Shown here: in pieces, positions 1-64,000 of the stretch
Layout: every line of letters starts with the position of its first letter
Numbering within the stretch: the stretch's first letter is position 1
Source of the DNA: a bacterium
GTDB taxonomy: Bacteria; Hinthialibacterota; Hinthialibacteria; Hinthialibacterales; Hinthialibacteraceae
DNA length: 64,000 nucleotides
Direction: 5' to 3'
Assembly (NCBI GenBank): GCA_963662285.2
Contig: CAXXMV010000001.1
Coordinates: 256,001 to 320,000, forward strand
Made by a program: the position numbers and the translations under genes
The notes under the pieces: generated by a model
The model's input: only the letters and a program-made list of their open reading frames with translations
What the model was told of the DNA's origin: nothing
Databases searched by the model: none

Positions 1-411
1 AAGGCGTTTTCACTTTGTTATCATGGTGATTTTTAAGCATGAATAAACGATGGATTCTTGCTTTTCGTATATAAGATACGGTTAAATTATGCGCGATTCG
101 GTATAAAAGCCCTTTCAAATTGGTTATCTCTCTTCCTTTTGTTGCATAATTTTCCCAGAAAACAACAAAAGTTTCTTGAACAATTTCATCGATTTCGTCT
201 GCTGCATCAATCTGAACTGCTACAAACGTTTTCAGGGCGTGCTGATAGCACTGGATAACCTGTTTTAGAGCATATTCCGTGTCAAATCTCGACAAATTGT
301 CCAGTTCAATATTCAAAATGAGTAATCCCATCTAGCGATAATGACTAAAATATCAATTTTCCACATAAAATACATCGAACTTATCTATAAAATTGGCCAA
401 AAAAATACACT

Positions 412-1854
412 TCAATGATTCATCCAATCATGGATTGCAGAAGGAATCGGTGTTGGTTTTGGGAATTCTGGATCGTAAAAGAACAATCGATTTAATTTGT
501 ATTCATCATTTTCTGTTACGAAAATAATATCTCCATATCCATTGCCGTTACTATCTCCTAAAATAGGACGTCCAGAGATGCGTCCAGGAATCTTGAACCT
601 TGAAGGGAAAATGAGCGGGTCTAAGTTTTCGTTTAAAAAATGAATATAATCGGAATCATTAACAGTTTGAATCACCGCCAAATCCGGCCCTGGTTCAGAA
701 AACAGTAAAATACTCCCAATAAGAGTGTTGGATTCTTGGATCGTAAATATCCGGCCACGATTCTGTGATATATCCAATCGATATAGGTTACCCTCTCCGT
801 CAAGAAGCACGATTTCACTCTCCATATCATCATCTAATTCAGGTACGGCTAAATCGACGCAATCCCCCTCAAGTTCTATTTCCTGGAGTAAACGTCCATT
901 GAAAGCAGAAAAAACAGTAACAGAAGGTGGAATATAGAGAGAAGGATTTTTCCGTGCTTTCGTTCCAGCGATAATCAAAGTTTCCTCATAATCAGATTGT
1001 CCTATCGCTAAACGGGATAATTCGAGATTTGGATTGATCGGAATCGACCATAATTCTTCTGGAGATAACGTTTCAGCATTAAGCCTGTATGAGTGAATGT
1101 ACGATAAATCGCTTTCTGCGGTTGATTGGATAATGGGATTTGAAGCAATATACGCATACCAGGATTCATCAAACTCGTCCCATATGAAAGCCATTAAACG
1201 AGTCGTAGAGGTTCCTGGAAATTCAATCTTCCTCGAAGAGGAGGATTTTCGATCGTAAACGGATAGAACGCCTTTAAGTGAGTCAACTGCTCCATAACAT
1301 AAGAATTCTTGATTCCCATCTGAATCAATATCGATAGCCGCACAAATTTTCTCATTGAGTATGCTTTGAGATGAATCAAAATTCCAAATAAATTGTTTTG
1401 TTAAGTAACTGTAGATAAAATGCCTTGAATGGCCATTCTCATTGATGACCGAGAAAAGAATCTCTTTAACCGAATCACCATCAATATCTGCTAATGAAGC
1501 GAGATAGACGGCTTCATTTGTCTCTCGGACGACGGGTACAGTCTCAATTGAATGATTGTTAAAGTCAATAATGAGAATTCCTGAACCATCGCTTTTTTGA
1601 ACAACAATTTCTTGTAAGCCGTTATGGTTTAAATCGCCGCAAATAAGATTTTCGATATCGGAAGGGATCGGTATCGATTCTATATCAATGATTTTTTGGA
1701 TCGTGCGGTCCTTGTTGTCTAGATGTACGAAAGCGTTGGCCTTTAAATTAGCGTATGGATATGACCAATCGTTGTTTCCATAAAGTGGAAACGAAAAGAA
1801 AATACATATAAAGACAAATAGAATTGAATTTCTCAATGGATTAACGCCTGCCAA
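412..1854 (-). CDS. Secreted FG-GAP/VCBS-like beta-propeller protein with C-terminal sorting-like motif
   Basis: Hydrophobic N-terminus; repeated DxDxDG-type Ca loops (GDLNHNGLQEI, ADIDGDSVKEI, IDIDSDGNQEF, GDSNGNGYGDI); ends PKPTPIP-SAIHDWMNH. Confidence 0.75.
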   Translation of the reverse strand: MAGVNPLRNSILFVFICIFFSFPLYGNNDWSYPYANLKANAFVHLDNKDRTIQKIIDIESIPIPSDIENLICGDLNHNGLQEIVVQKSDGSGILIIDFNNHSIETVPVVRETNEAVYLASLADIDGDSVKEILFSVINENGHSRHFIYSYLTKQFIWNFDSSQSILNEKICAAIDIDSDGNQEFLCYGAVDSLKGVLSVYDRKSSSSRKIEFPGTSTTRLMAFIWDEFDESWYAYIASNPIIQSTAESDLSYIHSYRLNAETLSPEELWSIPINPNLELSRLAIGQSDYEETLIIAGTKARKNPSLYIPPSVTVFSAFNGRLLQEIELEGDCVDLAVPELDDDMESEIVLLDGEGNLYRLDISQNRGRIFTIQESNTLIGSILLFSEPGPDLAVIQTVNDSDYIHFLNENLDPLIFPSRFKIPGRISGRPILGDSNGNGYGDIIFVTENDEYKLNRLFFYDPEFPKPTPIPSAIHDWMNH

Positions 1855-1949
1855 TTTACTTATTTGATCTTATAATTATATCGCAAATGGAACGCGAGTT
1901 GGGCATTAAATATACAGCGATTTGAATGTAGAATTCAATCGCAAGTATA

Positions 1950-3530
1950 TTGGGGATAAGGAGAAATATCAAAAGAATGAAGAAACGGTCATTGAGTTTC
2001 CTGGTTGAAATATTGTTTGTTTTGGTATTCGTTGGAATAAATCAAATCAATTCATCTGCTCAATCGTGGCCATTCCGCAATGGGGATTCTTCCAATACGA
2101 GGAATTTCCAAACAGTAAAGCCTCTGCTTGTGGGAGATAAGATAACAGCAAAGAAACTTCTTCTTCCATGGGAAATTCAAGGTTTTTTATTATCCGGTGA
2201 TGTAGATGGAACGGGCCGAATCAGCCTCGTATCGTCATTTCAATCTCCACCTTCCGTTGCGATCTATGATCCCATCTCGCTCGCATCGCGTTTAATTCCG
2301 ATTAGTGAGAATCCTTATACGAATGATTACGTATCTCCATACAATCTACTGGATACGGACGGGGAGCCTGGATTGGAAATCCTGACAGTTATCACGCCTA
2401 ATTCCGTTCCATCTTATGGGGAAGGAGTTCCGACTCTATACCAAGTGGTTTCAGGGAAGCAAAATCTCGTACTCAACCAATTCATGGGCATGGTGGGTGA
2501 AGATCAAAATGGAGACGGTGTATGGAGCGGCCGGGAAAGCCCTGAACTTATGTTTGTGGATGAAAAAGGAAAGGTAAAAATCCTTGCGCATATCGATGCA
2601 GGGCATGAAGATTACAAACCTCGGGCCATAAATATTTATGATGTTGAGTCGGGAAAAATTGACGCTCAATTTCACATGGCGACTCCACCAACAGGCATCT
2701 CATTCTTTCAAGATCCTTCATTAGGCAAATATATCTTTACGGCTCCCCTGACACCCGATAATTGGATTCGAGTCAATGGTGAAAAGATAATTGATTCTGA
2801 AGGTAATTACATTAATGTGAGCGAGGACCTGGATGGGCTTACTGTCTCAGACAAGGAAGCCTATGACGTCTGCTTGAAATTAGAAACGGATTCGGAGCAA
2901 GCATATTCACTAGATCTTCAGTGGTATTTAAAGCGGGGCGAATATATGTCGGGCTCATCATTGATTTCCCGGACAGAGGATAATCGCCTTGTTGTTATAT
3001 CCTGGGATACAATGATCCGCTCCTACGATGCGATTTCACCTGGAGGAATTCATGTTTACGACCTCAAAACCGGTGAAATCGTTAAGGAGTTTTATTTAGG
3101 TGAAGAAATCTCTTTTAGAGATGTGTTAAAGATAAATAATTCAAACACTCTTTATGGATTCCATCTTGAAGAAAAATCAGTCACTAAATTCGACTTAGAT
3201 GAAGAAGGACCAAGCAAAACAATTGATTTTAACGATGAACCAACAGTAACGCTTTCCGCATTAGGGGTAGCTGATATGGATGGAGACGGCTCAATTGAAA
3301 TATTGATTGCAAAAAAGAAACCGGAAGAAACCGTAATGTTCGTCTATGATGAAAACCTTGTTGAAAAAGACTCTTTAAACGTTCCTCCCTTCAATCAATA
3401 CTGCTTCGCCGATGCAAACCTGGACGGACTCCCTGAGATTTACATGCTCGATCAAATTAATAATAAAGAACTTACGGTTGTTGAATATGAATCTTCGTCT
3501 TTCGTCAGTGATTACATAAAATACGATTAA
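1950..3530 (+). CDS. Secreted FG-GAP-repeat protein with C-terminal sorting-like motif (likely start ATG 1977)
   Basis: Signal peptide MKKRSLSFLVEILFVLVFVG..SSA; GDVDGTG, DTDGEPGLEI, ADMDGDGSIEI, ADANLDGLPEI loops; ends SFVSDYIKYD. Confidence 0.75.
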   Translation: MGIRRNIKRMKKRSLSFLVEILFVLVFVGINQINSSAQSWPFRNGDSSNTRNFQTVKPLLVGDKITAKKLLLPWEIQGFLLSGDVDGTGRISLVSSFQSPPSVAIYDPISLASRLIPISENPYTNDYVSPYNLLDTDGEPGLEILTVITPNSVPSYGEGVPTLYQVVSGKQNLVLNQFMGMVGEDQNGDGVWSGRESPELMFVDEKGKVKILAHIDAGHEDYKPRAINIYDVESGKIDAQFHMATPPTGISFFQDPSLGKYIFTAPLTPDNWIRVNGEKIIDSEGNYINVSEDLDGLTVSDKEAYDVCLKLETDSEQAYSLDLQWYLKRGEYMSGSSLISRTEDNRLVVISWDTMIRSYDAISPGGIHVYDLKTGEIVKEFYLGEEISFRDVLKINNSNTLYGFHLEEKSVTKFDLDEEGPSKTIDFNDEPTVTLSALGVADMDGDGSIEILIAKKKPEETVMFVYDENLVEKDSLNVPPFNQYCFADANLDGLPEIYMLDQINNKELTVVEYESSSFVSDYIKYD

Positions 3531-3559
3531 TATACGCAATTTTGACATAGATAGAATTC

Positions 3560-3597
3560 TCGCTTGCTTATTTTTTCATGAGCAAGCGATTTTTTTT
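3560..3597 (+). terminator. Rho-independent terminator
   Basis: Stem TCGCTTGCTTAT / ATGAGCAAGCGA followed by a T-run, 30 nt after the stop of 1950..3530. Confidence 0.75.
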
Positions 3598-3668
3598 GGC
3601 CAATTTTTCGGGAATATTCGATTTTATTAAAAAAACATTGGGTTGCTATATAAAATTCTACCTATTTT

Positions 3669-6600
3669 TTGGAGAAAAAAATGTGTAACAGGATTCTTGT
3701 GTTATTATGTGTTTTTTTAAATTGTAGTTATTCGTCAGAATATTATTCTTATGGGCCTCCAGTAAAGTTCCCATCATCAAGTCATAATGATTCAATAAAT
3801 TCTGTTAATTATTCTCCAGATGGAAATTTTGTAATTACAGGAAGTGAAGATAAAACCGCTATTTTATGGGAAATCTCTACTGGAAGAGTAATACATACTT
3901 TTTCTGGGCATAAAGAAAGAATCAATTCAGTCGCTTTTTCACCTGATGGACAGACAGTATTCACAGGTAGTGATGATACAATAAAAAAATGGGATGTATT
4001 AACTGGAAAAGAAATTCAAACGTTAGAGTTAAATAAATGGATTCAAACTTTTTCACCGCAGGGTAGTCAGTTTTTAACAGGTCGTTATTCTGAAAATTTG
4101 GAAATCTGGGATTCATTGTCCAATAGTAAAATTGCATCTTTTGATGCTTCTTTAGATGGGTTTGGTCATACAATCTATACAGCTGCTTTTTTACCAAATG
4201 AAAAACAAATAGCATTTGTTAGTGAAAATAGTCATGGGGGAATAGTAAGATTTTGGAATATTGACACCAATAGTGAAATTTGTACTTTCTATCCTGCTTC
4301 TTATGCGCACAATGAAACCATAACCGATATTGCGTTCTCTTCTGATAGCAAAAAAATCATTACAGGGAGTGATGATCAAACAGCAAAAATATTGGATATT
4401 GAAACGAATGAAATTGGTAATATATTTATGAGAGAAAAATTGACTCTAATTGGACATAGTGAGCCAATAACATCTGTTGGTCTTTCACCGGACGGAAAAT
4501 ATGCTCTTACAGGGAGTCAACACTACGCAAAATTATGGGATGCAATAACTGGTGAAGAATTACATACATTTCATGGATATGAGTTTAAATCAATTATTTT
4601 TGGTAAAAATGGAAACAGTGTTTTAGTAGGAAATGAAAATACCGCATTCTTATTGGACTTAGATTCAAAAAAGAAGATTCAAGTATTTGGTGCTGATGCA
4701 TATTCAGAAGTAATATCACCTAGTGGTGAATTCATTGTATCATTTGGAAATTATTCAACAAGACTTTGGGAGATTGAGACTGGTTCCGTAATACGAATTT
4801 TTTCTGGGCATAATGATGGTGTGTATTCAGCAGCATTTTCACCGGATGGTAATCACATTTTAACAGGGAGTTATGATGATACAGCAAAATTGTGGGATGT
4901 AACCTCTGGTACAGAAATTCGAACATTTACTGGGCATAACGATGATATTCGATCTGTCGCTTTTTCTCCAGATGGTAATAAAATATTAACAGGAAGTTGG
5001 GATAAAACAGCAAAGTTATGGGATGTTTCCTCTGGCAACGAATTACAATCTTTCTCTGGTCATACTGATGGCATAACATCGGTAGATTTTTCTCCTGATG
5101 GAAAACAAATTGCAACAGGAAGTTGGGATAAAACAGCGAAATTATGGGATCTGGCTACCGGAAAAGAAATATTCACGTTCCAAGGTCATAACAAGTATAT
5201 AGATTCTGTAGAATTCTCTCCAGATGGGAATTATTTATTAACTGCAAGTGGAGATAGGTCAGCAAAATTGTGGGATATATCTACTGGAATAGAATTATTA
5301 ACCATATCAGGTTGTGATGGGAAAGCTACATTTTCACCGGATGGAGAAAAAATTTTGACACAGGATGGTAAACTTTGGAAAGCATCTACTGGTTGTAAAT
5401 TTGGATCTAGATTAGGATCTTATCCCTATGGCGGTGAATTCTCACCTGATGGGAATTATATTATTGCCACTTCACAGTACCAAGTCTTATTATGGGATAT
5501 TTCAACATATGGTAATGAACAAAAATCCATTGGAGGTAATAATAGTTATATATACACAGTTGCATATTCATCCGATGGAAAGCGTGTGGCAACAGGAGGA
5601 TATGATAATAGAGCAATAGTATGGGATGTGGAAGCAGGATCTGTGTTATGCGAATATTCAGATAAAGGATACATCAATTCGTTATCATTTTCTCCAGATA
5701 GTGAACAATTATTGATAGGTAGTGAAGATGGAACTGTCAAATTGTTAGATGCAATAACTGGTAAAGAATTGTATCGCTATCAAGATATTGATGACCCAGT
5801 CAATTCTGTTGCATTTTCACCAGATGGAACAAAAGTATTGGTAGGCAGTGATGATAATACAGCAATAATGTGGGATGTAAATACTGGTTTAAGACTGCAT
5901 ACTTTTTCTGGTCATGAGGGAACTGTGCATTCAGTTATATTTTCGCCAGATAGCAATTATATACTAACTGGGAGTGAAGATGGAACAGCAAAATTGTGGG
6001 ATATAGTATCTGGATTGAACATAAAAACGTTTATTGGTCATGAAAGTGGTGTTACATCTGTTGCCTTTTCTCCAGATCGTAAACAAATTGTAACCGGAAG
6101 TTGGGATGATACTGCAAAATTATGGGATGTGATTACAGGTAATGTATTAAAAACTTTCTCAGGACATAAAAGTAATGTGAATTCAGTCGCTTTTTCTCCA
6201 AATGGTAAATATATTCTCACAGGGAGTTGGGATTACACCGCAAAATTATGGGATATAAACACAGGAATGGAACTCCAGGAATTCTCGGGACATACAGCTG
6301 AAATAAAGTCAGTTGCATTTTCTCCTGATGGAAATAGTGTCCTAACGGGCAGCAGGGATTTTTCGGCAAAGTTATGGGATGTAAATACAGGAGAAGAATT
6401 AAAAACATTCTCAGGGCAAAAACTTGAAATCTCATTACTTTCTTTTTCAAATGATAGCAGCATTTTGTTTTCTAGTGATTTTAGTACAGCAAAATTATGG
6501 GATGTAAACACAGGAGGGGAGTTATATACATTTAACAATTTTCATAATAATGAAGGAATGTCATTAGATGGAAGTAGAATTTTACAAAAGACTCCGGAGG

Positions 6601-7034
6601 GTACGATTAACATGCTGGATTCGACAACAAATGAGGTTCTACATGTATTTTCTGATCCAGAAAAAGTACATAATTCTACAATTTTATCACCTGATGGTAC
6701 AAGAATATTAACAATAGACGGTAAATATAAAGATGCCATAACAGATGAAATTTTATTCTCTATTCCTGCTTTTTCATCTGCTTCTTTTTATCCAAAAGGT
6801 GAAGCATTCTTAACTAGTCACACTATTATGGCAAAATTATGGAATATGTATAACGGAGAGGAACTCCTTACTTATACAGGGTTTTACTCAACGGGTAATG
6901 CTCTTGCATTTTCTCAAGATGGAAAATTATTAGCAACTTCAGATAAGCGTAGGATTGTTCTTTGGGAGTTAAATGGATGGATTCAAGAAATCACACCTCC
7001 AGATACAAAAATAGATGATTGGGCAATATATTAA
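3669..7034 (+). CDS. Secreted multi-WD40-repeat protein (several propellers; likely start ATG 3681)
   Basis: Many GH..V.SVAFSPDG..ILTGS.D.TAKLWD repeats; N-terminal hydrophobic segment; GGAG before ATG 3681; ends PPD-TKIDDWAIY. Confidence 0.92.
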   Translation: MEKKMCNRILVLLCVFLNCSYSSEYYSYGPPVKFPSSSHNDSINSVNYSPDGNFVITGSEDKTAILWEISTGRVIHTFSGHKERINSVAFSPDGQTVFTGSDDTIKKWDVLTGKEIQTLELNKWIQTFSPQGSQFLTGRYSENLEIWDSLSNSKIASFDASLDGFGHTIYTAAFLPNEKQIAFVSENSHGGIVRFWNIDTNSEICTFYPASYAHNETITDIAFSSDSKKIITGSDDQTAKILDIETNEIGNIFMREKLTLIGHSEPITSVGLSPDGKYALTGSQHYAKLWDAITGEELHTFHGYEFKSIIFGKNGNSVLVGNENTAFLLDLDSKKKIQVFGADAYSEVISPSGEFIVSFGNYSTRLWEIETGSVIRIFSGHNDGVYSAAFSPDGNHILTGSYDDTAKLWDVTSGTEIRTFTGHNDDIRSVAFSPDGNKILTGSWDKTAKLWDVSSGNELQSFSGHTDGITSVDFSPDGKQIATGSWDKTAKLWDLATGKEIFTFQGHNKYIDSVEFSPDGNYLLTASGDRSAKLWDISTGIELLTISGCDGKATFSPDGEKILTQDGKLWKASTGCKFGSRLGSYPYGGEFSPDGNYIIATSQYQVLLWDISTYGNEQKSIGGNNSYIYTVAYSSDGKRVATGGYDNRAIVWDVEAGSVLCEYSDKGYINSLSFSPDSEQLLIGSEDGTVKLLDAITGKELYRYQDIDDPVNSVAFSPDGTKVLVGSDDNTAIMWDVNTGLRLHTFSGHEGTVHSVIFSPDSNYILTGSEDGTAKLWDIVSGLNIKTFIGHESGVTSVAFSPDRKQIVTGSWDDTAKLWDVITGNVLKTFSGHKSNVNSVAFSPNGKYILTGSWDYTAKLWDINTGMELQEFSGHTAEIKSVAFSPDGNSVLTGSRDFSAKLWDVNTGEELKTFSGQKLEISLLSFSNDSSILFSSDFSTAKLWDVNTGGELYTFNNFHNNEGMSLDGSRILQKTPEGTINMLDSTTNEVLHVFSDPEKVHNSTILSPDGTRILTIDGKYKDAITDEILFSIPAFSSASFYPKGEAFLTSHTIMAKLWNMYNGEELLTYTGFYSTGNALAFSQDGKLLATSDKRRIVLWELNGWIQEITPPDTKIDDWAIY

Positions 7035-7292
7035 TATACAACTAAAAACAGAATATTAATCGAAATCTAATTAGATTTAGCGTCATATCTCACATTTTTT
7101 CTCCAATCAAATATTAATGGATTAATCATTTATCCATCAAACCGGCCCAATTTAAAAATTTAGGCATTATTTTTATTTTTTTTTTGACCGATTTTGATTT
7201 GGTTGTCGATATAAACATCAAGGTGGTTTGTTTTGTGTGGCGCATCTTGTTGTTTGATTGTATCAACATTCTGAGAAATATGGAGTTAGGTC

Positions 7293-8429
7293 ATGAAAAA
7301 GAGCATATTTGTGTTTGGTTTGGTTTTGGTCTGCGGTATGAATTTTGCTTTTAGCGAGTCGGCATCGTTCTTTCGCGGTGAGAGTGATGGCAGCGATGGG
7401 GAATTGATTGTCACTGAAGACACTTCTGTTCCATTGCCCGAAGACGGCGTGTTGAATTATACAAGGATCGAGGTACAAGAAGGCGCAACTCTCACATTCA
7501 CTCCAAACGCAAAAAACACCGGTGTTGTTCTCCTTTCCCAGGATGATGTGATTATTAATGGCGTTATCAGTGTTTCTGCAATCAGTTCAGAAACACCTGG
7601 ACCCGGCGGATTTCATGGACCGTATCAAGTCGGTGAACATTGGATGCCAAGCGATGGTCTTTTTGGTTTTAAAGGAAAAAGTTCATTTGCTAGTAATCAA
7701 TCATATAAGTATATTGATCCATACTTGATTTCACTTGTAGGTGGCTCTGGCTATAATACTACACATATCACAACACTGTACTATTCTGGTGAATATGACA
7801 ATTATAGTGGGGGCGGCAGTCTGATAATCCAAGCACTAGACAAAATTGTTCTGACTGGATCAACACAGTCTTATCCAGCTAGAAATCATTATAATCATCC
7901 TAGTGTTGATAATTATCGCGGTACACTCCGATTGATAGCAGACATTGTCGAAGGAAACGGATCGATATATGCAGCATATGCCAGAATTGAAGCCAACGAA
8001 ATATCGACAGGATTAAACGTTGACACAAAACCGTGGCTTTCTGATGATTCAACCGCCTATACAACAGGAAAACCCACATTGCCCATCTACATCAAAAACC
8101 GTCCGGAAATCTGGATTGAAAGCGTGTCTGGTAATTCGGTTTCAGCCGGTAAAAAGTCTCAATGGGGCGATATTGCGGATATCACGTTGCCTACCGACAA
8201 CAACCAGGTCGAGATAAACGTCAGAGCCAAGAACCTGCAAGCGCAGTTTATTGATGACACTACCGCCTACGTGCGGATCATGCCTCAGGATGAAGATTAT
8301 TACGCCGAACAGGTCACTTTGACCGATGCCGGAAACGGTGAAGCCACCGGTTCGGTTACGGTTGAACTGGATATCAGCAAGCAATACCTGTTTGCCGCAT
8401 ACATACTCGCCACTCATCTGACAGAGTAG
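7293..8429 (+). CDS. Secreted Gly-rich beta-strand protein with C-terminal Ig-like region
   Basis: Signal peptide MKKSIFVFGLVLVCGMNFAFS; SDGSDG..LPEDGVLNYT.I.V..GATLTF, PGPGGFHG and GGSG/SGGG motifs; first gene of a three-gene surface-protein operon. Confidence 0.65.
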   Translation: MKKSIFVFGLVLVCGMNFAFSESASFFRGESDGSDGELIVTEDTSVPLPEDGVLNYTRIEVQEGATLTFTPNAKNTGVVLLSQDDVIINGVISVSAISSETPGPGGFHGPYQVGEHWMPSDGLFGFKGKSSFASNQSYKYIDPYLISLVGGSGYNTTHITTLYYSGEYDNYSGGGSLIIQALDKIVLTGSTQSYPARNHYNHPSVDNYRGTLRLIADIVEGNGSIYAAYARIEANEISTGLNVDTKPWLSDDSTAYTTGKPTLPIYIKNRPEIWIESVSGNSVSAGKKSQWGDIADITLPTDNNQVEINVRAKNLQAQFIDDTTAYVRIMPQDEDYYAEQVTLTDAGNGEATGSVTVELDISKQYLFAAYILATHLTE

Positions 8430-8455
8430 ACGGCCCGCTGAATAAAAACAGCAGA

Positions 8456-11400
8456 TTGCTAGAGGAGGCGGCAGTGTCTGAGTATATGCGGAAATATACA
8501 TGGTTAGAGCTTGCAGTTTATTGGCTGCTGCTCGTGATGCCCGTACCGGTTCCCGCTCAGGAAACCGGTTCTGAATATCTGATTCCAGAAGATTCAGTAT
8601 TCGATCCAAATACGGAATACGGTCCATTCTGGAGTACAAACAGGGTCAGTACGATTTTCTCCGATCATACGGATACCATTGAGCAAGATGTAACATTCGG
8701 TCCCTTCTGGGGGAGCAACCGAATTGGAGTGATCTTTTCCGATCATGCAGATACCATTGCGCAAGACATTACATTTGGCCCATTCTGGGGGAATAACCGG
8801 ATCGGCATATCTTTCTCCGACACCACCGATGAGATTTCGGAAGACATCGACTTTGGCCCGTTTTGGGGAAACAACCGCGTCAGTCTGACTTTCTCGGATG
8901 TCACCGATACGATCACGGAAGACCTTGAGTTCGGCCCGTTTTGGGGAAACAACCGCGTCAGTCTGACTTTCTCGGATGTCACCGATACGATCACGGAAGA
9001 CCTTGAGTTCGGCCCCTTCTGGGGGAGTAACCGAATATCGTTTAAATTTCAAGACCAACTCCCACCAGAGACAGATATATTAAGACCGGTTTCTGGAACT
9101 ATAATTTACAATCCAAAATATCGATTTGAATGGATCGGGAATGATGATACGACTCCCACTGTCGATCTACAGTATTCCTATCGTCTTGATGACCAAAATT
9201 GGAGTGATTTTTCATTAAATACGTCAACAAATTCAAATGATCTAACTGAAGGTGAACACACCTTCGAGGTAAAAGCCAAAGATCTTGATAATAAGGAAGA
9301 TCCGACTCCGGCAATCGTTGATTTTAACATAGACCTAAGTGCGCCAATCATCACCAATATCGAGATCAATCCTCTTCAAACAAATTGTACGATTACTTTT
9401 AGTACAGATGAACCATCAAAAGCATTAATACAATATGGCATTGATTCAAACACGAACCTTTTAATATCTTCAACCAATGAATGGAAAACAGAGCATACGA
9501 TAACGATCTCAGGATTGGAGATGGTAACGGCTTATACTTACACCATCGAAATCTGGGATCAAGGAAATCATAGAAACATAACTCAAGAAGGAATATTTGA
9601 AACAAAAGGCGCACCGGATCTTGTGGTTACGGGCGTAATGTTTGATACAGATATGGTCTGGCAAGAAGGAACGCTTAGTCTTGAATGGACAATACTTAAT
9701 CAAGGTGTTGAAACTGCCGGAGGGGAAAGACTCGATGCAATCTGTCTTTCTAATGACAAAAATATTGGAGAGGATGTATTAATTGCGGAAGTGAGTCAAG
9801 TTGATTCTATCGCTCCAGGAGAAACAAAAACATTCTCATCAAATATTAATATATCAAATGATGAATTAAATGATGGTATCTATTTTCTTGTCGTGACAAC
9901 AGATGTGTCTAACAAAATATTTGAAGGAGGCAATGAAAGCAATAATAGTTTTATCAATTCAAATTACATAATTCTTAGAGAATACGAAGCAATTATTACA
10001 AGGTGCGATGTAGATATCGCTCCAGCAGGCTCTCCTGTAACTCTCCATGGTGAAGCGTTAAGATTATCAGATGGTGAACTTGCTCCGAACGTACCAGTTC
10101 AAGTCGCTATATCCGTTAGGGGGATTTCTCGTGTTTCAGAAACCATAACGGACACGAATGGAGAGTTCGAACTTGTTTTCACTCCTCTTTCAATGGAAGC
10201 AGGCCGATATCAAGCATTTGCCAAACACCCCTTCGATCTAAATAAAAACGAATCAGAAGTAGAGTTTTCGCTCGTTGGGATGAAGGCAAGTCCAAACCAA
10301 GTGCAATATAATCTCATAACAGGGATCCCTCTCTCAGCCACTTTAGAACTTTCAAACCTGGGTGATGTTCCATTACAAAATATCCAAAAAGAAATTCGTG
10401 CAACGTCTAATGGGATAAGTTTAGATATTCAATTTCCTGCAGAATTGAATGGTTTAGAAATTACATCTATTCCTTTTGTCATTGAGGCAATGGATGATGT
10501 AACTGAAAATTCAACAATTAATATATCGCTTACGAGCATTGAAGGCGCTACTGAATTAGTTGAAATTGAAACACATGTTACTCCCTCTCAGCCAAAATTA
10601 GTAAACTATCCGGGCGTTTTGAATATAGGGATGATTCGAGGCAGTCAAAAATTTGTTGAATGTGAACTTACTAATAGTGGTGGGGCTCCTGCTGAAAATG
10701 TCCGTATTGAATTACCTCAATCAAATTTACAAGATTGGTTAAAGTTAGCTTCTCCAGATACTTTCTCAATGATCGAACCTGGTGAAACCAAAAAGATTAT
10801 CGTAGCGCTTCGTCCACCCGATGACATGATACTTGGACCATATCAAGGAGAGATTATTGTTCATTATGATCTAAATAAATGGATTCAAATACCTTTTAAC
10901 TTTATCTCGGTTTCTGATAGCAAAGGAGATTTGAGAGTCAATGTTGTGGATGAATACACGGTTTTTGGTGAAAGTGCTCCACGCGTGATTGATGCTACAG
11001 TTACTTTGATGAATCCAGCTGATAGCACAACAATATTGGCAACCAGTAATTCGAATGGTACAGCATTAATAGAGGATGTAACAGAAGCTTTCTATTATAT
11101 AGATGTTGAGGCTGATAGGCACTATTCCATAACAAGATTGCCACTCGAACTTTCTGCGGGTATTGTTAATGAAGCAACGGTATTCTTGAATCGTGAACTC
11201 ATAACATACCGTTTCAATGTCGAACCAGCAGAGATTGAAGATAAATACAATATATCCATAGAAACAGTCTTTGAAACAAACGTACTTGCCCCCGTAGTCA
11301 CAATAGATCCACCCATAGGTAGGATTATACTTTTCGATGATCAACCTACAACGATCAATTTTAATATAACCAATCACGGACTGATAGATGCTGAGAATAC

Positions 11401-12235
11401 TTACTTGAATTTCCCCGTAGATTCATATTTTACAGTTACACCTCTGGTTGAAGATATTGGTGTAATACCTGCTGGGCAAACAATAACAGTTCCTGTGCGT
11501 GTGGAAAAAAGTCATGAGACGAGTTTAAATCTAGCATCACAGAAAAGATTGTCTTCAATTGATAGAATTGATGAAGATATTTTTGATAAAGGTCCATGCG
11601 AAAAATCTATATCAGGTAAAGTGGTTTATGATTATGTTTGTGTTGGAACAACATGGGTGGAAATCCCTATACCGATTTATGTTTTTGAAATGCTCGAAGA
11701 AATAATCAAAGCTGGTATTTGTACTGCAGATCTTACAATATGTGTTGGAGCATTATCAACACCTGGATCTCAATTTGTTGCTTTACCATTTTGTATAAGA
11801 GGTACTGAATGTTTGTGTAAGTATATGAGTGCTATGACACAAGAATATTCATGTTGTTGGTGCCATATCATCGGATTAAGTACAATTGTTAATGGCAAGA
11901 AAACTAAAATTAATGGCTGGGAAGAAGACCTTTCTCATCCAACAACCGATCCAGGTGAGAAAGCATTAGATTTTATAAAAGTAACTGAAGCGGTAGAATG
12001 CATAAATGATGCCATAAACAAAAATCCTCCTACACCCTCTCAGAAAGAAAAGGAGAGGGAAAAGGGAAATAGAATAAATCGTAGTGGAAGCAGAATTGGC
12101 AGTGGTGGTTCTGTCTATTACTCAAATACATATTTTAGACAAAGTTATGTTCAAGGACCACATAACGGAAAAGGCGGTTATGTATGGCAATCAAAATGCG
12201 GTCCAAAACCCAAATCAACTGACTCACAGAATTGA
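8456..12235 (+). CDS. Large secreted protein: N-terminal 26-aa repeats, FN3/Ig-like, CARDB and carboxypeptidase-regulatory-like domains, Cys-rich C-terminus (likely start GTG 8474)
   Basis: GGAGG before GTG 8474; signal peptide ending VPVPA; YSYRLD..WS..L.EG.HTFEVKA (Ig/Y_Y_Y-like); APDLVVT..WTILNQG..E.NESNN (CARDB); many Cys in the last ~215 aa. Confidence 0.75.
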   Translation: MLEEAAVSEYMRKYTWLELAVYWLLLVMPVPVPAQETGSEYLIPEDSVFDPNTEYGPFWSTNRVSTIFSDHTDTIEQDVTFGPFWGSNRIGVIFSDHADTIAQDITFGPFWGNNRIGISFSDTTDEISEDIDFGPFWGNNRVSLTFSDVTDTITEDLEFGPFWGNNRVSLTFSDVTDTITEDLEFGPFWGSNRISFKFQDQLPPETDILRPVSGTIIYNPKYRFEWIGNDDTTPTVDLQYSYRLDDQNWSDFSLNTSTNSNDLTEGEHTFEVKAKDLDNKEDPTPAIVDFNIDLSAPIITNIEINPLQTNCTITFSTDEPSKALIQYGIDSNTNLLISSTNEWKTEHTITISGLEMVTAYTYTIEIWDQGNHRNITQEGIFETKGAPDLVVTGVMFDTDMVWQEGTLSLEWTILNQGVETAGGERLDAICLSNDKNIGEDVLIAEVSQVDSIAPGETKTFSSNINISNDELNDGIYFLVVTTDVSNKIFEGGNESNNSFINSNYIILREYEAIITRCDVDIAPAGSPVTLHGEALRLSDGELAPNVPVQVAISVRGISRVSETITDTNGEFELVFTPLSMEAGRYQAFAKHPFDLNKNESEVEFSLVGMKASPNQVQYNLITGIPLSATLELSNLGDVPLQNIQKEIRATSNGISLDIQFPAELNGLEITSIPFVIEAMDDVTENSTINISLTSIEGATELVEIETHVTPSQPKLVNYPGVLNIGMIRGSQKFVECELTNSGGAPAENVRIELPQSNLQDWLKLASPDTFSMIEPGETKKIIVALRPPDDMILGPYQGEIIVHYDLNKWIQIPFNFISVSDSKGDLRVNVVDEYTVFGESAPRVIDATVTLMNPADSTTILATSNSNGTALIEDVTEAFYYIDVEADRHYSITRLPLELSAGIVNEATVFLNRELITYRFNVEPAEIEDKYNISIETVFETNVLAPVVTIDPPIGRIILFDDQPTTINFNITNHGLIDAENTYLNFPVDSYFTVTPLVEDIGVIPAGQTITVPVRVEKSHETSLNLASQKRLSSIDRIDEDIFDKGPCEKSISGKVVYDYVCVGTTWVEIPIPIYVFEMLEEIIKAGICTADLTICVGALSTPGSQFVALPFCIRGTECLCKYMSAMTQEYSCCWCHIIGLSTIVNGKKTKINGWEEDLSHPTTDPGEKALDFIKVTEAVECINDAINKNPPTPSQKEKEREKGNRINRSGSRIGSGGSVYYSNTYFRQSYVQGPHNGKGGYVWQSKCGPKPKSTDSQN
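8615..9050 (+). repeat. Intragenic tandem repeat, 78 bp/26 aa, six GPFW units
   Basis: Unit FGPFWGNNRVSLTFSDVTDTITEDLE; copies 8855-8932 and 8933-9010 are identical at DNA level. Confidence 0.92.
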
Positions 12236-14766
12236 ATTTCTTTGATTTATTAGGAATTAGAGGAACTAAAATGAGAAAATTATGTATATTTTTAATATTA
12301 TTTGCGTCTCTTGAGTTCTTATTATACGATTCGATAATTGCGCAGGACGATGATCTCAAAGAAGGGATTTGCGCAAAAATACGGTTGCGAATCGAACAAG
12401 AGGCAGTAATGACAAAGTCCGCATTCAAAGCAACACTAGAAATTTTCAATAACGCGCCTTATCCAATTACAAATATCTTTACTGACTTGTCAATTGATGA
12501 TGCAACTGGAGAGGAAAGTACTTACAAATTTCTTATTAGCCCAAATCATAATAAAAATATACAAACTATTGATAGTTCCGGTGTAATTAATCCAAGCGAA
12601 AATGCTATTATAGAGTGGTTGATAATTCCGAATAAAGAGGCAGCGATTAATGGCCCTGCTAGATATAATATAAGCGGTATCCTTGAATATTATGATCAAG
12701 ACGTATTAGTATCAATTCCTCTTTTACCAGCAGCGATTTGGGTTTTTCCATCTGCAGAATTAGATGTTCATTATTTTCAAGAAAAATATGTCTATTCAGA
12801 CGATCCTTTTACAGAGGATATAATTGAGCCATCCACTCCTTTTTCTCTCGGTCTTTTAATCAATAATGTAGGTAAGGGGAATGCAAACAATGTAAGAATA
12901 TTTTCCTCACAACCGAAGATAATAGATAATGAACGAGGATTAATTATTGACTTTAAAATAATTGATACGCAAGTTGGTTTGGAGCCAGTATCACCTTCTT
13001 TGACAGTCGATTTTGGCGATATTTTGGCAGGCAAGTCTGCTGTTGCTCGGTGGAGAATGACTTCAACATTATCCGGAGAATTTACCGAATATCAGGCGAA
13101 AGTTGAACATGAAGACTATTTAGGAGAACCACAGATCACCAGCATAGATATACACGAATTAATCCATGTAATGCGAATGGATACGCCTGAGTCAGATTTA
13201 TTGCAAGATTATTTAGTGAATGATGTCACTAGTGATAATTTACCAGATATAATTTATTCAAGTAATGGCGCAGTGTATCCGGTAAATGTTGCAAGCAATA
13301 TACTGATAAACGAGTTAAAAAATCAATTATTTTCCGAGATATCTGTAGAATCAACCGTAACGGATGGCTGGATTTATCTTAAGATAGATACACCTGGAAA
13401 ATCTTATAAACTTACTAGGGTAATTCGCTCAGATGGTAAAGAAATCTTGTTAAGTGATAATGCCTGGGTTACTAATCGCGTCATACGTTTAAACGGACAA
13501 ACACCTTATCAAGAAAATCTTGCACATATTGTTGATTACAACAGTACTGGTTCTTATGAACTTTATTTCGAAAATATTGAAATAGTAGGACCAACACCAA
13601 CGCCAACAATTACTCCAACACCAACATTAACCCAAACACCTTTACCAAAACCAGCAATAAATATTTTTGACAGCGCATCTGAAAAAAGTGTTGTCATTGA
13701 ATGGGATATGCCGAACGTTTTGAAGGATGGTGAACATTTTGTTGATTCACATATATATGTCACAATTAATGATGCAACGGAAACTGTATTTTTGGGAAAT
13801 ACTCGTAATGGTTATGACACATCGTTTGAATGGTTTAAGAATAATCCACTGCTTCACGATTCATTTAGAGAAGGTCCAGATTTTTCACAAAATTACTCTT
13901 ATTCATTTTTTTCAATAATCGAAAGTATTGATGATTATAATAATTCTAAAATGAAACATGAAGGCCCCTTTAATACAATTGCAAGATATAAGTTTTCAAA
14001 CCAATATGAAATAGAGGATGTTGATTATGATGATCCTGAAAATCGCTCTATTGTGATTAGTTGGGATATTAATCCAAATTTATTTAATGGTTACATAATA
14101 GATAATTATGCAGTATATGTAAAATCGAATACTCAAAATATGCTCGAATTATTAGGGTATTCTGGAGATAGCAGAACAAACTATTTTATATGGGATACGA
14201 AAAATAAATATGTAATAAATAAATTCAAGGATGGCCCTCAATTTTATAGTATTTATCTCTTTTATGTAAAACCAATTTTTACGAAAGATCCACAACCAGA
14301 ATTTGGACCATATGCAAGTGAAACAAGTATTAAAGTTGAACCAATACTAATAATCACTGATTCAATCGAGTCATACGATGATATATCCGGCAAAGTCTAT
14401 ATTGAAGATGGCAGTGATAAGGAATTAATTTTGAGATGGAACTTCAACGAAAACGAATTAGACTTTGAAAATGTTCAAGATTATCACATTTATGTATCAG
14501 AAAACAACGAAAACTCTTACCAATATTTAGGAAGACCAAACATCAAAGAAAATAGAAAGAATGGATATGTGATATGGAATAAAGTATCTTCATCATATAT
14601 TAGCAAGGAATATATTAACGGCCCTCAATTTAATAAAAAATATTTCTTTGAGTTGTATCCTATGACAAAAAATGGTCAAATTCCTTATTATGGCCCATAT
14701 AAAGCAAACGGATCAATCACATATAATGAAAAATCAACGGATGTAAAAAATTGGGAAATATATTAA
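12232..14766 (+). CDS. Large secreted protein with PT linker, three C-terminal ~100-aa repeat domains and C-terminal sorting-like motif (likely start ATG 12271)
   Basis: AGGA + ATG 12271 gives signal peptide MRKLCIFLILFASLEFLL; CAKIRLRIEQEAVMTKSAF domain; PTPTPTITPTPT linker; three S.VI.W..DYHIYV..LG..W..GPQF..Y.F repeats; ends KS-TDVKNWEIY. Confidence 0.75.
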   Translation: MNFFDLLGIRGTKMRKLCIFLILFASLEFLLYDSIIAQDDDLKEGICAKIRLRIEQEAVMTKSAFKATLEIFNNAPYPITNIFTDLSIDDATGEESTYKFLISPNHNKNIQTIDSSGVINPSENAIIEWLIIPNKEAAINGPARYNISGILEYYDQDVLVSIPLLPAAIWVFPSAELDVHYFQEKYVYSDDPFTEDIIEPSTPFSLGLLINNVGKGNANNVRIFSSQPKIIDNERGLIIDFKIIDTQVGLEPVSPSLTVDFGDILAGKSAVARWRMTSTLSGEFTEYQAKVEHEDYLGEPQITSIDIHELIHVMRMDTPESDLLQDYLVNDVTSDNLPDIIYSSNGAVYPVNVASNILINELKNQLFSEISVESTVTDGWIYLKIDTPGKSYKLTRVIRSDGKEILLSDNAWVTNRVIRLNGQTPYQENLAHIVDYNSTGSYELYFENIEIVGPTPTPTITPTPTLTQTPLPKPAINIFDSASEKSVVIEWDMPNVLKDGEHFVDSHIYVTINDATETVFLGNTRNGYDTSFEWFKNNPLLHDSFREGPDFSQNYSYSFFSIIESIDDYNNSKMKHEGPFNTIARYKFSNQYEIEDVDYDDPENRSIVISWDINPNLFNGYIIDNYAVYVKSNTQNMLELLGYSGDSRTNYFIWDTKNKYVINKFKDGPQFYSIYLFYVKPIFTKDPQPEFGPYASETSIKVEPILIITDSIESYDDISGKVYIEDGSDKELILRWNFNENELDFENVQDYHIYVSENNENSYQYLGRPNIKENRKNGYVIWNKVSSSYISKEYINGPQFNKKYFFELYPMTKNGQIPYYGPYKANGSITYNEKSTDVKNWEIY

Positions 14767-15044
14767 AATATTGAAGCGTGAGAAAACTTCCGATGGAACT
14801 CACATGTGTCTTTTGTATATCTTAATCCAAATTCGTTATCATCACTCCAGAATGAAAAGAAAATTAGTTATAAATCAACTTCGCCTTATATCGCAATAGA
14901 GAGAACGCTATTCGCATAGTTCGATTCGATTCACGTTAGCAATTAACATACAATAAAAAAATAATTTCCATCGGAAATTTACTCAAACCTCCAAGGCATA
15001 TCTCATTCGTAAAGTATTTATAACAAAACTTTTACGAAAAGGAA

Positions 15045-16232
15045 ATGTCACCGCAGCCTGTTTTCCCCCGATTTAATGTCCGCTCGGATTTCTTCTCACA
15101 AATTCTTGATCCGTTTGGTATGATCGATTTCGCATCCGTTTATTCACGGCACAATCAAATAGTCGATTTCATTCTCTTTTCCATACTCTTTATTGGAATC
15201 AGCCGTGTAACACTTACCAAACACTTTAATGGAGCCGGAGGAAAATTGCTGTCTGTTGGAACCGGTATCGTTCTTTCCCTGGCATTAGTGATTATGCAAG
15301 ATCAAATGGGATTTTCACTACTAACCTTTGCCCCGTTTGCCGTATTCCTTCTTTGCATTCTTATGATCTTGATGCTCTTTGTTGTACTCAACTCATTTGG
15401 TATGCAAACCAAGATATCTTTATCGATCTCGTATATTGCAATATACACCTGTCTTCGTGCGTTTGTACCATCATTCTTCGATTGGCTAACCTGGAACGTT
15501 TCATTTGTCGCAGGGATTATGACTATCGCACTAATCATCTCCATTGGAATCATCTTATTTGCGATCATGCCCAAATCCAACCAATCGACATCGTTTGGAG
15601 ATCAGGCAATGAAAATCGCACCAGAACTTTTCCCGAAGATGCAAGAAGCATCTAATTTGATCGATTCATCCAACAATCTCAGCAACCAGATCGATATTTC
15701 AGAACGTGATGTTTTCAAACGCTTAAAGCAAATTCGAAAATTTCTACCCACATTAATGCAGACCGAAGGAGGCCAGGCAGAACTCTTGCAAGCCATACGG
15801 GAGATTAAATTAGAGAACAACGAGATCGTTTCCAAATTAAGCAAGATGAGCGAAATAAACAAAGCCATCGAGTCAGAAGACGTCCAAGTTTTCCAAAAGT
15901 TATTCGGTATGATGAATAAAGTACCCAATAATCAGATGTCAAAAGCGGTCAAGGCATTAAAAGGAGCAAAGCAACGCCTTAATTTGGAATCCGTCATCGC
16001 GAGTTTAGAAAAACGAATCGATGAGATAACAAATAAATTTTCGAAACTCATCGACATCTTGTTCAATGCCGTCCAAAACCGCGATATCAACACCGCCAAA
16101 AGAGCGATTGATGCCGCCATCCAAATGGAAAAAACTCTGCAGCGCATCATCAAGCCTCTGGAAGCGATCGAAAGTAGCCTTAAAGCCTCATACAATAGAG
16201 CCATCAGAATGACGACACCTAAAAAACGCTAA
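15045..16232 (+). CDS. Membrane protein, about 5 N-terminal TM helices plus long C-terminal coiled coil
   Basis: Hydrophobic stretches aa ~40-175, then an amphipathic heptad-rich region; convergent with the cdc6-like gene. Confidence 0.7.
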   Translation: MSPQPVFPRFNVRSDFFSQILDPFGMIDFASVYSRHNQIVDFILFSILFIGISRVTLTKHFNGAGGKLLSVGTGIVLSLALVIMQDQMGFSLLTFAPFAVFLLCILMILMLFVVLNSFGMQTKISLSISYIAIYTCLRAFVPSFFDWLTWNVSFVAGIMTIALIISIGIILFAIMPKSNQSTSFGDQAMKIAPELFPKMQEASNLIDSSNNLSNQIDISERDVFKRLKQIRKFLPTLMQTEGGQAELLQAIREIKLENNEIVSKLSKMSEINKAIESEDVQVFQKLFGMMNKVPNNQMSKAVKALKGAKQRLNLESVIASLEKRIDEITNKFSKLIDILFNAVQNRDINTAKRAIDAAIQMEKTLQRIIKPLEAIESSLKASYNRAIRMTTPKKR

Positions 16233-16351
16233 TCATCATGTTGTTCTGGATCAAAATCCTGCATAAGATGCTCTTGTTGTTCACGCCATATATCCGTAAT
16301 TGTAAAATCTCCTCTCAGCAAAAAAGTGCGATGTTCTTGTTTTTCTTTCAT
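16229..16351 (-). CDS. Possible 40-aa small ORF downstream of the cdc6-like gene
   Basis: Read by hand: MKEKQEHRTFLLRGDFTITDIWREQQEHLMQDFDPEQHDD*; fills the gap exactly; below ORF-track cutoff. Confidence 0.35.
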   Translation of the reverse strand: MKEKQEHRTFLLRGDFTITDIWREQQEHLMQDFDPEQHDD

Positions 16352-16390
16352 TCCGATTCAATTGAGATTGGTATATAAGAACCTTTCGAT

Positions 16391-17653
16391 TTAAGAAAGC
16401 CCGATCAACCGCTTCAAACGATCAAGAATTCTTTCGGTCAAATCTTGATCATTCGAATTATAAATCTCCCGGCTTTTGCCATATCTCCCATGGCTCACAA
16501 CACGTGTGTTTATGAGCGAGTACAAATCAAATGAGGAAATAATATCGGAGAAGCGCCTCTGGCTGATTGGTCGAATTTTGATGGTATTCGCCAAACGTTG
16601 ATATTGCTCGAAAACCTCTCCTGTATGAACGCGATTATTGTTTTTAAGCAAAAGCGAATAACAAGCCGCAAGGGAAATTTTCTGCTGTAAGGGAAGTGAC
16701 TCTGCTAGAGACATCGCCTTTTCATATTCAAGTGCTTTTTCCGCCTCTTCAACCTCACTTACAGTCAGATTGCCCCCTGCTCGTTCGGCTAAATACGATG
16801 ACTTCATCAAAAGTTCAATCGCTTTCCTTGCATCCCCGGAATCTTTTGACGACACTGCGGCAATACGAGCGATAGCGGCTTCATCAACTCGGCTTTGATC
16901 GAGCGCTTTGGCTATCCGTAATTCCAAAATCTGACGAATTTCAAGCGCATGATATGGATTAAAGATAATATCGTTTTTCTTCAAACAGGATTTTGTGCGG
17001 GCATCTAACGAATTCTCCCAATTCAGTCGATTTGTCGAGAAGATATAGATCAACCGGACTCGAACCTGACGCGGAAGACTTTTAACGATGAAGGTCATAA
17101 ACACATCACGATCTACTGATATAGAATCGATCTCATCAAGAAAAAGGATCAATGTTCCTTGTCGCTCATTCAAATAATCGCGGATGCGAGACTGCATAAG
17201 TTCAATGGGAATCCCTTTGAAATACGAGCGCCCCTGCCCAATGCTGATCGCAATCCGGTTCAAACCAGCAAATGCTGTAGTGGATTGAGACAAATCGACA
17301 TAATAATAATCAAGTGGAATCGATTCACGATCAGCGATAAATTTTATAGTTTCCAAGAGAGTGGTAATGGATACTGTTTTTCCTGATCCTGTCACTCCGA
17401 TTGTCAAAAGATGGCTAGGTGTCCGATTATTCAGACAAGGACTGAGATGTTCAGATAATGCTTTGAGTTCGCACTCTCTTACATCACGCGAGAAGATTTC
17501 AGTTAACACCTTAGACCGTTCATCGTCAGGGAGAGCCTCATCATCGAGATAATCCGCATTTAGGATTAACGGTTTTCGATCCTTCGGCAACCGACAAGCG
17601 TTTATAAACGATTCAACACGGTTTTCTTTTCCATGAGCAATTTCCTCGGACAT
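16391..17653 (-). CDS. cdc6: Cdc6/Orc1-family AAA+ ATPase with C-terminal winged helix
   Basis: RECELKAL..L.P.L; Walker A GVTGSGKT; Walker B LFLDEID; FNPY...I.QIL.LR; GDARKAIELL; WH region SQRRFSDIISSFDLYSLINTRVVSHGRYGKSREI. Confidence 0.88.
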   Translation of the reverse strand: MSEEIAHGKENRVESFINACRLPKDRKPLILNADYLDDEALPDDERSKVLTEIFSRDVRECELKALSEHLSPCLNNRTPSHLLTIGVTGSGKTVSITTLLETIKFIADRESIPLDYYYVDLSQSTTAFAGLNRIAISIGQGRSYFKGIPIELMQSRIRDYLNERQGTLILFLDEIDSISVDRDVFMTFIVKSLPRQVRVRLIYIFSTNRLNWENSLDARTKSCLKKNDIIFNPYHALEIRQILELRIAKALDQSRVDEAAIARIAAVSSKDSGDARKAIELLMKSSYLAERAGGNLTVSEVEEAEKALEYEKAMSLAESLPLQQKISLAACYSLLLKNNNRVHTGEVFEQYQRLANTIKIRPISQRRFSDIISSFDLYSLINTRVVSHGRYGKSREIYNSNDQDLTERILDRLKRLIGLS

Positions 17654-17710
17654 GAAATAGAAGAAATAATGGGAATATATAAATGTTATGCAATTTAAGA
17701 GAAGATTAAA

Positions 17711-19009
17711 TTATAACCATAATAAAATATCCTCATCGGAATATTGACTTTTCCTTTCTTTAAAAATTGGTTTTTCGATTAATTCATTTCGAGACTTAAC
17801 TTCACTAAAACGAGGAAGAAACCATTTGATATAGTAGGAATAATTAATTTCAGGATTAAGGATCTTAATAGAAGCCTTTGTTACTTTACCTTCTTTATCT
17901 TCTTCAAAGTCTAAAGGAGCATATCTTTTTTCAATTTTTTCTCTTTCATCTGGTAATAGTTGTCTATTCTTTTTAACATTAAATTCAGGATTTAGCATAA
18001 AATAACCATCCATGCATTCGATACTTAGCTCAACTAAATCAGTCTTGTTCACAATTTTAATATTTGTCATTTCATATGGATCTGTATAATTAAGATAAAA
18101 AGGTGGTTTGTTAGAACGGTCACGTGACTTATTGATCCTTGCTATATCATCGAAAAAATCGCTATAAAGGAAAAATAATTTTTCACATGATTCTTCAAGC
18201 TTAATCGTTAATGGACTGTCATCCCTTGTTAATGGTTGATCGAGTTTAAAGGCATATTTGACTAAATCTGGACCGTTGATAACATTTTTAATCTCAACTT
18301 TTTGTATTTTTGCATGTGGAAGAAAAGAAAAGTTATTTAATTGCAAGTTATAAAAACATGAAGGTCGTTGATCGCCTCTTCCTGTGAACAACTTATCAAA
18401 AGCATTTAAAGGTTCAGTATCTGTATAAATAACATATTTTCTAAAAATCTTCACTGAGCCATCTGGATATATTTTCCATAGATAAGAAATACATGAAAAA
18501 CAGCCGTGCGCGTTCCCGTAAGCAATACTCGATTCCGGTATTATATCTTTACCAATTATACCAATTTCTTTAACACACTCTTCAAGGATATATCTTCCAT
18601 TTTTATTCTTTTTAGTATTTATAAAACGTACATTGAAGGGTCGTTGATATTTAGTATCTAAATCTATTGTTATTTTTTCAACTTTATTTATATATGTATA
18701 AATTCGATTAAATTTTGAATTATTTCGGCTAAGATTAGTATCATAAATTTTCCATATATCATTATCTAAATTATCTAATTCCAAATCACTGATGTCAGGA
18801 TTTTTGGATTTGTATAATTCTTTCACCTTTTCTGTTTTGCATTGGGTTATTAACCAATTTATGAAATTATCCCATGTAATATTTCCTTTCTTTTCAAAAA
18901 TTTCTACAGAAAAATCTAATAGCATCAATTCTAAGAAATCTAATTTTTTTATAAAGCCAGAAGATTCCAATATTAATTTTGCATCAAAAGTGCTCGACTT
19001 GTTATTCAT
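17711..19009 (-). CDS. Hypothetical protein, 432 aa, very AT-rich
   Basis: Long ORF with GGAG RBS; no recognisable motif; co-oriented upstream of cdc6. Confidence 0.65.
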   Translation of the reverse strand: MNNKSSTFDAKLILESSGFIKKLDFLELMLLDFSVEIFEKKGNITWDNFINWLITQCKTEKVKELYKSKNPDISDLELDNLDNDIWKIYDTNLSRNNSKFNRIYTYINKVEKITIDLDTKYQRPFNVRFINTKKNKNGRYILEECVKEIGIIGKDIIPESSIAYGNAHGCFSCISYLWKIYPDGSVKIFRKYVIYTDTEPLNAFDKLFTGRGDQRPSCFYNLQLNNFSFLPHAKIQKVEIKNVINGPDLVKYAFKLDQPLTRDDSPLTIKLEESCEKLFFLYSDFFDDIARINKSRDRSNKPPFYLNYTDPYEMTNIKIVNKTDLVELSIECMDGYFMLNPEFNVKKNRQLLPDEREKIEKRYAPLDFEEDKEGKVTKASIKILNPEINYSYYIKWFLPRFSEVKSRNELIEKPIFKERKSQYSDEDILLWL

Positions 19010-19050
19010 AATTTATTATCTCCTATAAAACCCCGCTCCAATTATTCGAC

Positions 19051-19079
19051 TGAACTTCCTTTGAACTTCACGTGAACTT
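19051..19079. promoter_or_regulatory. Three TGAACTT direct repeats at 11-bp period in a divergent intergenic region
   Basis: TGAACTT at 19051, 19062 and 19073. Confidence 0.55.
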
Positions 19080-19307
19080 AAAATTAATAATATCAATACG
19101 TTATATTGAAAAAAAACGAAAAGATGTTTCACTATAATACAACAGAAAACAAAAGAATGTACAGAGCACTAACGAAAAGGAAAAAAGGAAAATGAGAACT
19201 TTTAATAACTCCTCTCAAGACATAGAAAAATACACGGTTTTCATTCTAGCAACCACAGCAACAAGCATGATCGAAATCGAATTTTGGTTGGAACAGATAA
19301 ATTTTCT

Positions 19308-20698
19308 GCCTCTTCAAAAAAATCTGTGGGTGAAATTTGGTTCTGGTAAATCGCCAAGTGTATGATATAAGGCGATTTCCAGCGCTTTGTAGGTTCGAAA
19401 ACCGTACGCCATTTTGGTAGTCACTTTGGCCTTGTTGTTTAAGCCTTCCACCACTCCAGAAGAAAACTCCTTTTTCGCCCGAAACCAGTTCAAAATCAGT
19501 TCGCGATGGTTGCGCAGCATCTTGGCCACTTTCTTCATTGGTTCGATTCGCGAGCGCATGGTTTTAGTACACCACTGATCCATGAAGCGTCCAGCCCACC
19601 ATGCTGATTTATATTCCCAGAAAAATTGAAATTCCTCTTTGAGAAGATAACTTCTCACCGTGCGCAGATTATATCGAACCACGTTGGCTAATTTATCGAC
19701 CTGCTTGACTGTCAAATTATCCGGGCGTTTCAGAAACCACCAGCGACTTCCTTTTAATACCGGTTCTAATCCCTTGGCCTTCAATTCACGGGATTCTCCA
19801 GCGCGGACTTGATCTATGGCTTTGTTCATATGAGCCATGATGTGAAACCGATCCAATACATTCAGCGCGCTTTTGGCTTTTTTGCGAATGACTTTGAGAT
19901 AAGCTTTCCACATATCACTGCACACAAATTCCAATTTTTTTGAACGCTCTTCCCCGAACCATCTGAAGAATTTCAACAGTGTTTTGATCTTTCTTTTTTC
20001 CCCGATCCACAGCAGCCGTTTGCAATTCTCATTGATTTGATATACCACTGTCACATACTGATGGCCGCCGCCCCATTGCATTTCATCGATTCCAATGGCG
20101 GTGATTCCTTCCAGGTTCACATGCTGGCGGCCCCATTCTACCGCCCGTTCAACCGAATGAAAAACATTGTACCAACTTGTTTGAAATGCTTCCGCCACTT
20201 GGCTCCAACTCATCCGCTTGGCCCAGCTCGCCAAGAACCATTGATAGATATGCGTTAATTCATGTTTACCATCGGCCCAAGGTACCTTTTCAACTTTCAC
20301 TCCACAGCGGTGACAATTCACGCGGCGCATGGCATAGATCAGGAATACGGTTAATCCCCATATCGGGATAAACTCAAATCGGCGCGCATCTAATCTGTCA
20401 TAACCTGATCCTTTTTCTCCGCAGCATGAACATATCGGGCGGCTTTTGACATGAGCACGGACTTTTACCTCTATGGATGTTTTACCATTCCATTCACCAA
20501 ATTTGCTAGAAGCATATACATACCCCTTGATTTTATGAACACGATTGAGGATTCTAATGACATCCATCCGGTTTCCTCCTGGTTGATGATTTTTCGCTGA
20601 TTTCATTCTTTCAGGATAAGAGACCGGATGTCTTTTTTATACCTCTACTATTCGAAGTATTTTTGCTATCATTCACCCACAGATTTCTTTATAGAACC
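19308..20698 (-). mobile_element. Complete ISL3-family insertion sequence, 1391 bp, 8-bp TSD AATTTTCT
   Basis: IRs GGTTCTATAAAGAAATCTGTGGGTGAA / GCCTCTTCAAAAAAATCTGTGGGTGAA; AATTTTCT at 19300-19307 and 20699-20706. Confidence 0.93.
19314..20606 (-). CDS. ISL3 family DDE transposase
   Basis: Zn finger CSCCG..CHRCG; IGIDE; CSDMWKAY; LDRFHI; SSGVVEGLNNKAK...AYGFR. Confidence 0.95.
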   Translation of the reverse strand: MKSAKNHQPGGNRMDVIRILNRVHKIKGYVYASSKFGEWNGKTSIEVKVRAHVKSRPICSCCGEKGSGYDRLDARRFEFIPIWGLTVFLIYAMRRVNCHRCGVKVEKVPWADGKHELTHIYQWFLASWAKRMSWSQVAEAFQTSWYNVFHSVERAVEWGRQHVNLEGITAIGIDEMQWGGGHQYVTVVYQINENCKRLLWIGEKRKIKTLLKFFRWFGEERSKKLEFVCSDMWKAYLKVIRKKAKSALNVLDRFHIMAHMNKAIDQVRAGESRELKAKGLEPVLKGSRWWFLKRPDNLTVKQVDKLANVVRYNLRTVRSYLLKEEFQFFWEYKSAWWAGRFMDQWCTKTMRSRIEPMKKVAKMLRNHRELILNWFRAKKEFSSGVVEGLNNKAKVTTKMAYGFRTYKALEIALYHTLGDLPEPNFTHRFF

Positions 20699-20771
20699 AA
20701 TTTTCTTATTCAAACCTTAACAAGAAAACAAAAAAGCATGAAATAAAAAAGACTGAAAAGGAGAAAAAGCG

Positions 20772-21134
20772 ATGACACATAAACAACTAATCAGCGAAAT
20801 GAACGACGTGATTGAGGCAATCATTTGGTTTATCACAGGCGGATTAATCGACGGTCGCGATTATGAGGGAGCAGTCACAAGTCTTTGTTTGAAATTTGCC
20901 TGTCTTAACGAAGCTTTCTGGCGCCGAAAAGTACGATTATTCAAGTTCATCCTTGAATGTGTTAATGAGATTGCAGAAAAAAAACAATTGAAAAATATAA
21001 ACAAAGAACAAGTTGTGTTATCGCTTTTCAAAAAAGAATTCAATCGCGATGCAGAAAATTTGCCATTGTGGGTGATAGACATTTATATTGGTAAATTAAT
21101 AAAAGAACAACAAAGGGAGAATAAAAATGGCTGA
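20772..21134 (+). CDS. Hypothetical protein
   Basis: AAGGAG RBS; overlaps the start of the next gene. Confidence 0.65.
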   Translation: MTHKQLISEMNDVIEAIIWFITGGLIDGRDYEGAVTSLCLKFACLNEAFWRRKVRLFKFILECVNEIAEKKQLKNINKEQVVLSLFKKEFNRDAENLPLWVIDIYIGKLIKEQQRENKNG

Positions 21135-21867
21135 TTCAAACAACTTTAACTATTATAAATTAGGTAAAAAGGTCTTTGACGAAAGCGTGGATAAGATAGC
21201 CAATACGCTTCAGAAAAAGAACAATAACTACGTCGATGATGAAGAGAATAAAGAGTTAATTAAGATTCTATCAGAAAAGAATACGGAAGCCATTTTGGAA
21301 CTAATCAAAATGTCCGTTCCTCAATTAGAACTCGACGAGAAATACAAGACTGAAGAGGACCTGTGCCAATCTATTGAAAAATTATCTACAATTCTTGTAA
21401 AAACAATGTCTGGGAATTTCAATTCTTTAGCCAATATGAAAGAAAACGTTCAGAAAGCATCTAGAAAAGATATTTTTCCAACTTCACACAAATCTTTACA
21501 ACAGATGTTTGAAGAAGGGCACGAAATCAAGGATGAAAAAACAAGGATAAATATAGGTGAGACAGAAAATGAAAAACTAGAAATTGATGTGATGACGTGT
21601 GAAATTTCAAAACGACTCACGCTCCGAACGAAAAAAATCTTTCACCAACTAGTAGAGGAAATCAAAACAATGTCTAAGCGTGAATTCGAGGAATTCGTTA
21701 CTTCAAAAAATTCCTGCGGAAAAAACATTCTCTTAGATAAGGGAATCGTGACAGAAAAGTGGGTGGCAAATTACACTATGACGCAAATCAGAAGAACCGC
21801 CAAGGATTATCTTAATGGATTAGGTGGCATACGAATAATTGACGATAATCGTGGTGGTGATCGTTGA
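21127..21867 (+). CDS. Hypothetical protein
   Basis: GGGAG RBS; 246-aa ORF, charged and helical. Confidence 0.65.
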   Translation: MADSNNFNYYKLGKKVFDESVDKIANTLQKKNNNYVDDEENKELIKILSEKNTEAILELIKMSVPQLELDEKYKTEEDLCQSIEKLSTILVKTMSGNFNSLANMKENVQKASRKDIFPTSHKSLQQMFEEGHEIKDEKTRINIGETENEKLEIDVMTCEISKRLTLRTKKIFHQLVEEIKTMSKREFEEFVTSKNSCGKNILLDKGIVTEKWVANYTMTQIRRTAKDYLNGLGGIRIIDDNRGGDR

Positions 21868-21916
21868 ATAGAAAGGAAAAGAAAACACCAGAAAGAAAAA
21901 GAATTTATAAAACATG

Positions 21917-21938
21917 CATGACAAAACCATGACAAAAC
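21917..21938. repeat. Tandem CATGACAAAAC x2, resembling an integrase arm-type site
   Basis: Perfect 11-bp tandem repeat about 50 bp outside the displaced tRNA 3' end. Confidence 0.5.
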
Positions 21939-21940
21939 AA

Positions 21941-21974
21941 AAAGACTTACGAAAACTCAGTTTCGTAAGTCTTT
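21941..21974 (-). terminator. Hairpin terminator (probably bidirectional) downstream of the displaced tRNA 3' end
   Basis: Perfect 14-bp stem AAAGACTTACGAAA / TTTCGTAAGTCTTT with A/T runs on both sides. Confidence 0.75.
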
Positions 21975-21985
21975 ATTTTTCAGTG

Positions 21986-22029
21986 AGCGGGAGACGGGGT
22001 TCGAACCCGCGACCCTCAGCTTGGGAAGC
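21986..22029 (-). repeat. att site: 44-bp duplicate of the tRNA-Gly 3' half
   Basis: AGCGGGAGACGGGGTTCGAACCCGCGACCCTCAGCTTGGGAAGC is identical to 43180-43223. Confidence 0.96.
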
Positions 22030-22088
22030 GTAGGTATAGGATTTGCAAGTTGTTTTTTATGAGAAGGTTATATTTGGTGTAAATGGTG

Positions 22089-22110
22089 AAGTACACAAAA
22101 TAGTACACAA
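22089..22110. promoter_or_regulatory. Putative integrase arm-type sites, left end
   Basis: AAGTACACAAAATAGTACACAA; similar units at 42975-43008 and 43063-43085. Confidence 0.65.
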
Positions 22111-22354
22111 TCGACCTTGAATGTGGTGAGTTTTTCTAATATGTGATCATCTATATATTGCAGTAAGGTATGGTTTTGTCAATCATTTTCTTCACTATTG
22201 AGAACTCGCACGACGTTCTCGGCTAATCTTAATTAAAAAAATCCGGGGATTCCCTAGTCTCGATTTCTTAACCAGACCCCCCGGCCTTTATATCGACCGG
22301 AGTCCCACTTAAGTGTTCGGTCGGCCTGTTGTGTTTTGAGGAATATAGTTTGGC

Positions 22355-23020
22355 CTATTTTAATACGTCCAAGTTCAGGGTGTTGCTGCGGGCGGCTTTA
22401 AGGACGCCTTGGACTCCGTACATTTCTTCCAATACTTTGAAATTCCTAAGGCCGTTTGCGTAGAGACCGCTGGTTCCTGTGGTTTCACGGTATTCTGCAT
22501 TGGGAGTGATATCGTGGAGTTCGCAGACTTTGCAGCATACCCATTCGGCGAAGCCTTCGCGGCGCTGCCAGTTTCCCCCGCAAAATCCTTCCATGAATTG
22601 CCAGGCGTGCGCGTATTCATGGGAAATGGTGGAAAATAGAGAATCGCGGCTCAGCCCTTTCTGCACGTAAATCACGATCCTGTTCCGTTCATCCAAGCAG
22701 GCTCCATTCGCGCGCATGCTCTTGCCGTGATCGCGTTGGCACATTTGATTGAGTTGTCGTGAGGAAACAACCTCGATGTCAACCGGTTTGGAAGGACGAA
22801 AAGAAAACAGTAAATCCAGATCGTCAACGATTGTATCCATTATTTCTTCGACGGTATGTTGAGCATAAGGGTGTCCTTCATAATCCACCCCGGAATGCAT
22901 GCGCACTGCGGCTCTGAACCGGGAAACACCGGTTGATATCCGCTGTCACTCATGTAGGAGCAATGGAATCAAAACCACGGCTCCCGCAATGCATACTCCA
23001 TGTATGAAGAAATCACTCAT
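22355..23020 (-). pseudogene. DA1-like HExxH zinc metallopeptidase whose N-terminal membrane anchor is cut off by an in-frame stop
   Basis: SHEYAHAWQ...EGFAEWV...LYANGLR; in-frame upstream MSDFFIHGVCIAGAVVLIPLLLHE*QRISTG (TGA at 22946-22948); could still be expressed from 22906. Confidence 0.6.
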
Positions 23021-23045
23021 AGCATCAATTCCGGCAGAACCAGTT

Positions 23046-24470
23046 TCATTTTACCGGCCAGAACCTTCGGCTTTCGCTTACCAGCCCCGGCCCGGTTATT
23101 TTGTCTTTGTCCGGCATCCGGTTTTTACGGTTGGATGCGCGGCGCGGGAATATGCCTTTGGACTCCTCACGGTATTCTTGGATCGTCCTTGAACGGGCCA
23201 ACTCGAATGGTGAGAAGATATCTTTCTCACGAGGAGTGCGGGAGAACGCCAACCGAAAACCGATGTTGTTGTTCCTGTTGTCAGGATTGTTCCTGTTGCG
23301 ATTGGCCGAGCGGCAGTTCCTGGCGTTGTTGTTCCAGCTGCCGCCCCGTTTGACACGGTTCGAGCCTTCTCCCTTACCTGTAGGATCGTATTGATGTCCG
23401 CTTAGATAACTGTCATACCAATCCTGGCACCATTCCCAGACATTGCCGCTCATATCGAATAGCCCAAAGCCGTTCGGTTCCTTTGTCCCGATTTCGTGAG
23501 TCCGGCTACCGGAATTTCCAGAATACCAGGCATAGTCTCCGATTTGGCTGTAATTCGAATCTTCGTCCCAATAAAACGCCATAGTGGTTCCCATGCGGCA
23601 GGCGTATTCCCACTCCGACTCGGTTGGCAAACGGAACGTTCTATATCCCATCTCATTCAACTTCTGAATGAAGGTCTGAGAATCATTCCAGGATACTTGT
23701 TCGATGGATTGGCTGTCACCACTGAAATAGGATGGTTTATTCCTCTTAACCGCATATCATTGACTCTGAGTGACCTCATATATTCCGATATAGAAATCGT
23801 TGGTCAAAGTAACATCATGCTGTGTTTCATCCGAGCCCCGGTTCTTCTCTGTACTTGGCGATCCCATGATGAATGTTCCTGCCGGAATTTTGACCATAAC
23901 CAATTCTTTCGCTCTCTCGGGGAGATCGAGGGGGACGGTGTAGATTTCGTCAGTGAAATTTGAATTGTTTGGTGTGAGAGTGACAACGGGAATTGGAGTA
24001 ACCGTCTGTGTGGGTGTAGGCTATACATTACCGCCTGAAATGTCTTCTTATGAGAATGGAATGTTATCCGGACCGCTCTCCAGTGCTTCCAGGTTATCCA
24101 AATAGACCGTCAGCGGATCAGTTTCGCTGGTATTGATTATATGCACGATGCCCTGGAATCCAGTAGAGGGGGGCAAGAAGAAATCGGCGATGCGGTCATA
24201 ACGGCTTACGAAATCTGATGGATTTTTGGGGGTGATAGTCAGACATAAGCATATCTACAGAAGCGAGATAAAGTGATGCGTGCAGGGCGCTCAGTCGGAC
24301 CAAGCAGCGTAAGAGGGCGCATGTAAATAGTATTGGTTAAGATCATTGCTACTTGCTCCTGTAGAAGCAGTGATAATCATCCCACGGCCATCAGTTGCAC
24401 TATCAAATGCGCTATCTGTTGGGATACCGCCGAACGAAACATCCGTCATAGGATAATCACCGAAACCGGT
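23046..24470 (-). pseudogene. Decayed FGE-sulfatase (SUMF1/CLec-fold) DGR-target-type gene
   Basis: MVKIPAGTFIMGSP..HDVTLTNDFYIGIYEVTQSQ*(TGA 23757-23759 at the conserved W)..VSWND..FRLPTESEWEYACR..FDMSGNVWEWCQD; further TAA/TAG stops before the PTPT linker; 5' end missing at the TonB cassette junction. Confidence 0.85.
23243..23366 (-). repeat. DGR template repeat (TR)-like sequence
   Basis: Translates GSNRVKRGGSWNNNARNCRSANRNRNNPDNRNNNIGFRLA: 13 Asn codons (11 AAC, 2 AAT) at the positions variable in CLec VRs. Confidence 0.85.
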
Positions 24471-24544
24471 ACTGTTGTTTTCACGCTGACTAGAGCGTAT
24501 CTGGGATTTTAGTGCATAGGTCAGGAATTTTTTTAATGATACGA

Positions 24545-26029
24545 TCACCGTGCTTTGGCTACACGTTCAACTTGTTCGAGATATTTTTGAATATTGTCCC
24601 GGGGTTGAATTAACTGCGCGCGGCGGAGGAGCGGTAACGCTTCGGCATATTTTCCTTGTCCAACCAATAACTGCGCGTGCCGGACTTTCGCATCGGCTTC
24701 ATATTTCTCGATATTAGCGGCACGTTCGAAATAGAACACGGCTTTTTCCATATCCCCGGTACGGCTGCTGTGCTGTCCCAGCAAGATGAGCGCTTCACCG
24801 TCCAGAGGATCCAGTTCTACAATTTCTTCGAGAACACGGACTTCTTCATCGCCAGAACCATCCGCGACAACAAGACGGGCTTGCAATTTCAACAGGTCTT
24901 TACGGGCATTGGTTTCAAGTTTGTCACTATAAACTTTCTGAATGTGTTCGATCAGTTTCCGGGTTTCTTTCAGAGCGCCCCGGGCAATTAGGATTTTGGC
25001 CGAGCGGACTGCCCGGTCCGGACTTACATCGGGATTGAGATCCATCACGCGGATATAGGTTTGTACCGCCATTTCGTAGAGTTCTTCGTTGATATATATG
25101 TCTCCCAGCATGTTCAGGCTGTCGGCTGTCGATTTTCCAAGTTGATCGATAATCTCGTAGTTCTCAGCGGCATCGAGAGGTTTCTTCAATCCGATATATG
25201 CATTGGCCTGTAACAGCCAAAGATCCGCCCGGTCCGGATTGCTTTCTAGCAATCGATCGCAGAGGGCGGCCGCTTCCGAATACCGGCCCTGTTTAAAGAA
25301 ACTTCGCACAAGCCCCATTTTCCAATCCATCGTAACGGGATCGAGCAAAATAGCCATCCGGTAAGCGGATTCGGCAGCCAGGAAATTTTGTACCGAGGAA
25401 TAGGCATAGCCCAATAATCCATACGTCACCGCATCGTTTCCCCCCAGTTCGATAACGCGGGTCAAGGCGGGAATCGACTCTTCAAACTCACCCTGGCGGA
25501 TATGGATCAATCCCAGGTTTTTGCATGCGCGGCGGAATTTCGGAAACTTTGTTAACGCGGTTTTGTAAACTTCCGCCGCTTCTTTGAGTTTGTCCTGTTG
25601 AAAATAGATGTTCGCCAGAGTGAAGTCAAACACCGCGCTGGCGGCCTCATTACGGGATTTTACCAGCAGGGCGGCGGCTTCATCCATTTTATCTGACGAA
25701 ATCAAATCCAGAACTTTTTGCATTTGTTCGCGTTCGTCAACTGTTATTCTTGGTTCGATCTCTGTTTCGGCGATGTAACTTTCCGCAAACCGTTTTTGAA
25801 AACCCGGATCGTTCCATATCTTTAACTCCGCATCCGTTAAACGCACTTGGTTGGCTGAAACAGGAATTGCCGAATCCGGAGTATCTGCCGTGAAACCGGG
25901 AATGGAAGAATATAGCACAATCAAGAACAACGGAACTGAAATAAAATTGGTTGCTTTGAACGCAGTAAAATGTCTCATAGTGAAGTACCATTCATTGAAT
26001 TTAGCGATAGTAGAATCTGGGCGTTTCAC
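24545..26029 (-). CDS. Tetratricopeptide-repeat periplasmic protein of the TonB cluster
   Basis: Multiple TPR helices (FTLANIYFQQDKLKEAAEVYKTAL, LGLIHIRQGEFEESI); signal peptide; follows tonB. Confidence 0.85.
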   Translation of the reverse strand: MKRPDSTIAKFNEWYFTMRHFTAFKATNFISVPLFLIVLYSSIPGFTADTPDSAIPVSANQVRLTDAELKIWNDPGFQKRFAESYIAETEIEPRITVDEREQMQKVLDLISSDKMDEAAALLVKSRNEAASAVFDFTLANIYFQQDKLKEAAEVYKTALTKFPKFRRACKNLGLIHIRQGEFEESIPALTRVIELGGNDAVTYGLLGYAYSSVQNFLAAESAYRMAILLDPVTMDWKMGLVRSFFKQGRYSEAAALCDRLLESNPDRADLWLLQANAYIGLKKPLDAAENYEIIDQLGKSTADSLNMLGDIYINEELYEMAVQTYIRVMDLNPDVSPDRAVRSAKILIARGALKETRKLIEHIQKVYSDKLETNARKDLLKLQARLVVADGSGDEEVRVLEEIVELDPLDGEALILLGQHSSRTGDMEKAVFYFERAANIEKYEADAKVRHAQLLVGQGKYAEALPLLRRAQLIQPRDNIQKYLEQVERVAKAR

Positions 26030-26062
26030 CCGCTAAATAGAGATATAAATTCTCTTTATTTC

Positions 26063-26734
26063 TTATCCTTTAGGGAAAGTGATGGGGACTCGCATGCGGA
26101 AACGCACCGGTTGTCCGTTCTTTTTACCCGGTTCGAATTTCCAGGCTTTCACGGCGTTCAGCGCGGGCCGTTCAAAAACCGGATCGGTTGTATTTTGCAC
26201 TTTTGGATTTTCCACCCGGCCATTCTGGTTTACAATGAAAACAACGTACACTTTTCCCGGCGCTTTTTTTCTGATTTCATTTGTAAATACCGGACTGGCT
26301 TGATAAATCACCCGTGGTTTCTGATCGAGATCAGCAATCGAAAACAAATCATCAACATCTTTAGTGCCCGATACAGCGGTGTTCAGTTGCACGGTGAAAT
26401 CACCGCCCATCCAGCCATCGCTCACACTTGGATTCAGCGCCAGTTCAAGTTGCGAAAGATCGAGCGGAGGCGCGTCCTCCATCAACTGGGGCGGTTCTTC
26501 TTCCGGTTCGGGCTCTTCCTCCGGTTCCGGCTCGGGAGGCGTATCCGGCGCGTCCAGTTTGGCCGTATCCATTGTTTGTACAATCAGATCGGCGGTTGGC
26601 GGCTTGGTCAGAGTCTGCATGAGCGGCAAGACCAGAAAAAAGAGCAGTGTTAATCCAATTGCACCGGTAATCACCGCCAAACGATGGAACAGCTCTTTAA
26701 TCAACCTAAACGAGGTATGTTTCTTATGTATCAT
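26063..26734 (-). CDS. tonB: Energy transducer TonB
   Basis: N-terminal TM, PPEPEPEEEPEPEEEPP, C-terminal G.VYVVFIV..GRVENP...ALNAVKAWKFEPG. Confidence 0.92.
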   Translation of the reverse strand: MIHKKHTSFRLIKELFHRLAVITGAIGLTLLFFLVLPLMQTLTKPPTADLIVQTMDTAKLDAPDTPPEPEPEEEPEPEEEPPQLMEDAPPLDLSQLELALNPSVSDGWMGGDFTVQLNTAVSGTKDVDDLFSIADLDQKPRVIYQASPVFTNEIRKKAPGKVYVVFIVNQNGRVENPKVQNTTDPVFERPALNAVKAWKFEPGKKNGQPVRFRMRVPITFPKG

Positions 26735-26752
26735 AATAGAGGAGATGGAATT

Positions 26753-27160
26753 TTATGTTTTTCTTGTTGCCACACTCACTTTAAGAGCACCACCGAGTTT
26801 GGCTTCGTCAATAATACGAACCAGGATACCAGACAGCGCATTTGTATCGGCCTGCACGATGACGGGAATATCTTCTTTTTGAAGCATGCGTTTCACGAGT
26901 GGCTGCACACCGCTTACACCAATTTCCCGTCCGCCGTAAACAACCTCGCCTTTTTCGGTAATCGCGATAAGAATGCTATTTTTTTCGAGTTGGACCGATG
27001 AAGCCGCCTGAGGTTTATCCACTTCAACACCGGTATTCTTAACGAATGTGGTTGTTACGATAAAGAAAATGAGAAGAATAAACACACAGTCCATCAGAGG
27101 AGAAATGTCGATTCCCGCCTCATTGCCGCTATCGGAGGTTAAGTCTTTAAAACGTCCCAT
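26753..27160 (-). CDS. exbD: Biopolymer transporter ExbD
   Basis: IDISPLMDCVFILLIFFIVTTTF; VIVQAD..G.LV.IIDEAK. Confidence 0.95.
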   Translation of the reverse strand: MGRFKDLTSDSGNEAGIDISPLMDCVFILLIFFIVTTTFVKNTGVEVDKPQAASSVQLEKNSILIAITEKGEVVYGGREIGVSGVQPLVKRMLQKEDIPVIVQADTNALSGILVRIIDEAKLGGALKVSVATRKT

Positions 27161-27184
27161 GATTTATTGCCATCCTTTGAATGA

Positions 27185-27832
27185 TTATGCTGCTGTCTTT
27201 TTCTTATAAAGTTTTTTATACAATTTCTGCGTGCATACCGTTTCAAGATGCGCTAGAAACTTTTTGTACCGTTCCAGTTTCCGCGCTAGATGATATTGTA
27301 AAAAAAGCCCCGGCAACGCCATAACCAATCCGGTTTCGGTTGTTATCAGCGCTTCCGAGATCCCTTCGGCAACAAGCCCCATCGTCTCCTCTCCTCCCGA
27401 ACCGTGGGCAAGAGCGGCAAACGTGGCCAGCATTCCCGTTACCGTTCCAAGCAATCCAATCAGGGGAGCCGCACTGACACAAATTTTCATGACACGCAAA
27501 TCGCGTTCAAAGGGAGTGATTTCCGTTGACCGCAGTTCTTCAAAAAAGACTGATGAATCTTTCAGGGATTTGGCCCCCGTGACAAAATCCAGCAACTCGC
27601 CAACCGGGCCTTTCCGCGCTTTTGGATGATTGATCCAATGCCGCCATTTTTTTTCACGCACCCGGGTAAATCCTTTTCCAGAAAGCCGAAGATGAACATG
27701 CACACCCAAACCGAACATCACCATGGCGATGGCCGCAATCGCAATCATCGCCCATCCGCCGGATACCCATATCTCGATAGCCTGCTGCCATAATTCCGTC
27801 AGGTATTCTGTTATAGTATTGATACGGCTCAT
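27185..27832 (-). CDS. exbB: MotA/TolQ/ExbB proton channel protein
   Basis: AAPLIGLLGTVTGM...GISEALITTETGL. Confidence 0.92.
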   Translation of the reverse strand: MSRINTITEYLTELWQQAIEIWVSGGWAMIAIAAIAMVMFGLGVHVHLRLSGKGFTRVREKKWRHWINHPKARKGPVGELLDFVTGAKSLKDSSVFFEELRSTEITPFERDLRVMKICVSAAPLIGLLGTVTGMLATFAALAHGSGGEETMGLVAEGISEALITTETGLVMALPGLFLQYHLARKLERYKKFLAHLETVCTQKLYKKLYKKKTAA

Positions 27833-27846
27833 GATCCGGTTACCAA

Positions 27847-29472
27847 TTATTTATCGTTCCCATTTGAGACGCTGCTTCCGCCCGGTGTGATTTGACTGAC
27901 TAATTGGCCGACTTGATTGAGAACGGGCATACTCTCCAGATCAAGTTTCGGATAAACCGGTCCCGGATTTTCGGATTCTTCATCATCCACAACCGGTAAC
28001 TGAGATTGTTCCTGCTTCTTGGGCAAGCGCTCTGATGGATTCTTCTCCGGATATTCACGGTACGGTGTTTTTCCGATTTGATTGATCAAAGACACGGCGG
28101 CTTGTTCCATCTGATTGATAACGCCTTTCGCTTTCCGTGAAAGAAAAGCATGCAGTAAAAGAGATGGAATCGCTACAATCAAACCGAATTCCGTTGTTAT
28201 AAGCGCCTCGGAAATTCCTCCGGATAGAGTTTTTACATCTCCCGAACCAAAGACGGTAATCAGTTTGAAGGTATTGATGATCCCGGTGACAGTACCCAGC
28301 AGTCCAAGTAACGGAGCGGATGCGGCACTGATGGCAATAAAGGGAAGAAAACTGTCCAGTTTCAGACGGGCGGCCAAAACTCGTTCGTACATGATTTCTT
28401 CAATCAATTCGCGCGGTTCCTTGAGATGTTCGACACCGGCCTGCAGCATTCTGCCAACCGGGCCTTTGATTGCTTTGGCATTTTCTACAGCGGCCTTTTT
28501 ATCATGTGTTGCGATTGCGTCAAGCAGCGCTTGAATGCGTTTTTGAGACGGTTTGCGTATAAACAACATCCCCAGCCATTTAAACAAAGCCACAAGGAAG
28601 GCCGCGCCGGCCAAGGCAAAGATCGGGTACATAACCACACCGCCTTTTTTGACATGGGCGAGAAAGGATTCCTGGGTTTCTTCAATTTTATGCGCATTGC
28701 CGAGGGTTGGATCGAGAAGAAAAGCGCCACCGTTACCTGAAATCAATTGAGCCGCAACATCTGCATCTTCAGGCGCGCCAAAAGGAATCACTGCCGGTTC
28801 CAGCGATCCCAGGCGTTGTTCAGCCGTTCCTATAATTTCACCGTCGTTGGACTGAAAAAGCGCGGCCGGACCTGCCAATACAAACGTTCCCGGTTTTACA
28901 ATTCCATTGGGATCGACCGCCGTGCCTTCAAAACGGGCTCCTCCCAACGCATCGTCCAACCGCTCAATGGCTGTTTCAAGAAGACCGGCTTGTGCCTTGA
29001 AAACTTCCTGCCCGGAGAGATTGCTGTTTTCTGTCGCTAATTTCGCTGCCATCAAGGGTTCTTGATAACGGCCCACCTCCGCGATATGCAGGCGGGATTC
29101 AAAATTACGGACATAATCACTCAGTAAATTAGTCAGGTAGGATGATTCTTGCTGACGGGATTTAATTTCCGTTCGCAGATTGCTTAAATCGAGAGCCCGG
29201 CTATCCAGCAGGCGGGTCGTATCTTGATATTTCTGGCGAACATCGGTGAGTTCCTTCTCTAACTCACTCAGTTTGCGGCTTAGCGGAATCGTTTCCCGGG
29301 CGGCTTGTTCGCGCAACTGATTGAGTTCGGCGACACTCTCAACGAGCCTTTGCTGGAATGATTGAGCGGCCTCCCCAAATGCATTTTCATTGGATTGGGC
29401 CGCATCTTGCGCGCTTGCCGTAAACGCAATGATGAGAGAGCCAAGCAGGATAAGTATTGTTTCTGTTTTCAT
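27847..29472 (-). CDS. Long ExbB-family protein with periplasmic coiled coil (TtpC-like)
   Basis: Signal peptide, coiled coil, LDPTLG, GGVVMYPI, APLLGLLGTVTGIINTF..GGISEALITTEFGL. Confidence 0.88.
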   Translation of the reverse strand: MKTETILILLGSLIIAFTASAQDAAQSNENAFGEAAQSFQQRLVESVAELNQLREQAARETIPLSRKLSELEKELTDVRQKYQDTTRLLDSRALDLSNLRTEIKSRQQESSYLTNLLSDYVRNFESRLHIAEVGRYQEPLMAAKLATENSNLSGQEVFKAQAGLLETAIERLDDALGGARFEGTAVDPNGIVKPGTFVLAGPAALFQSNDGEIIGTAEQRLGSLEPAVIPFGAPEDADVAAQLISGNGGAFLLDPTLGNAHKIEETQESFLAHVKKGGVVMYPIFALAGAAFLVALFKWLGMLFIRKPSQKRIQALLDAIATHDKKAAVENAKAIKGPVGRMLQAGVEHLKEPRELIEEIMYERVLAARLKLDSFLPFIAISAASAPLLGLLGTVTGIINTFKLITVFGSGDVKTLSGGISEALITTEFGLIVAIPSLLLHAFLSRKAKGVINQMEQAAVSLINQIGKTPYREYPEKNPSERLPKKQEQSQLPVVDDEESENPGPVYPKLDLESMPVLNQVGQLVSQITPGGSSVSNGNDK

Positions 29473-29488
29473 GATAATCCCGTGTTAT

Positions 29489-30334
29489 TTATTTGATTTC
29501 GATGGGCAACCGGACAAAAGAGGCTACTTGTTCGTTTTTCAAAATAGAAATGGCCTTCGCGATTTCCCCGGCGGCATCGTTTGCGGGTTTCCATGCCCAA
29601 CCCTCTTCTGAAACGGTTCCTATTCCCGCAATCGTTCCATTTGCACCAGAGTAGTACCCCTGCCCGAGACCGAGATAGAGCGCGGTCACTTCCGCGGATG
29701 TGCCATCCGGCAACATACGTACCTCGCTGACAATCCGGATGTCCCGGTTGAATTTACCGATCTCATTGAGAATCCCGACAACATTTTGGAAACGTTCAGA
29801 AATTGTGAGTTTGGTTTCTTCCGCGCGGTCCGGCAAACGTTGGCTCAGAGGTTTGATATGCTCCCGAATAGGATCGGGAAGCCGTGTCAATAATTTTATT
29901 GTGTTCTCTTCCAACGAAGTACAGACGCCAACGAGCTCGATGGAAACCTCTTTAAGCAAATCGTTCTCTTGAATCAAATCAGCCCGCTTTTTATCGGCTT
30001 CCGCAATGCTCTTTTCCGCATCGGTAATCTTTTCCAGAAGTGATTGAATCTCCCGCCGGACCAATTCTATTCTCTCATTGAGCATTTCCTTGGATAGTTC
30101 CAGGTCACGCTTTTCCTTCGAAATAACGCGCTGAGTCTCCACCCATTTTTCCAATGCGGTACGAGTCTCTTCAATCGTCCCGGCGGTTTTGTCATCCGTT
30201 ACAGCCGCGCAAGGTATAAAAACAACCATCCAGACAAGAAAGACCGCTCCTGCCAACAGACGGTGATGAATGATTTCAAGCGATAGAATCCAGCGTGCAG
30301 CCCGGTATTCCCCATCTTGTGTTATACGTTTCAT
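29489..30334 (-). CDS. DUF3450-family coiled-coil protein (TtpB-like)
   Basis: Coiled coil, SERFQNV, V.ALYLGLGQGYY, W.W; canonical position before the long ExbB. Confidence 0.8.
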   Translation of the reverse strand: MKRITQDGEYRAARWILSLEIIHHRLLAGAVFLVWMVVFIPCAAVTDDKTAGTIEETRTALEKWVETQRVISKEKRDLELSKEMLNERIELVRREIQSLLEKITDAEKSIAEADKKRADLIQENDLLKEVSIELVGVCTSLEENTIKLLTRLPDPIREHIKPLSQRLPDRAEETKLTISERFQNVVGILNEIGKFNRDIRIVSEVRMLPDGTSAEVTALYLGLGQGYYSGANGTIAGIGTVSEEGWAWKPANDAAGEIAKAISILKNEQVASFVRLPIEIK

Positions 30335-30458
30335 AATCCGGTGATCCTTTTTATCATTACTATTGGTTATCTGTTTTCATCGCGACAAAATGCATGTCTT
30401 TCATTGTGAACACGGCATACATGAACATGTATAATGTATCCATTAAATATAAGGATTC

Positions 30459-30672
30459 TGTTAGTGATATGTTTTTCTATTGTTACCTGCAGATTAGCGG
30501 AGAAGGTCTGATTTTTTTTTCTATACAATACTTGCTCACACAATCTACAATCAATCCGAATCACAACAACCTATTCATCTCATTTTGGTTACTATCTATT
30601 CAGATACTCTGTATATAGCAGCTGGTCATTTGGGCATTCCATTATGTTAGTTTTGTGTTAAGGAACTGTTTA
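30459..30672 (-). promoter_or_regulatory. Two arrays of PhoB/PhoP-box-like direct repeats, 11-bp period
   Basis: Plus strand TGTTAG 30459, TGTTTT 30470, TGTTAC 30481; TGTTAG 30645, TGTTAA 30656, TGTTTA 30667. Confidence 0.55.
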
Positions 30673-33657
30673 GAAAGTTGCACTCACGGATAGCGAAAAC
30701 TCAATCCCTTTTTTATAGGATGTTTTCAAAACATCACCACCGATGTATTCGGAACGGTAAACGGATTCAATGGCGGGATTGAGTAAATTCTTGGCTTGAA
30801 ACTTGAGTTTCCAGTTCTTTCCAAAACTTTGAGTTGCGCTTAGATTGAGTGTTCCATACTCGGTCTCATAAACACTGGGTACGAACTTGCCATCCGCCTG
30901 ACCGGCGCCAGCCACCAGCGTGTCTCCCCGCACGGTATAAAAAAGACCGGCTTGTGTACCTTTCATTCCCAAATCCGTCAGGTCGTACATGAGAAAGAAA
31001 TTGTAGAGATATTCGGGCGCATTGGTCATATCTCTTGTAGGCATGGGAGCCATGATATTCGGTTCTTTCAACTGTGCGGCTTCGAAATCCGGAAGCGTCA
31101 CTTCGGAATCAATAAATGTTGCATTGGCCCCAATTGAAAGGCCATTGAGTGTATCCCAAATTTGCCCCATTTTCTGACGGATTTCGATCTCGTACCCGCT
31201 CAGTTTCCCTTCGGGATAGTTCACCGGCGTTGTATAACCAAAATCGGCGATCCGTTGCACGTATTCGATTGGATCCTGGATGTCTTTATAGAAAAAGGAT
31301 AAGGAAATCAATCCTCCTTCATAGGGTGTATAATCAGTCCGGATATCGTAGTTCTTCAAGGCGCTCATCTTAAGGAATGGATTACCGATAAACACATCTC
31401 CGCCCAGAAATTCCTGCTGCTGAATCGGCGTGAGTTCCTTGAACGTCTGACGGGCAATCGTTTGGCTGTACGAACCATGCAGTTTGATTTGATCGATGGG
31501 CGTCATAACAAATCCCAGTGAAGGCAGCATGTCGTTTTGTGTATAGTCGACATCTGCTTGCCCCGGTTTCAATTCAACCGAACCGGGAGATCCAGGCGGA
31601 ATCCAGGTCACCTCGTCCTCCGGAAAATTCTCGATGCCGATATCCGTCTTTTCGTGCCGGACTCCGCCGATGAACTTGAATCTCGAGTTCAATGGTAAAT
31701 CCGTCATATAATACCAGGCCGTAATATCCTGTTCGCCCTTGTAATCCACATCGATTTCGGCGGCCGTTACAGGATGATTTTCCGACGGGAAAACACCACT
31801 CCAATAGTCATCCCAATAACTTTCGCATTGAGCGCTGTTATCATTGAAATTACTAAAGGAATCCTGATTGTACTGACGGTCAACCCGGTCGCTGAAATGC
31901 CCGAATTTCAGATATCCCTTATCTCCGGTCCATTGTTCGAACGGGAATTTCAGATCGAAATAATATTGATTGCTATCCTCGGATATATCTTTCCAGATTC
32001 GCTGAAGATTCCCCAGAGTATAATTAGCGGCCGGTTTAAAAGGCCGGAACACTGCCGGTTCCGTGAAAGGATCGATATAAGGCGGGTATCCCGGATTGTT
32101 GGATTCCGCACACCACATCGAACCAAATTGCCTCTTGTCGGGCTGATAGAGTCCGGACGAATTGACAGAGAATCCCCAATCCACTTCAGGTTTGAGAGAG
32201 GTTAAGAAATGATTTATTTCCAGGCCCGGATCGGGCAGTTTATGCTGGCCGCTTAATTGCATCGTTTGCGTGGTCCGTTCGGTATACTGAAGGGTTTCCG
32301 TTCTTAGATACGGCGCGGCGTCACGCTCGCGATTCCCTGGATCACTGGGATCGTCCGGATCGTAACCGGGAAAATAATAGGCTTTCCCTCGTGTATCTTC
32401 AGCCAAAGTTGCAACATCCTCCGCCGCACGGGTATACAATGTTGTCAAACTTAGAGAATGATTTTCGGTTTCAATCCCCACGGTTCCCAATCCGCCCCAC
32501 TTAACCTCTTCCGCCCCTTGAGTCACATCAAAGAGTTGCGTCTTAAAATCCCCCTGCATCGGTGTTCCCTGGATATACTGGGGAGACATGAAACCGCCCG
32601 GTTCTTCAACCCAGTATTTATCATTGATGCCATTGTCAAAAAAGGAACTGTCCCGTTCATAAAAGAAACTGGCCAGGCCGCCCAGAGTGAAACCGGCATC
32701 AAATTCATGTTTTCCGCCGGCCGCCAGCGACCATTTATAATCGATGGGCGCACCCTCCGGCGCAACTCCCACAGTGCGGTCGAAATTCCCGTCCGAAGGG
32801 ATATCCCGTTCGTCATCCCCCAGCAAACTGACTCCGCCGCCATCATATAAAAGGAAATCATCATTCCCGGTTACTTGCGAATTGTAACTGAGTTGACTGT
32901 CCAATTTAAAAACGGTTTCATTCGGAATTCCTTTCAGCACAACATTGACGGCTCCGCCGGAGGCATCGCCCTGTTGATCCGGTAAAAACGTTTTACTGAC
33001 TTGAATGCTTTCGATTGCAGCGGAAGGAAATTGATCCAACTGAACGGCGCGCTTATCGGCATCGGCAGTGGGCAAACGTACGCCATTCATTTGTGAATTG
33101 ACATACCGGTCCGGCAACCCGCGAATGACGGCGTATTTGCCGTCTTGAACAGATGCTCCCGCAACCAGTTTTAAAGCGCTGGCGGCATCACCCGCGCCGG
33201 CCTGGCTCATTAGATCGGCGCTAATCGAATCCATTAACGTCGGACTTTCCATACGCAGTTCAAGCAGAGCCGCTTCCGTTCCTGTGCCGATCTGAATGTC
33301 TTGAACGATAAATTCCTCCATATCCGTAAAATCACCGGCCAGCCACACATCGAGTTCGGTCATTTTGCCCGGTGAAACAACCACATTGGCTTTCACCTGT
33401 CGGATATACCCATCCTTCGAATAAATCAGTGTATAATTGCCAGCCGGAACTTGGTTGAAAACATAATTCCCTTCGTCTGCACTTTCGGTTTTTTCTCCAG
33501 TTTCCGCGATCGAGATTTCCGCCCCCCCCAACGGCGCATCGAAATCCTTATCGTAGATTGTCCCCCGGATACTGCCGACCTGCTGCGCTAAAACAAGTGA
33601 AACTGATAAAAAGGATATACAAGCAAAAATCCAAAAACAAAAAATATGTTTTACCAT
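30670..33657 (-). CDS. TonB-dependent outer-membrane receptor with N-terminal carboxypeptidase-regulatory-like domain
   Basis: Signal peptide; plug motifs IRGLPDRY..MNG.., LDQFPSAAIESIQVSKT..GDASGGAVN; GNP.LK; C-terminal AKNLLN...FSLSVSATF with terminal Phe. Confidence 0.95.
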   Translation of the reverse strand: MVKHIFCFWIFACISFLSVSLVLAQQVGSIRGTIYDKDFDAPLGGAEISIAETGEKTESADEGNYVFNQVPAGNYTLIYSKDGYIRQVKANVVVSPGKMTELDVWLAGDFTDMEEFIVQDIQIGTGTEAALLELRMESPTLMDSISADLMSQAGAGDAASALKLVAGASVQDGKYAVIRGLPDRYVNSQMNGVRLPTADADKRAVQLDQFPSAAIESIQVSKTFLPDQQGDASGGAVNVVLKGIPNETVFKLDSQLSYNSQVTGNDDFLLYDGGGVSLLGDDERDIPSDGNFDRTVGVAPEGAPIDYKWSLAAGGKHEFDAGFTLGGLASFFYERDSSFFDNGINDKYWVEEPGGFMSPQYIQGTPMQGDFKTQLFDVTQGAEEVKWGGLGTVGIETENHSLSLTTLYTRAAEDVATLAEDTRGKAYYFPGYDPDDPSDPGNRERDAAPYLRTETLQYTERTTQTMQLSGQHKLPDPGLEINHFLTSLKPEVDWGFSVNSSGLYQPDKRQFGSMWCAESNNPGYPPYIDPFTEPAVFRPFKPAANYTLGNLQRIWKDISEDSNQYYFDLKFPFEQWTGDKGYLKFGHFSDRVDRQYNQDSFSNFNDNSAQCESYWDDYWSGVFPSENHPVTAAEIDVDYKGEQDITAWYYMTDLPLNSRFKFIGGVRHEKTDIGIENFPEDEVTWIPPGSPGSVELKPGQADVDYTQNDMLPSLGFVMTPIDQIKLHGSYSQTIARQTFKELTPIQQQEFLGGDVFIGNPFLKMSALKNYDIRTDYTPYEGGLISLSFFYKDIQDPIEYVQRIADFGYTTPVNYPEGKLSGYEIEIRQKMGQIWDTLNGLSIGANATFIDSEVTLPDFEAAQLKEPNIMAPMPTRDMTNAPEYLYNFFLMYDLTDLGMKGTQAGLFYTVRGDTLVAGAGQADGKFVPSVYETEYGTLNLSATQSFGKNWKLKFQAKNLLNPAIESVYRSEYIGGDVLKTSYKKGIEFSLSVSATF

Positions 33658-35012
33658 GGTTGGCCTAGCCCCCCATATATCTGCAGCATTTGTTCCCAGA
33701 GTTCCGCATCGGGTTCACAATTGGACAGAATCATCGAGCAGCAAGCGGCGGACAGGTCTTCAGCCCGTGGCCTGGAATTAGGATTCGCAATCCCTTCTTG
33801 TACGGATTTCTTATAGACGGCCAGCGCGGATTCTTTATCTCCCATCATCTGATAGGCTTCCGCAAGCGGACGAAGCGCTCCAGCCCGCCAAATATTGACT
33901 ATTTTCATTCCCTGTTCGTTATAGAGAGCCAATGCGGCATCCGCATCAGAACGAGATTTCTTTCGGTCACCCGCCCGGTAGCGCAGTTTTATGATCTTAG
34001 CCATCAGGGGAAAACGGTGTTCCAATTTCCATTGGTACTTATCGATAAAATTTTGGGCTTGGTTGATTAGTTTCAGGGCTTTCTCCCGATCCGAATTTTC
34101 CAATGCAAATTCCGCTAGTTTTTCCAACCAATCGATTCGGATATTTACGGGAATCGTATCCCAAGAAGCCGTGATTTTATCTTCGATAACTGCGCGTTTT
34201 TCTGTATCCTTATAAAAGCGGTCAAACAACTGAACGTACGCTTCCAAAGCGTGTTTGACGATGTCAAAATCCCCTTTTGCAATATACGAATCGAGCGTTT
34301 TGACTTGATCCTCAAACGATTCCTCATCGCAAAGCATGGCCTGAACATATTCCACCTTGCCCGATTCAGATGCAACAACATTCGAGGCAAACTGGCGAGC
34401 TTTTTGAGTTTGTCCCAGCCAGGTATGAGCTTGCGCGATCTTGATCCGTATCCGGTCTCTGCGCCAATCCTCAGCGTCTTTGGCTATCGGTTCCGCTATA
34501 TCAGAAAAATACTGCATAGAGTCAATATCACCCTGCCGGGCACAGTAATAAGCCAGATTGGCGTAACACATTCCTTTTCGCCAATTTTCGATTTTTTCTA
34601 TAAACATCATGGCCTGCTTTGGCTGACCGAGTTCCAGGCAAGCATCGACCACTTTTTCCTGCGCTCTCGACCGGTCTGTGATATGGGGAGAAACTGGGAT
34701 GGAGGAAGCCGCGTTAAACGCCAGATTCAACAATTTGACTTGCGAGTCTCTCAGAGGCTTATCTTCAAGAGGGCCTTTTGTATTTTCCGCGAAAACTTTC
34801 GTCTCCATGAAGATACCATATCCGGTGATCGATAAAATCAACGCTGCGCCTATTAACGGAAAGACAAAAAAGGGAATGCTTTTTTTTTGAGGGGACCACA
34901 ATTTCATTTCCATGAAAAAATCCTTATACGGTTTATACGTCTTAGATAACTCAACTTTCATTATTCGGGTGGAAATGGCATGAAACGGAACTCCCGGATA
35001 CATGGGAATCAT
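33651..35012 (-). CDS. Alpha-helical/TPR-like protein with N-terminal membrane segment (start probably near 34913)
   Basis: TM FFVFPLIGAALILSITGYGIF followed by helical repeats. Confidence 0.7.
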   Translation of the reverse strand: MIPMYPGVPFHAISTRIMKVELSKTYKPYKDFFMEMKLWSPQKKSIPFFVFPLIGAALILSITGYGIFMETKVFAENTKGPLEDKPLRDSQVKLLNLAFNAASSIPVSPHITDRSRAQEKVVDACLELGQPKQAMMFIEKIENWRKGMCYANLAYYCARQGDIDSMQYFSDIAEPIAKDAEDWRRDRIRIKIAQAHTWLGQTQKARQFASNVVASESGKVEYVQAMLCDEESFEDQVKTLDSYIAKGDFDIVKHALEAYVQLFDRFYKDTEKRAVIEDKITASWDTIPVNIRIDWLEKLAEFALENSDREKALKLINQAQNFIDKYQWKLEHRFPLMAKIIKLRYRAGDRKKSRSDADAALALYNEQGMKIVNIWRAGALRPLAEAYQMMGDKESALAVYKKSVQEGIANPNSRPRAEDLSAACCSMILSNCEPDAELWEQMLQIYGGLGQPW

Positions 35013-35133
35013 GCGGAATTGTTCTTTTGAAAGAGGAAAGCGAACGAATGCCAGCGCTGTTCGAAGCCAGCATCCATTCGCAATGTACTCGTAAGAAATC
35101 TGAATAATGAATAGTAATGCAGATAATCTTCAC

Positions 35134-36741
35134 TTAATACAATTCGTAATTTGAAACGTTGGAAGCGGAACCTTCGGTCATGCCATAAGCATGAACGGCC
35201 GTCCAGCCAGCCAGCCAGTTATTCGAATCATCAAATCCGCCGCGGTATTGCGCGGATTGGAAAAATCCATCAGCCGGAGCTGCTGCAACGCTGGTTAAGG
35301 CGTCGTTGTTCGCCAGAGGATTGATGGAAACAACCGGAATCATTTGTTTCCCGCCTTTGGTTACGAGATCACCGCGAACCAGCCCTTGGATCGGCATGAT
35401 TTCGGCGGTTATGTTGTTGTTCTCCGCATTGCGGACACCACGGGCATCGGCTTCCGTATAGGCGTCAGCGTGAAGGTTGTTATAGAAAACCGTATCTGTG
35501 ATTTCACACAGTTTTCCGGATGTTTGCACTGTGTAGAGAGCGGCTGCATCGGCCTGACCAAGATTGATTGCGGATGTATAGGTGTAATCCGTTGTCCAGC
35601 AATCTTCCCAGGGAAGCGTGCCATTGTAACCATATCCATTGGCGCCATCGCCATCATCTCCATCGAATCGGACCAGTTTTTCACCGAGATCCATGAAGAT
35701 GCAGTTGCGGTATTGAACGTGAGCGTTATCCCGCCAGGTTGTCCCGCCGTCACCGTCAATCGGCTGGCCGACAACGGTAAAGTTATAAATCGAAGCCGTT
35801 GTAATAGGCTGGGCATCGGAATCTTCCGCGCCGTCTGTTTCGAAGCAATTATCGCCAACACCAGAACCTTGGCTGGCATCCAGACTGTAACCTTGAACGA
35901 TCAATCCGAATTGAGCCTTGCCGCGCCAGCCTTCATCGATATCGAAACTGTCGTCGCCAACGTTCCAAATGTTTACATATTTCAAGTTGACTGTTCCGCC
36001 CCAGATTTCGATTCCATCGTCAACATTGTTCATGATTTCAACATGATCGATTGTCGTGCCACGGCCGAGACCACCCAACGACAAACCGTTCAATTCGTTT
36101 GCCAAACCTAAAACCTTGCCGCCATACCGGATAGAAAGATAATGAATGGAACCGCTATTGTCATCATCATCATCTCCGCCATAGAAAACCTTGGTGTCAT
36201 TCTCATCCGCCGCAACAAGACCTTCCATTTGTTTCACATTCAGTCCAGTCGGTTCTTTCGTATTGCTGCCGACTTGCTGGCCTTTGTAGTGCGAAGCGGA
36301 AACCAGGGCATTCCCCATTATCGTAAGGTTGCCCCACTCGTTAGCGCCTTCATGCCATGATGTCAAATCATCATTCGAAGACGTCATGATAACGGGGTCG
36401 TTTTGAATCCCGTTCACATAAATCTTGGCGCCCCGGCAAACCGCTAAACTTCCTCCAACTCCGGCAGTGCTTTGAACCAATGTCCCGGCCTCAATCGTCA
36501 AAGTTGCTCCAGGCAGAACATAAATCTGATCCTGCAGGTTGTATACATTATCGGATGTCCATGTTACGGATGTGTCAATATCCTCCGTTACCAATACTTC
36601 TGCCGCGAAGGCAGATCCGGTGATTGCCATACAGAACGCTGCAACCAATGATAGATTGACTGTTACTTTTCTCATGCTGAGATTACCCTTTCTTCGAGTT
36701 TGGGGGATTCTATGGAATGTAAACATAGTTTCAATACCCAA
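35134..36741 (-). CDS. Secreted acidic beta-helix-type protein of a family usually beside TonB-dependent receptors; carries the C-terminal motif
   Basis: Signal peptide ..GSAFA; GATLTIEAGT, WGNLTIMGNA, YGG.DDDDNSG.I.Y.SIRYGG, ELNGLSLGGLG.GT, DDGIEIWGGTVN, DDSFDIDEGW; ends GSA-SNVSNYELY. Confidence 0.8.
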   Translation of the reverse strand: MGIETMFTFHRIPQTRRKGNLSMRKVTVNLSLVAAFCMAITGSAFAAEVLVTEDIDTSVTWTSDNVYNLQDQIYVLPGATLTIEAGTLVQSTAGVGGSLAVCRGAKIYVNGIQNDPVIMTSSNDDLTSWHEGANEWGNLTIMGNALVSASHYKGQQVGSNTKEPTGLNVKQMEGLVAADENDTKVFYGGDDDDDNSGSIHYLSIRYGGKVLGLANELNGLSLGGLGRGTTIDHVEIMNNVDDGIEIWGGTVNLKYVNIWNVGDDSFDIDEGWRGKAQFGLIVQGYSLDASQGSGVGDNCFETDGAEDSDAQPITTASIYNFTVVGQPIDGDGGTTWRDNAHVQYRNCIFMDLGEKLVRFDGDDGDGANGYGYNGTLPWEDCWTTDYTYTSAINLGQADAAALYTVQTSGKLCEITDTVFYNNLHADAYTEADARGVRNAENNNITAEIMPIQGLVRGDLVTKGGKQMIPVVSINPLANNDALTSVAAAPADGFFQSAQYRGGFDDSNNWLAGWTAVHAYGMTEGSASNVSNYELY

Positions 36742-36809
36742 ATCTTTGGAATCATTGATGAATCTAAATACAGAATTGAATTCATACTGGGATAAATATA
36801 CAGCGGCTT

Positions 36810-36837
36810 TGTTAGGGAGACATTAATATAGCATTAG
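36810..36837 (-). promoter_or_regulatory. Third, more degenerate 11-bp-period repeat array upstream of the TonB cassette
   Basis: Plus strand TGTTAG 36810, CATTAA 36821, CATTAG 36832. Confidence 0.4.
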
Positions 36838-37099
36838 AATACAGTACATCTTGAATCCTGATATATACCATTAATTATATCCTGATATAATCAAATCTGC
36901 TGAAACAAAGTTCGAAAATTAAATCACTTGAACTGTTTGCGCTTAAGTTTTTATCGAGGCGGCTCAAGACCTGGATGTCCATGATTGATTGAGATTCGTA
37001 AAGAATCTTTCTCGGGTGTGGGATTCCGTCGGAGCCGCCTTACAAACATAGATCGTAAGACAATGTGCGGCTGTCACGCGAAGATGAGAACGCACCAGA

Positions 37100-37282
37100 C
37101 GCGATACAGGGAAAATCGCTGAAGAGGTGATAACACACCTTGTTGGTTTGGTAGGCTACTCGGTGCGTGTCACTCTGGAGATCGAGGCAGATATCCCTGA
37201 TGGAGTGCCGGAGAATGTTGTACGCATCGTAACAGAGAATGGCCGGACATTGAAATTCACAAGCCAGGGCTTTGAAGTGTAG
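37100..37282 (+). pseudogene. C-terminal remnant of a DUF499-family AAA+ ATPase
   Basis: Hand translation RDTGKIAEEVITHLVGLVGYSVRVTLEIEADIPDGVPENVVRIVTENGRTLKFTSQGFEV*; in-frame stop just upstream. Confidence 0.7.
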
Positions 37283-37394
37283 TGATTAGAAGCGTTAATG
37301 CACGTTTTATGGGGCTTTACTTAAGAGGAGACGCCAAGAAAGCCTCTCACGCGCGCGCGAATATATATATACGGGCGAATATTAGGGCCAGGCG

Positions 37395-37679
37395 TCATTC
37401 CATTTCCAAGTCCTCTTTGGCATACTTTACCGCATCCTCAAGGTCTTCCAGTTCCTGGGGGTAGATGTTGATCCCGCGCCTTGTAGGTATCCACTCCCCG
37501 TCCTTCAGCACCCAGATACGGATGTTAAGGAAGGTTTTGCCGTTATAGTCGTCCAGCGATGTCCGGAGGCTCTGTGTCGCGGTGCGTTGCTTATCAGTGT
37601 AGGGGTAGGAATCATTTTCCATGGTGACATTCCTTTTAGATTTTTTCCTTGTATTGAAGGAGAGCAAAAGCGACTGCAT
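37395..37679 (-). CDS. PC4/YdbC-like ssDNA-binding protein (likely start near 37623)
   Basis: LRTSLDDYNGKTFLNIRIW..DGEWIPTRRGINI..EL; AAGGA before VTME. Confidence 0.8.
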   Translation of the reverse strand: MQSLLLSFNTRKKSKRNVTMENDSYPYTDKQRTATQSLRTSLDDYNGKTFLNIRIWVLKDGEWIPTRRGINIYPQELEDLEDAVKYAKEDLEME

Positions 37680-38139
37680 TTCCTTCGCTATAGCCAGCCT
37701 GTTTCATAACACGATGTACTGTATTAACAAAATCGTCTCTACCCCGTGAGTCCCACTCCTCCCAATATTGCATAGCATTTTTCCAGGTCGATTCCCAAAG
37801 CAAGGATTTGGAGAAAGGGAAATAGTGATCATCTGCTAAATCCGCTAAATCCGCTAAATCTGCTAATCTGCATGATTCTATTGGAGTTGTCTCTGCAAAT
37901 GATTTGCTAGGGTTCGCTAAATCAGGTTTTGAATCCATCTCAGTAGCAACGTTTAGCGGAGAAATAGCATCGCTATCTTCTCCCAAGTCAGCCACTTTAG
38001 CAGGATTAGCAGAATTAGCAGGCCTGATAATATTCTCTATATCTTGGAAAAGAGCATCGATGGAATCATCAGATTGAATTTTCATCGTAATTGACTCTCC
38101 AAACATCCTTGTATTTCTTCCCGTCGATATCTGCACCAC
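37636..38139 (-). CDS. Hypothetical protein overlapping the iteron region
   Basis: LADLADLAD and PANSANPAK are encoded by GCTAA/TTAGC repeats; GGAG before MKIQ. Confidence 0.5.
   Translation of the reverse strand: MVQISTGRNTRMFGESITMKIQSDDSIDALFQDIENIIRPANSANPAKVADLGEDSDAISPLNVATEMDSKPDLANPSKSFAETTPIESCRLADLADLADLADDHYFPFSKSLLWESTWKNAMQYWEEWDSRGRDDFVNTVHRVMKQAGYSEGNAVAFALLQYKEKI
37834..38022. repeat. Iteron-like repeats, putative island origin
   Basis: TGCTAAATC CGCTAAATC CGCTAAATC TGCTAATC (37834-37868), opposed by TTAGCAGGA TTAGCAGAA TTAGCAGG (37997-38022), with single copies between; directly after the primase gene. Confidence 0.7.
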
Positions 38140-40303
38140 CTTTTACTCTTTCCGCCCAGCCATGCTCTTCAAGCGCCTTCATGGCTTGCCTTGCTGCTTT
38201 GGCTGCACGGAATCGCATGGGACCAGATTGATAGATGACAGGCAAGGGGACTAACTTAAGGCCTTTTTGTTTCAGCCATTTCAGTAAAATTTTTGCATTT
38301 TCAATCTGTGGGTCCGAGATAATTAATGACTGAATCCGAAGGGCCTCATTTAGATAAAAACGTGCTAACTCGATCCCGCTTTTTATGTGATCAACATCAA
38401 TCTCTGTTGCGCCCATATCATCCACAACCTGAAGGATCGCAGACAGCCGGATTGCGTGTTCGGGAATTTTATTAGCAAAACTGCGAATGTGATCCAGGTC
38501 TTTGCCTGGTTTGAGTCTTCCCTCTATTACATCATGAAACTGAATCCACACTTGTTTTGCCTTATCCGTGAGCCGAATAATTCGTAAGGCTGATCCACCG
38601 TTCACAATGGATTCTCGGTTCACGTTTAATAATTCTTCCATCTTTTCGTAATATCTTTTAATCTCAGGGGATTCATATAAATTAATTTCCTTGTAAAGTC
38701 GTGTCCCTGCCGTTGTAACTGGAGAACATATTAAAAATCGAGATAAAAATCCTTGATCGATAATCCCGTTATCCGCAATCAATTTTTGAGCGACAGCGGG
38801 CTGACACATAATATGACAAGTTAAGCGTTTATCAAAAAGGACAATTGGATCATCGCCCCCTCGTACGCGGGTAACCGGTTTGCCATCCCACAAACTTGAA
38901 AGGCCACTAGCTGTCTTGACGGAATTATCTCTGTTCATAGCATGGCCATGGATCAAGCGGCCTCCCTCATCACTAAAAAGGCCTATTGAAGCCGATCCTT
39001 TATAGAATAATTTTACCAAACCTTCATAAGACGGCTCTTCGATGAGGAATATGGGATATGAAGGAGGAGGTCCCTGAGGTGATTCCGATTTTTCCCACTC
39101 CTCAAGTTTCTTTTTGTACTCATTCAAGATTTCCTTCTGAAAAGCCTCATGTTTGCGAAGCGCAACACGGTCTACTGCGCTCTTTCTTTCACCGGATAGT
39201 GCCAGCGTGAGGAAAAATTCCGAAGCAGGATATACCCGGCCATCTAATTCGACATTAACAAGTGATTGAATGGTTAATCCTGCAGCTGCCAGGATCGATT
39301 GACCACATAATGCGTCTGGAGCCTGGATAGCTTCTTGGATTTTGCGAGCAGCCTTGCTGAGAACAGGACCTAACGCTTCCATCGGGAACGGCATTGATTC
39401 ACGCTGTTCTCTTTCCAATGGAAGTGGCAATTCTTTTGCTGTTTGATCTAATTTGGATTCTTGATAGTACTCCGCTTGTTCCATGATTTTTTTGAAACTC
39501 CTAGAAAAATTATCCGGATCAGCTTTGTGGAGGTCGTTTGGATCTTTGTGAGGAGAACAATTGATGACGAGTAATTCACCATCCCAGCCGGTATCGCGTA
39601 ATCGTGTTGCCACTCTTTTCACTAATTTCGCCCCGGCACTATCGGGCTCCTGTACGATATATATTTTGGCGATGTCCTTAAAATAATCCGCAGATAAACA
39701 CGTCGTCATTGTCGCCCCAGGAACAGCCAAGGCAGGGAAACCATGATACCAGAGTGTCCATGCGTCAGACTCACCTTCCTCCAGGACGATATAGTCTGCT
39801 TGTTGAGCCTCCTCCAATCGCCATAGACCATAAGGAACAACGGCCCCCTTGCCTGTGTTCCATTTAAATCCGTTTTTGGCTTTGCGAGCATTCCTAAAGC
39901 GTTGTCTCGGTGCCAGACTGCCATTTGCAAGCCGGTACTCAATCTGTACGTTATTAGCCCCATTGCTTACTCCTAACTCCCGCAAAAACTCGACAGGGAG
40001 TTGTTTGTCTTTGGCGAGCATATCAACAGATATTGGACTGGTGTTTTTTCGAGATGATACGGGGAATAGATCAGATTTTTTAAGGCCTAGCGCCGCAGTG
40101 ATTGCATCGAAGGTACACCCAGCGAAACAATTCAGCAGAATTGTCCCATCTGGAGCGGTACCAATAGAAAGCGAGGGGGTCTTGTCTCCTTCACCTTTGC
40201 CATGGCCAGGAACAGGACAATGGCCCACATGTCCATCGCCGGATGGCTTGGCGGATGTTTTATCAATAATGCTTTTCAGGGTATCAGAGATATTTGATGT
40301 CAT
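38069..40303 (-). CDS. Primase (Zn-binding + TOPRIM) fused to DUF3987/YfjI helicase-like domain
   Basis: CPVPGH..DKTPSLSI..LNCFAGC; LEEGESDA; EPDSAG; KDPND; ALSGERKSAVD; SDEGG; QGFLSRFLI. Confidence 0.88.
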   Translation of the reverse strand: MTSNISDTLKSIIDKTSAKPSGDGHVGHCPVPGHGKGEGDKTPSLSIGTAPDGTILLNCFAGCTFDAITAALGLKKSDLFPVSSRKNTSPISVDMLAKDKQLPVEFLRELGVSNGANNVQIEYRLANGSLAPRQRFRNARKAKNGFKWNTGKGAVVPYGLWRLEEAQQADYIVLEEGESDAWTLWYHGFPALAVPGATMTTCLSADYFKDIAKIYIVQEPDSAGAKLVKRVATRLRDTGWDGELLVINCSPHKDPNDLHKADPDNFSRSFKKIMEQAEYYQESKLDQTAKELPLPLEREQRESMPFPMEALGPVLSKAARKIQEAIQAPDALCGQSILAAAGLTIQSLVNVELDGRVYPASEFFLTLALSGERKSAVDRVALRKHEAFQKEILNEYKKKLEEWEKSESPQGPPPSYPIFLIEEPSYEGLVKLFYKGSASIGLFSDEGGRLIHGHAMNRDNSVKTASGLSSLWDGKPVTRVRGGDDPIVLFDKRLTCHIMCQPAVAQKLIADNGIIDQGFLSRFLICSPVTTAGTRLYKEINLYESPEIKRYYEKMEELLNVNRESIVNGGSALRIIRLTDKAKQVWIQFHDVIEGRLKPGKDLDHIRSFANKIPEHAIRLSAILQVVDDMGATEIDVDHIKSGIELARFYLNEALRIQSLIISDPQIENAKILLKWLKQKGLKLVPLPVIYQSGPMRFRAAKAARQAMKALEEHGWAERVKGGADIDGKKYKDVWRVNYDENSI

Positions 40304-40528
40304 TTAACGAACACCTCCCATATCCTTCTCCCTGGGCTGGACAGTTTGACTTTGCAACCAGGAATCGAGTAACTCCCGATTAAAGCGCAAACTGCCCCCT
40401 AGCTTGGTATAGGGGATGCGTTGCATATGCACCCGGTTATAAACAGCCTTGGTAGTTAAGCCCAAATAGGCCGCCGTTTCTTGAACGTTCATCCATTTAT
40501 TGGTCTCTGCTCCACAATTATTCATCAT
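40304..40528 (-). CDS. Excisionase-family HTH (HTH_17) protein
   Basis: WMNVQETAAYLGLTTKAVYNRV..IPYTKLGGSLRFNRELLDSWL. Confidence 0.9.
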   Translation of the reverse strand: MMNNCGAETNKWMNVQETAAYLGLTTKAVYNRVHMQRIPYTKLGGSLRFNRELLDSWLQSQTVQPREKDMGGVR

Positions 40529-40573
40529 TTGCCCTCTTCCTTGCAGATTTTGATAATTTCTCTGCCTTAATTG

Positions 40574-40707
40574 CGTAACTGGTTACGTCCGGAAGGAAAA
40601 TGAATGGTGCAATTGTGTGTAAGGTCAATTAAATGAGGGTTTAGATGAGAAATAAAAAAATACAAAAGGAACGTAACTATACCGTAACTATACCGTAACT
40701 GGTTACG
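40574..40707. promoter_or_regulatory. Operator-like CGTAAC repeats upstream of the xis-primase operon
   Basis: CGTAAC-TG-GTTACG at 40574-40587 and 40694-40707; CGTAACTATAC x2 at 40672-40693. Confidence 0.7.
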
Positions 40708-40752
40708 CTTTTAGTACGATCAGTATCTGAAAAATAAAATCAAATGGATAAT

Positions 40753-41913
40753 CTAATTTTCACGATCAAGGCGGTCAATAATTTCATCTTTTGGATTTAT
40801 CCCTGTACTAAGAGTACTAGTATCATTAACGCTACGTTTTGGGGAATGTGTTGAATGGTAGGCATCCCTCCATGGTATATTGTCTGGCAACATGTACTCC
40901 AAGTTACACCTTAATTGACGTTCACTCCTGGAATTATCTATGATTTGAAATGGAGTTTCTTCTTTACCGGTCATATTCTTCAAAAATTTCGAAATTTTAC
41001 TACATGTGGCTCTAAAACTTTGTTGATTGGTTGTGTTCATACTTTGTATGGTGAATCGTGTTTTCTCTTTGCCAGGATAATCGAGATGACTTAGCAATAG
41101 ATCGAGTAATGTTTTTCCACCTCGTTTCCCAATTAATCCAATTTCTTCAGGAGAGAATTTTGTTGGAGGACGTTTCTTTGATTTGAATTCAATTTTTAAA
41201 TCGGAGTCATTAATTGCAATAAAGGTAATTGATAAATTTTCCCACGGCTCATCGTTCAAAGGAAATGGCCAACTATGTTCTGGATGATTAATGTTATCAG
41301 TTGCATTGCTTTTGCGTTGAATCTCGCGCATTGCTGTTTCTATGTTCTCAATATATTGTCTACGTTGAATCTCTAGATTATCTAATCCTTCTGCAAATGT
41401 GACTTCTTGCGCAATGAAATGGTCTAACAGATCATTGCCATCCCATAGTTGTTTGTAAAACGGTAGCCCATCCCAACTAATACCGTTTGTCCGAATAAGT
41501 GGTTCAATGCGATAATATGCTTCTTCAATGGCATCTCGAATCGGCCACCATGGAATATCGTTGGGATTTTTTGAGAATTGAATACTCCTTACTATTGAAT
41601 TTTCTGTGATCGGTTCAAACGGACAATCTCCAACTTTGGGGATTAATGTCGAATCGGTTAGTACGGCAGATCGGTTTTTATCTTGATCATAACATGCGAT
41701 TGATTCCCCAATCGTCCCCCTGCCCCAAGGGATATCCTTGATTGTATTTATTTGCATATCAAGAAGGTCTTGCGCTCCAAAAAAATATGAATACGTTTCT
41801 TTACCCAATTCAAACTCTCTAGCCCAATGAAGACACCATTTGGTAGCTTTGAAATGGAGGTTAATAAGACGCTGTAAATGTAGGCATTGTTGAATAGAAT
41901 TTTTTTGTTCCAT
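40753..41913 (-). CDS. Hypothetical protein, possible C-terminal winged-helix regulator
   Basis: Starts 2 nt after the integrase stop; C-terminal FRATCSKISKFLKNMTG resembles a recognition helix. Confidence 0.55.
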   Translation of the reverse strand: MEQKNSIQQCLHLQRLINLHFKATKWCLHWAREFELGKETYSYFFGAQDLLDMQINTIKDIPWGRGTIGESIACYDQDKNRSAVLTDSTLIPKVGDCPFEPITENSIVRSIQFSKNPNDIPWWPIRDAIEEAYYRIEPLIRTNGISWDGLPFYKQLWDGNDLLDHFIAQEVTFAEGLDNLEIQRRQYIENIETAMREIQRKSNATDNINHPEHSWPFPLNDEPWENLSITFIAINDSDLKIEFKSKKRPPTKFSPEEIGLIGKRGGKTLLDLLLSHLDYPGKEKTRFTIQSMNTTNQQSFRATCSKISKFLKNMTGKEETPFQIIDNSRSERQLRCNLEYMLPDNIPWRDAYHSTHSPKRSVNDTSTLSTGINPKDEIIDRLDREN

Positions 41914-41915
41914 TA

Positions 41916-42959
41916 TTACCCAAATTTCAACCCATTCACCGCATCCTGTAAATGATCGGGAGCCAGATGTGAATAAAGCCGTGTCGTTTCAGTACTCGAA
42001 TGCCCGAGTAAGGCGGCAACCGTATAGAGCGGCGTCCCGGCCATAACCAAGTGCGAGGCGAAGGAATGGCGTAGCGTATGCGCCGTTACCTTATTGTCTC
42101 CTTCGATTGGTAATCCCGATAGGTTCACTAATCGCCGGAATCGTTTTTTCATTCCTTCATAGGTGACCTCAATCACCATTTCAGAACCTGGATTCGATTC
42201 AAGTCGTGCCTTAAGAAACTCACAGAGATCTTTATTCATGGGGATGACACGTGTCTTTCGCGTCTTAGTTGTCCAATCTTGGCGGGGAGCAATTGTGATG
42301 ATGCGTTGATCGAAATTGATGTCTTGCCAGCGCAAAGCAAGGGCTTCTCCAGCCCGTAAACCGGCATTCAGTCCCAGCATCACATAGGCGTCTAATTCGG
42401 GAGATAGTTGTTCGGCGGTTTCTCGTAATTTAGCGATTTCCTCTTTTGAAAGAAAACGTAACCGCCCCTCATCTTCTTGCAGTTTCTTGGCCTTGGGGAT
42501 CGCAGTCTCCGGCATCATGTCCCAATCCACGGCTTTTCGGAGCATTGCGAGAAGGGCATGATGCGTTTCAATATTGACTGTCCGGGTTTTTACCGATTGC
42601 AGCCTGTAACGTTGGTAAGCCTCGATCTGGGATGCTGAGATGTTCTTAAGGGCCGTTGACTCCCCAAAGAAAGGCAAGATGAAATTCTCTAACAGCAGCC
42701 CTTTGTTGTGAGCCCAGCGGGGAGCCATTGTCGTCCTGCAATGCTCCAGATACTTATCTGTTAATTCCCGGAGAGTGTATCGCTTGAGCGTGGTTGGTAA
42801 GTCGTTGTACTCCTTAGCTTCTTCCACCTTATACTGGTTGAGTACCTCTAATGCGATCTTCTTTTTATCGGTCTTGGTGGATACGCGCTTCCACCGTCCA
42901 TTTACCTTATACTGGACATACCAGATGTCGCTTTTGGGCTTTTTAATGAGGCTGGCCAT
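41916..42959 (-). CDS. int: Tyrosine recombinase/integrase
   Basis: AGGAG + ATG 42959; catalytic GLRAGE, TKT, HTLRH, LGHSS, RLYSH. Confidence 0.95.
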   Translation of the reverse strand: MASLIKKPKSDIWYVQYKVNGRWKRVSTKTDKKKIALEVLNQYKVEEAKEYNDLPTTLKRYTLRELTDKYLEHCRTTMAPRWAHNKGLLLENFILPFFGESTALKNISASQIEAYQRYRLQSVKTRTVNIETHHALLAMLRKAVDWDMMPETAIPKAKKLQEDEGRLRFLSKEEIAKLRETAEQLSPELDAYVMLGLNAGLRAGEALALRWQDINFDQRIITIAPRQDWTTKTRKTRVIPMNKDLCEFLKARLESNPGSEMVIEVTYEGMKKRFRRLVNLSGLPIEGDNKVTAHTLRHSFASHLVMAGTPLYTVAALLGHSSTETTRLYSHLAPDHLQDAVNGLKFG

Positions 42960-43179
42960 GTGTTTCTCCTTGAAGAGTACATAAAAAATACACAAAAGAT
43001 TGTGTACTCTTATACTGTCCTCTCATGATTCACCATATCGAAAACAATGTTACCCAAACCGATAGTACATACAACAGTACACAATAAAACAGCGAAAACA
43101 AGGGAAATAGAGGGAATTGCAGGAAAGTCGTGAGTTGAGAAAAGCCTTTATTTATAGGGTTTTTGAGGATTTTTGGGAA

Positions 43180-43252
43180 AGCGGGAGACGGGGTTCGAAC
43201 CCGCGACCCTCAGCTTGGGAAGCTGATGCTCTACCAACTGAGCTACTCCCGC
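43180..43252 (-). tRNA. tRNA-Gly (CCC), CCA not encoded
   Basis: Reverse complement GCGGGAGTAGCTCAGTTGGTAGAGCATCAGCTTCCCAAGCTGAGGGTCGCGGGTTCGAACCCCGTCTCCCGCT folds as a cloverleaf, anticodon CCC. Confidence 0.97.
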
Positions 43253-43518
43253 ATTTTATTTACGTTAACCTTATTATTCGGTTTTTTTATAGTTGTGTCA
43301 AGCGAATGCAATTCAATATCTTTTTTCAACTACTCATCATTTACATGCATTATTAATCTATAAGCATCATTATTTCTTAGTAATTACATCTGCTTTTATT
43401 TGATCATTTACTGATCGGTGTTCTCTGTTCAAGGGTAGATGGTTGGTATAGAATTGATAGGTGGTTAATTTTTTCTTGATTCGGATAATTTATCCAATAT
43501 AAATTAAGGTATTTTAAT

Positions 43519-44640
43519 GTGAAGATCGAATCCATTGATGTATATCCAGTGTATTATCCAACTAAAGGACGCTTCAAATTTCTTGAATCGCCTGACGGCA
43601 AACGAACCGGGCGGGCTGCGGTTTTGGTGAAAATAACGGCGGATGATGGAACTTTCGGTTGGGGAGAATGCGTTCCGGTTCATACCTGGGCCTACGAGAC
43701 GCTTGAATCCGTTACTTTTACCATTCGGCGTTATTTGACTCCCGTTTTGATTGGTGAAGATCCCTTTGATCTTGTCGGTATCCATAAGATTATGGATCAA
43801 ACAATCCGTCCGGGATTCACTACTGGTCAACCCATGAGCAAAGCGGGGATTGATATCGCTTTGCATGATCTATGCTGTAAATCGTTGAATTGTTCTCTGG
43901 CGCAATACTGGGGAGGATCGCCCAAAAGTGAAATAGAACTAAGTTGGACATTGAATCCTGCCAGCCTGGATGACCTTGATGGAATGATAGATGCCGGATG
44001 GGATAAAGGCTTTCGTAATTTTAACGTAAAAGTCGCTCCTGATCCGCTTTATGATATTGAACTATGCCGCAGAGTAAAACAGCGCGTTCCAGACGGCTTC
44101 TTGTGGGCGGACGCCAATGGTGGCTATGATCTTTCATCCGCCCTGGCGGCGGCGCCCAAACTGGCGGAAATAGGGGTTGACGTGTTGGAAGCGCCCTTGC
44201 CGCCAAACCACATTTCCGGCTATCAGCGCCTCAAACAGCAAGGCGCTTTGCCCATAATCATGGATGAGGGGGTAATCGCGGTTCGCGACTTGATTGAATT
44301 CATTAAGTTAGACATGCTTGACGGCGTAGCCATGAAACCAGCCCGCTGTGGTGGGTTGCTCACCGCACGCAAGCAAATTGAGATTATTCTGGATGCGGGT
44401 ATGATATTCCTGGGCAGCGGTTTATCTGATCCTGATGTTACATTATCCGCATCATTAGCCCTTTTTGGCGCTTTTGATTTATACTACCCGGCAGCATTGA
44501 ATGGACCACAATTCCTGGATTACAGCGTTTTGACCTCTCCTTTAAAATTGAATGAAGGTAAACTGAGAGTTCCCTCAGGCCCTGGTTTGGGAATTGAGGT
44601 AAATGAAAACAAGATTCAGGAAATCCAAGTAGAACCATAA
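43519..44640 (+). CDS. Enolase superfamily, mandelate racemase/muconate lactonizing enzyme family
   Basis: GTFGWGEC; AGIDIALHDL; NVKV; ADANGGY; LEAP; MDEG; MKPARCGG; PSGPGLGIEV. Confidence 0.9.
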   Translation: MKIESIDVYPVYYPTKGRFKFLESPDGKRTGRAAVLVKITADDGTFGWGECVPVHTWAYETLESVTFTIRRYLTPVLIGEDPFDLVGIHKIMDQTIRPGFTTGQPMSKAGIDIALHDLCCKSLNCSLAQYWGGSPKSEIELSWTLNPASLDDLDGMIDAGWDKGFRNFNVKVAPDPLYDIELCRRVKQRVPDGFLWADANGGYDLSSALAAAPKLAEIGVDVLEAPLPPNHISGYQRLKQQGALPIIMDEGVIAVRDLIEFIKLDMLDGVAMKPARCGGLLTARKQIEIILDAGMIFLGSGLSDPDVTLSASLALFGAFDLYYPAALNGPQFLDYSVLTSPLKLNEGKLRVPSGPGLGIEVNENKIQEIQVEP

Positions 44641-45914
44641 TGCCAAAATATCTTTTGCAACTAGGGCATTGCCCTGACATATCTTATGCTGAAATTGCAG
44701 CAGTGCATGATCGTCTTCCAGTAAATCTGACTTCCATTGATATGGATCAGGATATCGTTATTGCTAAAAGTGATGATACCAGCAATATCAAATCTTTTTG
44801 CAATGAACTGGGCGGAACAATTCGCGCCGCCAAAATTTTATTTACTAAACCGCCGGAAATATCTATCAAGGATGAACTTACGCCGGATTATCTTCTCGAA
44901 GTATTTGATGCGGCTCATATTGTGGAACAACTCAAGGAACGCTCCAAACGTCCCATTTTCGGAATTTCGATCTTAGGCGACTTGCCTCAAAATTTCAGTA
45001 AAAAAGATGCTTATTCGCTACTCCACGAAACAGCTGACTTATTAAAACAAAAATTAAAAGATAATGATGCTTCATCCCGCTTCGTGATGCCTGATCCAAA
45101 AGGTGGGTCATTATGTCTTAGCGGAGCGCAGGTTAAAAACAACAACTTATTTAATGATGGCATGGAAATTTGCATCCGGCTTAATCAATCAATGGGAATA
45201 ACCATAGCTGAATCGGTTTGGCTGCAGGATTATGAAGATTATTCCAACCGGGATTATGGACGCCCGGGACGTGACGCCCATAGCGGAATGCTGCCGCCGA
45301 AACTGGCGCGAATCCTGATTAATCTGGCGCGCACTAAAGATACCGAGACCGTACTCGATCCATTCTGCGGCAGTGGTGGAATTATAACCGAAGCAGGAAT
45401 GATGGGATTGAACTCGACCGGTTTTGACAAAAGCCAGAAAGCCATTGATGATTCCATAAATAATTGGGAATGGCTTCAATCAAACACCGATAGCGCAACG
45501 GGCAGAGTTCGCGCTTTGTTGGGAGACGCACGTCAACTTCATACTCTTTGTTCGCCGCTATTCTTTGATTGCTGCGCTACGGAGCCATATCTTGGCCCGC
45601 CAATGAGCAAACCGCTTGATCCACAGCGTTTCGGGATTATATCTAATGAACTTATCCCATTATATATAAGAGTCTTAGGAGAAATCCGAACTGTTGTTAA
45701 GCCTGGTTCCAGGGTAGTATTCGTAGTTCCCCGTTTTCGTTTAAAAGAAAATGATTCATATGCAAATCTCCGGCTGCTTTCCGATATCAAACTGCTTGGC
45801 TATCATATTCTTGATCCATTATCTGATTTTGAACCAATTAAAGGGCGAACGCCTTTGGTTTATTCAAGACCCAGTCAGGTAGTACAGCGAGAAATATTCG
45901 TCTTGCAAGCTTAA
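44640..45914 (+). CDS. Trm11-like SAM-dependent RNA methyltransferase
   Basis: RDYGRPGRD..SGMLPPKLARILINLA; VLDPFCGSGGI; GDARQL; ATEPYLG. Confidence 0.8.
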   Translation: MPKYLLQLGHCPDISYAEIAAVHDRLPVNLTSIDMDQDIVIAKSDDTSNIKSFCNELGGTIRAAKILFTKPPEISIKDELTPDYLLEVFDAAHIVEQLKERSKRPIFGISILGDLPQNFSKKDAYSLLHETADLLKQKLKDNDASSRFVMPDPKGGSLCLSGAQVKNNNLFNDGMEICIRLNQSMGITIAESVWLQDYEDYSNRDYGRPGRDAHSGMLPPKLARILINLARTKDTETVLDPFCGSGGIITEAGMMGLNSTGFDKSQKAIDDSINNWEWLQSNTDSATGRVRALLGDARQLHTLCSPLFFDCCATEPYLGPPMSKPLDPQRFGIISNELIPLYIRVLGEIRTVVKPGSRVVFVVPRFRLKENDSYANLRLLSDIKLLGYHILDPLSDFEPIKGRTPLVYSRPSQVVQREIFVLQA

Positions 45915-45947
45915 TATAAAATTGCGTAACTCTCAAAAGAGACTTTT

Positions 45948-46631
45948 TTGAATCTCATGCAGCAGAATCCTATCCGCTTATATCTGGAACAACTCCATGC
46001 CTTAGGCATGGATTCTGTATATCTGTCTGAGAAAGCGCAGCAATTGCTTTCTCCTCCAGGTAATAAAGAGGCTTTAGACCAATTGGATCAATCACTTAAA
46101 GACTGCAAACTATGCCGACTATGTGAAAAACGGAAACAGGTGGTGTTTGGTGGAGGCAACCCGGATGCGCAGATTGTCTTTGTCGGTGAAGGTCCAGGCG
46201 CCGATGAGGATCAGCAGGGTATTCCGTTTGTCGGAAAAGCGGGACAACTGCTGACAGATATGATCGAAAAGGGTATGAATATAAAACGTAGGGATATCTA
46301 TATCTGCAATGTTATCAAATGCAGACCTCCCGGCAACCGTAATCCCGAAGTAGATGAAATCGCTGCTTGCGAACCGTTTTTGATCCAACAACTGGATATC
46401 ATTAAACCAAAAGTTATTGTGGCGCTGGGTAAATTCGCTGCGCAGACTTTACTGCAAATCGATACAGGAATTATGCGTATGCGTGGTAAATGGCATGAAT
46501 TCAGGGGAATTAAAGTCATGCCGACTTTTCATCCATCATACATTCTTCATATCAGAGATGCTCAAAAACAACGGGAAGAAAAAATCAAAATCTGGAATGA
46601 CCTTAAGATGGTACTTAAAGAATTAGGTTGA
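45948..46631 (+). CDS. Uracil-DNA glycosylase family 4 (Fe-S)
   Basis: CKLCRLC; VGEGPGADED; FVGKAGQLL; KCRPPGNR; TFHPSY. Confidence 0.95.
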   Translation: MNLMQQNPIRLYLEQLHALGMDSVYLSEKAQQLLSPPGNKEALDQLDQSLKDCKLCRLCEKRKQVVFGGGNPDAQIVFVGEGPGADEDQQGIPFVGKAGQLLTDMIEKGMNIKRRDIYICNVIKCRPPGNRNPEVDEIAACEPFLIQQLDIIKPKVIVALGKFAAQTLLQIDTGIMRMRGKWHEFRGIKVMPTFHPSYILHIRDAQKQREEKIKIWNDLKMVLKELG

Positions 46632-46680
46632 GCTTCTGAAAATAGAACAATCTTGATTTATAGGGAAAGGATCAAAAACG

Positions 46681-47541
46681 GTGTCCATCAAGCAGATCAG
46701 CGTTGTTATTCCAGCCTACAATGAGGGGCCATGCATTGGCGAAGTTGTAAGCAAAATCCATAACGCCTTACAGGATATTGAATTTGAAATAATTGTGGTT
46801 AACGATGGCTCTTCTGATGACACCGCAGAAAAAGCATCCACCGCCGGCGCCAATGTGATAAATCATCACATCAACCGGGGTTATGGCGCCTCACTGAAAA
46901 CCGGCATTCGCAAAGCGCGTTTTGAATGGATTTCGCTTATTGATGCGGATGGTCAGCATAATCCTGACGATATACTGCGGTTAGTTTCAGAGATTGATCA
47001 AGGCTACGATCTGGTTATTGGCATCCGGGATAAATCTTCATTTCAATACGCCTCACGTATGCCGGGCAAAAATTTCCTACAATGGTTCGCAGGTTTTGTA
47101 GTGGGGATCAAACCTAAAGACGTCAATTCCGGTTTAAGAGTGTTTCGCAAATCTGATGTTTTACCCTATTTCCCGATACTGCCAAACAAATTTTCCTTCT
47201 CAACAACCATGACATTAGCTATGATCAAGGACGCTTATGAAGTGGGCGATGTATCTATACAGGTTTCATCCCGGCAGGGCAGACGTAGTACGGTTGCGTT
47301 GAAAGATGGTTTTCGAACCATCATGCTTATCGTTCGCATCGCCATGTTGTTTAATCCGCTCAAGGTATTTGTTCCCATCAGTGGATTATTATTCAGCGTT
47401 GGATCGCTTTATGCGCTCTTCGACCTAGTAAGGAAATTTAATATCCCTACAGGCGCGGAATTGTTGATGATAGCAAGCGTTATTATTTTCAGTTTCGGCG
47501 TACTGGCTGATCAGATTGCTTCTATTCGGCGGGGGGGATGA
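46681..47541 (+). CDS. Glycosyltransferase family 2 (DPM-synthase-like) with two C-terminal TM helices
   Basis: SVVIPAYNE; VVNDGSSDDT; NRGYGASL; IDADGQH. Confidence 0.92.
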   Translation: MSIKQISVVIPAYNEGPCIGEVVSKIHNALQDIEFEIIVVNDGSSDDTAEKASTAGANVINHHINRGYGASLKTGIRKARFEWISLIDADGQHNPDDILRLVSEIDQGYDLVIGIRDKSSFQYASRMPGKNFLQWFAGFVVGIKPKDVNSGLRVFRKSDVLPYFPILPNKFSFSTTMTLAMIKDAYEVGDVSIQVSSRQGRRSTVALKDGFRTIMLIVRIAMLFNPLKVFVPISGLLFSVGSLYALFDLVRKFNIPTGAELLMIASVIIFSFGVLADQIASIRRGG

Positions 47542-48421
47542 ATACGGCGAAACGTTTTTCCTGAGTTACCGGCAGTGGTTTATATGGGACCAGGAGTTGA
47601 ATGGCTGCCTGCGCTTTTGGATCTAATGATATCTTGAAATAACTGACTCCTACTATGCTATTCGAATTTAAGTCCTTATAAGGCTTTAAGATACGACGCA
47701 CCCAGGTTTGCTTATCCCAACCAAGGCTTTTGGAGATATAATATAAAAATTTTTCATTACATACAAAACCCCTGTCTGTAAAACACCAGGTCGAAGCAGG
47801 ATTCCATACAGCTTCGTATCGAATCGCGGTCTCCTCAGGGTGATCTTTAGCGTCGAGCGCGAATCCGTATGATTTATGGATAATATCTGAATCGAAGCGC
47901 CATGACGCCCAAACCGCAGCATCAGTTTTAGCGCTGCTTGGATTAATTGCTGTGATATCAAGTACGCCTACCTTCAATTCGTCAGTGGCTTTATCGATTA
48001 TGGTTTGACTGAATTGAAAATCGTAGCGGCAATTGGTTTCTCTAGTGCTGCACGCTATCGTTCCTTTAGCCGCTGACCGCAACATAAAGGGAGTCAATGA
48101 GCGGGGGGGATCGCCGATAAATATCAGCAGTTCTCCTTCAGCGCCGCGCAAAGCTGTATCCGGGGTAACCACCATACCGGAACTGATCAAACGGGGTTGG
48201 GGGGGGGTAGGAGTGGAGGGCGTCTCTTGGCTATAGGGCCGGGGTACCAATCCAATAATAATACAAATAACAATCCCTGAAATGGAACAGACGAACCATC
48301 TCAGGGATAGAAATTTCTTTGTGAATATCAGGATTGTTTTTTTCATACCGCAACTTTCTAAAATCGCGGATTTTATTATATAGTTAATAGTCGTGGACCA
48401 AAAACTATTATTCTTTTTCAA
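47522..48421 (-). CDS. Hypothetical exported/membrane-anchored protein (true start probably MKKTIL)
   Basis: TM segment followed by a TPSTPTPP linker. Confidence 0.55.
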   Translation of the reverse strand: MKKNNSFWSTTINYIIKSAILESCGMKKTILIFTKKFLSLRWFVCSISGIVICIIIGLVPRPYSQETPSTPTPPQPRLISSGMVVTPDTALRGAEGELLIFIGDPPRSLTPFMLRSAAKGTIACSTRETNCRYDFQFSQTIIDKATDELKVGVLDITAINPSSAKTDAAVWASWRFDSDIIHKSYGFALDAKDHPEETAIRYEAVWNPASTWCFTDRGFVCNEKFLYYISKSLGWDKQTWVRRILKPYKDLNSNSIVGVSYFKISLDPKAQAAIQLLVPYKPLPVTQEKRFAVFIPPAE

Positions 48422-48860
48422 CCCAGACTTTTATTTCACTATCAACCTCGCCCGACAAACGAACCTGAACGGTATACACTCCAAGAGCGCGGATGGGTTC
48501 TTTCAGGATAATTTTACGACGATTGATTTTGATGCCTTTTTCCGATATCGCATTAGCAATGTTCTGCGATGTTACGCTTCCAAACACACGATCTTCTTCA
48601 CCGACTTTAACGGGAATATGAATGGATAATTCAGATAAACGCGTTGCTAAATCCTGATCATCTTTAATGCGCCGTTTACTTAAATCCTGTACTTGCTTTT
48701 GCTTATGTGCTAGCTGGGCGGCATTGACGCTTGATGCGGAATAAGCTATTCCTCTGGGGATCAAGAAGTTACGCGCATATCCCCCTTTAACGTTGACGAC
48801 TTGGCCTTCACTGCCCAGGGTTGGAATGGATTCTGCTAGGATTACTTGCATGGTAGCCAT
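48408..48860 (-). CDS. rplI: 50S ribosomal protein L9
   Basis: MQVIL...LG.EGQVVNVKGGYARNFLIPRG; FGSVTSQNIA; PIRALG. Confidence 0.97.
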   Translation of the reverse strand: MATMQVILAESIPTLGSEGQVVNVKGGYARNFLIPRGIAYSASSVNAAQLAHKQKQVQDLSKRRIKDDQDLATRLSELSIHIPVKVGEEDRVFGSVTSQNIANAISEKGIKINRRKIILKEPIRALGVYTVQVRLSGEVDSEIKVWVEKE

Positions 48861-49145
48861 GATTTTTCTGGCTCTCCTTCGTCTTTACTATTATTCGTAT
48901 CTGCTTTATAAACAGGTCATTCGCTTGATTGTTTTGTCTAAAACAAAGATAAGAGAGTATTATTGTATCATATACCCCATTTTGACAAGGGGCGTACAAT
49001 GGAGGACTGGATATTCGAGTTTGCCAAAAACAGTCTTTCCCCTAGAAATATCATTAGAAAACCAGATATCAACCATGTATTATCTTCTTAAAATTCAAGG
49101 TGTTTAAGCATTATTCTTTTCATTCAAGAGAATTGACCTGTTCCA

Positions 49146-49721
49146 TCATTTTTTAGGTTTCTTTGATTTTAGTTTGGTAAATTTCGATCCTTCCAGGGTA
49201 AGATTATACATCAGCCCTTTTTGTCCAATTACGAATCCGATTATGGGATCTTTGATCTGGGTTGTATCAACGGATTTTCCTTTACCAACATCAATTATGG
49301 CGATTGAACCGTCAACCCCCGCTTTCCAGCCTTTGCTTTTTTGAAATTGTTTGAGCGCTTTTTCTTGCACGAAGATCAAAATAATATCTTTCTTTTGCGC
49401 TCCTAATTGAAAACCGAAAGAAGCGGAACCCATGCTGTAATAATCGACGGTTTTATCTTCTACAATTAACGCGCCTTCACCATATTCGCCGCCTACGATA
49501 AAACCGGCTTTGAAGACATTTGGGATAATCAAAATTCCCTTGGCGATATTCAGAAATTCTTTGGCGCCCTCAACATCTTTCTTGAAACGCTTCATCGTCT
49601 CTTTTACTTTTGCGTCTATTTCCTTAGCCGTCGCGGCGTCAGCAACATTTTGAATACTAAAAACAGTGATTAATGACAATATGATCATAGTTAAAGAGAA
49701 ACGAATAATTCTTTGATTCAT
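49146..49721 (-). CDS. YSC84/SYLF-like lipid-binding exported protein
   Basis: AKGILIIPNVFKAGFIVGGEYGEGAL; SFGFQLGAQ; GLMYNLTLEGSKFTK. Confidence 0.88.
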   Translation of the reverse strand: MNQRIIRFSLTMIILSLITVFSIQNVADAATAKEIDAKVKETMKRFKKDVEGAKEFLNIAKGILIIPNVFKAGFIVGGEYGEGALIVEDKTVDYYSMGSASFGFQLGAQKKDIILIFVQEKALKQFQKSKGWKAGVDGSIAIIDVGKGKSVDTTQIKDPIIGFVIGQKGLMYNLTLEGSKFTKLKSKKPKK

Positions 49722-50005
49722 TTTGGTATCATCCTTTTATCTGGAATTACACATATGGAATTATTATGTAAACTTATTTCATCTGAACTTGTCGAGCTTG
49801 GCATGAAAAAAGATATTGTCAACCATTATTTAAGTATAAGTATCCAGTCACCAATTATCGTCAGGCCTGATGCAGTTAAAACCATTCCACGCTCACCCCC
49901 GAAAGACTTAAGTTCTCAGGTCTTATCAAAATAATCAATATTTATTCTCCTCCAATAGAAAAGGATTCTTGAGATGATAGAACATAACTTGAGTCAAATA
50001 TCATC

Positions 50006-50043
50006 TGTTATAGAAAGCCCATCTTCATTGGCTTTCTATAACA
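50006..50043. repeat. 14-bp perfect inverted repeat in a divergent intergenic region
   Basis: TGTTATAGAAAGCC-N10-GGCTTTCTATAACA. Confidence 0.6.
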
Positions 50044-50154
50044 CGAATCATAACGCAATTATTCAGACCTCTATAATCTCCTGTTATTCCAAGATTTAAC
50101 CCTCAAGTAGACTCTTCTTCATTTTTTTGAGATAATCCCATCATTCGGTTTATT

Positions 50155-52644
50155 TTGTATTTTTATCAAACGGGAGAAATCATGGTCAGGCGCGTCTCTA
50201 TTCAAACAATGCTACTGTTTTGTATCTTCATTGCGTGGTCACTTGTACTAGTTGATCCTTGTATAGCGCAGGAATCGGCTAATCTGGGCATATTCGACGC
50301 CACTGCTGATTGGGGTTCGTTTCCCGGTTATGGTCAGAAATCAGAACACTATAACATTCCCAGCCGGGTAGAGATAAGCGAGGATGATGAAAACCCGGTC
50401 TACGATGTATACGGGAATGGTTATGCCTTAAAAAACGATATAAAAGAGTTTTTGGTATACAAAGAAAAATCCGGTTCTTATAGCATGCAGGGAAGCGTTC
50501 AAATCATCAATAATGATGGATTGAATATTTCCTCTGATGCTGGATTTATGTTTTTTGAAACAAAGGAAGATAAAAAAGAGTGTTTTTATGGAATGGCTAT
50601 CTGTTCATATAAAGATATTCAGAGAACGTATATTGTATCTTTCTGGAAAACCAAAAATGACGTATTCAAGATGAAATACATCTACCAATTTTCCGAACCA
50701 TTCAAAAAAATATATTTACGCATATCCCGGTATGATGATTTCGATAGATGTCATTCGGAGTGGTCTCTCGACGGGATATCATGGAGGCATGTTCATAGTA
50801 AATCAATAAAAATGAGTGACACACTAAATTACAGTATGATAGTAGGAACTAGTACAGATGATAACGTGCTGACTCATGCCCGGTTTACAGATGTTGCCTT
50901 CAACCAAAGCAGCCAGTTCATAAGAAGATATATTGCGCCAAAAGGATCATCATCAGAATGTACGGTGTTTTTGGATGTTATGAATCCAAACGACGAGATT
51001 CAAGAAAGTTTGGTTATTGAGCGACCGCCGGAATATTGTTCCATCGAAAACATCAGCCATAATGGCAGCATTAAGGATGGGACTATCTCCTGGAACATAC
51101 CATTCCCCAAAGGAATCACCACTCTCCGCTACACGGCTCAACCAATCTCCAGCAAGGTCATCCACAACAGAACATTTTCTGGATATATCAATTCAAAACC
51201 TACTATAGGAGATAGAAGCCTGGTTCAATACACAATATTCATGGACACTATTTATTGGATGTTATTTATGGGGGTGCCAGTTGTTCTCTTAATTATCCAC
51301 TTTTTCATCTATCTATTTTATCCAAAATCAACTGAGTATCTTTATTTTTCATTATTTCTTTTAGTTGTTTCTATTGGGCATTATGCAACTTTCTTGCCTT
51401 CATCAGTTAATTTAGGATTTAATAATTCAATCGGGACTCTACAGTGGTCATTCATTGTCCTATTTTTCCACAAAATTGTTTTCAATAGATTAACTTTATA
51501 TTCCTGGATTATCGCAATCCTGGTATTGATTGCTATCCAATTTTACCCTTTATCATCAGATTATCATATCTGGCCACACTTATTTTGGATTGAAGTTCTA
51601 AGAATCATTTTTTTCGCATATCGGAAAAATATTGAGGGTAAAGTGTTTTTCACAATAGGACTATTTGTATGGTTTTGGATAAGTTTCGGAATGTATTTAT
51701 TCAGTTTTGCATCGTTTTATGTACCAAATATTGGAGGATTCGCCAACTTATCTTTCCTCATTTTCATGACGTTATATCTGACATACCGCTTTGCTAAAAC
51801 CCAAAAAAGATACGCAACTTTGAATGTTGAATTAGAAGACAGGGTTGATCGACGCACTAAAGAACTCGAACACGCCAATGAAGAATTAGATACCACCAAT
51901 CAATATCTGAATAATGCCAACTCAGAACTACAAGAAGCCAACGCCCAGTTAATCCAACTAGATCAAATGAAAACCCAATTCGTCTCCCAAGCCTCGCATG
52001 ATCTTCGTACTCCCCTTACCGCTATAAAAGGCAGCCTCGATAACCTGCTGATGGGAATCGCAGGCGCCCTAAACGAAAAACAGCAGAAGGTAATGACTCG
52101 CGCTACTACATCAGTCGACCGCCTTACCAACCTGATAAACGACGTGCTCGACCTTAACCGGATCGAAACAGGCCGCATTGTTCTAGAGAAAAGCGATATC
52201 CCATTTAAGACGCTTGTTGATAACATTGTTAACGAAAACCGCCCCGCTGCTGATCAAAAGCAGATTACGCTTAACGCAAATCTTGGGGATGAGATTACCC
52301 TTCATATTGATGGAAGCAAGATTGAGCGGGTGGTGGGGGAACTGATCAGTAATGCTATCAAATATACTCCGGATAACGGAACTGTAGATGTAAGTTTGAT
52401 GACTGACGAACAAAATGTGTCTCTAACAGTGAAGGATTCAGGCATCGGGATGACGCCTGAAGAATGCGGGAAGATTTGGGAGCGGTTTTACCGTACGGCT
52501 GCTTCCCAAAAATTCGCTAAAGGCTCAGGGCTGGGGCTTTCGATTGCTAAAGAGTTGGTTGAATTACATGGGGGAACTATAGAAATTATTAGCGAACAGA
52601 GCAAAGGAACTACTTTTACATTGCGGTTACCTAGGGATCATTAA
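50155..52644 (+). CDS. Membrane sensor histidine kinase (large extracytoplasmic region, ~7 TM, HisKA, HATPase)
   Basis: ASHDLRTPLTAI; ELISNAIKYT; DSGIG; GSGLGLSI. Confidence 0.93.
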   Translation: MYFYQTGEIMVRRVSIQTMLLFCIFIAWSLVLVDPCIAQESANLGIFDATADWGSFPGYGQKSEHYNIPSRVEISEDDENPVYDVYGNGYALKNDIKEFLVYKEKSGSYSMQGSVQIINNDGLNISSDAGFMFFETKEDKKECFYGMAICSYKDIQRTYIVSFWKTKNDVFKMKYIYQFSEPFKKIYLRISRYDDFDRCHSEWSLDGISWRHVHSKSIKMSDTLNYSMIVGTSTDDNVLTHARFTDVAFNQSSQFIRRYIAPKGSSSECTVFLDVMNPNDEIQESLVIERPPEYCSIENISHNGSIKDGTISWNIPFPKGITTLRYTAQPISSKVIHNRTFSGYINSKPTIGDRSLVQYTIFMDTIYWMLFMGVPVVLLIIHFFIYLFYPKSTEYLYFSLFLLVVSIGHYATFLPSSVNLGFNNSIGTLQWSFIVLFFHKIVFNRLTLYSWIIAILVLIAIQFYPLSSDYHIWPHLFWIEVLRIIFFAYRKNIEGKVFFTIGLFVWFWISFGMYLFSFASFYVPNIGGFANLSFLIFMTLYLTYRFAKTQKRYATLNVELEDRVDRRTKELEHANEELDTTNQYLNNANSELQEANAQLIQLDQMKTQFVSQASHDLRTPLTAIKGSLDNLLMGIAGALNEKQQKVMTRATTSVDRLTNLINDVLDLNRIETGRIVLEKSDIPFKTLVDNIVNENRPAADQKQITLNANLGDEITLHIDGSKIERVVGELISNAIKYTPDNGTVDVSLMTDEQNVSLTVKDSGIGMTPEECGKIWERFYRTAASQKFAKGSGLGLSIAKELVELHGGTIEIISEQSKGTTFTLRLPRDH

Positions 52645-52757
52645 GATTACAATTGAAGTATTGATCCAAAGTCCAATTAATCATGGACTTGGAAACACAA
52701 ATAAAAACATTATTATGCAAACCATGTGAAATAGTGATAATATCCTTAGTCTGAGGA

Positions 52758-53603
52758 ATGATTATGCGTGAATGTGATGATGCATCTAATTACAAGCCGA
52801 TTGTATGCCGGATTAACTCTATTACAGAGTTAACTCCTTATGAAAAATTATTCAGGGTGGAAATACCTGAGGATATGGAATTCACCTACCAGCCCGGACA
52901 ATTCGTTTTGCTTTCGGTTTGGGGATTTGGCGAGGCGCCCATTTCTATTTCAAGTTCTCCTACCCGACCAGGCTATCTTGATTTCGCCATCCGCAAAGCT
53001 GGCAGCCTGACCGGAGCGCTTCATCTATTACAGCCAGGAGACAAAATCGGCCTGCGGGGCCCCCTGGGGACTTGTTTTGATATCGACGAGTTACGTGATA
53101 AGGATTTACTATTAATCGCGGGGGGCTGCGGATTGGCGCCGCTACGCTCACTGATTCATTACTGCCAGGATCGGCGCAGCGAATTCAAACAAATCACTAT
53201 TCTATATGGAGCGAAAACAGCTCAGGATTTACTCTATAAACCAGAATTGGCCGACTGGGAGCAATCTGATGTTTTCGATTGCCATGTTACTATCGATAGC
53301 GCTGATCCAGATAGCAACTATACCGGAAATGTAGGTCTGTTGCCTGACCTGATCCCCCCGCTTGAAATCGAGCCGGACAATACCGCCGCTGTCTTGGTCG
53401 GTCCACCTGTCATGTATCAGTTCGTTATTGAACAATTAAAGAAAAAAGGTCTCAAAGAAAATCAAATCATTGTCTCTCTGGAGCGGCACATGAAATGCGG
53501 GATTGGAAATTGCGGCCATTGCGCCATTGATCATCTTTTATGCTGCACCGACGGTCCGGTTTTTAACCTGAGCGCCTTGTCAGAAGTGAGAGGCGCACTA
53601 TGA
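52758..53603 (+). CDS. FAD/NAD(P)-binding [2Fe-2S] oxidoreductase, AsrB/sulfhydrogenase-gamma-like
   Basis: PGQF; GEAPISISS; RGPLG; IAGGCGLAPLRS; VGPPVM; ERHMKCGIGNCGHC...CTDGPVF. Confidence 0.9.
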   Translation: MIMRECDDASNYKPIVCRINSITELTPYEKLFRVEIPEDMEFTYQPGQFVLLSVWGFGEAPISISSSPTRPGYLDFAIRKAGSLTGALHLLQPGDKIGLRGPLGTCFDIDELRDKDLLLIAGGCGLAPLRSLIHYCQDRRSEFKQITILYGAKTAQDLLYKPELADWEQSDVFDCHVTIDSADPDSNYTGNVGLLPDLIPPLEIEPDNTAAVLVGPPVMYQFVIEQLKKKGLKENQIIVSLERHMKCGIGNCGHCAIDHLLCCTDGPVFNLSALSEVRGAL

Positions 53604-55636
53604 AGAAAACCCTAACAACCTGTGCCTACTGCGCCTGCGGTTGCATGTACTATCTGGTAACTGATGATTCTGATAGATTCATTGGCGTCGAACCATCCGC
53701 AACTCATCCAGTCGCACAGGGGCATCCCTGCGTTAAGGGGTGGAACGTCTTTAACTTCATTAATCATCCCGACCGCTTAACTACTCCAATGATTCGTAAA
53801 AACGGAGAGTTACAACCCGCCTCCTGGGATGAAGCGCTTGATCTGGTAGTGAGCAAATTACATGCGCTGCAATCGAAATATGGCAATGATTCCATCATGT
53901 TTTGTTCTTCGGCGCGGACAACCAATGAAGAGAACTACCTGGTGATGAAACTGGCCCGAGCGGCTTTTCAGACTAATAATGTCGATCATTGCGCACGGGT
54001 ATGTCATTCATCTTCAGTCGTAGGATTGGCTTCCACCTTCGGTTCCGGCGCCATGACCAACTCGATCTCCTGCATTGATAAGGCTAATACGATTTTCGTC
54101 ATCGGTTCAAACACCACCGAGGCTCATCCCCAGATCGGCGCCCGCGTCATCAAGGCGGTTAAAAACGGCGCCAAACTCATCGTGGCCGATAACCGGACTA
54201 TCCGCGTTGCTAAATCGGCTGATATTCACCTACGCCACAAAAATGGAACCGACGTGGCCCTGATTAATGCCATGATGCACGTAATCATCCGTGATGGAAT
54301 GGAAAACCGCGAGTTCATCCAGAGCAGAACCGAGAATTACGGAGAGCTAAAGACAATCGTAGCGCGTTACACGCCTGAATTCGCCGCTGAAATTACCGGC
54401 CTCAAAGCGCAGGAAATTGTCGATGCGGCTCACCTCTACGCCAAGTCGCCCATTGGCATGATTATCTATTCGGTGGGGATCACCCAGCATACCCACGGCG
54501 TCAACAATGTCCGGGCTGTGGCTAACCTGGCCATGCTCACCGGAAATATCGGTCGTCCCGGAACCGGGGTGAATCCCTTACGCGGCCAGAACAACGTCCA
54601 GGGCGCCTGCGATATGGGCGCCATGCCCAATATGTATTCCGGCTATCAGAAGGTCTCGGATGATGAGATACGCCAAAAATATGAAAACGCGTGGTCGACC
54701 ACTCTACCGACCAGCAATGGCCTCTCTCTAACCCACGCTATGAACGCCGCCGAAGAGGGAAAATTAAAAGGCTTCTATATTGTCGGCGAAGATCCCATGA
54801 TCTCCGATCCCGACCAAAACCACGTCCGTAGAGCATTGCAGAATTTAGAATTCCTGGTGGTACAGGATATCTTCCTCACCCAGACCACCCAATACGCCGA
54901 CGTAGTGCTGCCCGCCGCCTGTTTCGCCGAAAAAGAGGGAACCTTCACCTCAACCGAACGCCGCGTTCAGATGGTGCGTCAGGCGGCTCAACCCGCTGGA
55001 GAGAGCCGCGCGGACTGGAACATCCTATGCGACGTCGCATCACGGGCTGGATACCAACACATGAACTACGAGACGCCGCAAGAGATTATGGAAGAAATCA
55101 GCAGCGTCACGCCCATCTACGGCGGTATATCTTATCCACGAATCGCGCAACTTGGTCTGCAATGGCCCTGTCCCGACAAGGATCACCCCGGAACGCCTAT
55201 CCTTCATGCGGAGCAGTTCACCAGAGGCAAGGGATGTTTTCTTCCTGCGGAATATTTCCCTCCTGCAGAAGTTCCCGATGAAGAATATCCCTTTATTCTT
55301 AGCACCGGGCGTTCCTATTATCACTACCATACCCGGTCAATGACCGGACGATCCCGTCTGCTGGATCGGGAACAGCCATCACCTTATGTGGAAATTAATA
55401 CCGAAGACGCCAATCGGCTTGGTATCAAGCATAATGAAATAATCACCGTTGCCAGCCGCCGGGGAGAAGTTAAAGTCGCAGCCCTCGTAACAGAAGATAT
55501 TATTCCTGGAGTACTGTTTATGACGTTCCATTTTGAAGAAAGCCCGGCAAATTTATTGACCAACAACGTACTCGATCCCGAATCGCAAATCCCCGAATAC
55601 AAAGCGTGCGCCGCTCAGATACGGAGGATATCATGA
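53600..55636 (+). CDS. fdhF: Formate dehydrogenase alpha subunit, Mo/W-bis-PGD, Cys-ligated
   Basis: CAYCACGC..CVKG; DHCARVCHSSS (Cys at the Sec position); PLRGQNNVQGACDMG; EKEGTFTSTERRVQ. Confidence 0.93.
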   Translation: MKKTLTTCAYCACGCMYYLVTDDSDRFIGVEPSATHPVAQGHPCVKGWNVFNFINHPDRLTTPMIRKNGELQPASWDEALDLVVSKLHALQSKYGNDSIMFCSSARTTNEENYLVMKLARAAFQTNNVDHCARVCHSSSVVGLASTFGSGAMTNSISCIDKANTIFVIGSNTTEAHPQIGARVIKAVKNGAKLIVADNRTIRVAKSADIHLRHKNGTDVALINAMMHVIIRDGMENREFIQSRTENYGELKTIVARYTPEFAAEITGLKAQEIVDAAHLYAKSPIGMIIYSVGITQHTHGVNNVRAVANLAMLTGNIGRPGTGVNPLRGQNNVQGACDMGAMPNMYSGYQKVSDDEIRQKYENAWSTTLPTSNGLSLTHAMNAAEEGKLKGFYIVGEDPMISDPDQNHVRRALQNLEFLVVQDIFLTQTTQYADVVLPAACFAEKEGTFTSTERRVQMVRQAAQPAGESRADWNILCDVASRAGYQHMNYETPQEIMEEISSVTPIYGGISYPRIAQLGLQWPCPDKDHPGTPILHAEQFTRGKGCFLPAEYFPPAEVPDEEYPFILSTGRSYYHYHTRSMTGRSRLLDREQPSPYVEINTEDANRLGIKHNEIITVASRRGEVKVAALVTEDIIPGVLFMTFHFEESPANLLTNNVLDPESQIPEYKACAAQIRRIS

Positions 55637-56613
55637 AAGTGATTACGCAAAATCAACTACACGATTTTCTACGCTCACTTACAACCAAGTACGATGTATT
55701 CGGTCCGGTAGTGCTGCATGATGGCATGTTGTCACTCGGTCAACTTGAGACTAAACCATTCAAATTATTGAGCGGTAAAATCCCCCTCCGCATCTCATCA
55801 ATCTTTTTTCCGCACGCTTCCACAGTGTTAACTATCAGCGCTGATCGAGTCGATGTTCCCCAAGCAGCCTCCAAACCAATATTGGTAATTGGACTGACAG
55901 CAGGAGATTTAGAGGCTTTGGAGTTCACCGATAATTTCTTTCTAACCGGCTGCCGGGATGATTTGTATCATCAAAACCGCTCAACATCCATCGTAATCGG
56001 CGTCTCAGGGCGCAGCAGCGCCAACGGCGACTTCCACAAAATATCCGGGGGCAAATGCGATATAGAATTGATTAACGATGGAGAGCGTTTCCTTGTCTCG
56101 ACATACTCTGAAAAAGGGAAAACGCTGGTGGATAGAATCAGCGCGGAAGATGAAGATATTTCACTCGAAGCGCTCCAACAGGAATCCAACTCTCTCCCCG
56201 AACCGGATAGGGATATAATTCAAAAAGCCTCTGAATTATTGCTTCAGGATAAAGTCAGCGATGAATTCTGGGTCAACGTCGCCAATCAATGCATTGAGTG
56301 CACTACCTGCAATAATGTATGCCCCACCTGCACTTGCTTTGATATGTACGACGTCAGCAACAAGGATAATGTCATACGCTACCGCCAGTGGGATTCATGT
56401 CAGTTGAGCGGTTTCATGCGTGAAGCCAGCGGCCATAACCCAATGAGAGAGCAAGCCAGCAGGGCGCGGCGCAGGATTCATCATAAACTGGCGGCTGATG
56501 TTCAACGTTGGGGAAAGATTTCCTGTTTTCTGTGCGGACGTTGCGACGATGTATGCCCTACAGGTCTGGGGATGAAAGCAGTGGCGCGGGATATTGTCGA
56601 ACAGTTCGGGTAA
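55633..56613 (+). CDS. 4Fe-4S dicluster protein, AsrA/sulfhydrogenase-beta-like
   Basis: GGAGG + ATG 55633 overlapping the fdhF stop; CIECTTCNNVCPTCTCF; RQWDSC; CFLCGRCDDVCP. Confidence 0.88.
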   Translation: MKVITQNQLHDFLRSLTTKYDVFGPVVLHDGMLSLGQLETKPFKLLSGKIPLRISSIFFPHASTVLTISADRVDVPQAASKPILVIGLTAGDLEALEFTDNFFLTGCRDDLYHQNRSTSIVIGVSGRSSANGDFHKISGGKCDIELINDGERFLVSTYSEKGKTLVDRISAEDEDISLEALQQESNSLPEPDRDIIQKASELLLQDKVSDEFWVNVANQCIECTTCNNVCPTCTCFDMYDVSNKDNVIRYRQWDSCQLSGFMREASGHNPMREQASRARRRIHHKLAADVQRWGKISCFLCGRCDDVCPTGLGMKAVARDIVEQFG

Positions 56614-56625
56614 TGCCAGTCTAAT

Positions 56626-57618
56626 CTAATGCGCGTCCAATCCACGCATCATATAGATGGTATGCTCCAGCGTTTTAAGAATTTCCGTCATATACTCTTC
56701 AACCGCTTTGACGCCGCCCGGCAGAGTATAGATTAACGACTTGCCCATAATCGCCGCCACGGACCGGCTTAACAACGCATTGGGGATGCTTACTCCATAC
56801 TTGGTTCTGATAAACTCCATAATGCCGGGAATAGTCTTATCAGCCAGGCGATTAACGACATCAGGCGTTATATCTCTCGGACTAACCCCCGTACCTCCGG
56901 TAGTGAAGATAACATCAATTCCCTGCTCTTTTAGTACCAGTAATTTCTCTTTCAATTGACTGGCGTCATCTGGAAGAATGCAACTATCATAACTGACATC
57001 CCAGGATGCGTCATCAAAAAAAATATCTAAAAGTTCACGAATCCTGGGGCCGCTTTGGTCTTGATACTCATTGGCGCTGGCCCGGTCGCTGAGCGTAATA
57101 ACGGCAATCCGCATAGGTCGCATTTTCCAAATAATTGGATCGCCTTTTTTAATTACTCCACCTCGAAGAACCTGACCAAAGACGCCTTGCTTGGGCATGA
57201 TGCATTGCCCGACTTTATTAAAAATAGCGCACCCGTCGCCGTGACAGGTTTTACCGATTTGAGTAATTTCTAACTCTACATCATTGATAATTAATTTATC
57301 TAATACAGAAACTTGCTGCAAATCTAAACCGAGCGTAGAAATATTTTCAGCAAAACTCCCGGCGTTAATTTGGCAGCCAGACTCAGTTCGGAAACGGTCA
57401 ATCATCTCCTGCGATAAAAGGCTTATCTGCCGATGCCATTTACCGGAATGCGCATCACCCTGAATGCCTTCTTTATCCACCACCACTTGCTCTACCGGGT
57501 GTTTGGTTTCACCCTTCTTTTCAGATACATTGACAGAAACCACTTGACCGGATTGGGTATGCATTTTTTCCATTTCTATATTTATTAACCTACTCAATAT
57601 CCTGTTTAATTTTCTCAA
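56626..57618 (-). CDS. MOSC-domain / MogA molybdopterin adenylyltransferase fusion (likely start near 57573)
   Basis: GDAHSGKWHRQISLL, FAENI, TQIGKTCH..C (MOSC); TLSDRAS, DQSGP, TTGGTGVSPRDITP, TLPGG (MogA). Confidence 0.9.
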   Translation of the reverse strand: MRKLNRILSRLINIEMEKMHTQSGQVVSVNVSEKKGETKHPVEQVVVDKEGIQGDAHSGKWHRQISLLSQEMIDRFRTESGCQINAGSFAENISTLGLDLQQVSVLDKLIINDVELEITQIGKTCHGDGCAIFNKVGQCIMPKQGVFGQVLRGGVIKKGDPIIWKMRPMRIAVITLSDRASANEYQDQSGPRIRELLDIFFDDASWDVSYDSCILPDDASQLKEKLLVLKEQGIDVIFTTGGTGVSPRDITPDVVNRLADKTIPGIMEFIRTKYGVSIPNALLSRSVAAIMGKSLIYTLPGGVKAVEEYMTEILKTLEHTIYMMRGLDAH

Positions 57619-58054
57619 TCAAAGTTATATCACCGATCATCATTGTTTTATCAACCGCCTTGCACATATCATAAATAGTCAACAAAGCAACGCTGACAGA
57701 GGTTAAGGCTTCCATCTCAACACCGGTTGGTCCAACGCACCGGATTTCACTATCAACTACAACGCCGTCATCCACTAATTCTGAATTGATTTTGACATTG
57801 GACAGAGTAAGCGAGTGACATAATGGAATTAATTCAGAGGTTTTCTTGGCGGCTTGAATTCCGGCAATCTGGGCGACAGTTAGAACATCGCCTTTTTTCA
57901 TTTTATTCTCACGAACCAACGCAACCGTCGATGCAGACAAAAGAATTTTGCCTCTTGCTTTGGCAATCCTTAATTGGGGATTCTTGCGGCTTACATCCAC
58001 CATCACGGCCTTGCCAGTTTCATCCAAATGAGAAAACTTATTGGCGTCATTCAT
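57590..58054 (-). CDS. moaC: Cyclic pyranopterin monophosphate synthase
   Basis: FSHLD..G.A.MVDVS; KKGDVL; LIPLCH; TGVEMEALT; TIYDMCKAVD. Confidence 0.97.
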   Translation of the reverse strand: MNDANKFSHLDETGKAVMVDVSRKNPQLRIAKARGKILLSASTVALVRENKMKKGDVLTVAQIAGIQAAKKTSELIPLCHSLTLSNVKINSELVDDGVVVDSEIRCVGPTGVEMEALTSVSVALLTIYDMCKAVDKTMMIGDITLIEKIKQDIE

Positions 58055-58055
58055 A

Positions 58056-59558
58056 TTAAACCTGATTCACGACGGCGGTTATCGCCAAATCCATAATCTT
58101 CTCCTGCGTGGCTTCCGTATGACTAAGTTCTCCTAGAATGCGACCGCTATTCATAACCAGAATCCGGTCAGCCATGCCCAACACTTCGGGCAATTCCGAT
58201 GATATCATAATAATAGCGGCGCCATTACGCAGCAGTTCGTTCATCAGCAGATAGATTTCACGTTTGGCGCCGACATCTATGCCCCGCGTCGGTTCATCAA
58301 AAATATATAGTTTAGAATTGGCCACTAGCCATTTAGCCAGAACGACTTTTTGCTGGTTGCCGCCGGAAAGATTTTTTGCCAAGACTTCAATCGAAGGCGC
58401 TTTAATATTTAATTCCTTTAACTTTGCTTCAGCCACCGATTTTTCTTCATCAGAATTGATGAAGAAAAATCGGCAAACATCCCTTAATGTCGGTAAAGTA
58501 ATATTTTCACGAATCTTCATACCAAGAACAAGACCCTGCTCTTTGCGATCCTCAGTCAACAGACAAATACCCAAATCAATAGCCTGTCGCGGGGAGGATA
58601 GTACTACAGTTTGTCCCAGAAAAGATATCTCGCCACTATCCGGTTGATCAACGCCGAACAGCATCCGGGCAGTCTCAGTACGACCGGCGCCAACCAAACC
58701 AGTCAAGGCAACAATCTCACCTTCGTGAACTGAAAAGGAAACATCATTGACTTGTTTATTGCATAATCCCTTAACGCGGAGCGTCTCGCCTCCAGGCGTG
58801 AAATATTCCTTGGGATACTCTTCGGTGATGCTGCGGCCGACCATCAATTCAATAATGCCGTCCCGGTCAATCTCATCAATGGATTTAGTGCTAATCCATT
58901 CACCGTCGCGCATAATAGTTAAACGGTCGCATACCTCGAATATTTCTTCCAGGCGGTGCGATATATAAATAACGCTGACGCCTCTTTTTTTCAAGTTGCG
59001 AATCGTCTCAAACAGTTTGTTCAATTCATAGGATGTCAGCGTGGCCGAAGGTTCATCCATTACAATAATCTTGGAATCAACCGATAGCGCTTTGGCGATT
59101 TCTACCATCTGTTGATTGGCTATGGATAACCGGCTGACGGGAATAGTGATATCGAAATCAAATCCCAGGCTCTGCAAAAGTTGTTCAGATTCATTTCTGC
59201 CTTTACTGCAATTAATAAAACCATAGGCGCCCGGTTCCCGCCCCAGATAAATGTTTTCGATTGCGCTGAATTGAGGAACCAGATTAAACTCCTGGTATAT
59301 TATCGAAATACCCAATTCCTGAGCTTGATGAGGATTATTAATTGAAACAGGCTGCCCCTCTAATAAAATCGCACCCTGATCCATACTTTCAGCGCCAGCC
59401 AGAATTTTCATCAAAGTAGATTTCCCTGCCCCGTTTTCTCCTACTAAAGCGTGTACTTCATCTTGATAGATTTCAAGATTGATGCCTTTTAACGCATGCA
59501 CGCCGGGATATCTTTTATGAACATCCTGCATTTGTAGAATAGGGTATTGGCTTACCAT
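58056..59558 (-). CDS. Sugar ABC transporter ATP-binding protein, RbsA/MglA type (two NBDs)
   Basis: GENGAGKST; VMDEPSATL; LSGGNQQKV; DEPTRGIDVGAK. Confidence 0.95.
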   Translation of the reverse strand: MVSQYPILQMQDVHKRYPGVHALKGINLEIYQDEVHALVGENGAGKSTLMKILAGAESMDQGAILLEGQPVSINNPHQAQELGISIIYQEFNLVPQFSAIENIYLGREPGAYGFINCSKGRNESEQLLQSLGFDFDITIPVSRLSIANQQMVEIAKALSVDSKIIVMDEPSATLTSYELNKLFETIRNLKKRGVSVIYISHRLEEIFEVCDRLTIMRDGEWISTKSIDEIDRDGIIELMVGRSITEEYPKEYFTPGGETLRVKGLCNKQVNDVSFSVHEGEIVALTGLVGAGRTETARMLFGVDQPDSGEISFLGQTVVLSSPRQAIDLGICLLTEDRKEQGLVLGMKIRENITLPTLRDVCRFFFINSDEEKSVAEAKLKELNIKAPSIEVLAKNLSGGNQQKVVLAKWLVANSKLYIFDEPTRGIDVGAKREIYLLMNELLRNGAAIIMISSELPEVLGMADRILVMNSGRILGELSHTEATQEKIMDLAITAVVNQV

Positions 59559-59731
59559 GAAAGAAAATCTCCTGACTTAAATATCGAGATAAATGAGTCC
59601 TGCAAGAATCTTACAATTATCAATGCAATTAATCTATGTGGATTCATTTATATTGTGGTTAACAAGAGTTTATGCTTTTTGCGGGGGATTTTGATATGAC
59701 TGTTTTTTTTGAAGAAAGGATTTTAAAATCC

Positions 59732-59960
59732 GGAAGGAACTATTGGTTTGGACAATAGTTCCTTCCTCACCCATCGGGTGGCGCTAATTTGTTAAGCATC
59801 ACGCCTCCCATTCTAGATTTACCTGTTTACGTACGCAACAGGCCTTAAAGCATGGTGAGGTTTCACAACTCTCAACCAGTACTCTTTCTCGGGCGATGAA
59901 CGTCGCCCTCTCGTATTTAGGCGGGAGAAAGTCAGTTGCAGAAGTTCAACTATTTTTCTT
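59732..59960 (-). ncRNA. Candidate structured non-coding RNA or leader
   Basis: Several stacked hairpins, 5'/3' closing helix, 14-bp terminal hairpin (59732-59766), upstream sigma70-like promoter; family not recognised. Confidence 0.55.
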
Positions 59961-59982
59961 TCTCTCTCATCCTCTATATATA

Positions 59983-60011
59983 GTAATAACACTATGAGAT
60001 TTCAATGTCAA
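59983..60011 (-). promoter_or_regulatory. Sigma70-type promoter
   Basis: TTGACA-N17-TATTAC with TG extension, facing the candidate RNA. Confidence 0.55.
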
Positions 60012-60106
60012 CGGGTTTTTTTGGGGATTAACGGTATTTCCCTGTTATGGAAGAATAATCCATAAGCAAATCTTTAACCCACCTTTTTAATCAAGACATT
60101 TTCAAA

Positions 60107-62134
60107 GTGCACGCTATAATTGAAATTACTTTTTTATATGCAAGGAAATCAACCATGTTACAGCGCTCAAGATTTACAATACGTATTACGTTCATACCAG
60201 GCATATTCTGCTTGTTATTCTTTTCTAATTGCGCAACCCTCAATCATACAGAGCATGATGCAATCAAAAATATTCAATCTCTACGCAGCAGCGCATTGGA
60301 TGACATTTTTGTTCTACAAGATTATCGCGCAGGCAAGAACAGCTTCGTAGAAAGCCCTGAACGACACAAAGATTGCTGGACTGATAAGGAATACCGCTAT
60401 ACCTTGCTTGATCTAAAAGGCAGTGGATCAATTCGACATATCTGGTCTACCCGGAGAGATGGCGATCCATATTTTGATATGGAATTCTACGTAGATGGAG
60501 AAGACGTCCCCAGCATCCGTGGAACCGATATAAACCTCGAACGAGCAATGGCGCAGTACGCCCTTCCAGTTGCGCCAGCCAACTCCGTTCCATTAGGCAA
60601 CAGAGATTTTAATTTCTACCTGCCCATTCCATTCCAGAAGAGCATCCGGGTAGATGCGGTTCAGCGTCATGATTCGTTTGGATTATGGTTCTGTCAAATG
60701 GATTACCGGCTCAATGACGATTCGCTTAATGGAGCGCGTCTGTTCAGCGAAGGCCAAGGTGAAAACTTGACTCTCTCCTATATTGGTTTACCGCAGCAAA
60801 AACGGATGGCGCCTGCATCAACCCTAAAACGCGAAACAGAAGCCTTTGATACAGTTCCACTAAAACCTGGAGAACTGCTGCGCGTGGCGCGATTCTCCGG
60901 CCCCGGCATTGTGCGTGAATTGGAGATGAAGTGGCCTGAACAATCAAATCTACGTTTACTAGTAAGATATGAAGGCTGTGACGCCTATGCGGTTAACTCA
61001 CCGGTGGATCGCTTCTTCGGCCCATTCAAAGGCGTTGCATATTTTCAACATGCGCCTCAGCATTCCAGTTGCTACTTGCCCATGCCCTTCAAAAAGTCCT
61101 GCGAAATTCTGCTATTAAATGAAGGCCATCGAACAGCGCAAGTATCGGGCAAAGCCATTGCCGAGAAGGTATCATCCTTTTCAAAATCATGGGGCTATTT
61201 CCATGCGCTTCATCAGAAAACCGATAAAACCAACGGTCACCGATTGCATCAGGTTATGTATCTGCGGGGCTGGGGACATTGGCTAGGCATGACGCTCTAC
61301 AAAACCGGCCACGATCATGGCGGAGGCGATTTCGCAGTAATCGATGGAGAAGGCGACGACCCTGCGTTTCTGCATGGCGTTAACGGCGAAGACTATTTCA
61401 CTTTCGCCTGGTTCGGCAAAGGAGCGCATCATCCTTACGCCATTGCCGGTACCAATGATGAAGGCCGCTATCGCCATCATTATGAAAACGTATACCCATT
61501 CCACAAATCGCTGGCTATTGAATGGGGCGCCTTCCCAGACCTAAGCCCGGAAAGCGTCAGCGTCTGGTATCAGGATTCGCCGGAAGATACAACAATTGCT
61601 GATGGAGCGCGAGAGGAATCAAGTGAATGGGATGTGTTCGGCCCGGTTCCCATTCCTTTCGATAAAGATGGAGATGCTATCGACGATCCCTATGCGGTTC
61701 TTCCAACAGTAGAAGACCTGGATGATGGTCAACAGTTCGAGTGTAAACTGATCGAGGAAAAATTCACGGCGGGATGGATGAAAGAATGGTCAGTCGGCCC
61801 CATGTTGAATCTTACATATATTGGCAGACATAAAACCAGAATAGCGGGTGAAGTCGAACTGGGCGGCATGGGGCACGCCTTCATGGCGCGAAAGATGATT
61901 AATTCTGAAACTGAAGGGGAAAAGGCTTTCTTATTTGCGCATGACGACCCCATAGAACTATGGTTGAACGGCAACCGGATTTACGCGGGAGGTCAACATT
62001 TCAATGGATTTGAGAGCAACACGATATATCTACCACTGAAAAAAGGCGCCAATCAGGTAGTAGTTCGATTGACTAACTATTTCAATCGTAATTTCAACTG
62101 GACGGGATTTTTCTTACGCCCTAAAGAGCCTTGA
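60107..62134 (+). CDS. DUF2961-family (GH172-like) exported protein, possible lipoprotein (likely start ATG 60154)
   Basis: L.LKGSGSIRHIW; FNFYLPIPF.KSIR; CYLPMPF; GYFHA; HGVNGEDYF; FFSNC lipobox-like. Confidence 0.75.
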   Translation: MHAIIEITFLYARKSTMLQRSRFTIRITFIPGIFCLLFFSNCATLNHTEHDAIKNIQSLRSSALDDIFVLQDYRAGKNSFVESPERHKDCWTDKEYRYTLLDLKGSGSIRHIWSTRRDGDPYFDMEFYVDGEDVPSIRGTDINLERAMAQYALPVAPANSVPLGNRDFNFYLPIPFQKSIRVDAVQRHDSFGLWFCQMDYRLNDDSLNGARLFSEGQGENLTLSYIGLPQQKRMAPASTLKRETEAFDTVPLKPGELLRVARFSGPGIVRELEMKWPEQSNLRLLVRYEGCDAYAVNSPVDRFFGPFKGVAYFQHAPQHSSCYLPMPFKKSCEILLLNEGHRTAQVSGKAIAEKVSSFSKSWGYFHALHQKTDKTNGHRLHQVMYLRGWGHWLGMTLYKTGHDHGGGDFAVIDGEGDDPAFLHGVNGEDYFTFAWFGKGAHHPYAIAGTNDEGRYRHHYENVYPFHKSLAIEWGAFPDLSPESVSVWYQDSPEDTTIADGAREESSEWDVFGPVPIPFDKDGDAIDDPYAVLPTVEDLDDGQQFECKLIEEKFTAGWMKEWSVGPMLNLTYIGRHKTRIAGEVELGGMGHAFMARKMINSETEGEKAFLFAHDDPIELWLNGNRIYAGGQHFNGFESNTIYLPLKKGANQVVVRLTNYFNRNFNWTGFFLRPKEP

Positions 62135-62324
62135 TAACCAGTATGGCGCTGAGCAGACACAACGGGGCGCCAATTATGATCAACGGCCCCAGCATACAAA
62201 GCGCAGCGCCGACGCCAAACATAACCAGCCCTAATAGCAGGGCGAGAGTCCGCCCCAGCAGTTCTATTATAAGCAGAACCAACTTAAACGGCAGCAACAG
62301 TAAATTACCTAGCGCAGAAATCAT
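62121..62324 (-). CDS. Small hydrophobic membrane protein
   Basis: 67 aa, almost entirely hydrophobic, two TM helices. Confidence 0.6.
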   Translation of the reverse strand: MISALGNLLLLPFKLVLLIIELLGRTLALLLGLVMFGVGAALCMLGPLIIIGAPLCLLSAILVIKAL

Positions 62325-62499
62325 GATTATTAATAATACCTTACAGATTTATTTTTAGTAGTATTATATTATACGGTTATCATAATATAAATATTTCGTT
62401 TTTTTAATAACCTTTTCTATTCCCAAAACATCTTTTCCGTATTTTTAAAAGGCCAATAAAAAAACGTTATTATACGATCCTTTTGATACAAGGGAAAAA

Positions 62500-63108
62500 A
62501 TGATATCAAAATCTGAAAAATATCGAATATTCTTGTCTCGCATTGCAGCTGCTATAAGTTTGTTCTTTTTATGCAGTACGCAGAGTTATTGGGAAACGCA
62601 TAATGAAACTCTTTCATTTTCCTTGTTCTTTATAGGATCGATTCTGGTCGCCATTGCTTCTTTGGGCAGGATGTGGTGCTCGCTTTATATCGCCGGTTAC
62701 AAAAATAACACGCTAGTCACCCAAGGTCCTTACTCCCTATGCCGCAATCCCTTGTATTTTTTCAGCATGATAGGAGTGATCGGCATTGGCTGCGCCACCG
62801 AAACTTTTACTTTCCCGATAGTTTTTATGATCTTCTTTGCAGTCTATTATCCCTTTGTTATTGCAAGTGAAGAAAAACGCCTTAAGCAACTTTTTGGAAT
62901 TGAGTTTGATGAATATGTCAAAAGGGCGCCTGCCTTTTTTCCAAAACTATCAATTTTTGATGAACCGGAAGATTACTGCGTGAAACCAGCTGTTTATCGA
63001 AAGCATATTTTCGATGCATTGTGGTTTATCTGGATAATTGGAATCCTTGAGGTACTGGAGGGACTGAAAGAAATTGGATTATTATCATCCTGGTGGTTGC
63101 TTTATTAA
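62500..63108 (+). CDS. Isoprenylcysteine carboxyl methyltransferase / PEMT-family membrane protein
   Basis: LVTQGPYSLCRNPLY; EEKRL..FG.EF.EY...P.FFP. Confidence 0.88.
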   Translation: MISKSEKYRIFLSRIAAAISLFFLCSTQSYWETHNETLSFSLFFIGSILVAIASLGRMWCSLYIAGYKNNTLVTQGPYSLCRNPLYFFSMIGVIGIGCATETFTFPIVFMIFFAVYYPFVIASEEKRLKQLFGIEFDEYVKRAPAFFPKLSIFDEPEDYCVKPAVYRKHIFDALWFIWIIGILEVLEGLKEIGLLSSWWLLY

Positions 63109-63187
63109 TTATGTTGACATCTCTATTGGGATAGTTTATAGTTCTCAATGATGTTTCCGCAAGCATCGTTCCAGAGAGGTATATTCA

Positions 63188-63328
63188 ATGAGCATCATAA
63201 TAGCAATTATAACCGCAGCCATTTTAGTTGTTGCTGTAGGCATACTGTTCGCCGTAAAGTCAGGTTTTAATCAAGTAATCACCGGGCTTCAATCGATTGA
63301 TGAGACTTTACACAATAAAAAGCCATGA
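63188..63328 (+). CDS. 46-aa single-TM small protein not in the ORF track
   Basis: GAGG RBS; MSIIIAIITAAILVVAVGILFAVKSGFNQVITGLQSIDETLHNKKP*. Confidence 0.55.
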   Translation: MSIIIAIITAAILVVAVGILFAVKSGFNQVITGLQSIDETLHNKKP

Positions 63329-63421
63329 GTGTAATTTCTACAGGGCGGTAATAACATCCGCATAGGGTGATTGGGTAGGCTAAAAGCACCTGCCTCGCCC
63401 ACTAAATTCCACTAAAACATA

Positions 63422-63667
63422 TCAGATATCCTGTATTTTATTCTGGTTGATTAGTGCATCGATTTTTCTATTCAATTCCTCGATTAATTCTGATTGCTTT
63501 TTGACCATCGATCCCAGTTTATCGATTTTGGCGTCGAGAATTTTCATCTCTTGTTCCACTTGTTTGCTTCCCGTATTGCCAAAAATCAAAACTATGATAA
63601 TTATGAGAATGATGGTTCCACATCCGAAGGTTGTATTTCTGTTAACTACATGAATCTCTTTTTCCAT
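63422..63667 (-). CDS. Small TM + coiled-coil protein
   Basis: GAGG RBS; GCGTIILIIIIVLIFG then coiled coil. Confidence 0.65.
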   Translation of the reverse strand: MEKEIHVVNRNTTFGCGTIILIIIIVLIFGNTGSKQVEQEMKILDAKIDKLGSMVKKQSELIEELNRKIDALINQNKIQDI

Positions 63668-63745
63668 GATTTAACCTCAATTAAAGCGGCTGCACCGCCA
63701 GTGCGATGCAGCCGTATTAAATATCTATTAAGTTTATAACCAATC

Positions 63746-64000
63746 TTAATCAATCAGAGTAGCCTTGGGTGGATTAGCTAAATTCTGATAGCGTCGCTCG
63801 ATCTCTTCACGGGTGACATCGTCGCCATCCACGATCCACCACTGATAATGAACATGTAATGGTTTATCTTCAGTAAGTTTATAGGGGAAGAATTCGCCGA
63901 AACGTCCATAGAGGCGTTCGGAGAATTTGGCGCCTTCAGGATTCTTGGGATCAGTCAAATAAGCAACCGTATAGCGCTTGCCGCCTACGGTGTACTTAAC
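63746..64000 (-). CDS. C-terminal part of a DUF6807/PmoA-like family protein, truncated by the window edge
   Basis: YTVAYLTDPKNP...FSERLYGRFGEFF...LHVHYQWWIVDG; frame open to the window end. Confidence 0.55.
   Translation of the reverse strand, partial: VKYTVGGKRYTVAYLTDPKNPEGAKFSERLYGRFGEFFPYKLTEDKPLHVHYQWWIVDGDDVTREEIERRYQNLANPPKATLID

What the first reader, a model, noticed from the sequence alone, without database searches (positions are those of the whole stretch)
412..36741. Shared 9-residue C-terminal tag on five unrelated secreted proteins: candidate new protein-sorting/secretion signal
Seen: five proteins with different folds, all with N-terminal signal peptides, end in the same pattern: SAIHDWMNH* (412..1854), SFVSDYIKY-D* (1950..3530), TKIDDWAIY* (3669..7034), TDVKNWEIY* (12232..14766), SNVSNYELY* (35134..36741). 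Consensus [ST]-x-[VI]-x-[DN]-[WY]-x-x-[YH]-COOH, usually after a P/S/T-rich spacer. I saw it on no cytoplasmic or inner-membrane protein here, nor on the TonB periplasmic parts. Known: it has no TM helix or basic tail (unlike LPXTG, PEP-CTERM, GlyGly-CTERM), is far shorter than the ~70-aa T9SS CTD, and sits on non-barrel proteins, so it is not a normal Bam beta-signal. Inference: a lineage-specific export or surface-anchoring signal read by an unidentified translocon or transpeptidase. The machinery is not identifiable in this window.
Basis: partly seen in the sequence, partly recalled or inferred. Interest (0 to 1): 0.9.

Follow-up and report, generated by a model that had tools for sequence, protein, structure and literature searches.

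The report
Short tryptophan tail on exported proteins
About 200 unrelated exported proteins of this uncultured bacterium, and many in a second uncultured phylum, end in the same nine-residue tryptophan-containing tail, which looks like an undescribed address or docking label whose reader is still unknown.

Summary
P0002 carries only a degenerate version.

**How common it is.** The tail T-x-V-x-[DN]-W-x-[LI]-[YFH]-COOH ends 198 of about 5,173 ORFs in this genome. About 0.24 would be expected by chance. It sits almost only on proteins with a signal peptide, and their bodies fall into 97 unrelated sequence clusters.

**Structure.** In two AlphaFold models the tail is a low-confidence extension beyond the fold.

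**Orthologues.** In one conserved protein family the tail occupies the place that other lineages fill with dockerin-like or other C-terminal modules, or leave empty.

**Distribution.** A DNA pattern for tail plus stop hits 34 of 35 genomes of the window's phylum, probably Hinthialibacterota/OLB16. New here: it also hits 35 of 75 genomes of a second phylum, labelled Sumerlaeota in public records.

**Known systems.**
- No Pfam or NCBIfam model covers the tail.
- No sortase, exosortase or PEP-CTERM was found.
- No T9SS part was found either, but the controls for that search were blind.

**Neighbours.** Tagged genes lie next to GspG-like prepilin genes more often than other exported genes do, in both phyla.

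None of the five candidate readers I profiled follows the tail across genomes.

**Best reading.** This is a post-Sec sorting or docking label. The scan has noted the same tail before on other DNA (e1-4719819, e1-5096131, e1-4588147).

The parts
412..1854 (-). P0001, exported FG-GAP repeat protein (480 aa as listed) ending PSAIHDWMNH. The tail is coded at 415-441 and the stop at 412-414.
   Evidence: Translation. Pfam FG-GAP_3 at 3.1e-9. PSSM 19.3.
1950..3530 (+). P0002, exported protein with a weak FG-GAP hit, ending SFVSDYIKYD. This is a degenerate or variant tail (Y for W, K for L, one extra D), coded at 3498-3527.
   Evidence: Translation. PSSM -1.5. Orthologue endings.
3669..7034 (+). P0003, exported 1,121-aa WD40 repeat protein ending TKIDDWAIY. 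The tail is coded at 7005-7031.
   Evidence: Translation. Pfam WD40 at 1.5e-184. PSSM 21.7.
12232..14766 (+). P0004, exported 844-aa protein with a P/T linker and an fn3-like region, ending TDVKNWEIY. The tail is coded at 14737-14763.
   Evidence: Translation. PSSM 25.0. The DNA pattern match at G000:C1:270737-270766 equals window 14737-14766.
35134..36675 (-). P0005/P0006, exported beta-helix protein (PF28492 family, 513 aa from the likely Met) ending SNVSNYELY, with Y in place of W. The tail is coded at 35137-35163. It is the first gene of a cluster holding a TPR protein, a TonB-dependent receptor, DUF3450, ExbB, ExbB, ExbD, TonB and another TPR protein.
   Evidence: PSSM 19.6. AF2 model with tail residues 503-513 at pLDDT below 50.
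24545..35012 (-). Context of P0005, not tagged. It holds a TPR protein (33651-35012), the genome's only BLAST-detectable TonB-dependent receptor (30670-33657), DUF3450, two MotA/ExbB genes, ExbD, TonB and a TPR protein.
   Evidence: Pfam. BLAST of the receptor against the genome's ORFs.

Best explanation
The tail [ST]-x-[VI]-x-[DN]-[W>F,Y]-x-[LIM]-[Y>F,H], at or within one residue of the C-terminus, is a short linear recognition motif added as a flexible extension to Sec-exported proteins.

It most likely acts after signal-peptide cleavage as an address or docking label. A shared, still unidentified envelope component would bind the exposed tail and either hold the protein at the outer face of the cell or hand it to the outer-membrane export route. 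That route is probably a type II secretion-type machine, to judge from the GspG-like prepilin genes next to many tagged genes.

**Shown:**
- the motif, its enrichment and its restriction to exported proteins;
- its modularity, and its exchange with other C-terminal modules in orthologues;
- its disorder in models;
- its presence in two phyla;
- its mismatch with all known sorting-signal architectures.

**Inferred:** that it is read in trans, where the proteins end up, the route, and whether the tail is kept or removed.
For: **1. Far above chance, and on exported proteins.**
- 198 tails against about 0.24 expected.
- 0 of 12,000 internal 12-mers reach 6 bits.
- Odds ratio 14.7 with a crude signal-peptide call.

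**2. Modular.**
- The 198 bodies fall into 97 BLAST clusters, 74 of them singletons.
- Of 59 tagged proteins sampled, 31 have no Pfam family. The rest are typical surface or extracellular types: CBM9 x6, CotH/LTD x3, beta-helix x3, Peripla_BP_6 x3, LRR x2, four peptidase families, an MtrC-like multihaem cytochrome, LamG and WD40.

**3. Conserved at the protein level within one orthologous family.** In 19 aligned orthologues the Trp is invariant, while the residues around it vary.

**4. Not part of the fold.**
- Two AF2 models have mean pLDDT 87 and 75.
- The last regular element ends before the tail in both.

**5. Swap evidence.** PF28492 orthologues at 65-87% identity all end their body at ...AYGMT[DE]. 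What follows differs by lineage:
- Hinthialibacter-like ones add the tail.
- Others add a W-x-[EQ]-[LM]-[KN] sister tail.
- Others add a dockerin-like GDLNGDGxVD module; Pfam Dockerin_1 hits P0053 and P0054.
- Others add an unnamed domain of about 70 aa.
- Others add nothing.

**6. Phyletic spread.** The pattern hits 34 of 35 genomes of the window's phylum and 35 of 75 of a second phylum. The reversed-pattern control gives 1 hit in each set. Real signal-peptide proteins carry the tail in the second phylum: 24 ORFs in 20 loci.

**7. Prepilin neighbours.**
- 27 of 198 tagged genes have a GspG-like prepilin gene immediately adjacent. The figure is 71 of 1,330 for other signal-peptide genes (odds ratio 2.8, p 6e-5) and 114 of 3,525 for the remaining genes.
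- 25 of 29 pairs are on the same strand, and some overlap.
- The same adjacency is seen in 7 of 20 tail loci of the second phylum.

**8. No known sorting enzyme found in this genome.** Sortase, exosortase and PEP-CTERM were not found. SprA_N and the T9SS CTD were also not found, but the controls did not ring for the last two or for PEP-CTERM.
Against: **No reader found.** Across the 75 genomes of the second phylum, none of five candidates follows the tail:
- Prepilin N-termini give 28-94 matches in all 75.
- One GspD type scores best in genomes with no pattern hit.
- The other GspD type is present in 57 of 75 regardless of the tail.
- A cohesin-domain protein is present in 67 of 75 regardless.
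- A secreted tricorn-type S41 protease is present in 15 of 75 and missing from many tail-rich genomes.

The same pilin family also occurs in zero-hit genomes.

**These profiles are soft evidence.** A zero-hit genome (G077) carries the variant tail ...SNVSDWDMMN on its PF28492 orthologue, so the DNA pattern undercounts.

**Other weaknesses.**
- Only 14% of tagged genes have a prepilin neighbour.
- In the one family examined, the prepilin partner was adjacent on the same strand in 7 of 20 loci.
- Location, cleavage and binding are all untested.
- My signal-peptide call is a crude hydrophobicity rule, not SignalP.
- About one tail in five carries one extra residue, and two orthologues carry 4-6 extra. 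A strict free-carboxylate reader fits poorly.
Confidence: 0.55

Rival explanations
1. The tail is specifically a type II secretion signal. It would be bound by the pseudopilus (one of about 120 GspG-like paralogues), by a GspC-like adaptor or by the secretin vestibule, so that folded cargo is pushed through a secretin.
For: - Prepilin genes are the most enriched neighbours of tagged genes: 30 of 91, 13 of 44 and 12 of 26 members of three pilin families are neighbours, against a background of 12.6%.
- 27 of 198 tagged genes against 71 of 1,330 other signal-peptide genes have an adjacent prepilin gene.
- The same adjacency holds in the second phylum, in 7 of 20 loci.
- The genome has three T2SS-like clusters and eight secretin genes.
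- No T9SS or T1SS-type signal is seen on these proteins.
- An MtrC-like cytochrome, a class exported by T2SS in Shewanella (recalled), is among the tagged proteins.
Against: - Prepilin expansion and the same pilin family occur in every genome of the second phylum, with or without pattern hits.
- Neither GspD type tested follows the tail.
- No tagged gene lies beside any of the eight secretin genes.
- 86% of tagged genes have no adjacent prepilin gene.
- Known T2SS signals are conformational, not linear (recalled).
Confidence: 0.2
2. The tail is a ligand for a PDZ or tail-specific protease. It would mark exported proteins for C-terminal processing, or act as a periplasmic quality-control or stress-sensing signal, as OMP YxF C-termini do for DegS.
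For: - The motif is C-terminal with an aromatic last residue. 148 of the 198 tagged ORFs end in Y, F or H.
- The genome encodes a CtpA-like S41/PDZ protease and two or three signal-peptide-bearing tricorn-type S41 proteases with PDZ domains.
- All four S41 genes lie within three genes of a tagged gene. This was noticed post hoc; roughly one gene in five would do so by chance.
Against: - About 20% of tails carry an extra residue, and some orthologues carry 4-6 extra. This blocks a classical carboxylate-binding PDZ mode.
- The tricorn-type protease is present in only 15 of 75 genomes of the second phylum and is absent from many tail-rich ones.
- The conserved part reaches nine residues upstream (T, V, D/N, W), longer than usual PDZ ligands.
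- A degron on 4% of all genes, exchanged with dockerin-like modules in orthologues, is hard to rationalise.
Confidence: 0.1
3. The tail works in cis or between copies. It would be a small structural or oligomerisation element, or a direct membrane or glycan anchor through W, L and Y, and no dedicated protein reader would exist.
For: - No reader was found after five profile tests.
- The aromatic and hydrophobic W-x-L-Y end could sit at a membrane interface (inference).
Against: - The tail is low-confidence and unpacked in two unrelated models.
- Nine residues with conserved polar positions (T at -9, D/N at -5) look like a protein-recognised motif.
- It occurs on 97 unrelated body clusters.
Confidence: 0.08
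4. The pattern is chance, a compositional artefact or a repeated DNA segment at gene ends.
For: None beyond the weak fifth example, P0002.
Against: - 198 observed against about 0.24 expected.
- The reversed-pattern control gives 1 hit per phylum set.
- Codons differ between tails.
- The tail is conserved in orthologues across genera.
Confidence: 0.01

Closest known systems
Tripartite C-terminal sorting signals and their enzymes (LPXTG/sortase, PEP-CTERM/exosortase, GlyGly-CTERM/rhombosortase, MYXO-CTERM/myxosortase)
   Same: - Many-to-one logic: one short C-terminal tag on dozens to hundreds of unrelated signal-peptide proteins in a genome.
- Lineage-restricted distribution.
- The tag is found on typical surface and extracellular proteins.
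   Different: - There is no hydrophobic helix and no basic cluster after the motif; the protein simply ends.
- No sortase or exosortase was detected in the genome.
- No PEP-CTERM domain was found, but that control was blind.
- No NCBIfam or Pfam model hits the tail.
T9SS C-terminal domains (type A TIGR04183/PF18962, type B)
   Same: A C-terminal address on Sec-exported, folded, often carbohydrate-active or adhesin-like proteins. LTD/CotH and CBM cargo resemble T9SS cargo (recalled).
   Different: - The T9SS CTD is a folded beta-sandwich of 70-100 aa; this tail is 9 residues and disordered in models.
- No CTD or SprA_N match was found (controls did not ring, so absence is not proven).
Dockerin-cohesin docking
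   Same: - In PF28492 orthologues the tail sits where other lineages carry dockerin-like modules.
- Cargo includes many carbohydrate-binding proteins.
   Different: - A dockerin is a Ca-binding module of about 60 aa; the tail has no EF-hand motif.
- Only 5 proteins in this genome end with a dockerin-like motif.
- The one cohesin-domain protein tested does not follow the tail.
OMP beta-signal, and YxF C-termini read by BamA/BamD or the DegS PDZ domain
   Same: An aromatic residue at or near the very C-terminus of an exported protein.
   Different: - Tail carriers are soluble-type folds, not barrels.
- The hydrophobic pattern is not alternating.
- The genome's own TonB-dependent receptor ends ...FSLSVSATF, unlike the tail.
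Cargo carried by type IV filament subunits (T2SS pseudopilus; archaeal bindosome; PilY1 on minor pilins). All recalled, not tested.
   Same: Tagged genes are often co-oriented and adjacent to GspG-like prepilin genes, in two phyla.
   Different: No evidence of contact. The prepilin family is equally expanded where the tail pattern is not found.

Membership tests
LPXTG / sortase | LPXTG-like motif followed by a hydrophobic helix and a basic tail, with a sortase encoded in the genome | tested here: not met
   The tails end the protein with no helix or basic cluster. No PF04203 match in G000 (92.5% complete), and the control rang in 3 genomes.
PEP-CTERM / exosortase | PEP motif plus TM helix plus Arg-rich end, with an EpsH-type exosortase | tested here: not met
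   No such architecture in the tails. No PF09721 match; the control rang once. No TIGR02595 match among 67 candidates, but that control did not ring.
GlyGly-CTERM / rhombosortase and Cys-containing CTERM signals (MYXO-CTERM etc.) | Gly-Gly or invariant Cys motif plus TM helix plus basic end, with a dedicated rhomboid or CPBP-type enzyme | tested here: not met
   The tail logo has no GG or Cys position and no TM segment. The enzymes were not searched.
T9SS CTD | Folded C-terminal domain of about 70-100 aa matching TIGR04183/TIGR04131, with T9SS core genes (SprA/Sov, PorV, GldKLMN) | tested here: not met
   The tail is 9 aa and has low pLDDT. No TIGR04183 hit on the five proteins or in the genome, with 10 candidates scored. 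No SprA_N. Both genome searches had blind controls, so absence of the machinery is not proven.
OMP beta-signal (BAM substrate) | The last strand of a beta-barrel, with alternating hydrophobic residues and a terminal aromatic | tested here: not met
   Carriers are propellers, beta-helices, CBM9, PBP-type and other soluble folds. The tail lies outside the fold. The genome's TBDR has a different, classical ending.
Dockerin | Duplicated Ca-binding EF-hand-like segment (Pfam PF00404), with cohesin partners | tested here: not met
   No Dockerin_1 hit on the five window proteins or on the 59 sampled tagged proteins. The tail has no D-x-D/N-x-D/N-G motif.
PDZ-binding C-terminal motif | The last 3-5 residues with a free carboxylate are bound in a PDZ groove | tested here: inconclusive
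   155 tails end exactly at the aromatic residue, 39 have one extra residue and 1 has two. Orthologues with 4-6 extra residues exist. PDZ and S41 proteins are present.

The most novel reading that the evidence does not exclude
The tail is the address label of a previously unknown post-Sec sorting pathway shared by two uncultured phyla. A dedicated receptor would read a nine-residue linear C-terminal motif on folded proteins. It would then either dock them on the cell surface or load them onto a type II secretion-type machine, perhaps through the greatly expanded GspG-like pseudopilin paralogues encoded next to many cargo genes. This would be the first linear, transplantable C-terminal signal for that kind of export or display in diderm bacteria.
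Probability: 0.35. Interest if true: 0.9.

Novelty: categorically new. Interest (0 to 1): 0.75.

Why it matters
All well-described prokaryotic C-terminal sorting signals are either tripartite (motif, helix, basic end, cut by a membrane enzyme) or folded domains (T9SS CTD, dockerin). A nine-residue, helix-free tail on about 4% of a genome's proteins, kept across two phyla, points to a sorting or docking mechanism that is not in the catalogues.

It would have three uses:
- A simple sequence rule for predicting the surface and secreted proteome of Hinthialibacterota and Sumerlaeota. These organisms are known only from metagenomes and are thought to degrade complex polysaccharides (PMC9324843, passages read).
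- A handle for finding the machinery, through peptide pull-downs and phylogenetic profiling.
- Possibly a small portable tag for protein display.

Tried and rejected
**1. Complex prediction.** I sent one translationally coupled pair: tagged protein residues 28-445 with its adjacent prepilin residues 41-239, both as alignments. The score was 0.07 against a mark of 0.32. The verdict was 'no answer', so this is no evidence either way.

**2. Phylogenetic profiles over the 75 genomes of the second phylum.** I tested prepilin N_methyl, GspD of cluster L003, GspD of cluster L005, a cohesin-domain protein beside a TPR-secretin and a secreted tricorn-type S41 protease. None follows the tail. These tests are weakened because the strict DNA pattern misses variant tails.

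**3. Beta-signal mimicry.** Rejected. The TBDR ends ...SVSATF.

**4. Tagged genes beside secretin genes.** None was found in seven 20-kb loci holding the eight secretin genes.

**5. A recurrent alternative tail next to prepilin genes in zero-hit genomes.** None was seen among 20 neighbours. One reads ..GRTWNLYE.

**6. Dockerins as the main system in this genome.** Only 5 C-terminal dockerin-like motifs were found.

**7. Whole-collection scan with a strict tail pattern.**
I corrected it and it was accepted.
- It returned 37 loci.
- Single hits in Photobacterium (3), Flavobacteriaceae (2), other Bacteroidota, Fibrobacter, a spirochaete and an archaeon are within the chance expectation of about 69.
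- I do not count them as carriers.

**8. Literature.** I found nothing on this tail, but PubMed-only and subscription papers were not searchable.
- 'Hinthialibacter': 7 papers listed. I read passages of PMC9324843, which has 0 occurrences of 'secretion' or 'sorting'.
- 'C-terminal' / 'sorting signal' / 'Sumerlaeota': no listed paper holds all three terms (listing only).
- Pseudopilin / Planctomycetes / expansion / secreted (listing only).
- 'Sumerlaea' plus 'secretion': 10 papers (listing only).


Full report
**Observation.** All five have hydrophobic N-termini. Their bodies are unrelated: FG-GAP, a weak FG-GAP hit, a 1,121-aa WD40 array, an fn3-like protein and a beta-helix protein. No Pfam or NCBIfam model covers the last residues.

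**Is it more than chance?** I laid the whole genome: 7.29 Mb in 8 contigs, with the window at C1:256001-320000.
Nearly all show visible signal peptides.
- The same regex occurs 36 times in 2.41 million internal positions. That predicts 0.24 hits at the C-terminus.
- A PSSM iterated from these seeds converges on 195 ORFs at 10 bits or more, 198 at 8 or more and 206 at 6 or more.
- None of 12,000 random internal 12-mers reaches 6 bits.

The logo, counted over the 195 ORFs at 10 bits or more, reads as follows.

| Position | Residues (count) |
|---|---|
| -9 | T 121, S 32, V 30 |
| -7 | V 139, I 43 |
| -5 | D 68, N 45, E 27 |
| -4 | W 175, F 14, Y 5 |
| -2 | L 119, I 41 |
| -1 | Y 113, F 40, H 26 |

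155 tails sit at the exact end and 39 carry one extra residue.

In a crude non-overlapping gene set, the tagged ORFs are 198 of 5,173. The PSSM scores four window proteins at 19-25 bits and P0002 at -1.5. P0002's orthologues end in degenerate versions of the same tail, so it is a decayed member. The tails use different codons (listing), so this is selection on the peptide and not a DNA repeat.

**Who carries it.**
- 171 of 197 tagged ORFs pass a crude signal-peptide rule, against 1,551 of 5,015 untagged ORFs (odds ratio 14.7, p 2e-57). Most of the 26 failures have an obvious hydrophobic N-terminus or a doubtful start.
- With the tail removed, the 198 bodies fall into 97 BLAST clusters. 74 are singletons and one single-linkage cluster has 58 members.
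- I sampled 59 tagged proteins, chosen from the 20 regions densest in tagged genes. 31 have no Pfam family.
- The rest are CBM9 (6), Peripla_BP_6 (3), CotH/LTD (3), beta-helix (3), LRR (2), peptidases S8/S9/S15/M12, a beta-lactamase-fold protein, an MtrC-like multihaem cytochrome, LamG, WD40, Kelch and DUF3160.
- Not every exported protein is tagged. Window 7293-8429 and 8456-12235 are not.

**Is it part of the fold?** No, in the two cases tested.
- An AF2 model of a 445-aa propeller-type tagged protein, built from 19 orthologues, has mean pLDDT 87.3. Its last strand ends at residue 434 and residues 440-445 fall below pLDDT 50.
- The model of P0005/P0006, built from 35 sequences, has mean pLDDT 75.3. 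Residues 503-513 fall below pLDDT 50.
- In the 19-orthologue alignment the tail Trp is invariant while neighbouring residues drift.

**Swap evidence.** P0005 belongs to a very conserved family. Its precomputed Pfam label is PF28492, which is not in the local Pfam copy. There are 2,355 hits, and the best 120 are 63-100% identical. All bodies end at ...NWLxGWTAxxAYGMT. What follows differs by lineage:
- The closest relatives add the tail, with F or Y in place of W. One of them is named 'Candidatus Hinthialibacter sp.' by NCBI.
- A second set adds a related ending, ..[DN]-W-x-[EQ]-[LM]-[KN].
- Sequences named Phycisphaerae, Sedimentisphaerales or Planctomycetota add a GDLNGDGxVD...W module or nothing.
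- Others add a domain of about 70 aa ending FYRAI.

Pfam finds Dockerin_1 in two of the longer forms. One of these (P0054) also ends in the tail.

Within the second phylum the orthologue shows the same kind of variety:
- G077 and G078 carry a variant tail (..VSDW[AD][LM]MN).
- G043 carries an Asp/Gly-rich repeat region after a Pro/Thr linker.
- G103 carries an unnamed 70-aa domain.
- G083 carries another domain.

The tail therefore behaves as one of several interchangeable C-terminal localisation modules.

**Distribution.**
- A DNA pattern for T-x-V-x-[DN]-W-x-Φ-[YF]-stop is expected about 0.04 times per genome.
- It hits 34 of 35 genomes of the window's phylum. The own genome has 32 hits, family f1 has 4-18 each, and other families have 0-14.
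- The reversed-pattern control hits once.
- The pattern also admits TGG in place of a stop, and the single G001 match is of that kind. H-terminal and other variants are missed, so counts are lower bounds.
- The phylum name Hinthialibacterota/OLB16 comes from an earlier scan note and from the NCBI name on the best homologue. I did not place the genome phylogenetically.
- A stricter pattern scanned over 185,579 species genomes gave 37 loci.
- In the phylum of one of these (75 genomes), the looser pattern hits 35 genomes. 18 have three or more hits, the maximum is 13, and 40 have none. The control hits once.
- In 20 loci from two tail-rich genomes of that phylum I found 24 signal-peptide ORFs ending ..T-x-V-x-D-W-x-[LIM]-[YF].

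The tail is thus shared by two phyla.

**Machinery.**
- Not found in this genome: sortase, exosortase and PEP-CTERM, and SprA_N and the T9SS CTD. The controls were blind for the last two and for PEP-CTERM.
- The genome has eight secretin genes. They sit in three T2SS-like clusters, one Tad cluster, two T4P-like clusters and one pair of short secretins. No tagged gene lies beside them.
- The most enriched neighbours of tagged genes are GspG-like prepilin genes. About 120 are found by N-terminal motif, and they form three BLAST families of 91, 44 and 26.
- 27 of 198 tagged genes have one immediately adjacent. The figures are 71 of 1,330 for other signal-peptide genes and 114 of 3,525 for the rest.
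- 25 of 29 pairs are co-oriented, and some overlap.
- The adjacency recurs in the second phylum in 7 of 20 loci.
- It is partly conserved for one orthologous pair: 7 of 20 loci on the same strand within 1.5 kb.
- This link is not specific. Every one of the 75 second-phylum genomes has 28-94 prepilin matches, and the same pilin family occurs in zero-hit genomes.
- Two GspD types, a cohesin-domain protein and a secreted tricorn-type S41 protease also fail to follow the tail.
- The tail/no-tail classes are soft, because variant tails escape the pattern. These negatives lower the odds for each candidate but do not exclude it.

**Conclusion.** The interpretation as a sorting or anchoring signal is the best available reading, but it rests on inference.

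I found no description of this tail in the searchable literature or in the Pfam and NCBIfam scans of the five window proteins. The same tail had been noted by this scan on another piece of this genome and on two other genomes. New here are its presence in a second phylum, the prepilin-gene adjacency in both phyla, the two structure models and the five failed reader candidates.

Noticed in passing
G000 genome-wide; e.g. L008:2203-2922, L012:5343-5930, L013:6935-7561: The genome holds about 120 GspG-like prepilin genes of roughly 200 aa. They share a near-identical N-terminal helix and a conserved ..LTTPVxYMSSIPxDPF..SxGPD..SNGLxSxGDI scaffold. The same expansion (28-94 N_methyl matches) is present in all 75 genomes of the Sumerlaeota-labelled phylum.
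   Followed up: partly
window 24545-36741: BLAST with the window's TonB-dependent receptor finds no clear second receptor in the genome; the only other hit has E 4e-4. The receptor sits in a cluster of PF28492 protein, TPR, TBDR, DUF3450, ExbB, ExbB, ExbD, TonB and TPR. The PF28492 protein is 65-87% identical across several phyla.
   Followed up: partly
window 1-20600: This is a low-GC stretch (0.32-0.41 per gene, against 0.44 for the genome). It holds four of the tagged genes. It is followed by an Orc1/Cdc6-like AAA+ gene (16391-17653; Cdc6_C at 1.5e-21) and an ISL3 transposase (19314-20606). A phage-type integrase (41916-42995) and a DUF3987 protein (38069-40303) lie further on.
   Followed up: no
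G000 C8:1515351-1518944, C6:1222502-1225843, C3:150324-153512: These are two or three tricorn-type S41 proteases (beta-propellers, Tricorn_C1, PDZ_Tricorn, S41). At least two have clear N-terminal signal peptides, which suggests they are exported. All four S41 genes of the genome lie within three genes of a tagged gene.
   Followed up: partly
G000, tagged ORFs genome-wide: A small residue followed by Gln ([AGS]-Q), typical of a signal-peptidase site followed by Gln, occurs at residues 16-50 in 53% of tagged ORFs. The figure for other signal-peptide ORFs is 29%. This may point to N-terminal pyroglutamate, as in Bacteroidota (recalled).
   Followed up: no
L001:8049-10765 (G000 C1:564048-566764): In one T2SS-like cluster the secretin is split into two ORFs. 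One holds N0 and Secretin_N x3 (485 aa) and the other holds the secretin domain (414 aa). This may be a frameshift or a real split.
   Followed up: no
window 3669-7034 and L023:12787-14733: Large WD40 repeat arrays (1,121 and 648 aa) carry signal peptides and the tail. They are exported WD40 proteins, which is unusual for bacteria.
   Followed up: no
P0016, P0020, P0024, P0028, P0030, P0110 (homologues of P0005): A related 'sister' ending..[DN]-W-x-[EQ]-[LM]-[KN]-COOH, occurs on orthologues from other metagenomic lineages. Only one such ending was found among the untagged ORFs of G000.
   Followed up: partly

Follow-up and report, generated by a model that had tools for sequence, protein, structure and literature searches.

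An Orc1/Cdc6 gene, inverted ORB-like boxes and a membrane-protein partner as a candidate initiator-origin module of bacterial mobile elements

The Orc1/Cdc6 protein and its membrane partner

The window analysed here is a stretch of 64,000 nt (assembly GCA_963662285.2, contig CAXXMV010000001.1, positions 256,001-320,000 of the forward strand) from a Hinthialibacteraceae bacterium, the genome of which is referred to as G000. It carries two convergent genes separated by a gap of 158 nt (16233-16390), in which a repeat search found three 16-nt direct repeats (16231-16246, 16267-16282 and 16330-16345). The plus-strand gene (15045-16232) encodes a 395-aa membrane protein, termed TMCC, and the minus-strand gene (16391-17653) a 420-aa AAA+ and winged-helix protein which profile, PDB, alignment and tree analyses place in the Orc1/Cdc6 family. 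Upstream of the TMCC gene, two inverted boxes resembling the archaeal origin recognition box (ORB) surround an AT-rich spacer, and these constitute the new observation of this work.

Judged from its sequence, the minus-strand product is a canonical Orc1 with its predicted ATPase and DNA-reading motifs intact, as the preliminary description of this DNA had proposed. It scored 242.2 bits against the NCBIfam orc1/cdc6 family model TIGR02928, above the cut-off of 181.3, and reached none of the equivalog models for particular archaeal Orc1 types (NF001625, 220 vs 501). Pfam matches comprised the Cdc6_C winged helix (PF09079, 1.5e-21), Cdc6_lid (PF22703, 1e-12), AAA_22 and AAA. Among solved structures, residues 59-408 align unbroken to Aeropyrum pernix ORC1 (2v1u, E 9.9e-47), with a further match to Sulfolobus Orc1-1 (2qby_A, 1e-38). 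The AAA+ core is complete, with Walker A, Walker B, sensor 1, arginine finger and GDAR sensor 2, and the lid leads straight into a winged helix that bears a GRYG..R wing at the C-terminal end. Across 19 clade members there is no variation in Walker A (G86..K92 T93), Walker B (D173 E174), N208, R219, the GDAR sensor-2 (G273-R276) or the wing (G389-R390-Y391-G392..R395), and a conserved N-terminal extension of ~58 residues is specific to the bacterial Orc1 clade. Searches of PADLOC and PHROGs returned nothing specific for Orc1.

In the tree, all bacterial Orc1 proteins group together (SH-aLRT 100) and are set off from the euryarchaeal Orc1 sampled by a very long stem (3.24 changes per column), so that a recent transfer can be discounted; the cross-domain acquisition put forward in the preliminary description thus holds in a deep sense only. 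No close relative of Orc1 was found among 72,556 plasmid records, where 378 haloarchaeal-type records match and the best identity, in haloarchaea, is below 30%, nor among 50,697 phage records, and IMG/VR yielded one distant relative at 27% identity.

TMCC is modelled by AF2 (mean pLDDT 69.7) with five predicted membrane helices (residues 37-174), a disordered linker (176-220) and a C-terminal helical domain (220-388). It belongs to no Pfam, NCBIfam, PADLOC or PHROG family, and its model gave no Foldseek match in the PDB at E<=0.001. A word-based homologue search with TMCC alone recovered only the protein itself; the family is seen by profile search, which detected 1205 representative clusters at E<=1e-3. 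The resemblance to membrane proteins of DPANN archaea suggested earlier was not borne out, the three organism names among 20 sampled clusters all being bacterial. Matches in the ESM Atlas were to hypothetical clusters, and a single language-model match (0.91), to a cluster that includes some Nanobdellota, is no more than a lead. The proposed pairing of Orc1 with the membrane protein, on the other hand, recurs in eight of the nine loci whose flanks are long enough, which span two phyla and differ in gene order. The complex prediction for Orc1 and the C-terminal domain of TMCC (215-395) gave a score of 0.00, which counts neither for nor against binding.

ORB-like boxes and the spacer

The boxes, each of 24 nt and 20.9 bits, were found by an inverted-repeat search at 14777-14800 (left arm, minus strand) and 14964-14987 (right arm, plus strand), the latter ending 57 nt short of the start codon of TMCC. 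The 163 nt between them (14801-14963) form an AT-rich spacer which, from the GC profile, is a candidate unwinding element. The box core, GTTCCAYMGGAAAT, closely resembles the published archaeal ORB, for which the literature gives the consensus GTTCCAGTGGAAAC and, in Ca. M. alvus, the box GTTCCACTGGAAAT. The dyad core GTTCCA..GGAAA is common to these inverted boxes and archaeal ORBs; the 3' half of the box consensus is CTTCTCAC-like and the G-string (GGGG) of full archaeal ORBs is not conserved in it, so that the boxes resemble mini-ORBs. Those of the window are a variant with an ATC centre, and an 18-nt form of the box found at other loci (type B, below) is absent from the window at up to three mismatches.

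With a scoring matrix built from 10 boxes, all of other genomes, 14.6 million positions of G000 were scanned. Ranks 1 to 4 were taken by the window pair and the pair beside a second Orc1 copy in the same genome (28.9, 22.6, 20.9 and 20.9 bits), the next match scoring 18.7. In five other genomes, all matches to the 16-nt box with at most one mismatch (15/15) lie at Orc1/TMCC loci. Box pairs occur in the window, at the second G000 copy, in the relative G016, in G014, in a Desulfatiglandales MAG and in strain NaphS2, as well as in all three metagenome contigs that include the 5' flank. Across two phyla they adjoin Orc1 or TMCC in every lineage but one, the exception being a Desulfarculaceae MAG with a single weak box (14.6 bits) and TMCC 35 kb off. 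Two arrangements are found, with the boxes lying at the putative TMCC promoter region in type A loci and 60-130 nt before orc1 in type B loci, which also encode a conserved 257-aa zinc-ribbon protein (AF2 model poor, mean pLDDT 50.7) and further conserved proteins of 151 and 147 aa. The window spacer is moderately AT-rich only, with a GC content of 0.307 (lowest 40-nt window 0.225) vs 0.353 in the 3 kb flank. Spacers of other loci measure 146-166 nt, and a clear AT-rich element is seen in L021, L024, L027 and L028, where 40-nt windows go down to a GC content of 0.05-0.125.

A multi-copy island in bacterial hosts

Orc1, the boxes and TMCC belong to a multi-gene island, which in the relative G016 is multi-copy with sharp ends: four copies are 88-93% identical over ~23-27 kb and differ in their flanks. 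G000 holds two diverged, collinear copies with protein identities of 30-94%, the second full copy of the module lying on a 1.64-Mb contig. The island genes that the window has in common with the G016 element (1-3530; 34-39% identity, same order) comprise an ECF sigma factor (ending at 331, minus strand) and two FG-GAP proteins (412-1854, minus strand; 1950-3530, plus strand). Between these and the boxes lie four large, low-GC plus-strand genes (3669-14766), which are probable cargo and, weak repeat matches aside, are matched by nothing in either the second copy or the G016 element. On the other side of the module, 57 nt upstream of Orc1 and on the same strand, a gene with a GC content of 0.28 (17711-19009, minus strand) encodes a 432-aa protein for which no family was found; PADLOC and PHROGs gave nothing specific, the best ESM Atlas match (0.83) offered no usable lead, and similarity to its second-copy counterpart is limited to 108 N-terminal residues (30%).

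Further island genes encode a HerA/VirB4/CedD-like ATPase, CobS/CobT-like proteins and ArdC, with FecR among the bacterial-type genes of the element. The best named relative of the ATPase is the archaeal DNA-translocating ATPase CedD, at 75 bits well short of the cut-off of 600, and its gene lies 4 kb (C8), 17 kb (C1) or 10 kb (G016) from Orc1, and 4-35 kb overall, the two not forming one operon. Among the island genes, none was recognised as coding for a helicase, primase or polymerase. A Replic_Relax protein is present in the G016 element and the Desulfatiglandales MAG, and a tblastn search of G000 at 1e-6 did not detect one; in the G016 element it could provide another route for replication. 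A tyrosine-recombinase/IS91 fusion gene sits just outside the nucleotide-similar part of the island, no tRNA genes were found at island ends in 13 loci, and no direct repeat of more than 9 nt was found at the ends of the G016 element. A common chromosomal insertion site in G000 and G021 was considered and dropped, the common flank gene being just 40% identical over 141 residues and, as judged from its sequence, presumably a member of a multi-copy domain family.

The spread of the module is patchy, with five of 35 genomes of the phylum carrying it; the element family with Orc1, boxes and TMCC is found in Hinthialibacterota and in named Desulfobacterota, including the cultured strain NaphS2. The host is a bacterium, as first described, and G000 has one DnaA and one DnaB gene. 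A search of that genome for the MCM AAA+ domain returned generic AAA+ noise only (best 29 bits, from a model that also rings in E. coli), and no MCM was found in five other carrier genomes at E<=1e-8. In the contigs of one sample, no excision joint or excised form was seen, and the depth of the module equals that of its neighbours.

Readings of the module

Orc1/Cdc6 together with ORB boxes is the hallmark of how replication begins in archaea and, by descent, in eukaryotes, and the start of replication in bacteria and their plasmids is thought to rely on DnaA, Rep proteins or rolling-circle enzymes. We consider it about an even chance (probability roughly 0.5) that the genes for Orc1/Cdc6 and TMCC, together with the inverted ORB-like box pair and the AT-rich DNA between the boxes, serve a family of large integrative mobile elements as their initiator-origin module. 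This suggests that replication starts in the archaeal manner on some mobile elements of bacteria. Also in favour are the canonical Orc1, the specificity of the boxes for these loci and the likeness of their core to the archaeal ORB, the Replic_Relax, ArdC, HerA/VirB4/CedD-like and CobS/CobT-like genes of the island with the recombinase gene beside it, the patchy spread, and a host with its own DnaA and DnaB. Of the two possibilities raised in the preliminary description, the replicator of an unusual mobile element has thereby gained most support, from the boxes, the spacer and the multi-copy island, and an ATPase repurposed for regulation or defence is left among the rival explanations. The literature searched yielded no report of a bacterial element that combines a canonical Orc1 and ORB boxes.

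By analogy with archaeal Orc1-1 at oriC, Orc1 monomers would bind the two boxes head to head and, with ATP, would distort or open the spacer, from which an excised or resident element may start its replication. The host being without MCM, the helicase would be either the host DnaB or an unrecognised element protein. TMCC may be the membrane-bound partner of Orc1, whether for tethering, for control or for hand-over to the HerA/VirB4-like DNA-translocating ATPase, and this role is the weakest step of the proposed mechanism. A stronger version, which we regard as doubtful, is that bacterial integrative elements replicate from a genuine archaeal-type origin, at which Orc1 on inverted ORB boxes would, in a cell without MCM, recruit a bacterial or unrecognised helicase and TMCC, as a dedicated membrane protein, would link the complex at the origin with the membrane or a Ced/VirB4-like DNA translocase, in a working hybrid of archaeal initiation and bacterial replisome.

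Archaeal oriC1-type origins (Sulfolobus, Aeropyrum, Pyrococcus and Haloferax) have the orc1-1 gene beside inverted ORBs around an AT-rich unwinding element. The bacterial module resembles them in its full-length initiator (AAA+, lid and winged helix; best solved relatives A. pernix ORC1 and S. solfataricus Orc1-1) and in its inverted boxes with the same dyad core around a spacer that is AT-rich, if modestly so in the window, adjoining the initiator or its partner gene. It differs from them in its bacterial host with DnaA and DnaB and without MCM, in the CTTCTCAC-like 3' half of the box in place of the G-string, and in the N-terminal extension of ~58 residues, the conserved TMCC partner and the very long protein branch. 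An Orc1-type initiator of its own on a mobile element is also a feature of Orc1/Cdc6-encoding archaeal plasmids, viruses and integrated elements; in contrast to haloarchaeal plasmid Orc1, to which identity is below 30%, the elements described here are bacterial, with ECF sigma factor, FecR, ArdC and Replic_Relax. Counting against the initiator-origin reading are the lack of MCM, of a recognised helicase, primase or polymerase in the island and of the G-string, the modest spacer of the window, the flat depth and the unseen excision joint in the contigs of one sample, the other replication route that Replic_Relax could offer, the Desulfarculaceae exception and the lack of a close plasmid or phage relative. 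If the reading is correct, the conservation of Orc1 with ORB boxes on mobile elements from at least two bacterial phyla would mean that initiation of this kind has passed from one domain to another and lasted there, raising the question of which helicase Orc1 loads in a cell without MCM. Tests of binding and replication are practical in NaphS2, a naphthalene-degrading carrier that is in culture, and TMCC, as a large unannotated membrane-protein family, gains its first context, that of archaeal-type replication proteins.

Non-initiator archaeal Orc1 paralogues act as regulators and provide a model for another explanation, in which Orc1 and its box pair would be a transcriptional switch acting on TMCC (type A) or on its own gene (type B) and controlling island genes. 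The short distance from the right box to the TMCC start codon, a promoter-like match (14936-14965) which abuts that box, and the position of the type B boxes before orc1 are all consistent with such a switch, as are the helicase partner that was not found and a depth equal to that of the flanks. However, a plain operator needs neither a conserved AT-rich spacer of 146-166 nt between inverted boxes nor fully conserved ATPase motifs, and we consider the switch unlikely as the explanation of the module; both roles coexist at archaeal origins, so that it would be compatible with origin function.

Quite unlikely, in our assessment, is a site for DNA transfer or membrane tethering, at which box-bound Orc1 and TMCC would bring element DNA to the membrane for export or import by the HerA/VirB4/CedD-like ATPase, or for partition. 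The linkage of TMCC in 8/9 loci, the conservation in the islands of a HerA-like ATPase with CedD as its best named relative, and the presence of Replic_Relax and ArdC, which are typical of transferable elements, point in this direction; against it, the ATPase gene lies 4-35 kb from Orc1, outside any operon with it, and the annotated stretches hold no recognisable genes for a pilus or for type IV secretion.

Defence against invaders by a system like the 'HerA/FtsK plus Orc/CDC6 capture' systems described by Aravind's group, in which Orc1 would sense or localise on foreign DNA, appears very unlikely. [quoted passage not shown] With these systems, and with BrxC, SspC and HINPO, the module has in common a bacterial ATPase of the Orc/Cdc6 clade in a mobile neighbourhood with a HerA/FtsK-type ATPase. 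In one carrier only, a gene for a PD-(D/E)XK nuclease lies ahead of that for HerA, two loci have NUDIX and nucleoside deoxyribosyltransferase genes nearby, and the AT-rich gene for the 432-aa neighbour is fast-evolving, all of which would suit a role in defence. Unlike the capture systems, as far as the available portion of their description goes (PMC10853773), the Orc1 reported here has the canonical domain order and cis boxes and is free of a fused effector; the inactive restriction-endonuclease insert between AAA+ and winged helix which defines those systems is absent, as follows from the unbroken alignment to 2v1u. The only PADLOC match is weak (mad8, 2e-4), and the boxes, which lie in cis, are conserved across phyla and occur nowhere else in the genome, fit a self site rather than an invader sensor.

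An assembly chimera or archaeal contamination, to be considered for a metagenome-type assembly with 3.5% estimated contamination and a window of which the first 22 kb are lower in GC than the remainder, has a negligible probability, given an independently built 10,351-nt contig (two runs, one sample) that spans 8986-19336 with 0 differences and a depth equal to that of its neighbours, an Orc1 gene GC of 0.43 vs 0.44 for the genome, the second copy on its 1.64-Mb contig, and relatives in four other genomes of the phylum and in Desulfobacterota. The sample of the contig may be the genome's own source sample, so that the contig is not independent support.

Abutting the module and outside it, an ISL3 insertion sequence occupies 19308-20700 (minus strand; transposase 294 bits on NF033550). 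It is present in 11 genome copies of 99.6-100% identity, with a read depth of 51-86 vs 7-14.

Orc1/Cdc6 proteins in a bacterial host

The gene at 16391-17653 on the reverse strand encodes a 420-aa protein (Orc1) that matches the curated orc1/cdc6 model TIGR02928 with 242.2 bits, above the threshold of 181.3, and in which Pfam recognises an AAA+ core followed by the Cdc6 lid and the Cdc6 C-terminal winged-helix domain. When all PDB sequences were searched, its top match was Aeropyrum pernix ORC1 (2v1u, E 9.9e-47), unbroken over residues 59-408; Sulfolobus Orc1-1 also gave a full-length match (1e-38), and Orc1-3, Pyrobaculum Cdc6 and eukaryotic Cdc6/Orc1 scored lower. Walker A, Walker B, sensor 1, the box VII arginine, the GDAR sensor 2 and the GRYG..R wing are invariant in 19 aligned clade members, bearing out the Orc1/Cdc6 identity with intact AAA+ and winged-helix motifs proposed in the preliminary description. 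The N-terminal extension of ~58 residues, beyond the span of the archaeal structures, has a further block invariant in these 19 members.

A quick IQ-TREE analysis of 48 rows drew 25 from the bacterial clade and 9 from named euryarchaeal Orc1, together with 12 unnamed proteins and, as outgroup, 2 haloarchaeal plasmid proteins; its sampled archaeal rows are euryarchaeal, with no Thermoproteota, Asgard or DPANN sequences. The 25 bacterial rows, most of them unnamed and labelled bacterial through similarity to named rows, formed a single clade (SH-aLRT 100, stem 3.24 changes per column) that splits into two subclades corresponding to two gene arrangements.

The host genome (7.29 Mb in 8 contigs, the window being C1:256001-320000) has one DnaA gene and one DnaB gene, and a search of it for MCM returned no real one. 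A second Orc1, complete and 55% identical, sits on contig C8 (1.64 Mb); a third copy has decayed to its winged-helix part (C2:1506786-1507016), 57% identical and with TAG and TAA stops inside. Of 35 genomes of the phylum, just 5 have Orc1.

Inverted boxes and their likeness to archaeal origins

Beside these genes, repeat searches turned up a shared inverted repeat in all lineages but one. The box is ~24 nt long (consensus GGTTCCACAGGAAATCTTCTCACA), and its arms face each other over 146-166 nt in five distinct loci and over about 110 and 72 nt in the relative genome G016. The spacers have a GC of 0.17-0.40 (flanks, 0.35-0.48), falling as low as 0.05-0.125 in 40-nt windows of four loci. In the window, the boxes lie at 14777-14800 (reverse strand) and 14964-14987 (forward strand), the latter ending 57 nt before the start codon of TMCC, the membrane-protein gene that converges on Orc1; the C8 pair is likewise just upstream of TMCC. 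Boxes fill the divergent TMCC-Orc1 gap in G016, lie directly upstream of orc1 in the carrier genome G014 and in Desulfobacterota, and are paired in all three metagenome contigs containing the orc1 5' flank. G021, a further carrier, has one box (22.3 bits) and a Desulfarculaceae MAG a weak one only (14.6 bits).

Ten boxes of other genomes served to build a matrix that was scanned over both strands of the host genome (14.6 million positions), where ranks 1-4 were the two pairs at both Orc1 modules (28.9, 22.6, 20.9 and 20.9 bits; next 18.7). In five other carrier genomes, all 15 matches to a 16-nt box at up to one mismatch were confined to loci of Orc1 or TMCC; on contig C47 the match belongs to the TMCC half of a copy split by the contig end. 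Two-mismatch matches were at background level, comparable to a reversed-pattern control. Separately, an identical 24-nt sequence, GATTTCAAAGGAGATTTTCCCACG, which is a weak matrix hit, occurs at at least 14 sites genome-wide (e.g. C8:559666, C6:654529 and C2:1486845) and is probably the end of some other repeat or insertion sequence.

The euryarchaeal origin recognition box (ORB) consensus is given as GTTCCAGTGGAAAC-AAA----GGGGG in PMC1868953. Table 2 of PMC4153887 gives CTTCCAGTGGAAACGAAAGGGGT for Archaea as a whole and lists individual boxes, among them GTTCCACTGGAAAT. The bacterial core GTTCCACAGGAAAT differs from the archaeal individual box GTTCCACTGGAAAT at one position; the archaeal 3' G-string is not kept. 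The passages of the Orc1/Cdc6 literature covered describe archaeal origins and ORC/Cdc6-clade ATPases in bacterial immunity, and none of them reports a canonical Orc1 accompanied by ORB boxes on any bacterial element; a survey of plasmid initiators mentions Orc1 solely as a distant winged-helix relative.

The membrane protein and a probable mobile island

No family in Pfam, NCBIfam, PADLOC or PHROG covers TMCC (15045-16232, forward strand, 395 aa). In its AF2 model (mean pLDDT 69.7), five membrane helices are followed by a disordered linker and, at the C-terminus, a helical domain; the model matched no PDB fold at E<=0.001. A profile from eight TMCCs, run against 1.84 billion entries, retrieved 1205 representative clusters at E<=1e-3, of which 290 reached E<=1e-30; an organism name was attached to 3 of 20 clusters looked up, all three bacterial. 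TMCC diverges faster than Orc1 (37% against 55% identity between the host copies). The suggested conservation of the Orc1-membrane protein pairing holds in 8 of 9 loci with several kb of flank (the window, the C8 copy, G021, two of G016, G014, a Desulfatiglandales MAG, the cultured Desulfobacterota strain NaphS2 and the Desulfarculaceae MAG), a count that overstates independence since the G016 copies belong to a single element family and the host copies are paralogues. TMCC adjoins Orc1 in six loci, counting the short G016 locus L010, and is 2-6 kb off in three; the sole TMCC of the Desulfarculaceae MAG, the ninth genome, is 35 kb away, and none appears on two short metagenome contigs whose flanks measure 1.8-4.3 kb. 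Depending on the locus, the two genes are convergent, divergent or separated, and this variation argues that they are functionally linked. The 158-nt gap between their stop codons in the window holds three 16-nt direct repeats (GATGYTCTTGTTKTTC-like; 16231-16345).

The C8 arrangement matches the window, and the common order of the host copies runs from an AT-rich gene (~430 aa), Orc1, TMCC, a 104-aa gene and a 157-169-aa gene to a HerA-like ATPase (634-685 aa, 69% identical), an 83-aa gene and, finally, a CobS-like MoxR ATPase and a CobT-like VWA protein (94% and 79% identical), with ~17 kb of other genes between TMCC and the HerA group on C1. In G016 the unit is a discrete repeat in four copies, 88-93% identical over about 23-27 kb, whose flanks turn unrelated at sharp points. 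Its genes specify first a pilin-like protein, then FecR-like and ECF sigma proteins and two FG-GAP proteins, followed by a Replic_Relax protein (PF13814, 9e-20; searched for in the host genome and not found), a HerA-like ATPase, an ArdC-like anti-restriction protein, CobT/CobS-like proteins, small conserved proteins of 257 (zinc ribbons), 151 and 147 aa, and then Orc1 and TMCC. The stretch C1:254352-259530 holds homologues of its sigma, FecR, pilin-like and FG-GAP genes, so window positions 1-3530 belong to the same island. Just past the TMCC end in two G016 copies, with a relative in G021, is a fusion gene that joins a XerC-like tyrosine recombinase, at the N-terminus, with an IS91 (Y2) transposase (NF033538, 330 bits), found at island edges at L021:1499-3061 (G016:C4) and on the host contig at C8:1244418-1245521.

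Immediately before the HerA-like gene, the Desulfarculaceae MAG has a PD-(D/E)XK (Cas4/Dna2-like) nuclease gene (L066:15348-16091); this slot in the host holds the 157-169-aa protein, to which no family was assigned. The Desulfatiglandales MAG (G041) has two copies of a 285-289-aa protein with MCM N-terminal and OB domains only (MCM_OB 7e-24, a model matching four archaeal and no bacterial control genomes), at L064:5485-6342 (G041:C1:39677-40063) and G041:C1:8092623-8093009. Each copy has an additional TMCC paralogue ~3 kb away, within a repeated region that contains neither Orc1 nor an ORB-like box.

A candidate initiator-origin module and its alternatives

Orc1 and the boxes would best be explained as an initiator-origin module (probability about one half), as the boxes recur across phyla, are unique per genome, are shaped like archaeal origins and are joined to an intact initiator in a probably mobile island. 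Neither MCM nor another helicase was recognised for the module, so that the task would fall to host DnaB or to one of the conserved uncharacterised proteins. An Orc1-operator pair with a purely regulatory function is an unlikely alternative. Rather less probable is a role in transfer or tethering, in concert with TMCC and the HerA/VirB4-like ATPase; among named proteins this ATPase comes closest to the archaeal DNA-translocating ATPase CedD, HerA and VirB4, with scores far under all their cut-offs. A defence system of the published HerA/FtsK-Orc/CDC6 kind is slightly more doubtful still; the inactive-nuclease insert that defines those systems is absent from Orc1. An artefact has a negligible probability, and the assembly chimera raised earlier is very unlikely, given the further Orc1 copies on C8 and C2 and a 10,351-nt contig of an independent assembly (two runs of one sample, which may be the genome's own source) that spans window positions 8986-19336 with zero differences at depths of 7.0 and 12.5, similar to its neighbours (51-86 for the adjoining ISL3 copy).

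This ISL3 insertion sequence (19308-20700, 1393 bp; 11 copies genome-wide at 99.6-100% identity) sits directly beside the 432-aa gene upstream of Orc1. On the other side of the module, a 1259-aa protein (8456-12235) starts with about six tandem repeats of ~30 residues containing FGPFWG.NR, and an 844-aa protein (12232-14766) has the C-terminus ..NWEIY. GC steps from ~0.35 (1-22000) to ~0.47-0.50 near 22000, likely the island edge, and is preceded by two low-GC ORFs of unassigned family (20772-21134 and 21127-21867).
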